Shown one piece after another: positions 1 through 22,339 of a stretch of 22,339 nt of DNA. Source of the DNA: Candidatus Eiseniibacteriota bacterium (GTDB lineage Bacteria; Eisenbacteria; RBG-16-71-46; DASYSL01). Each line of letters opens with the position of its first letter. Positions within the stretch are counted from its first letter, which is position 1. Under the pieces are notes generated by a model. That model did no database searches and was not told the DNA's origin. It saw only the letters and a program-made list of their open reading frames with translations. The position numbers and the translations under genes are program-made. The stretch spans positions 1 to 22,339 of the forward strand of contig JANPEF010000060.1 of NCBI GenBank assembly GCA_031431875.1. Reading direction: 5' to 3'.

Positions 1-3000
1 CGCGGCTGCGCTCACGGTCCGACCTTCGGTCCAGCAGGCATCGTAGAAGGCACGCGACCAGCGAACCGCCTCCTGATCATGGATCGGCCAGAGCCCGAGA
101 ACGACCGTCCCGGCTCCCGCGCGCTCCAGGGAGCGACGCAAGCCGAAGACGCCCTGTCCGGCGACGTAGTCGCCACGACCCGTGTCGCAACCGGTCAGGA
201 TGATCGCGCGGGCGGACGAGAGGTCGAGGGCGGCGAGTTCGTCCGCCGTCAGGATGCCATCGGCGTCCGGAGGCAGCGCGGTCGACCGCGTATTCGCGCC
301 GGCGAGGGCGATGCCGGAGAAGAATAGGGGGTGTAGCTCCGCCTCTGCGGCGGCAGTCGGCCCGAGTTCGCCACGGCCGGTGGCCGCCTTCCCTCTGCAC
401 GCCGGATCGATGTAGAAACCGTGCGTCGCCGCGTGGATCCACTCCGAGCCCTCTGCCGCACGGCGGAATCCGGACTCATCCGCATCCTCACCGGTGAGGT
501 GAACGATCGTGGGCTTGCGCGCCAGGGCCCGGGCGCGGGTGACGACATCGAGGGCCTCCATCCGGGACGCCGGCAGATTCGCGAACTCGATCCGTCCCGG
601 GTCGAGGCAGTCGGACGAAGCGCGCGCCTGCGACTCGAATGCGCTCCGGATTTCGGCGGCGGCTGTCGCTCCGGTGGGGCTCGCGCGCTTGAAGTCGACT
701 CCTCCGACAACGAGGAGCGATCCCGGAGACAAGGCGCCCTGGCGGGGCCTTAGCAGATCGGACTCCGTGGACAGCAACACGATCTCGAGTTCCCGATCGA
801 GAAGTCGCGTCTCCCCTGCACCCGGGAGCGCGTACCACGGGACCTCATGCAGCGCGCCATCGGCGACGAGCAGCACCCGGCTCCCGCCAGCGACTGCCTC
901 CGCAATCGGATCCCAGACGAGCCGCCGCACGTTCGTGCCGAGCCTGCGTTCCTCCTCTGCCGACCCCTTCGCATCGCGCAGGGCTCGGTGCCACGCCGCG
1001 ATCGCGGCCTCGATCGGTTCGGCACTCCCGAGGTCGACGAGCTCGATCGCCCGCTTCGTTCCAGTTTCCGTGGGCGGCGCGAGGAACGCGAGGTAGCGAG
1101 GGGCAGAGGCGCGCCGCCCGAGATCGCTTCCCACGAGCGAGGCATCGTTCCAGCGGACGAACCCGACGAGTGCTTCGTGCGAGGGCACGGACCGCAACAA
1201 GCTGTCCACCGCCGGCTCGGCGCGGGCAAACAGGTCGCGGTAGCGCGATCCCTCGTGGGCGAGCTCGACCTCGAGCTGCTCGGCCTCCCGGACCGCCTCG
1301 GCGATCTGTCGTGACACGGTCGAGTCCGGTTCGCGCGCCGAAGGGTGGTAGAGCAGGTTGGCGATGCGCCTCCGAGCCGCGAAACACGCCTCGGCCCGGG
1401 ATCCGAGGTCGGGATCCCTGACCGCGCGACCCATGCGCTGACGAGATGCGAACTCGTCGAGCACGAGGGCACGCATGCGGACCACCGCATTCCACGCGTC
1501 GATGGAGCGAGCTTCGTCCGGGCGGGCGCGCACGGCGAGCGAAAGAGCAAGGTCCAGCGGATCGGACGATTCGCCGACGTAGGCCAGGGCCTGTCGCTCG
1601 GAGAGATAGCGAAGCGTGGCGATCACGGAATGTCGCTCGATCTCGAGCGACTCGAGGGCGAGCCCGAATGCGGTCGTCGAGTCGGCCTGATCGGCGGCGA
1701 TCTGGGCCAGGTACTTGCGTGTCGAGGCGGCGAGCGGTCCGCCGGTCGCACGCGCGTCGGCGATCGTCCGCGCGACTTCGAGATCGGCCCGGGCGCCGGC
1801 CGTGTCACCCAGCGCGAGCCTCGTCAGCCCGCGATGCAGCCACGACTTCGGACTCGCCTCGGCCACGCCACGCTTCTCCCGGAGCGCGATGGCCTGATCG
1901 AGCAGGCTCAGCGCGGAGTCGAGCTGGCCGTCCATCCGCGCGACGAGGCCCAGGTTCTCGAGCAGCGCCTCTTCTCCATCGGTCGACGGGAATCGACCAA
2001 GTCGGGCTAGGGCGAGCCCCTGCTCGAACTTGACCCGGGCTTCGGCCGGCCGGCCGATGCGACGCAGGCACTCCCCGTAGTTGGAAAGTGCGTTGCGAAG
2101 AACCAGCGTGTCGGGAGATGCGAGTGAGCGCAGGATCCGTTCCGCCTCCCGGTGCTCGCTGAGCGAGCGGTCGTAGTCCCGCAACTCGGAGAGAACGAGA
2201 CCGAGTTCTCCGTGACAGTAAGCGAGCATCCCCGAGTCCGGCTTCGCGGCGCTCCCGACCTCGGAAAGGACGACCTCGTAAGTGCGGGCGGACTGGTGAT
2301 ACTCGCCGGCATGGGCGGCCGCCACGGCGAGAGCCTGGTGCGCGCGAAGCCGATTGGGGTGGTGCATCGGCAGCGCCTGCGAGAAGATCCCATGCGCGGC
2401 CTCGGCATCCTCGAGCGCACCGTCGTAGTCGCCGCGATTCAACCGTACGAGGGCCCGGTTGTTGAGCACGATCGCGATGTCCGGATGATCCGGCGGCAGT
2501 CGCATGCGGCGGATCCGGAGCGCCTCGGAAGCGTCGGCTTCGGCAATCGTCAATCGCCCGGTCTGGCGGGCGTACGTTCCGGCGAGGACCAGTGCCGCAG
2601 CCACCTGCAGGTGATCGGGTCCGAGCGCCGCACGCCGCAGGGCGACAGCGGAATCCGCCAGGGACAGGGCGTCAGGGACTCGCCGCAAGTAGCGGGCCGT
2701 GTACCGTGCGAGGTTGAGTCGTGCGGTGGCGGCCTCGAGACTGGTCGGTCCGTGCAGCCGATCCGCCAGCTCGACGGTGCGGCGGGCCTGGACCGTCGTC
2801 GCGGAGTCCGCCCGGCAACCGCCGCGCCCGATCACCTCGACATAGCTCTGGAGGAGTTCGAGGTGAGCCGGCGTATCGCGGGCGGACGAGGCATCGCTTG
2901 CCGCGAATGCCGGAGCGATCGCCTCGCAGGCAAGGGACAGGTTCCCGGCAGCGATCAGGGAGTCGACCGACGCGAGGAGCGCGGCGTGCGGTGTCTCGAG

Positions 3001-3096
3001 CGACGGGGGCGCTGCTGCTGCCTGCGGAACAGGACAAAGGATCATTGCGGTCAACAGTGCGAGGAGGACGAAGCGGGGGGAGTGGGCACCGGGCAC
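1..3096 (-). CDS. Secreted TPR-CHAT (caspase HetF-associated) protease, CHAT1; 3' end runs off the window
   Basis: Missing from the ORF track, apparently because its stop lies outside the window. Manual translation: GTG at 3096 after GGAGG (3105-3109); signal-peptide-like VPGAHSPRFVLLALLTAMILCPVPQAAAA; TPR-like helices (e.g. VLNNRALVRLNRGDYDGALEDAEAA); CHAT motifs LLVVGGVDF, WIHAATHGFY (His 421-423), DGILTADELAALDL, IILTGCDTG (Cys 187-189), VVLGLWPI. The track lists no competing ORF in this frame. Confidence 0.9.
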   Translation of the reverse strand, partial: MPGAHSPRFVLLALLTAMILCPVPQAAAAPPSLETPHAALLASVDSLIAAGNLSLACEAIAPAFAASDASSARDTPAHLELLQSYVEVIGRGGCRADSATTVQARRTVELADRLHGPTSLEAATARLNLARYTARYLRRVPDALSLADSAVALRRAALGPDHLQVAAALVLAGTYARQTGRLTIAEADASEALRIRRMRLPPDHPDIAIVLNNRALVRLNRGDYDGALEDAEAAHGIFSQALPMHHPNRLRAHQALAVAAAHAGEYHQSARTYEVVLSEVGSAAKPDSGMLAYCHGELGLVLSELRDYDRSLSEHREAERILRSLASPDTLVLRNALSNYGECLRRIGRPAEARVKFEQGLALARLGRFPSTDGEEALLENLGLVARMDGQLDSALSLLDQAIALREKRGVAEASPKSWLHRGLTRLALGDTAGARADLEVARTIADARATGGPLAASTRKYLAQIAADQADSTTAFGLALESLEIERHSVIATLRYLSERQALAYVGESSDPLDLALSLAVRARPDEARSIDAWNAVVRMRALVLDEFASRQRMGRAVRDPDLGSRAEACFAARRRIANLLYHPSAREPDSTVSRQIAEAVREAEQLEVELAHEGSRYRDLFARAEPAVDSLLRSVPSHEALVGFVRWNDASLVGSDLGRRASAPRYLAFLAPPTETGTKRAIELVDLGSAEPIEAAIAAWHRALRDAKGSAEEERRLGTNVRRLVWDPIAEAVAGGSRVLLVADGALHEVPWYALPGAGETRLLDRELEIVLLSTESDLLRPRQGALSPGSLLVVGGVDFKRASPTGATAAAEIRSAFESQARASSDCLDPGRIEFANLPASRMEALDVVTRARALARKPTIVHLTGEDADESGFRRAAEGSEWIHAATHGFYIDPACRGKAATGRGELGPTAAAEAELHPLFFSGIALAGANTRSTALPPDADGILTADELAALDLSSARAIILTGCDTGRGDYVAGQGVFGLRRSLERAGAGTVVLGLWPIHDQEAVRWSRAFYDACWTEGRTVSAAA

Positions 3097-3145
3097 GAGG
3101 ACTACCTCCGGGCACAGGGAAGTCGAGCTCGGGGGGCGCGCCGGA

Positions 3146-3154
3146 AGTCTACCA
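3146..3154 (-). promoter_or_regulatory. Putative extended -10 promoter (TG-G-TAGACT) for CHAT1
   Basis: Minus strand reads TGGTAGACT about 50 nt upstream of the CHAT1 start. Confidence 0.4.
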
Positions 3155-3184
3155 CTCTCCGGCCCGGGACAGCGCGCAGGTCGT

Positions 3185-3576
3185 CTACCGGTCGCTCGCG
3201 GTGCGCCGAAACGCCGAGCGCGCGATGCCGAACAGCCGACAGGCCTGCCGTTCGCTCACTCCGGCGCTTCGTGTTGCCCATCGGACGGCGGCTCGCCGGG
3301 TCGCCACCGTCGCCAGGGTTTTCCCATGGCTTCTCGCAGGAGCTCGAGATCGCGCTCGAGCGCGCGCAGACTTCGCTCCAGCTCTTCGATCCGCGACTCC
3401 GCCTCACGCATGCGCCGGATCGTCGCCGCATCGAGCTTGCCGAACTTTCGCGCCCAGTGCTGGTAGGTGCGCAGTGGCACGCCGTGGCGCGCGAGGACGG
3501 CCGCGATAGGCTCGCGCCCCGCCGCCTCGCGCAGGACGGTCGCAACCAGATCGTCTTCGTGGATGGTCCTGGACAC
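3185..3576 (-). mobile_element. IS3-family remnant: OrfA plus -1 frameshift site plus the first 44 codons of OrfB, with no DDE domain
   Basis: Slippery G_GGA_AAA at 3319-3325. The -1 frame reads TLATVATRRAAVRWATRSAGVSERQACRLFGIARSAFRRTASDR* (TAG 3185-3187), matching the IS3 OrfB N-terminus (S-E-R-x-A-C pattern). No clear terminal inverted repeats were found. Confidence 0.75.
3256..3576 (-). CDS. IS3-family transposase OrfA-like HTH/coiled-coil protein (106 aa)
   Basis: GTG at 3576 after GGGAGG. VLREAAGREPIAAVLARHGVPLRTYQHWARKFG followed by the zipper RMREAESRIEELERSLRALERDLELLREAMGK is typical of IS3 OrfA (HTH_Tnp_1-like). Confidence 0.8.
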   Translation of the reverse strand: MSRTIHEDDLVATVLREAAGREPIAAVLARHGVPLRTYQHWARKFGKLDAATIRRMREAESRIEELERSLRALERDLELLREAMGKPWRRWRPGEPPSDGQHEAPE

Positions 3577-3583
3577 TGCGGCC

Positions 3584-3669
3584 CTCCCCCCGTCATGAGT
3601 CGTTCGCCGTTTCCGGCGCACGTCGACCAATGGTGTGACGCAGCCGGACACGGCGAATCACGGGGGGAG
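3584..3669 (-). promoter_or_regulatory. Long leader stem-loop overlapping the Shine-Dalgarno sequence of the OrfA-like gene
   Basis: Nested inverted repeats: CTCCCCCCGT/ACGGGGGGAG (3584-3593/3660-3669), TTCGCCGT/ACGGCGAA (3603-3610/3650-3657), TCCGGC/GCCGGA (3612-3617/3643-3648), CGTC/GACG. Confidence 0.6.
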
Positions 3670-3737
3670 TAATCTTTTCTCGCCGTGCGGCGGACCGCAA
3701 GGCGGGACTGCATCTTGGTGTACGGGGGAGGACGCGA

Positions 3738-3766
3738 AGTATAGGGTGCTCCCGTCAGAGCCGCAA
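3738..3766 (-). promoter_or_regulatory. Sigma70-type promoter TTGCGG-N17-TATACT
   Basis: -35 at 3761-3766 and -10 at 3738-3743 with a 17-nt spacer; points toward the OrfA-like gene. Confidence 0.55.
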
Positions 3767-3804
3767 CATGCGTTTCGGGCAGCCGGTGGGGTCAGAGTTC
3801 CGTA

Positions 3805-3832
3805 GGGCCCGGCGGCAACGGCCACCGGGCCC
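3805..3832 (-). terminator. GC-rich hairpin downstream of the beta-helix lipoprotein gene
   Basis: GGGCCCGGTGGC-cgtt-GCCGCCGGGCCC on the minus strand; no clear U-tract. Confidence 0.4.
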
Positions 3833-3865
3833 ACGCGAAGCAACGCCTCCCGAGTTGGATGGCTC

Positions 3866-4951
3866 CTAGGTGCACGGTTCCGTATTGATGTCGATCTGGT
3901 TTCCGCGGATGACCGAGTTGTCGTTCCCGCAGTCCTTGATGCGCAGTGTGGACTCGGAGCCCGTGCGCACGGTGTTCAGGAAGCTGGCCGGCGTGAGGAA
4001 GCCGAAGCGATACGAGTCGCCGACGAGGTCGATGTCGTAGGTGCCGTTGTTCCCGGCGGTATTCTCGACCAGCATGTTCTTGTTTGAGCCGTCGATCACG
4101 AGATAGCCCGCATCGAAGTTGTCTCGCGCGTCGTTGCGCTTGCAAATCCAGTTCGTCGCGGAGAACTCGGCGCCGACTGCTTCGCCACCTGGCAGGATCG
4201 TGCTGGCGGCGGGCACCTTGCAGAAGATGATGCCGATGAAGCCGTCGTGGACGCGATTGCCCTGCAGCGTCCCGTCCTTGTCGCAAGCCCAGATGTTGAA
4301 CAGCCCGTTCGACACGTCGTTGTTGGTGATCCGTGCTCTCTCGCCGTTGATCACGACGATGCCGTACGCCTCGGGGATCTGGCCGGTCTGCCACGCCGTG
4401 CTGGTGGCGATCTGATTGCCGTCGATCCACGCCCGCTCGCCCTCGTGAACAAGCACACCGTACTGGTACTCCCGAATCTTGTTGTTGCGCACGACCGTGT
4501 TGGGCGAGTCCTCGATGATGATCGCGGCTCCGCCGATCCCGCCGGCGGGCAGGAGCTCGAGTCCGGCGATCACGACTCCGCCCGCGCCCTTCACGTGCAA
4601 GGCGGTCTCGATGGCGTTGGCGTAATCGACGAGCGGACTGATGGTCGACGTGATCACCGCGCCCGCCTGGCCCTCAATCGTCACCGGTTGGGTGATGAGA
4701 ACCCGCCCCGATTCGGTGTGGTTGCCGGCGGCGACGATCACCTTGCCGCCCGGGCCGGCCGCAGCGAGCGCGGCGGCGAGGCCGTCGGCGGAGCCGGCCG
4801 GAAGCGTCACGACGACCTGCGCGGCGATGGTGGCGCCGCCCGCTCCGGAGAGCTCGGCGAGCGGCTGGGTGGTGAGAGAGTTGTTCTTGCTGCAGCCCGT
4901 GAGCACGATCACGGCCAGGGCGAGCACGGACAGGCGGGTACGAGCGGACAT
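3866..4951 (-). CDS. Right-handed parallel beta-helix lipoprotein (NosD/pectate-lyase-like fold)
   Basis: ATG after GAGGAGG; lipobox VLTG/C; N-terminal LAAALAAAGPGGKVIVAAGNH and ITQPVTIEG; repeated Asn-ladder strands (VVRNNKI, IDGNQI, ITNNDV, LQGNRV, LVENTA). Confidence 0.85.
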   Translation of the reverse strand: MSARTRLSVLALAVIVLTGCSKNNSLTTQPLAELSGAGGATIAAQVVVTLPAGSADGLAAALAAAGPGGKVIVAAGNHTESGRVLITQPVTIEGQAGAVITSTISPLVDYANAIETALHVKGAGGVVIAGLELLPAGGIGGAAIIIEDSPNTVVRNNKIREYQYGVLVHEGERAWIDGNQIATSTAWQTGQIPEAYGIVVINGERARITNNDVSNGLFNIWACDKDGTLQGNRVHDGFIGIIFCKVPAASTILPGGEAVGAEFSATNWICKRNDARDNFDAGYLVIDGSNKNMLVENTAGNNGTYDIDLVGDSYRFGFLTPASFLNTVRTGSESTLRIKDCGNDNSVIRGNQIDINTEPCT

Positions 4952-5180
4952 TGCGTCACCTCCTCGGTCAACGGCAGGGGACCTCCCATGCCTGATCCAT
5001 CCGCCGAGGGTGGTGACTGTGACGCGAGTTCTGATGGCGTGACCGAAGACTGGCCGTCACAGATGCGGCGGGCTCGGGATGTTGCATGGGAGGGCCTCCC
5101 GCCGAGCCACGGCGCCCCTCCCACGGCCGCCACCCCCCGCAGTGCCCCGGCAGGTCCGACTCCATCCACCCGAGGAAGCC

Positions 5181-8100
5181 ATGCGCAGACTTCTCCTCCC
5201 AACGCTCGTGCTCATCGCCTTCGCCTCCGCTCCCGCGGCGGCCCAGAGTCCCGTGGTGCTCTCGGACGAGTTCAACGACGGTGTGTTCGCGCCTTTCTGG
5301 ATCGCCACGGCACTCTCCTGCGGCTCGCCGATCGAGAGCGGGGGTCAGCTCGTGATGAACAAGACGGCTTCGTGCGCAGGAGGACTCCAGGTCGCGTCGG
5401 ACCCGGGGGCGTCGCGCATCCGCGGCGACTTCGACGCCGTGGTCGACTTCGATCTCCCGTCGTTCAACCTGAGCGGGGCGCTCCGGGTGGCGTCCTTCGC
5501 GTTCCGTACCGTGGATGACGTCCACACGGCCGTCATCGAGCGATACAACCGCCAGACCGGGGACGGAGCACCCAACGCCTTCAACTACAAGGGTTGGATC
5601 GACGTCTCGCTCAACAGCAGCCCGGCTGTCGCATGGGCCGCGACGACGCACACGACGGGCAAGTTCAGGGTCGTGCGCACGGGAGGCACTGTCACGATGT
5701 CCTACTGGAGCGGGATGGCCTGGGTGACCCTGAAGACCGGAGCATTCCCGACCGATGACGTGTACCTGCTCCTGACGACCTCGAGCGGGACCTTCGTGAA
5801 CGGAGCGTGGACCGCACGGTGGGACAACCTCTCCGTTACGGCATCGGAGACGGTGCCCGCACAAGCCGTCTACCTTGCCGACGACTTCGAGAACGGCGTG
5901 CTCGACACGCCACTCCACCCATTCACCGGGTGCGGCACGGTCACCGAGTCGGCCGGCAAGCTGCGCCTGGCAAACAACACTCTCTGTGCGGGCGGGGTGT
6001 CTGCGCGCGCGAGCAAGAGCGAGCTTCGCCTCTGCGGTGACTTCGACCTCTCCGTCGATCTGCGCAAGGTCGTGATGGGCACGCCCTCGACAGGGGGCTG
6101 GTTCTACACCGGAATCAGCCTCGGAGACACGACGTTCGTGCTCAACGGCAACCGAGCTGCCATCGAGTGGCACAATCGCTACGCAAACGGCGACTGCATG
6201 TTCACCTCTGCCGTGAAGTCCTGGGTCGGGAATCCAGCCAACTGTGTCTCGAGCGTCCGGGCGACGAACGCGACCGCCGTCCGCTTCCGCGTCCAACGCG
6301 TCGGATCGCGGCTGCGCATGTACCAGAGCCAGGGTGTCGCGTGGGTGCTGGAGCGCGTGTCCAACTTCACGACCCAACCGGTGCTGTTCGAGCTCTTTGC
6401 CGGCTCAGGGACGAGTGGGAATGCGATCGTCATCGACTTCGACAACCTGGAGGCGCGCGGCCACGCCGAGGACGAGGGCGCTCCCGTGCTCGTCATCCTG
6501 CCGGATGGGTCGTATGCCTGCCCGTCGGACGTGCCGCCGTTCTCGCCCGCCGACGCCAGTGCGAGCGGTGCGCCCGAAAACGGAGCGCTCACCATCACCG
6601 CCGAGGAGAGCGTCACGGGCGGTGCGGGGAGCGCGAGCGATCCAAGTTTCCTGCAGCGTACGTTTACCGTCAGGGACCAGTGTGCGCACTCGATCTCCGC
6701 GACCCAGACAATCACGGTCGCCGACGGCGAGGCCCCGGCGCTAACGCCGCCCGCCGCGATCACGATCGCGCCAGGGCCGGGAATCAGCGGCTGTGCGACG
6801 ACGATCGCGCTCGCGGGCCTGGGGAGTCCCGCCGTGTCGGACAACTGCGGATCGCCCACGGTCGTCGTCAGCGGCAGGCCGCCGGACGACCTGTACCCCG
6901 AGGGCGTGACGACACTCACCTGGACCGCGACCGATGCGGTCGGAAACGTCACGACTGCGGAGCAGACGGTGAGCATCGCCTGTCCGCGCGGCAGGGTGGC
7001 TGGGACCGTGCTGCGCGAGTGCAACGGGACGACCGTGCCGGTCGAGGGTCTGGCCGTCGAGCTTCTCCACGCGGGCGACGTGCTCGCGACGACCGCGACG
7101 GCGTCGACCGGCGAGTACGCGTTCGAGGAAGTTCGCCTGGCGACCTACACCGTTCGCGTCGGCGTCGTGCCCGGCTACGCGGTCGACATCGACACCCGGC
7201 TGATCGCTCTTGAGACCGGAGCCGAGAACACCACGCTCGCGCTCGAGCCCTTCACGTACACATGCTTGCTCGCGGATGTCGCGGGCGCGGTGACCGCCAC
7301 CTGTCATGCCGCATCGACACCGGCGGCGGGAGCCACCATCGACCTGTACCGGGAGAACGAGCTGGCCCAGCAGATCCTGGTCGCGACCACGTCGACCGAC
7401 GTCGCGGGCGCCTACCGCTTCGACGACATTGCGCTCGGAACGTACGAGGTCGCCATCGTGGCGCCCCTCGGCTACGTGGCCACGCCGGCCGCGCAGGATG
7501 TCGTCCTCGCGACGCCCGATGGCCTCGTTGCGGCGCTGGGGATCGAGCTCGTCTGCCAGCCGATCGCCGCCCAGCCGCGCAGCATGGCCTACTGGAAGCA
7601 CCAGGTGAACGTCTATCTCACCGGGAAGGGGCATGCGCAGGAGTCACTCGCCGACCTCCTGTCCTACATCGACCTGATCGTCGAGCGCTTCAACGAGAAC
7701 CCGCTCAATCCGATCGCGCTGTATGACGCGGGCGCGGCGGGAACGGAGGACCGTCTGCGCGAGCTGCAGCGACTGCTCACGGTCAACCGCGGCGGCAACA
7801 AGAACCTCCGGGCGCGGCAGCACCTGCTCGGGCTCCTGCTCAACGTCGTCTCGCTCAGGATCTCGCAGGGCGAGGTGATCTCGGCCGACGGCGCCACCGT
7901 CTCGCAGGCGATCACCCACTGTTACACGATGGTCGCCGATGATCTCGGCTCGAACGACCAGACGGCGCAGGCGATCGCCGAGGCGATCAATGCGGGCGAG
8001 CAGGTCGCCGCGGGCCTCATCCCGCTGACGACGGCGAACATCACGTACCGCAATCCGCTCGGCGTGATCGCGCCCGCCGCGGGGTCGCTCGTGTTCGCAT

Positions 8101-8354
8101 TCGACGGCGTGCGGCCGAATCCGTCGCGGGGGGCAATCACCCTCGCGTTCACGCTTGACCAGGACGAGGCGGCCCGCGCGGAAGTCTTCGATGTCGTCGG
8201 GCGGCGGGTCGCCGAGCACATGTGGCGGGAACTCGGGGCCGGGCGGCATGCGGTGGCCCTGCCCGGTCAGGCCGAACTCGGTGCGGGGGTGTATACGGTG
8301 CGCCTGACCCACGGAGAAAGGGCGCTTTCGGCGCGGTTTATCCGGATGCGGTAG
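5181..8354 (+). CDS. Large secreted multidomain protein: two lectin-like beta-sandwich repeats, HYR/Ig-like domain, two carboxypeptidase-regulatory/SdrD-B-like domains, a helical domain and a C-terminal T9SS-A/FlgD-Ig-like sorting domain
   Basis: ATG 5181 after GAGGA; signal peptide MRRLLLPTLVLIAFASAPAAAQ; paired motifs LSDEFNDG/LADDFENG, GDFDAVVDF/GDFDLSVDL, WDNL/FDNL; SDNCG...YPEGVTTLTWTATDAVGN (HYR-like); TASTGEYAF/TDVAGAYRF; C-terminal GVRPNPSRG...VFDVVGRRV...GVYTVRL. Confidence 0.85.
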   Translation: MRRLLLPTLVLIAFASAPAAAQSPVVLSDEFNDGVFAPFWIATALSCGSPIESGGQLVMNKTASCAGGLQVASDPGASRIRGDFDAVVDFDLPSFNLSGALRVASFAFRTVDDVHTAVIERYNRQTGDGAPNAFNYKGWIDVSLNSSPAVAWAATTHTTGKFRVVRTGGTVTMSYWSGMAWVTLKTGAFPTDDVYLLLTTSSGTFVNGAWTARWDNLSVTASETVPAQAVYLADDFENGVLDTPLHPFTGCGTVTESAGKLRLANNTLCAGGVSARASKSELRLCGDFDLSVDLRKVVMGTPSTGGWFYTGISLGDTTFVLNGNRAAIEWHNRYANGDCMFTSAVKSWVGNPANCVSSVRATNATAVRFRVQRVGSRLRMYQSQGVAWVLERVSNFTTQPVLFELFAGSGTSGNAIVIDFDNLEARGHAEDEGAPVLVILPDGSYACPSDVPPFSPADASASGAPENGALTITAEESVTGGAGSASDPSFLQRTFTVRDQCAHSISATQTITVADGEAPALTPPAAITIAPGPGISGCATTIALAGLGSPAVSDNCGSPTVVVSGRPPDDLYPEGVTTLTWTATDAVGNVTTAEQTVSIACPRGRVAGTVLRECNGTTVPVEGLAVELLHAGDVLATTATASTGEYAFEEVRLATYTVRVGVVPGYAVDIDTRLIALETGAENTTLALEPFTYTCLLADVAGAVTATCHAASTPAAGATIDLYRENELAQQILVATTSTDVAGAYRFDDIALGTYEVAIVAPLGYVATPAAQDVVLATPDGLVAALGIELVCQPIAAQPRSMAYWKHQVNVYLTGKGHAQESLADLLSYIDLIVERFNENPLNPIALYDAGAAGTEDRLRELQRLLTVNRGGNKNLRARQHLLGLLLNVVSLRISQGEVISADGATVSQAITHCYTMVADDLGSNDQTAQAIAEAINAGEQVAAGLIPLTTANITYRNPLGVIAPAAGSLVFAFDGVRPNPSRGAITLAFTLDQDEAARAEVFDVVGRRVAEHMWRELGAGRHAVALPGQAELGAGVYTVRLTHGERALSARFIRMR

Positions 8355-8406
8355 CGCCACGCGGGGCTCGCTCCCCGCAGGGATGTGGCAATTCAGAATC
8401 GCGGCG

Positions 8407-8453
8407 CGCGGCTCCACCCCGGTGGGGCCGCGTGTTCGCGTGTTTCGTTGTTT
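8407..8453 (+). terminator. Probable intrinsic terminator
   Basis: 11-bp stem CGCGGCTCCAC-cccg-GTGGGGCCGCG (one G-U pair) followed by T-rich TGTTCGCGTGTTTCGTTGTTT. Confidence 0.55.
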
Positions 8454-8480
8454 GCGGAGTTGGCTGCAGCGCGCTATCGT
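8452..8480 (+). promoter_or_regulatory. Sigma70-type promoter TTGCGG-N17-TATCGT for the CHAT2-CHAT3 operon
   Basis: -35 at 8452-8457, -10 at 8475-8480, 17-nt spacer. Confidence 0.5.
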
Positions 8481-8549
8481 TGGCGGTCCCCCCGATGTCC
8501 GAGCCGGCGCGCCGAGACCTCCCGTCCGCGCGCGGCCCATCGTCCGAGA

Positions 8550-11500
8550 GTGCGTCTCGTGATCCTACTCTTCGCCCTGCTGGTCGCGATCGGGACGAGC
8601 ATCGGCACGCCCTCCGGAGCAGGTGCCGGGCCGCTCTTTCAGGACGCCGGCCTGCCGCCCGACTCGCTCCCGCCTGCGATTCGACGCGTGCGAAGGATGG
8701 ACAGCTTCCAGAACATCCTCGAGTACGACCGGGCGGCGACGGCGCTGCATGACTCGATCCGTGCCCGCGGAGACACGCTCAGCTTCGCCTACGCGTGCGC
8801 GCTGGATGCACTGGTCGAAGCGAGCAACGTAATGGCGCGACACCTCGCGCCCGGGGCCCTGCACCTGGCGTATCGGGCGGTGGAACTCAAGCGCGCAACC
8901 ATCAGTCCACGGCATCCGGAAGTCGCTCGCAGCCTGATGGGGCTCTCGCAGGTCGAGGGATGGGGCTTTGACCGTTACGAGCGGGCCGACTCGATCCTGC
9001 GCGAGGCGGAGGCGATCAATCGCGCCTGGTACGGACCGGATCATCGATCCGTCGGGCAGGTGTTGCGTCGTCGCGCCGATCTCCGATTCGCGGTCGACGA
9101 TCAGCTGGGAAGTCGACGATTGGCGGAGGAAGCGCTGTCCATCTTCGAGGGTGAAGCGCACCCCGACACGAGCCTGATCCTGGCCGTGATGGTGCCGCTT
9201 GGCAACATCTGTGCCGCACGGGGTCGAAACGAGAGCGACATTGCGATCAAGGAGCGGGGGCTCGCCATGCAGTCCGCGTTCCGACCGACAAACCGTCGCG
9301 GGCACATGATCCTTCGACAGTATCTGGGTACTGCATTGCTCGACGCCGGTCGTCCTGCGGAGGCGCGCCCGCACCTCGTCGAGGCGGTCGCCTACTTCGA
9401 CTCGCTGTGGGGCTCGAGTCATCTGAACACCCGGATGGGACGTGGTGTTCTCGGCACCGCCCAATTCTTGCTGGGGGACGATCGTGCGGCTCGAGAGTCG
9501 TTCGTGGCGGCGACGACCGTCGCCGGGGTCGAGGACCCTGATCACACCGTGTTCTGGACGCCGCTCATGTGGTTGGGAGTCCTCGATCTGGTCTCCGGGG
9601 ATGCCATGCGCGCTCGCTCGTCGCTGGAACGGGCAGCTCACATCTGCCGCATCCATTATGGCCCGGATCACTCGAACCTGGCGATGACGCTCGAGACCCT
9701 GGTCTATTGCCTGCAGGCACTCGGAGAGACTGACTCCGCCCGCGTCCTGCTTCGCGAGGCGCAGGCGATCCGGCAGGCATCGCGGCTGCGGAATAACTGG
9801 CAGGGCTTCGATCCAGGAACAGCGCTGGCCGAAGGAATCCTTCAGCTCGATCGTGGAGACACGACGCAGGCCGTCCGCACGTTCGAGCGCCTCCTTTCGC
9901 AGGATGTATCGAGCTCGGTTCAGTCCCGGCGTTCGGCAGGAAGTGCGCGGCTCGCCATCGCGAGGATCTTGGCGGCGCGCGGCGCGGGGTCGGATGCGAT
10001 GCTTCAAGCCCTCGACTTCGAGCGGTCCGCGCGGGCGGATGTCCAGGCCGCGGCTGGCGTCCTTCCCGAGCGACAGGCCCTGCAACTCGCCGCCGTTCGT
10101 GAGCGCGGGATCGATCTCGCTCTCGAGATCCAGTCGACGCAGGAGGCGACATCGGACGAGGTTCGCAACCGGTGCTTCGACGAGCTGATTCGATCCCGGG
10201 CGCTGGTGCTCGATGTCATGGCCGATCGTCGCGGGCGACTGTTCCGCGGAATTGCCGGGCCTCGAGGGATGGTTCCCGCCACGTGGGTGGCGGAGGGGAG
10301 CCAACCCGTCGTCAGAGCTCACAGGAGCGTCGGGGATGGCGAAGCGTCGGTCGAAGTTGCACGGATCCTGAGTCTCCATGAGGCGATCGAGATCGCCGAG
10401 GCGAGGGCGCTCGACGGAGTTCAACTTCTCGGGGAGACTCGGAGCGAGTCGCTCGAGGTCGGACTCGACGCCGTGCGCAAGGCGCTTCCTGCAGGGAGCG
10501 CGCTGGTGTCGTTCTGGCGCCGGGAGATCCCGGGGCCCCGGCTGTCGCATTGGTCCCGCCCCGCAGTCCCGATCGGGGGGCGATACGATGCGCTCGTCCT
10601 GTCGCCTGGGTCAGCCGCCCCCGTCATCGTCCCGCTTGGCGTGGCCGAAGACGTCGATCGCCGGGTACTGGCGTGGATTGAGGGCTGCGCCTCGGGCACA
10701 GGCGCCCCGAGTGATGCGCGCTGTGCCGAGGCGGGGGTCGCCCTGCGAGAGACTCTGCTCGATCCCTTGCGACCGCTGCTGGCAGAGGCAGGCCTGGTCT
10801 TCGTCGTCCCGGACGGGGCAATCAGCCGGGTTCACCTCGCAGCGCTCCCACAGCCGAACGGCGACTTCATGATCGAGGCTGGACCCGTGTTCCAGACCCT
10901 GGCCTGCGAGCGGGATCTCGTCGGCGAGCGTGGGCACGAGTCCAATGATCGCCGGCCGCTCCTGGCGATCGGTGGAGTTGACTACGCCGCGGAGCCCGAT
11001 GAGTCGGGAAACATCGATGCATTCGCGTTCGCGCTATCCGAGGAAGACTCGAGGGTCGGGGACGAGCCGGTCTATCGCGGCGGGGCTGCGTGGTGTGGGG
11101 ACGACGCGGCGAGACTCTATGCCCCGCTCCCGGGCACCCGGGCCGAGGTGCTTGACCTCGAGATCATGCAGCACGTGCAACCCGGCATGAGACGCATCCT
11201 GGGTGTTACCGGCAAGCACGCGACCGAGACGCGCCTGAAGTCTCTCGCCTCCCGCGCGGGGGCTCTGCATCTTGCGACCCATGGATTCTACTTCGACCCC
11301 GCGTGCACCGGAGCCAGCGGCGCCAGTGCACGCCTACATGGATGGGCCGCGGCCGCAGAGCTTCCCCTCATCGACAACCCCCTCACCCGCTGCGGCCTCG
11401 CCCTGGCCGGCGCAAACCGTCGCGCCGAGGCCGGCCCCGACGAGGACGACGGCCTCCTCACCGGCGACGAGATCGCCGCCCTGGACCTGAGCGGCGTCGA

Positions 11501-11810
11501 GTTCGTCGTGCTCTCGGCGTGCAACACGGGTCTCGGCGACGTGCTCGACGGCGAAGGTGTGCTCGGCCTGCAGCGCGCGTTCAAGATCGCCGGCGCTGGG
11601 CCTGTGGTCATGAGCCTGTGGCCGGTCGAGGATCGGATCGCGCGCCAGTGGATGCGGCACTTCTACGAGGCACGGCTGACAGAGGGCGTGACGACGGCGG
11701 AGGCGACGCGGCGCGCATCGCTGGCGATGCTGGCGGAGCGGCGGCGACTGGGGTTGTCGACGCGGCCTTCGAGCTGGGCGCCGTTCGTCTCGGTGGGGGT
11801 GGAGCGGTGA
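8550..11810 (+). CDS. Secreted TPR-CHAT protease, CHAT2 (start uncertain; ORF is open from 8385)
   Basis: Signal peptide VRLVILLFALLVAIGTSIGTPSGAGA; TPR_12-like repeats (HPEVARSL, YGPDHRSVG, YGPDHSNLA); CHAT motifs FVVPDG, LHLATHGF (His 11280-11282), VVLSACNTG (Cys 11520-11522), SLWPVED, WAPF. Confidence 0.92.
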   Translation: MRLVILLFALLVAIGTSIGTPSGAGAGPLFQDAGLPPDSLPPAIRRVRRMDSFQNILEYDRAATALHDSIRARGDTLSFAYACALDALVEASNVMARHLAPGALHLAYRAVELKRATISPRHPEVARSLMGLSQVEGWGFDRYERADSILREAEAINRAWYGPDHRSVGQVLRRRADLRFAVDDQLGSRRLAEEALSIFEGEAHPDTSLILAVMVPLGNICAARGRNESDIAIKERGLAMQSAFRPTNRRGHMILRQYLGTALLDAGRPAEARPHLVEAVAYFDSLWGSSHLNTRMGRGVLGTAQFLLGDDRAARESFVAATTVAGVEDPDHTVFWTPLMWLGVLDLVSGDAMRARSSLERAAHICRIHYGPDHSNLAMTLETLVYCLQALGETDSARVLLREAQAIRQASRLRNNWQGFDPGTALAEGILQLDRGDTTQAVRTFERLLSQDVSSSVQSRRSAGSARLAIARILAARGAGSDAMLQALDFERSARADVQAAAGVLPERQALQLAAVRERGIDLALEIQSTQEATSDEVRNRCFDELIRSRALVLDVMADRRGRLFRGIAGPRGMVPATWVAEGSQPVVRAHRSVGDGEASVEVARILSLHEAIEIAEARALDGVQLLGETRSESLEVGLDAVRKALPAGSALVSFWRREIPGPRLSHWSRPAVPIGGRYDALVLSPGSAAPVIVPLGVAEDVDRRVLAWIEGCASGTGAPSDARCAEAGVALRETLLDPLRPLLAEAGLVFVVPDGAISRVHLAALPQPNGDFMIEAGPVFQTLACERDLVGERGHESNDRRPLLAIGGVDYAAEPDESGNIDAFAFALSEEDSRVGDEPVYRGGAAWCGDDAARLYAPLPGTRAEVLDLEIMQHVQPGMRRILGVTGKHATETRLKSLASRAGALHLATHGFYFDPACTGASGASARLHGWAAAAELPLIDNPLTRCGLALAGANRRAEAGPDEDDGLLTGDEIAALDLSGVEFVVLSACNTGLGDVLDGEGVLGLQRAFKIAGAGPVVMSLWPVEDRIARQWMRHFYEARLTEGVTTAEATRRASLAMLAERRRLGLSTRPSSWAPFVSVGVER
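11373..11810 (+). repeat. Direct repeat copy 1 (438 bp, 3' end of CHAT2)
   Basis: Colinear with 14621-15058; encoded peptides differ at 6 of 145 aa. Confidence 0.9.
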
Positions 11811-14800
11811 GATGCCGAACGGCGGGCGTGGTTCGGCTTGCCTCCATCGTCGCTCTCTTCGCCACGATGATGAGCCAGCCCGCGGGCGCTGCACGTCGTC
11901 ATCCCGGGGGTGGGCTGCCGCTCGACCAGCTTCCGCCACAGGTGCGCGCCCTCCGGCAGGAGCCTCCCGGTTCGACGGCGGCCGAGTGGCAGCGCTGGAA
12001 CGTGGCGTTCCACGACTCCCTGGTCGCGGCGGGGGACACCGCGTCGGTTCTCTACGCGTATGCCGTCGAGGGACTCGTCGAGGGGCTCCTGTCCGTGCAG
12101 GAGGTCTCGACCCCGGAAGCCCGGGAACTCGCCTGGCGGGCGCTCGCGCTCAAGCGAAACCACCTTGGGCCCGATCACGTGGAGATCGTGCGCACGCTCA
12201 TGAACGTGGCCCTGGTCGAGTCCTACGGCTTCGAAGCGGACCGCGTCGCCGATTCGCTGCTGGCCATCGCGATCGGGATCCAGCGGCGTGTCGTCGGCGC
12301 CAAACCCGGCCCGCTCATGAGCGTCTTTGCGCAGCGGGCAGGCATGCTCATGGGCATCAACGATGCCTCCGCGCTGGCCCATCTCGACACCGTGATCGCG
12401 CTGGCGAGCGCCGCGAGTCCGCCCGAGTCCTCCCGGATTCTGGGCGCTGTCACGCTCCGAGGCGAAATCCGCGCCAACCAAGGCTACGTTGAAGAAGCCG
12501 TCGATGCCCAGCGTCGGCTCCTCGCCCACGCGATGCGGGTGCGGCCCGACGACGAGCGCGGGATCGCGATTGTCCAGCACAACCTGGGGTCCGCGCTGAT
12601 GTTCGCGGGACATCCGGGGGAGGCTCTTGTCGAGATGTCGAGGGGACGTGACTACATGATTCGGCACCTCGGAGCGACCCACTACGAAGTCCGGACCTCG
12701 GAGACATGGGTCGCGACCACCTACTACCTGCTCGGGGATTTCGTCTCGGCGAGGCGTCACTTCGAGGCGGCGTTGCAGCGGGCACCCGGAGAGAGTCTCG
12801 CGCGAGGCGACCTTCTCGAACCGACCGTGGGTCTTGGAGTCCTCGAGCTCGATGAGGGACATCCAGTCCGGGCACGCGAGCTCATCGAGGAGGGCGTGCA
12901 CGGCCTCGTTGCGCGTTCCGATCGTTCGCAGGCGTACACGGCCATCGCGCTGGAGTCGCTGGCGGCCTGCCTCGTGACATTGAATCGCCCGGACTCGGCG
13001 CTCGTCGTCCTCGAGTCGGCGAAGGAGATCGGTCGCCGCGAGTCCCCCGGGTGTGCCAACTGCACGTCGCCGGCACTCCGCATGGTGGAAGCGACCACTC
13101 TCCTCGCGCTTCGGGACACGACGCGTGCGATCGCGGTTCTCGAGTCAACGGTCGTCGAGGTCGAAGCCCATCCGGGTCGCAGGGTGCACTTCGCGTGGCA
13201 GGCGCGGATGGAACTGGCCCGGCTTGCCGCGGCGCGCGGGGAGCGAGACCGGGCTTTCGATCTCGCTCTGGCCGTCGAAAGCGAAGGAAGGACCGAGGTC
13301 ATCGCGGCGATCGACGAGCTTCCGGATCGATGGGCCCTTCGGCTGGCCGCGCTGCGCACGAGTGGCCTCGGACTTCTCGGGGATCTCTGTGGCTCCTGGC
13401 CGGAAGCTGCCGGCCCCCGTGAGCGCGCGGTGTTCGATGAGGCCGTCCGTTCGCGGGCGCTGCTCCTCGACCTCATGGCCGGCCGGCGCAGCCTGGCGCA
13501 ACAGCGCTCGCAAACCAACATCGCTCCGCTCTGGCACCGATGGGACACGGCGCGACGCCGGCTCCGGGAGTTCGAGGAAGAGCCGGGTTCCACCGCGGCG
13601 GACACCGCAACGGAGCGCACACGCCAGTCGCTCCTGCGCGAGCTCGACGTCGCCGAGGCGGATCTTGCGGCGCGTGCGAATGCGGAGCGAGCGATCGCGA
13701 GTCGTGGGGATACGATCGGCATCGACGCCGTGGCGCGAAGTCTCCGGCCCGGGGATGCACTCATTTCGTATCTGCGCCTTCGCCGTGGCGAGAAGCCACT
13801 GTGGGATGATCCCGGACGGGCTGGGGTTGCGGCGGATTCGTACATCGCGTTCGTGCTGCCGCAGGGGGCTTCCTACCCGCAGGTGTTCCGACTCGGCGAC
13901 GCCGCGGCGATCGACCGCGCGGTCCACGTGTGGCTTGCGGCGTCGGACCCGTCGGCGTTCGCCTCGCAGGACAGTGCGAGCGACGACGCCGGTCATCGGC
14001 TCCGTTCGCGGATCTGGGATCCGCTCCAGTCGGCGCTCGGTGGAGTGCAACGGGTATTCGTCGTGCCCGACGCAAGCCTTGGTCTCGTCGATCCGTCGGG
14101 GCTGCCCGATGGCCGGGGTGGGTATCTCGTGGAGGGCGACCTCCACATCGCGATGCTTGGCTGCGAGCGGGATCTTGTTGGGGTGCGCGGACCACGAAGC
14201 GACGCGAGGCGACCCATCCTCGCCGTGGGCGGCGTGGACTACCGACAGTTGGGTCGCCCTCCGGCGGAGATGGTGAGCGCAGCGTTCGTCGAGGACGTTG
14301 GGGCAGACAGGACGCTGACCTACCGTGGCCCGCGCTCGACCTGCGACCGACTGGGAGACGTCGAGTTCGAGTTCCTGCCCGCGACGCTGTCTGAGGTCTC
14401 CGATCTGGATCGGAGCGCGGCCCGGGCGTCGCCGCGGGTTGCGATTGCGTCGTTGCGCGGAGCCGACGCCTCGGAGCCGAGGATCAAGGCCTTGGCCCCC
14501 AGGGCAGGCGCGCTGCACCTGGCGACGCACGGATTCTTCACTCCACAGGCCTGCGCCGGTGGAGTCTCCGCGGCGACTCGATCCCGTGGCGTTGCCACCT
14601 CGGACGAGCACGCGCTCGTCGACAACCCCCTCACCCGCTGCGGTCTCGCGCTGGCCGGTGCCAACCGTCGTGCGGATGCCGGGCCTGACGAGGATGACGG
14701 GTTGCTGACCGGCGACGAGATCGCCGCGCTGGACCTGAGTGGCGTCGAGTTCGTCGTGCTCTCGGCGTGCAACACCGGCCTCGGCGACGTGCTCGACGGC

Positions 14801-15058
14801 GAAGGTGTGCTTGGCCTGCAGCGCGCGTTCAAGATCGCCGGTGCAGGGCCGGTCGTGATGAGCCTGTGGCCGGTGGAGGATCGGATCGCGCGGCAGTGGA
14901 TGCGGCACTTCTACGAAGCGCGGCTGTCGCCCGGCGCCACGACGGCCGAGGCGACGCGTCGCGCGTCGCTGGCGATGCTGAAGGAGCGGCGGCGGCTGGG
15001 GCTGTCGACGCGGCCGTCGAGCTGGGCGCCGTTCTTGTCGGTGGGGGTGGAGCGCTAG
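11807..15058 (+). CDS. Secreted TPR-CHAT protease, CHAT3
   Basis: GTG overlaps the CHAT2 stop (GTGA); signal-like VVRLASIVALFATMMSQPAGA; TPR repeats (LGPDHVEIVRTL, HNLGSAL, LGATHYEV); LHLATHGF (His 14528-14530), VVLSACNTG (Cys 14768-14770), WAPF. Confidence 0.92.
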   Translation: MRCRTAGVVRLASIVALFATMMSQPAGAARRHPGGGLPLDQLPPQVRALRQEPPGSTAAEWQRWNVAFHDSLVAAGDTASVLYAYAVEGLVEGLLSVQEVSTPEARELAWRALALKRNHLGPDHVEIVRTLMNVALVESYGFEADRVADSLLAIAIGIQRRVVGAKPGPLMSVFAQRAGMLMGINDASALAHLDTVIALASAASPPESSRILGAVTLRGEIRANQGYVEEAVDAQRRLLAHAMRVRPDDERGIAIVQHNLGSALMFAGHPGEALVEMSRGRDYMIRHLGATHYEVRTSETWVATTYYLLGDFVSARRHFEAALQRAPGESLARGDLLEPTVGLGVLELDEGHPVRARELIEEGVHGLVARSDRSQAYTAIALESLAACLVTLNRPDSALVVLESAKEIGRRESPGCANCTSPALRMVEATTLLALRDTTRAIAVLESTVVEVEAHPGRRVHFAWQARMELARLAAARGERDRAFDLALAVESEGRTEVIAAIDELPDRWALRLAALRTSGLGLLGDLCGSWPEAAGPRERAVFDEAVRSRALLLDLMAGRRSLAQQRSQTNIAPLWHRWDTARRRLREFEEEPGSTAADTATERTRQSLLRELDVAEADLAARANAERAIASRGDTIGIDAVARSLRPGDALISYLRLRRGEKPLWDDPGRAGVAADSYIAFVLPQGASYPQVFRLGDAAAIDRAVHVWLAASDPSAFASQDSASDDAGHRLRSRIWDPLQSALGGVQRVFVVPDASLGLVDPSGLPDGRGGYLVEGDLHIAMLGCERDLVGVRGPRSDARRPILAVGGVDYRQLGRPPAEMVSAAFVEDVGADRTLTYRGPRSTCDRLGDVEFEFLPATLSEVSDLDRSAARASPRVAIASLRGADASEPRIKALAPRAGALHLATHGFFTPQACAGGVSAATRSRGVATSDEHALVDNPLTRCGLALAGANRRADAGPDEDDGLLTGDEIAALDLSGVEFVVLSACNTGLGDVLDGEGVLGLQRAFKIAGAGPVVMSLWPVEDRIARQWMRHFYEARLSPGATTAEATRRASLAMLKERRRLGLSTRPSSWAPFLSVGVER
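14621..15058 (+). repeat. Direct repeat copy 2 (438 bp, 3' end of CHAT3)
   Basis: Both copies begin GACAACCCCCTCACCCGCTGCGG and end GTGGGGGTGGAGCG(N) plus stop. Confidence 0.9.
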
Positions 15059-16155
15059 GGTTTTGCGCCGACCTCGAACGGATACTCGATCGGGATCTCC
15101 TGCTCGGCGCCGTCGGCGGCCGGGCCGACGGGCTTGAGACGAAGCACGTACTTCCCCGGCGGGAGCTTCGCCCCGTCGTGGCGGAGGAGCACGCGGGCCG
15201 TCCCATGAAAGTCCTTCCATGGCGCGCGGACCTTCGACAGGATGCGGCGACTTTCCGCCGACAGCAGCTCGAGCGAGACCAGTTCCTCATCGGCGATCTC
15301 GAATGTCGGTTCGATCCGCACCACGAGGATGTCCGACTCTCGGGCCGGGCGGAGTGGGGACTCGCCGTCCTCACCCCCCCGGGTGGCCGAGAGGAGCATG
15401 GGCTCGTCCTTCGACAGCAAGCGCACTTGCCAGGTCTCGGGCCGGTTCGCAGCGGGGACGGCTGGGGCAGGAGCGGGGCTCGATGTCGGAGTGCCCGGAG
15501 ACGGTTCGATCGTCGGCTGCGTCCCGGGTGCCGGCGTCGCACCGGGAGCAGGTCGCTGCTCCGGCCCTTGCGACACCGGCGCAGGCGCTGGTCGTTCACT
15601 CAGCGGGCCGCGGAGCGCGAAGACGATCGCCGCCGCTGTCGCGAGCGCCGAGTAGCCGCCGAGCAGGAGCTGGGAGCGGGATTTGCGCGGGGCTGCCGTC
15701 GTGGCGACCGGCGGACTCACCGGAGGCGCAGGGACAGGCTCCCGCGTCGCGATCCGGAGCAACCTCCCCTCGAGGGCCGGCTCCGGAGCATCAACGTCGT
15801 CCGCCTCCTCGCTCAGCTCCTCCGCCAGGCGCCGAATCCGTGCAAGCCGCTCAATGTCCTCGCCGCAACTCCCGCAGCGCGCGAGGTGTCGCTCGACCGC
15901 CCGGGCGGTCGTGGGTGGCAGCGCATCACGCTCGCGCGGCCAGCGCGCGAGGATGTGGGCGGGGATGTGACCGAGGGACTGCTCCGCTGTCACCGAGTTC
16001 ACCTCCGCATGCAGCTCATCCAGTTGGGAGCGGCAATGGGCGCAGGTCGCCGCATGCCGGTCGACCTGAGCCGCCTCCTCGTCCTCGACGAAGCCGAGGG
16101 AGTGCAGCATCAGGAGGGTCTCGTCCGGGCAGGCGCCGAATCCGGGCCGGTTCAT
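15055..16155 (-). CDS. Membrane anti-sigma factor with two tandem zf-HC2 (ZAS) motifs, one TM helix, a Pro-rich linker and an extracytoplasmic Ig-like domain
   Basis: ATG 16155 after GAAGGGG; C-x24-HAATCAHC and H-x26-HLARCGSC; TM LLLGGYSALATAAAIVFAL; PAPAP linker; LLSATRGG; beta-rich C-terminus (LPPGKYVLRL). Lies directly downstream of an ECF sigma. Confidence 0.85.
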   Translation of the reverse strand: MNRPGFGACPDETLLMLHSLGFVEDEEAAQVDRHAATCAHCRSQLDELHAEVNSVTAEQSLGHIPAHILARWPRERDALPPTTARAVERHLARCGSCGEDIERLARIRRLAEELSEEADDVDAPEPALEGRLLRIATREPVPAPPVSPPVATTAAPRKSRSQLLLGGYSALATAAAIVFALRGPLSERPAPAPVSQGPEQRPAPGATPAPGTQPTIEPSPGTPTSSPAPAPAVPAANRPETWQVRLLSKDEPMLLSATRGGEDGESPLRPARESDILVVRIEPTFEIADEELVSLELLSAESRRILSKVRAPWKDFHGTARVLLRHDGAKLPPGKYVLRLKPVGPAADGAEQEIPIEYPFEVGAKP

Positions 16156-16168
16156 GGCCTGATCCCCT

Positions 16169-16729
16169 TCATGCACCCTCCCGGCCCGACAGCCATTCGT
16201 CCATCAGGACGTCGATCCCCAGTGCGTCTTTGTGACTCCGAATCGCCTTGCAGCAGCGCGAAAATCGCTGCCGGACGGCCTGCGAGGTCGAACCGAGAGC
16301 AGCGGCGATCTCCTCGTACGTCCGGCCGGCCAGGCGCAGCTCGAAGATGGGCAAGTCATCGGAGCGCTCTTCGCGAATCCACTCGAAGATGCAGAGCACC
16401 ATCACCTCGAACTTCTCCGCTGGGATCCCCGCCGGAGGAGTCGGCAGATCGATGGGCTGCCCGTCCGGGCCGCCGCTGTCGAGGGACGTGTGCGACTTCT
16501 TCTGCAGCCGCCGGTACTCGTTGGCGGCCGCCCAGCGGGCAATCCGGTAGACGAGCGCCATCGGATTCGGCGCCTCCCGGTGCCGACGATAGCGCAGGTA
16601 GCGCAGGATCGCCTCCTGCGCAACGTCATCGGCGGTCTCGGGCTGGAACCGCGGATACAGTCGACGCACATACCGCACGATCCGGCCCCAGGCCATCGCG
16701 CAGAACAGGTCGTCGGGATCCAGCGGCAT
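16169..16729 (-). CDS. ECF (sigma-70 family) RNA polymerase sigma factor
   Basis: ATG 16729 after GGAGGAG; region 2 ADDVAQEAILRY...LVYRIARWAAANEYRR; region 4 FELRLAGRTYEEIAAALGSTSQAVRQRFSRC. Confidence 0.9.
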   Translation of the reverse strand: MPLDPDDLFCAMAWGRIVRYVRRLYPRFQPETADDVAQEAILRYLRYRRHREAPNPMALVYRIARWAAANEYRRLQKKSHTSLDSGGPDGQPIDLPTPPAGIPAEKFEVMVLCIFEWIREERSDDLPIFELRLAGRTYEEIAAALGSTSQAVRQRFSRCCKAIRSHKDALGIDVLMDEWLSGREGA

Positions 16730-16828
16730 CGGCGTCTCCTCCCGCGCCGGCGACGGGAATCGCCGGAAGGGGGCCAGGTGAAGGCGCAACGTGGAAGCGG
16801 GGGGATGGCGAATCGGGGTGCGAGAAGG

Positions 16829-16891
16829 ACGGTACCGCCGCGGCGAGCAGTCGCGCAAGCTTCGATGGTTTCTTTTTCCATCATTGTTTTT
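16829..16891 (-). promoter_or_regulatory. Sigma70-type promoter TTGCGC-N18-TACCGT with an upstream A-tract (UP-like) element
   Basis: -35 at 16853-16858, -10 at 16829-16834; AAAAACAATGATGGAAAAAGAAACC lies just upstream and stands out in this GC-rich DNA. Confidence 0.45.
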
Positions 16892-17149
16892 CCGGTCACG
16901 CCGGTCAGGTTGGGGAGACATACGGACGGAGCTTCCATCACCGGCCTCGAGCGAGGGCCCGGGAGACGGGGCCCCGGAGTCGAACGGTCCTCGATTCAAG
17001 CCCGGTCCTGTCGGGGGGCAGGTCACCGGGTCGAGAGGACTGTTCGGCTGCGGGGCCTCGTTCGAATTCGGTCCCGAGGACGACGAACCGCCCCGGGCCA
17101 GGTTCTCCAGGGGCGGTCGGACCTCCTCGGCGGAAGAAGCTTTCCGGGC

Positions 17150-17845
17150 TCAGGCTCCGCGCTTGCCACTCCCCGCGCCACCGCCACCGCGCGGCGCGCC
17201 CGCCGCCCCGCGCATCTTTCCGCCTCGCATCTCGTCCATCGTCTTCTGCTGTGTGTCAGTCAAGAGGCCGCGCATTGCGAGGCGGGTTGCGACGCGCGAC
17301 TTCGCGGCGTCGGCGCGCAGTTTCGCCATGCGGTCGATCGTGGCGTCGATCTGCGCCTGGCTGGGCATGTCGGCGCGCATCAGCTTCTTCATGTCGAGCC
17401 GCGCCTCGGCGAGGCCGCTCTTGATGCCGATCATCTTCCGATCCTGCGCGTCGCGCAGGTCGGCCATCTGGTCCCTCTGCTTGTCAGTCAGGTTCAGCTT
17501 CTCCATCATCTCCGCGCGTCGGCCGCCCATGCGGCCGTGTATTCCGCCGCCGCCGCCGCCCATGTTGTCGTGCATCGGGGCCATGTCCGGGCCGGACGGA
17601 CCGTGCATCGCGAGGGGGCCGTCGCCGAACTCGTCGAAGTCACCGAACTCGTCACCTTCGATCTCGATCTCGAACTCACCGCCGTCAATCCACGGACCGC
17701 TGAAGCCCGGCTCCTCCGGCGCCTGCATCTGCGCCGTTGCGATCGGTGTGCCGGCGAACAGCACGAATGCGGCGAGGGCCGCGAACATCGCAAGGCCGGA
17801 GGCGACCCTGCGGCCGGAACGGTTCCACTCGAGGATGGTCTTCAT
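17150..17845 (-). CDS. Periplasmic Spy/CpxP/ZraP-like (LTXXQ) chaperone or metal sensor
   Basis: ATG after GGAGGA; signal peptide; Met/Gly/His-rich linker; LNLTDKQ and LLTDTQQ motifs around a helical hairpin. Confidence 0.85.
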   Translation of the reverse strand: MKTILEWNRSGRRVASGLAMFAALAAFVLFAGTPIATAQMQAPEEPGFSGPWIDGGEFEIEIEGDEFGDFDEFGDGPLAMHGPSGPDMAPMHDNMGGGGGGIHGRMGGRRAEMMEKLNLTDKQRDQMADLRDAQDRKMIGIKSGLAEARLDMKKLMRADMPSQAQIDATIDRMAKLRADAAKSRVATRLAMRGLLTDTQQKTMDEMRGGKMRGAAGAPRGGGGAGSGKRGA

Positions 17846-17898
17846 CGTGTTCCTCCACGCATCCGGCTCCGCAGCCGGACGGCTGGTCGGGCTGCGGG

Positions 17899-18360
17899 TC
17901 AGGGCGCGCCGGGCGCGCCGCGGTCATCGCGGTCGTCACGCCGATCGCCGGGGAAACGGTTTTCGAACTCCTTCAGCCGGGCGCGCTGCTCGGGCGTCAG
18001 CACGCGGTCGATCTGCACGCGCGTGCTCTCGCGCACCGCGGCGTAGCGCGGGCGGGCGGCGTCGAGGATGCCCTCGATGGTGGTGTGCTGCTCGTCGCTC
18101 AGGTCGAGGTGCTGCGTCACCAGGCGTTCCATCGGCGGGCGGCGCATCCCGCCGCGACCTGGGGCCCCGCGGTTGCCGCGCTCGCGCCGACCCCGGGGAG
18201 ATCCGGCTTCGAACTCGTGCCCGCCCCTGGCGGAGAAGTGCGGCGGGCCCTGCCGATGGTGCATGAACGCGACCGCGCCGAGCGCGCCCACGGTGCCGCC
18301 GGCCACGCCGAAGAGGAACGCAGCGACGAGGCCCAGGATCCACTTGCGCTGCTCGCTCAC
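17899..18360 (-). CDS. Membrane-anchored LTXXQ / heavy-metal-resistance-like protein
   Basis: GTG 18360 after GGAGG, overlapping the upstream stop (GTGA); TM WILGLVAAFLFGVAGGTVG; LDLSDEQ and VLTPEQ motifs. Confidence 0.8.
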   Translation of the reverse strand: MSEQRKWILGLVAAFLFGVAGGTVGALGAVAFMHHRQGPPHFSARGGHEFEAGSPRGRRERGNRGAPGRGGMRRPPMERLVTQHLDLSDEQHTTIEGILDAARPRYAAVRESTRVQIDRVLTPEQRARLKEFENRFPGDRRDDRDDRGAPGAP

Positions 18361-18821
18361 GATCGACCTCCGCTGTCGCCCGGGGCGGCGCTGTCGCCGG
18401 CCTCGTTCGACTCCACAGATCCGGCGGAGCCGGCGTCCGTTTCCGCGTCGCCCACCTCGAGCAACGACTCCATGAGACTCGCCGCATCCGAAGTGACGAG
18501 TTGTTCGCTCGTCGTCGTCGCGCTCGTTCCGCCCGACGACCCGGTGATCGACTCCACCATGCTCCACCCCGTGCCCAGCGCCACAACAAGCGTCGCGGTG
18601 GCCGCGGCCAGCGCGGCCGGGCGGGTGAGCCAGTCGAGGAACGCCTCGATGCGGGGACGCACCGGCGCCGGCGTGTCTGCCGCCGCGAGTCGCGCGCGCA
18701 CCCGCGCCCACACGGCCGGGTTCGGCTCGGCCTGCACGGAGGCGAGCAGCGCCGCGAGGCGACGATCGTCGTCGCTCATCGTCTCGCCGCCGCGCTCGTC
18801 GGGCTGCATCGCATCGTTCAC
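18357..18821 (-). CDS. Putative single-TM anti-sigma factor
   Basis: GTG after AAGGAG, coupled to the sigma stop; PNPAVWARVRARL followed by TM PAALAAATATLVVALGTGW; sits between an ECF sigma and LTXXQ genes. ATG 18779 is an alternative start. Confidence 0.7.
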   Translation of the reverse strand: MNDAMQPDERGGETMSDDDRRLAALLASVQAEPNPAVWARVRARLAAADTPAPVRPRIEAFLDWLTRPAALAAATATLVVALGTGWSMVESITGSSGGTSATTTSEQLVTSDAASLMESLLEVGDAETDAGSAGSVESNEAGDSAAPGDSGGRS

Positions 18822-19393
18822 GTTCGCTCCTTGTGGGCGGCTCCGCCCAGCATCTGTCGCAACGCCTGGCGCGCCCGGAACAACCGCGCCCTGATCACGT
18901 CCACCTTCACTCTGGCCGCCGCGGCCGCCTCCTCGTAGGAGAGCCCGAGGCGATCGCGCAGGAGAACCGCTTCTCGCTGTTCATCGGTCAGACGATCGAG
19001 GGCGGCCTCGAGTTGCGCGAGAAGTTTCTCGCGGTCGAGCGCCGCGTCCCACGAAGCCGTCGGGTTCACCGACAGGCCGCGCGTGGCCAGCGGGTCGAGG
19101 TCCTCGGGTCGCCCGCCGTCGAAGCGGCGCCGCCGCAGCTCGTCGCGGCACAGGTTCGCGGTGATCTGCAGCACCCAGCTCTTGAGGCTCGCCTCGCCGC
19201 GGAAGTTCGGCGCCGCGGCATGGATGCGCAGGAGCGCGTTCTCGACCGCGTCGTCGGCCTTGTCCGCGTCGCGCAGCAGGCCGCGCGCCAGCGTGGTCAT
19301 CGCCAGCCCGTGCGTGCGGAACACCTCGCCCAGGGCGTCGAGATCCTGGCGCCTGAGGCGTGCGATGAGTTCCGTCTCGGTCCGCGGGTCCAG
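18818..19393 (-). CDS. ECF RNA polymerase sigma factor (probable CTG start)
   Basis: ETELIARLRRQDLDALGEVFRTH, KADDAVENALL, FRGEASLKSWVLQITANLCRDELRR, LTDEQREAVLLRDRLGLSYEEAA, RARLFRARQAL. GAGGAGG at 19398-19404 precedes CTG; an in-frame TGA at 19403-19405 bounds the ORF. Confidence 0.9.
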   Translation of the reverse strand: MDPRTETELIARLRRQDLDALGEVFRTHGLAMTTLARGLLRDADKADDAVENALLRIHAAAPNFRGEASLKSWVLQITANLCRDELRRRRFDGGRPEDLDPLATRGLSVNPTASWDAALDREKLLAQLEAALDRLTDEQREAVLLRDRLGLSYEEAAAAARVKVDVIRARLFRARQALRQMLGGAAHKERT

Positions 19394-19418
19394 GGCGCCT
19401 CCTCAGGGTCGATGGCAG

Positions 19419-19443
19419 GACGAGTGAGTGCTCGCGAAGTTAC
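19419..19443 (-). promoter_or_regulatory. ECF-type promoter GTAAC-N16-CGTC (probably autoregulatory)
   Basis: -35 GTAAC at 19439-19443 and -10 CGTC at 19419-19422 match the general ECF AAC...CGT consensus, directly upstream of the sigma gene. Confidence 0.6.
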
Positions 19444-19551
19444 GGGGCCGACGGGCGTGCGTCCACGTTCGGCCGCGCGTTCCCGGCCGGCTGGGGTAGG
19501 ATCGCGCGCGAATCCCCGGTCCGGCCATGTCCCCAGCGAAAGGAGCGCCCC

Positions 19552-20706
19552 CTGCGCGTCGATCTCGCCCTGCGCCGGACCGCACTCGCCCTGGTCGCGC
19601 TCGTCGCCCTGCGGGTCGCGCTGCGGGCGGCACACCTGCAATGGGACTTCCGCGTCTATCACGCCGCGGCGCGGGCCGTGCTCGAAGGGCTCGACCCGTA
19701 CTCGCTTGACGCGCTGAGCGCGGTCGCCGGCCGACCGATTCTCCTGCCGTTTCTCTACCCGGCCGCGGGCCTCGTCTGCTTCCTGCCTTTCGCCGGCCTG
19801 TCGTTCGCGACGGCGGCCGTGCTCTGGGTCGGACTCAAGCTGCTGCTGCTCGGCGGGCTCGTCGAGCTGGTTCGCCGCACCTGGCTCCCGACCGTCGACC
19901 GCCTGTGGATCGCGCTCGTCGCGGTCTTCGGTGGTGCGGCCTCGGCGCTGGTCGACCTGCGCTCCGGAAACGTCGCGCTGCTCGAGACGGCGCTGTGGAT
20001 GGCGGGCCTGGCCGCATTCACGGGCGGACGGGCGCGCGTGGCGGCCGCTCTGTTTGTCGCCGCCGCCGCCTGGAAGGTGTGGCCCGCCGCGTTCCTGCTC
20101 CTGTTCCTGCTGCCGCTCGCGGGTCGACGCGCGCGTCCCGGGCTCGCCGTCGGGGGCCTTGTTCTCGTAGCGCTCCTCGTCGTGGCGCCGGGCGCGCTCG
20201 CTCCGTGGGGGGGCTTCGCGCCGCGGGTCGGTGTGCCGGGTGCAGCATTTCCGGTGGGGAACGCGAATCCCTCGCTGCTCGCCGCATTCGAAGAGTGGGC
20301 GCGCGCGTGGACTCCGTCGCCCCACTCGCCGGCGCCGGCGGCGTGGATCGCCTGGGCCCTGGCCGGCGTGATCACGGTCGCGTTGTTCCGCGGCGCGATC
20401 GCTCGCGCGCTTCGTTGCGGCGCGGCGGGCGAGTTGGCCCTGCTCGCCGGGGCGGGCATCGCCTTCCTCCACCCGCGACCCATGGCGTACGGTTGGGTGG
20501 GCGGAACGTTGTGCGCGTTCGCTCTCGCTGCACCGCGCCTCCGCGGCCCGATCGAGCCGGTGGGCCTGGGTGTGTTGCTGACCGCGCAGGGCCTGGCCGT
20601 CGCGGCGCTCCATCCGTGGACGGGCGGGGTGACGACGCTCGGGCCGCCGCTCGGGGTTCTCCTCGCCCTCGGGCTCGCGCGGTGGCGGGAACGCACACCG
20701 TCTTGA
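19552..20706 (+). CDS. GT87/DUF2029-like polytopic membrane glycosyltransferase (probable CTG start)
   Basis: Upstream extension of the 19678 ORF adds a TM helix and LQWDFRVYHAAARAVLEGLDPY; PFLYP, GNVALL, AAWKVWP, NPSL; many TM segments; AAGGAG at 19540-19545. Confidence 0.8.
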   Translation: MRVDLALRRTALALVALVALRVALRAAHLQWDFRVYHAAARAVLEGLDPYSLDALSAVAGRPILLPFLYPAAGLVCFLPFAGLSFATAAVLWVGLKLLLLGGLVELVRRTWLPTVDRLWIALVAVFGGAASALVDLRSGNVALLETALWMAGLAAFTGGRARVAAALFVAAAAWKVWPAAFLLLFLLPLAGRRARPGLAVGGLVLVALLVVAPGALAPWGGFAPRVGVPGAAFPVGNANPSLLAAFEEWARAWTPSPHSPAPAAWIAWALAGVITVALFRGAIARALRCGAAGELALLAGAGIAFLHPRPMAYGWVGGTLCAFALAAPRLRGPIEPVGLGVLLTAQGLAVAALHPWTGGVTTLGPPLGVLLALGLARWRERTPS

Positions 20707-20783
20707 CGGTCGGCGCCGTCCCACTTCACCTCTGCGCTCGTCTCTGGTGCGAGCGTCATCATCTCGAACCGGGAGGCCCCGCC

Positions 20784-21449
20784 GTGCAGCGACTCGTTGT
20801 CTCGTTCCTCGTCCTGATCGCAGGCGTCGCCGCGCCTGGCGCGCGCGCCCACGCCGCACCGGCCGGTGTCATCACCGGAGCCTCCTCGAGTGCGCCGGCC
20901 GCCGCCGACACGGCCCTGTTCGCCGGCGGCTGCTTCTGGTGCCTGGAGACCGCGTTCGAGGGTCGTCCCGGCATTCGTGCCGCGGTCTCGGGATACAGCG
21001 GCGGGCACAAATCGAATCCCAAGTACGAGGAAGTGGGAGCCCACACGACCGGTCATCTCGAGACGGTCGCCGTGGTCTTCGATGCGAAGAAGGTGACTTA
21101 CGCGCAGCTGCTCGACCTGTTCTGGCACTCGGTCGATCCGACGCAGGGCGACGGGCAGTTCTGCGACAAGGGCGATTCGTATCGCTCAGCGATCTTCTGG
21201 CGGAACGACGCCCAGCAGAAGGCGGCGCTCGCCTCGCGGCAGGCGATCGAGAAATCGGGCGCGCTCGGCGGTCGACCGATCAAGACCCTGATGGTGAAGG
21301 CTGGACCGTTCTGGCCCGCCGAGGAGTACCACCAGGACTTCTATCGCAAGGATCCGGATCGCTATCACTCGTACCGCGAGGGCTGCGGGCGGGATCGTCG
21401 CCTGAAGGCGCTGTGGGGCGACAAGGCGGTGAAGCCGAACGTGCACTGA
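20784..21449 (+). CDS. msrA: Peptide-methionine (S)-S-oxide reductase MsrA with N-terminal signal peptide
   Basis: GTG after GGAGG; FAGGCFWC, SGYSGG, P-x-YEEV, GHLE, DPT...GQFCDKG, EEYHQDFY, GCGRD. Confidence 0.95.
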   Translation: MQRLVVSFLVLIAGVAAPGARAHAAPAGVITGASSSAPAAADTALFAGGCFWCLETAFEGRPGIRAAVSGYSGGHKSNPKYEEVGAHTTGHLETVAVVFDAKKVTYAQLLDLFWHSVDPTQGDGQFCDKGDSYRSAIFWRNDAQQKAALASRQAIEKSGALGGRPIKTLMVKAGPFWPAEEYHQDFYRKDPDRYHSYREGCGRDRRLKALWGDKAVKPNVH

Positions 21450-21548
21450 GATTCCGTCGTGCAGATTGCACGACGGGGAGCTCGTCACGGGCCGGTCGCT
21501 AAAGCCTCGACGCTGGCGCGTCGATACATGGGCAGGAGGAGTACCGCC

Positions 21549-22208
21549 ATGCCCGTCCGCCCGTGCCGTTCCATGTCGCTCGCACTCGCCCTCATCGCCG
21601 CCGCGACTCTCGTCGCGCCGGCGAGAGCTGACGTGCCCGATCCGCGTTTCTGCTCGGCCGATGCGCGCATCATCGCCTCGCCCGACGGCGCCACGCCGTT
21701 TCGCGTCACCCTGCGCGATGCCGCGAACCAGCCGCTCGTCGGCATGGTCGCGATCCTCGACTTCACGGCGAGCCCGGGTGTCTCGCTGTGTGGCACGGCC
21801 GATCCCGACCATGACGGACGCCTGACCGCGATCACCGGCGTCGGCGGCGTGGCCGAGTTCGCCGTGCGCGCCGGAGGCTCGAGCCCGGCGCCGGTGCGCG
21901 TCGCCACGGCGATGTTCGACGTGGCCACCACGACCTTCACTTCGCTGGACCTGGATGCGGACTTCGATGTCGATGCCGACGATCGCGCCGCACTCGTCGC
22001 GCTGTTCGGCACGAGCGGACCGACCGGCGACTTCAACGGGGATGCCACGGTCGACGCGAGCGACCAGGCGCTGCTCGACGCAGGATTTGGCGCAGTCTGC
22101 GGCGCCGAGATTCCGCCCCCTCCGCCGCCGCCCCCGCCGCCCCCTCCGCCGCCACCGCCCGCCGAGCCGCAGTTCTCGTGGGGTGGCGTGAAGGCGATCT
22201 ACCGCTGA
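21549..22208 (+). CDS. Small secreted protein: Ig-like domain, dockerin/EF-hand-like Ca-binding pair, poly-Pro linker and C-terminal SWGGVKAIYR motif
   Basis: ATG after AGGAGG; signal peptide ending ARA; VTLRDAANQPL; DLDADFDVDADD and GDFNGDATVDASD; 16 consecutive Pro. Confidence 0.85.
   Translation: MPVRPCRSMSLALALIAAATLVAPARADVPDPRFCSADARIIASPDGATPFRVTLRDAANQPLVGMVAILDFTASPGVSLCGTADPDHDGRLTAITGVGGVAEFAVRAGGSSPAPVRVATAMFDVATTTFTSLDLDADFDVDADDRAALVALFGTSGPTGDFNGDATVDASDQALLDAGFGAVCGAEIPPPPPPPPPPPPPPPPAEPQFSWGGVKAIYR
22113..22160 (+). repeat. Low-complexity (CCN)16 poly-proline tract
   Basis: ccgccccctccgccgccgcccccgccgccccctccgccgccaccgccc. Confidence 0.9.
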
Positions 22209-22241
22209 TATGGCATGACCTCTTGTCAAGCTGGTCCACAC

Positions 22242-22275
22242 GCGACCACCGCTCCGGCGGTGGTCGCTGTGTTTT
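22242..22275 (+). terminator. Intrinsic terminator
   Basis: Perfect 11-bp stem GCGACCACCGC-tccg-GCGGTGGTCGC followed by TGTGTTTT. Confidence 0.75.
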
Positions 22276-22339
22276 GGGGAGATGAGCTTCTGGAAGGACG
22301 GACGCGGAAGTCGCCGACGGCGTGTCACTCTGATATCCG

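Follow-up and report, generated by a model that had tools for sequence, protein, structure and literature searches.

The stretch of DNA analysed here (the window) is a whole contig (G000:C60) of 22,339 nucleotides, from a genome that is 98% complete in 166 contigs. By Pfam, it encodes three TPR-CHAT proteins, with E-values for the CHAT domain of 3e-37, 6e-53 and 7e-57; the domain (PF12770) lies above its curated cut-off, and alignment showed intact His/Cys dyads in all three, from which proteolysis is predicted. CHAT1 (3096..<1, reverse strand; at least 1,032 aa, dyad H892/C970) runs off the end of the contig and lacks its C-terminus. CHAT2 (8559-11810, forward strand; 1,083 aa, dyad H908/C988) may instead start at 8550, and CHAT3 (11807/11828-15058, forward strand) has 1,083 or 1,076 aa according to the start, its dyad, H901/C981, being numbered from 11828; the upstream GTG at 11807 overlaps the CHAT2 stop. 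A hydrophobicity heuristic (not SignalP) that left the choice of start codon free scored the signal peptides of CHAT1, CHAT2 and CHAT3 at 2.9, 3.6 and 2.2, and all three are predicted to be exported. Pfam, the alignment and this heuristic bear out the sequence-only reading of three TPR-CHAT proteins with signal-peptide-like starts and intact dyads, CHAT1 as a partial protein.

CHAT2 and CHAT3 lie on the strand opposite to a sigma operon, a point against the switch proposed below, and the stop codons of CHAT3 and the predicted anti-sigma factor overlap (15055-15058). The anti-sigma gene (16155-15055, reverse strand) encodes two ZAS zinc motifs, both HxxxCxxC (residues 34-41 and 90-97), one predicted membrane helix, a Pro-rich linker and an Ig/FN3-like ectodomain, predicted to be a beta-sandwich. 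The helix (15613..15669, reverse strand; residues 163-181) has a mean hydropathy of 1.98 over its 19 residues, compared with 0.88 for the best window elsewhere in the protein, and a structure model places it at residues 162-182. Directly upstream, and overlapping the anti-sigma leader, is the gene for a divergent ECF sigma factor (16169-16729, reverse strand; 186 aa) with regions 2 and 4 only and scores close to the cut-offs; cognate binding of the two proteins is predicted, and this sigma groups with those encoded beside further members of its anti-sigma's family. The anatomy first read from the letters, with CHAT2 and CHAT3 next to a single-helix, zinc-motif anti-sigma and an ECF sigma, was thus confirmed by sequence. 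With phmmer, two homologues were retrieved for the anti-sigma and none for the sigma, an Atlas search returned unnamed clusters only, and the only Foldseek matches were weak FN3/Ig-like rows, all of them worse than E 0.001.

The other genes nearby include one for a predicted secreted protein of 1,057 aa (5181..8354, forward strand), with SdrD_B/HYR repeats and a weak sorting-tail match, which lies upstream of CHAT2 on the same strand, and, divergent from it, one for a predicted beta-helix lipoprotein (3866..4951, reverse strand); each is a candidate output or passenger of the switch discussed below. The secreted-protein gene falls within a block (3734-17153) that is missing from G002, a genome of the same genus. 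The small HTH gene at 3256-3651 was considered as a fresh insertion scar and rejected, as it is conserved in four same-genus genomes. A promoter search of low power over five upstream regions found no common motif, and none upstream of the CHAT genes. Cas genes and an array are absent from the window, as previously claimed; in the whole genome no Cas1, RAMP or CRISPR array was found, and a link to CRISPR was accordingly rejected; PADLOC found no match among seven window proteins.

Linkage and compartment among relatives

A sigma gene lay within 3.5 kb of the CHAT gene at 70 of 120 loci of order-level relatives and at 33 of 79 loci from many phyla, counts that ignore kinship among the loci, compared with a nearby sigma for 13 of 419 large genes of the window's own genome. 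The linkage between CHAT and sigma is therefore conserved and exceeds chance, at about 19 times the background; sigma clades, moreover, follow partner type. We consider it very improbable that the cluster accreted by chance or is decaying, protease and sigma being functionally unconnected: the cluster is patchy within the genus, and fragments occur at the same site in G003, but this linkage, the intact reading frames and dyads, and the conserved motif described below all speak against it.

In a reverse test, starting from ectodomain profiles and covering 40 loci, few of them outside the order, a CHAT gene was present in the locus for 16 of 18 matches of a sister family, and for all eight of those with at least 6 kb on each side. 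For the window's own anti-sigma family the figure was 8 of 21; a CHAT was absent from the fetched stretch for the other 13 new anti-sigmas, and for five of the nine with full flanks, and four of the 21 matches have no sigma either and could be proteins of another kind. One genome, G025 (98% complete), holds a sigma/anti-sigma pair of this family and only distant CHAT matches (best E 3e-11), which, like the CHAT-less anti-sigmas, counts against the CHATs as the cutters.

Of 66 CHATs with a membrane partner next to them, 61 have signal-like starts; of 13 next to a membrane-less, soluble partner, one does, these 13 being related loci of essentially one clade. The predicted compartment of the CHAT matches that of its partner, which supports an exported protease acting on a membrane protein. 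A pair of cysteines in the CHATs (C839 and C909 in CHAT3), strictly co-occurring (both in 48 rows, neither in 24), also fits export.

A conserved arginine in the partner ectodomains

Residue R259 of the anti-sigma (15379..15381, reverse strand), within Thr-Arg-Gly-Gly, is a candidate cleavage or docking site. It lies in a low-confidence loop (residues 252-274, pLDDT under 50) that is predicted to be flexible. In three ectodomain families that BLAST does not connect, Arg occupies a single column, in 26/26 and 18/21 rows and, for the window's anti-sigma family (the R259 column), in 10/11, although an automatic choice of the best Arg column picked other columns for the TPR-type, soluble and window's own families; in the TPR-type family the motif was read from the alignment, in 7 of 10 rows. 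Further ectodomain matches, found with profiles that include the Arg, kept it in 18 of 18 cases and, for the window's family, in 13 of 17, including all seven beside a CHAT. The motif [LVTM]RG, chosen after the sequences had been seen, occurs in 48 of 68 partner ectodomains (20.9 in shuffles), compared with 14 of 45 control proteins encoded downstream of other sigmas (10.9 in shuffles). From these alignments, the Arg-Gly/Ser motif of the unrelated partner ectodomains is likely to be a cut site.

The same loop might serve as bait or a docking site, with the ectodomain holding or inhibiting the CHAT, or the CHATs might be under the control of the sigma and act on secreted proteins, release occurring by other means. 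An Arg loop that inhibits its own enzyme has a precedent in gingipain (PMC4357240), and some sigma/anti-sigma pairs have no CHAT nearby; we nevertheless regard this explanation as unlikely, because the motif is kept in flexible segments of ectodomains of unrelated folds, as a cut site would be, and the promoter search, for all its low power, revealed no shared promoter upstream of the CHAT genes.

The loop and pocket of the proteases

The CHATs themselves carry an Arg loop. In CHAT3, the catalytic domain of which was modelled with a pLDDT of 87.5, it is a Tyr-Arg-Gly loop before the catalytic His (R833; 14324..14326, forward strand), likely, as judged from the sequence, to be tethered by a C839-C909 disulfide, and 56 of 72 rows have an Arg no more than two columns away. 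In kinase-type relatives the CHAT loop copies the motif of its partner pair by pair: 18 pairs shared 78 identities (null mean 54.8), a number reached in none of 20,000 permutations. The kinase-type loop motif was found in none of nine CHATs of the window's type. We count the mimicry for the mechanism proposed below, but it demonstrates recognition and not cutting, and to that extent favours docking.

The catalytic dyads, together with a Glu and an Asp near them, are invariant in the CHATs (72 of 72 rows for the two acids). We infer that these acidic residues are positioned around the specificity pocket, where they would fall in the two regions that set the Arg specificity of MALT1 (PMC4357240). 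In separase an Asp, D2151, is described as holding the P1 Arg (PMC9729208); this S1-pocket Asp is not kept in the CHATs, which have Arg at the aligned site in 54 of 72 rows, a further point in favour of docking. Against Arg as the cut site, the bacterial CHATs that have been characterised cleave behind Leu or Met; in favour of the Arg-Gly loop, a bacterial CHAT needs Gly after the cut site, in an exposed loop (10.1101/2021.06.07.447441). A complex prediction for CHAT3 (residues 330-1076) and the anti-sigma ectodomain scored 0.00, which says nothing for or against binding.

Another exported Arg-specific protease, such as one of the C25 gingipain-like type, could make the first cut, with the CHATs as co-regulated neighbours or as sensors that are not catalytic on the anti-sigma. 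The genome has three C25 genes, the DdvA island (see below) also has one, and a CHAT-less subgroup of the anti-sigma family keeps Arg or Lys at the R259 site. All three C25 genes are, however, on other contigs and unlinked to the locus, the CHAT dyads are invariant and the location of a CHAT tracks that of its partner, and we consider this alternative distinctly improbable. A C14 caspase as the cutter was rejected, none having been found in the genome, a result that likewise counts against the C25 explanation.

Number of inputs

The 3' tracts of CHAT2 (11367..11806, forward strand), which holds the catalytic Cys, and CHAT3 (14615..15054, forward strand) are 89.5% identical in DNA, and amino acid identity is 84-95% after residue 922 compared with 23-40% before it; the two proteins share a catalytic end and differ in their TPRs. 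Gene conversion would appear to have homogenised the catalytic ends. CHAT1 belongs to a different sub-clade and lies 12 kb from the anti-sigma, but for both ends its best homologue in quick IQ-TREE and FastTree trees is the CHAT of a locus (L182) in the same-genus genome G004 (40-42% identity, SH-aLRT 99), which adjoins a sigma/anti-sigma pair of the same family as the window's. Ancestry for CHAT1, and adjacency and the shared catalytic end for CHAT2 and CHAT3, suggest that all three may serve the same anti-sigma, a proposal to which we give a little less than an even chance.

It is also quite possible, at somewhat lower odds, that only one CHAT serves the anti-sigma and that the others, gathered at a variable site by the HTH gene and msrA, serve other partners or none, in which case the locus has one input, not three; this would be compatible with the cleavage mechanism. 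Two or more CHATs occur in only 8 of 106 sigma-linked loci, the other 98 having a single CHAT per sigma, and the position and sub-clade of CHAT1, the absence of the block from G002 and the atypical GC3 of the CHAT and anti-sigma genes (0.79-0.82, median 0.91) point the same way. Besides the CHAT1 homologue and the homogenised ends with differing TPRs, what opposes it is that, elsewhere in the genome, a sigma/anti-sigma pair on contig C61 has no CHAT called within 7 kb, while CHATs on contigs C6 and C119 have no sigma nearby, both grouping near one relative (L173). The earlier idea of several inputs feeding one output is therefore upheld by the CHAT1 homologue and the homogenised ends, and weakened by the rarity of multi-CHAT loci and the lack of a shared promoter.

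Relation to known systems

The sequence-only reading had taken the type III-E CRISPR system as the nearest precedent. DdvA/DdvS of Myxococcus xanthus is closer, since among solved structures DdvA (PDB 8rot) matches the CHAT domain best (E 7.8e-15); the anti-sigma profile also matches the N-domain of DdvA, weakly (E 0.008), whereas Csx30 was not among its PDB matches at E up to 10. As described in PMC11506125, DdvA is a periplasmic TPR-CHAT fused to a zinc anti-sigma, acting with an ECF sigma and RseP and proposed as a site-1 protease; RseP degrades truncated DdvA, and such fusions were found there in Myxococcota and one Comamonas only. In the accessible text of that paper the proposed first cut is not shown, because the trigger is unknown. 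Self-cleavage of DdvA was not observed there, which tells against a cleavage model. Here, too, the sequence reveals an ECF sigma, a zinc domain, a single membrane helix and TPR-CHATs with His/Cys dyads, and the genome encodes an RseP-like M50 protease elsewhere (E 1.5e-59), on which the second step is predicted to depend. In contrast with DdvA, three TPR-CHATs are each encoded apart from the anti-sigma and begin with a signal-like segment, and the anti-sigma combines two zinc motifs with a small predicted beta-sandwich ectodomain that bears the Arg loop; nor was a CBASS or CRISPR defence island seen in the window, where PADLOC revealed no such genes. DdvA/DdvS already unites a TPR-CHAT with a zinc anti-sigma, an ECF sigma and RseP, and the concept as such is therefore not new; what sets the present case apart is its split, predicted exported form.

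Four other systems share parts of this design. In type III-E CASP (Csx29, Csx30 and CASP-sigma), as reported in the available text (PMC10028731, 10.1101/2022.08.17.504292), an unfused TPR-CHAT cleaves the variable C-terminal domain of a sigma inhibitor, and one Csx30 group ends in DUF4384, like the kinase partners here. Csx29, however, works in the cytoplasm, where RNA-bound Cas7-11 triggers it, and its cut follows Met or Leu, whereas the window's CHATs have signal-like starts by the heuristic, in a genome where no Cas1, RAMP or array was found. ECF54 of Actinobacteria associates an ECF sigma with a TPR-CHAT, a conserved +1 gene and a subtilase, for which regulation was suggested, and membrane-less modules in relatives resemble it; its description, as far as accessible (PMC7826278), includes no anti-sigma or mechanism and does not mention export or an Arg site. 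The window's +1 gene encodes a membrane anti-sigma in place of the carboxypeptidase-regulatory protein of ECF54, and there was no subtilase among 15 scanned window proteins. DegS-RseA-RseP, as outlined in PMC10028731 and PMC11506125, likewise has an outside first cut, an intramembrane second cut and sigma release, but here the first cut would fall to a cysteine protease of the caspase fold that carries a TPR sensor and is encoded alongside its own target. In the SAVED-CHAT/PCaspase system of Haliangium (10.1101/2023.06.23.546230, accessible part), a CHAT is encoded with a sigma and a Ser/Thr kinase, like our kinase-type modules, but is nucleotide-activated and CRISPR/CBASS-linked, and cuts a second caspase. 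In the literature searched, mostly outside subscription journals, we found no account of exported TPR-CHATs, encoded separately, as proteases of a membrane anti-sigma.

Proposed mechanism

We lean towards a split, trans-acting version of DdvA/DdvS, a design that until now has been studied in Myxococcus alone, in which predicted exported TPR-CHATs cut the predicted membrane anti-sigma at the Arg259 loop and so free the ECF sigma. After export, the proteases would sense an outside signal through their TPRs, their own Arg-Gly loop serving as a pseudo-substrate or self-cleavage site that holds the CHAT off until the signal arrives. Cleavage at Arg-Gly would be followed by a second cut by an RseP-type protease, with release of the bound sigma, and the large secreted surface proteins nearby would be candidate outputs. 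The exported site-1 protease proposed from the letters alone thereby gains the linkage, the compartment match, the Arg loop and an RseP-like protease, its precedent having been wrongly chosen. A broader proposal strikes us as unlikely in full: a widespread CRISPR-independent class of exported caspase-fold proteases, each kept inactive by its own copy of the target's Arg-Gly loop and reading outside signals through swappable TPR sensors, that would cut membrane anti-sigmas or, alternatively, receptor Ser/Thr kinases and thereby activate dedicated ECF sigmas, here as a three-input gate in which gene conversion keeps the catalytic ends similar.

Although TPR-CHAT proteases abound, targets are known for few of them. 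The split form points to one residue, R259, places enzyme and substrate on different proteins, and comes with natural controls (soluble and membrane types, and motif loss in both partners), so that caspase-type site-1 proteolysis becomes directly testable. If the mechanism is correct, these enzymes would represent a new class of site-1 proteases, the route would extend to receptor kinases, and the CHATs would be modular sensor-protease parts.

Gene organization of the locus

A Pfam scan of the window, which holds the whole of contig C60 from a 3.75 Mb genome, found three TPR-CHAT proteins, one zf-HC2 protein and one weakly scoring sigma-70 region 2/4 protein, and the majority of the best named relatives of the CHAT proteins belong to Candidatus Eisenbacteria. 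The reading frame of CHAT1 (3096 to <1, minus strand) leaves the contig end; CHAT2 (8559-11810) stands in tandem with CHAT3 (11807 or 11828 to 15058), whose stop codon overlaps that of the anti-sigma (16155-15055, minus strand; sigma, 16729-16169, minus strand). Alignment showed an intact His/Cys dyad in all three, bearing out the sequence-only reading, as did the anti-sigma, with two HxxxCxxC motifs in its zinc part and a single hydrophobic helix at residues 163-181. Beyond the helix, the predicted structure has a long disordered linker and a beta-sandwich, with residues 252-274 modelled as a low-confidence loop; the best fold-search matches were weak FN3/Ig-like entries. In line with the absence of Cas genes and arrays claimed for the window, no Cas1, RAMP or CRISPR array was found in the genome (98% complete, 166 contigs), and a PADLOC scan of seven window proteins gave zero matches.

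In a further cluster of the window (17150-19324, minus strand), which is conserved in G001 and G002, a separate ECF sigma is encoded together with two Spy/CpxP-like proteins and a small membrane partner; this sigma lies outside the CHAT-linked clades. A small predicted secreted protein (21573-22208, plus strand) ends in a WGxxKxxYR-like tail, a possible sorting signal, which was seen by eye at the ends of several more proteins of this genome with predicted secretion. At the contig end, a segment of about 160 bases (about 22175-22339) recurs on contigs C18, C59 and C61 at 96-99% identity.

Linkage of CHAT and sigma genes

A search of the order found CHAT genes in 38 of 41 genomes. We fetched 120 CHAT loci from 143 listed among 183 matches outside the window's genome, those left out being mostly short frames, and scored distances using local profiles for both sigma and CHAT. 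Of these 120 loci, 70 had a sigma gene within 3.5 kb of CHAT, as did 33 of 79 drawn from many phyla, against a background in the window's genome of 13 of 419 genes of at least 600 aa. Genes downstream of sigma fall mainly into five groups, delimited by BLAST clustering and visual inspection, which sigma clustering largely follows: a short beta ectodomain type, membrane Ser/Thr kinases with C-terminal DUF4384, a membrane-less zinc type, a TPR ectodomain type, and the double-zinc type of the window's anti-sigma.

Because the first locus sets had started from CHAT, we added a reverse search with ectodomain queries over 206 genomes of the phylum, fetching 40 new loci, one of which gave no local hit. 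Of 18 short-beta hits, 16 had CHAT in the locus (8/8 with full flanks); for the window's own family the figure was 8 of 21 hits (4/9), so that its partnership with CHAT, though strong, is not in every case local. Of ten genomes chosen from these hits, eight encode close CHATs at some location, G025 has distant ones only, and the CHAT search of G015 found none. Of the co-occurrence of CHAT, zf-HC2 and ECF genes proposed for survey, the linkage between CHAT and sigma exceeds chance. A subgroup of that family (L360, L361, L362, L366, L368), in which adjacent CHAT is absent, shares an Arg-Ser-Leu-Ser-Gly-Pro motif; the candidate site discussed below is occupied by Lys or Arg. In two cyanobacterial CHAT loci (L077, L079), a DUF1822 protein is encoded after a sigma-like gene.

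Predicted export of the CHAT proteins

Export was predicted by a simple heuristic: a 12-mer close to any plausible start, hydrophobic and free of charges, had to score at least 2.0. CHAT frames shorter than 700 aa or with an open 5' end were dropped. By partner group, 25/25, 16/20, 1/1, 9/9 and 10/11 CHATs beside membrane partners scored, and 1/13 beside membrane-less partners, a set that is essentially one clade and hence about one event. As 39 of 50 other CHATs also score, predicted export is the norm in the lineage. For CHATs with membrane partners, this hydrophobicity rule finds signal-like starts, in keeping with the export first proposed. Among 72 aligned CHATs, 48 have both of two loop cysteines and 24 have neither, a co-occurrence that fits a disulfide.

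Candidate cut site and loop mimicry

Of 68 partner ectodomains, 48 contain the motif [LVTM]RG, which was chosen after seeing the data, where shuffled sequences lead one to expect 20.9. Among controls downstream of other sigmas it occurs in 14 of 45 (10.9 expected), and one control was later found to belong to a CHAT-type family. The motif's Arg occupies a single alignment column within families: 26/26 and 18/21 rows in two of them, 13/13 in the soluble, membrane-less type, and 10/11 in the type of the window's anti-sigma, whose ectodomain has it as R259. Further hits, found with profiles that include the motif, keep it in 18/18 and, for the window's family, 13/17, with Lys instead in three CHAT-less members.

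In the loop after the catalytic His, RG[IVMFL]G occurs in 17/21 kinase-type and 0/9 window-type CHATs; CHAT2 and CHAT3 have instead Tyr-Arg-Gly in a loop before the His. The kinase-type loop resembles its own partner's motif more than other partners' motifs (78 identities against 54.8 over 18 pairs with both motifs; 78 was reached in 0 of 20,000 permutations, a test that ignores kinship), and two kinase-type loci lack the motif in both CHAT and partner. The invariant Glu and Asp of CHATs fall in regions which MALT1 uses for its Arg specificity (PMC4357240), but the position aligned to the separase Asp carries a different residue. Known bacterial CHATs cleave after Leu or Met. From these comparisons, the R259 loop is a candidate cut site, and Arg specificity of the CHATs putative.

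The kinase-type modules (L007, L008, L016, L059, L128-L133, L139, L148-L151, L158, L165, L170, L204) consist of an ECF sigma, a membrane Ser/Thr kinase with DUF4384 ectodomain and a TPR-CHAT with signal-like start, the kinase's Arg-Gly-x-Gly motif being mirrored in the protease loop pair by pair.

One input or several

The proposal that several inputs feed one output is plausible, with indirect support. At both ends, the best match of CHAT1 is the CHAT of same-genus genome G004 (L182); its neighbours there are a sigma/anti-sigma pair of the family seen in the window, together with msrA and the same small HTH gene, in a different arrangement. CHAT2 and CHAT3 match each other best, with 23-40% identity over most of their length and 84-95% after residue 922 (89.5% DNA identity over 440 bp of the shared tract), which suggests gene conversion of the catalytic end. 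Counting against three inputs, 98 of 106 sigma-linked loci have one CHAT only, block 3734-17153 is missing from G002, and a low-power search of five upstream regions revealed no common promoter. The HTH_Tnp_1-like gene (3256-3651, minus strand), conserved in four same-genus genomes, forms the edge of this variable block; in G004 and G005 it is close to msrA.

The window's genome has further sigma/anti-sigma/CHAT modules of other types (C102 3800-7592; C149 14957-19186; C61 50364-51661; C6; C119). On the side of several inputs, the C61 pair has no nearby CHAT, and the CHATs on C6 and C119, which have a C-terminal hydrophobic tail, no nearby sigma; pair and CHATs group near the same relative, and the C61 pair may be served remotely by these CHATs.

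Comparison with known systems and proposed mechanism

The nearest system is DdvA/DdvS of Myxococcus xanthus (PMC11506125), where a CHAT fused to the anti-sigma has already been put forward as the site-1 protease; the working scheme inferred here from the genes is the same, but TPR-CHAT and anti-sigma are encoded separately. The type III-E parallel first drawn holds in that a free TPR-CHAT cuts a sigma inhibitor in CASP; the window locus differs in its predicted exported CHATs and in a genome where no Cas1, RAMP or array was found, and DdvA/DdvS is nearer. For ECF54, a sigma-CHAT-subtilase neighbourhood is on record in the supplement of PMC7826278, with no mechanism given; the main text does not mention CHAT. 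A cytoplasmic version (L156, L167, L171, L175, L183, L185-L188, L190) resembles ECF54: sigma, a membrane-less zinc partner with conserved Arg, CHAT without signal, then subtilase (Pfam S8 in 5/6 scanned). C83 1-2254 and C49 55974-59118 are probably the window's genome's own copy, seemingly divided over two contig ends.

Beyond the gene anatomy every step is inferred, and the course that we consider most likely is favoured somewhat over an even chance: a signal received at the TPR array would activate the CHAT protease, which would cut the anti-sigma at R259, and a second, RseP-type cut would then release sigma. An RseP-like gene is present in the genome. By raw count, 21 of 67 flanking genes (chosen from 140) encode proteins with repeats, propellers or FlgD tails; no match to Cas or CBASS families at E 1e-7 was seen among the 67.

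The split, exported TPR-CHAT form, of which no published description was found in the literature searched, is apparently undescribed so far; the system in the window is a real, conserved variant of a known design.
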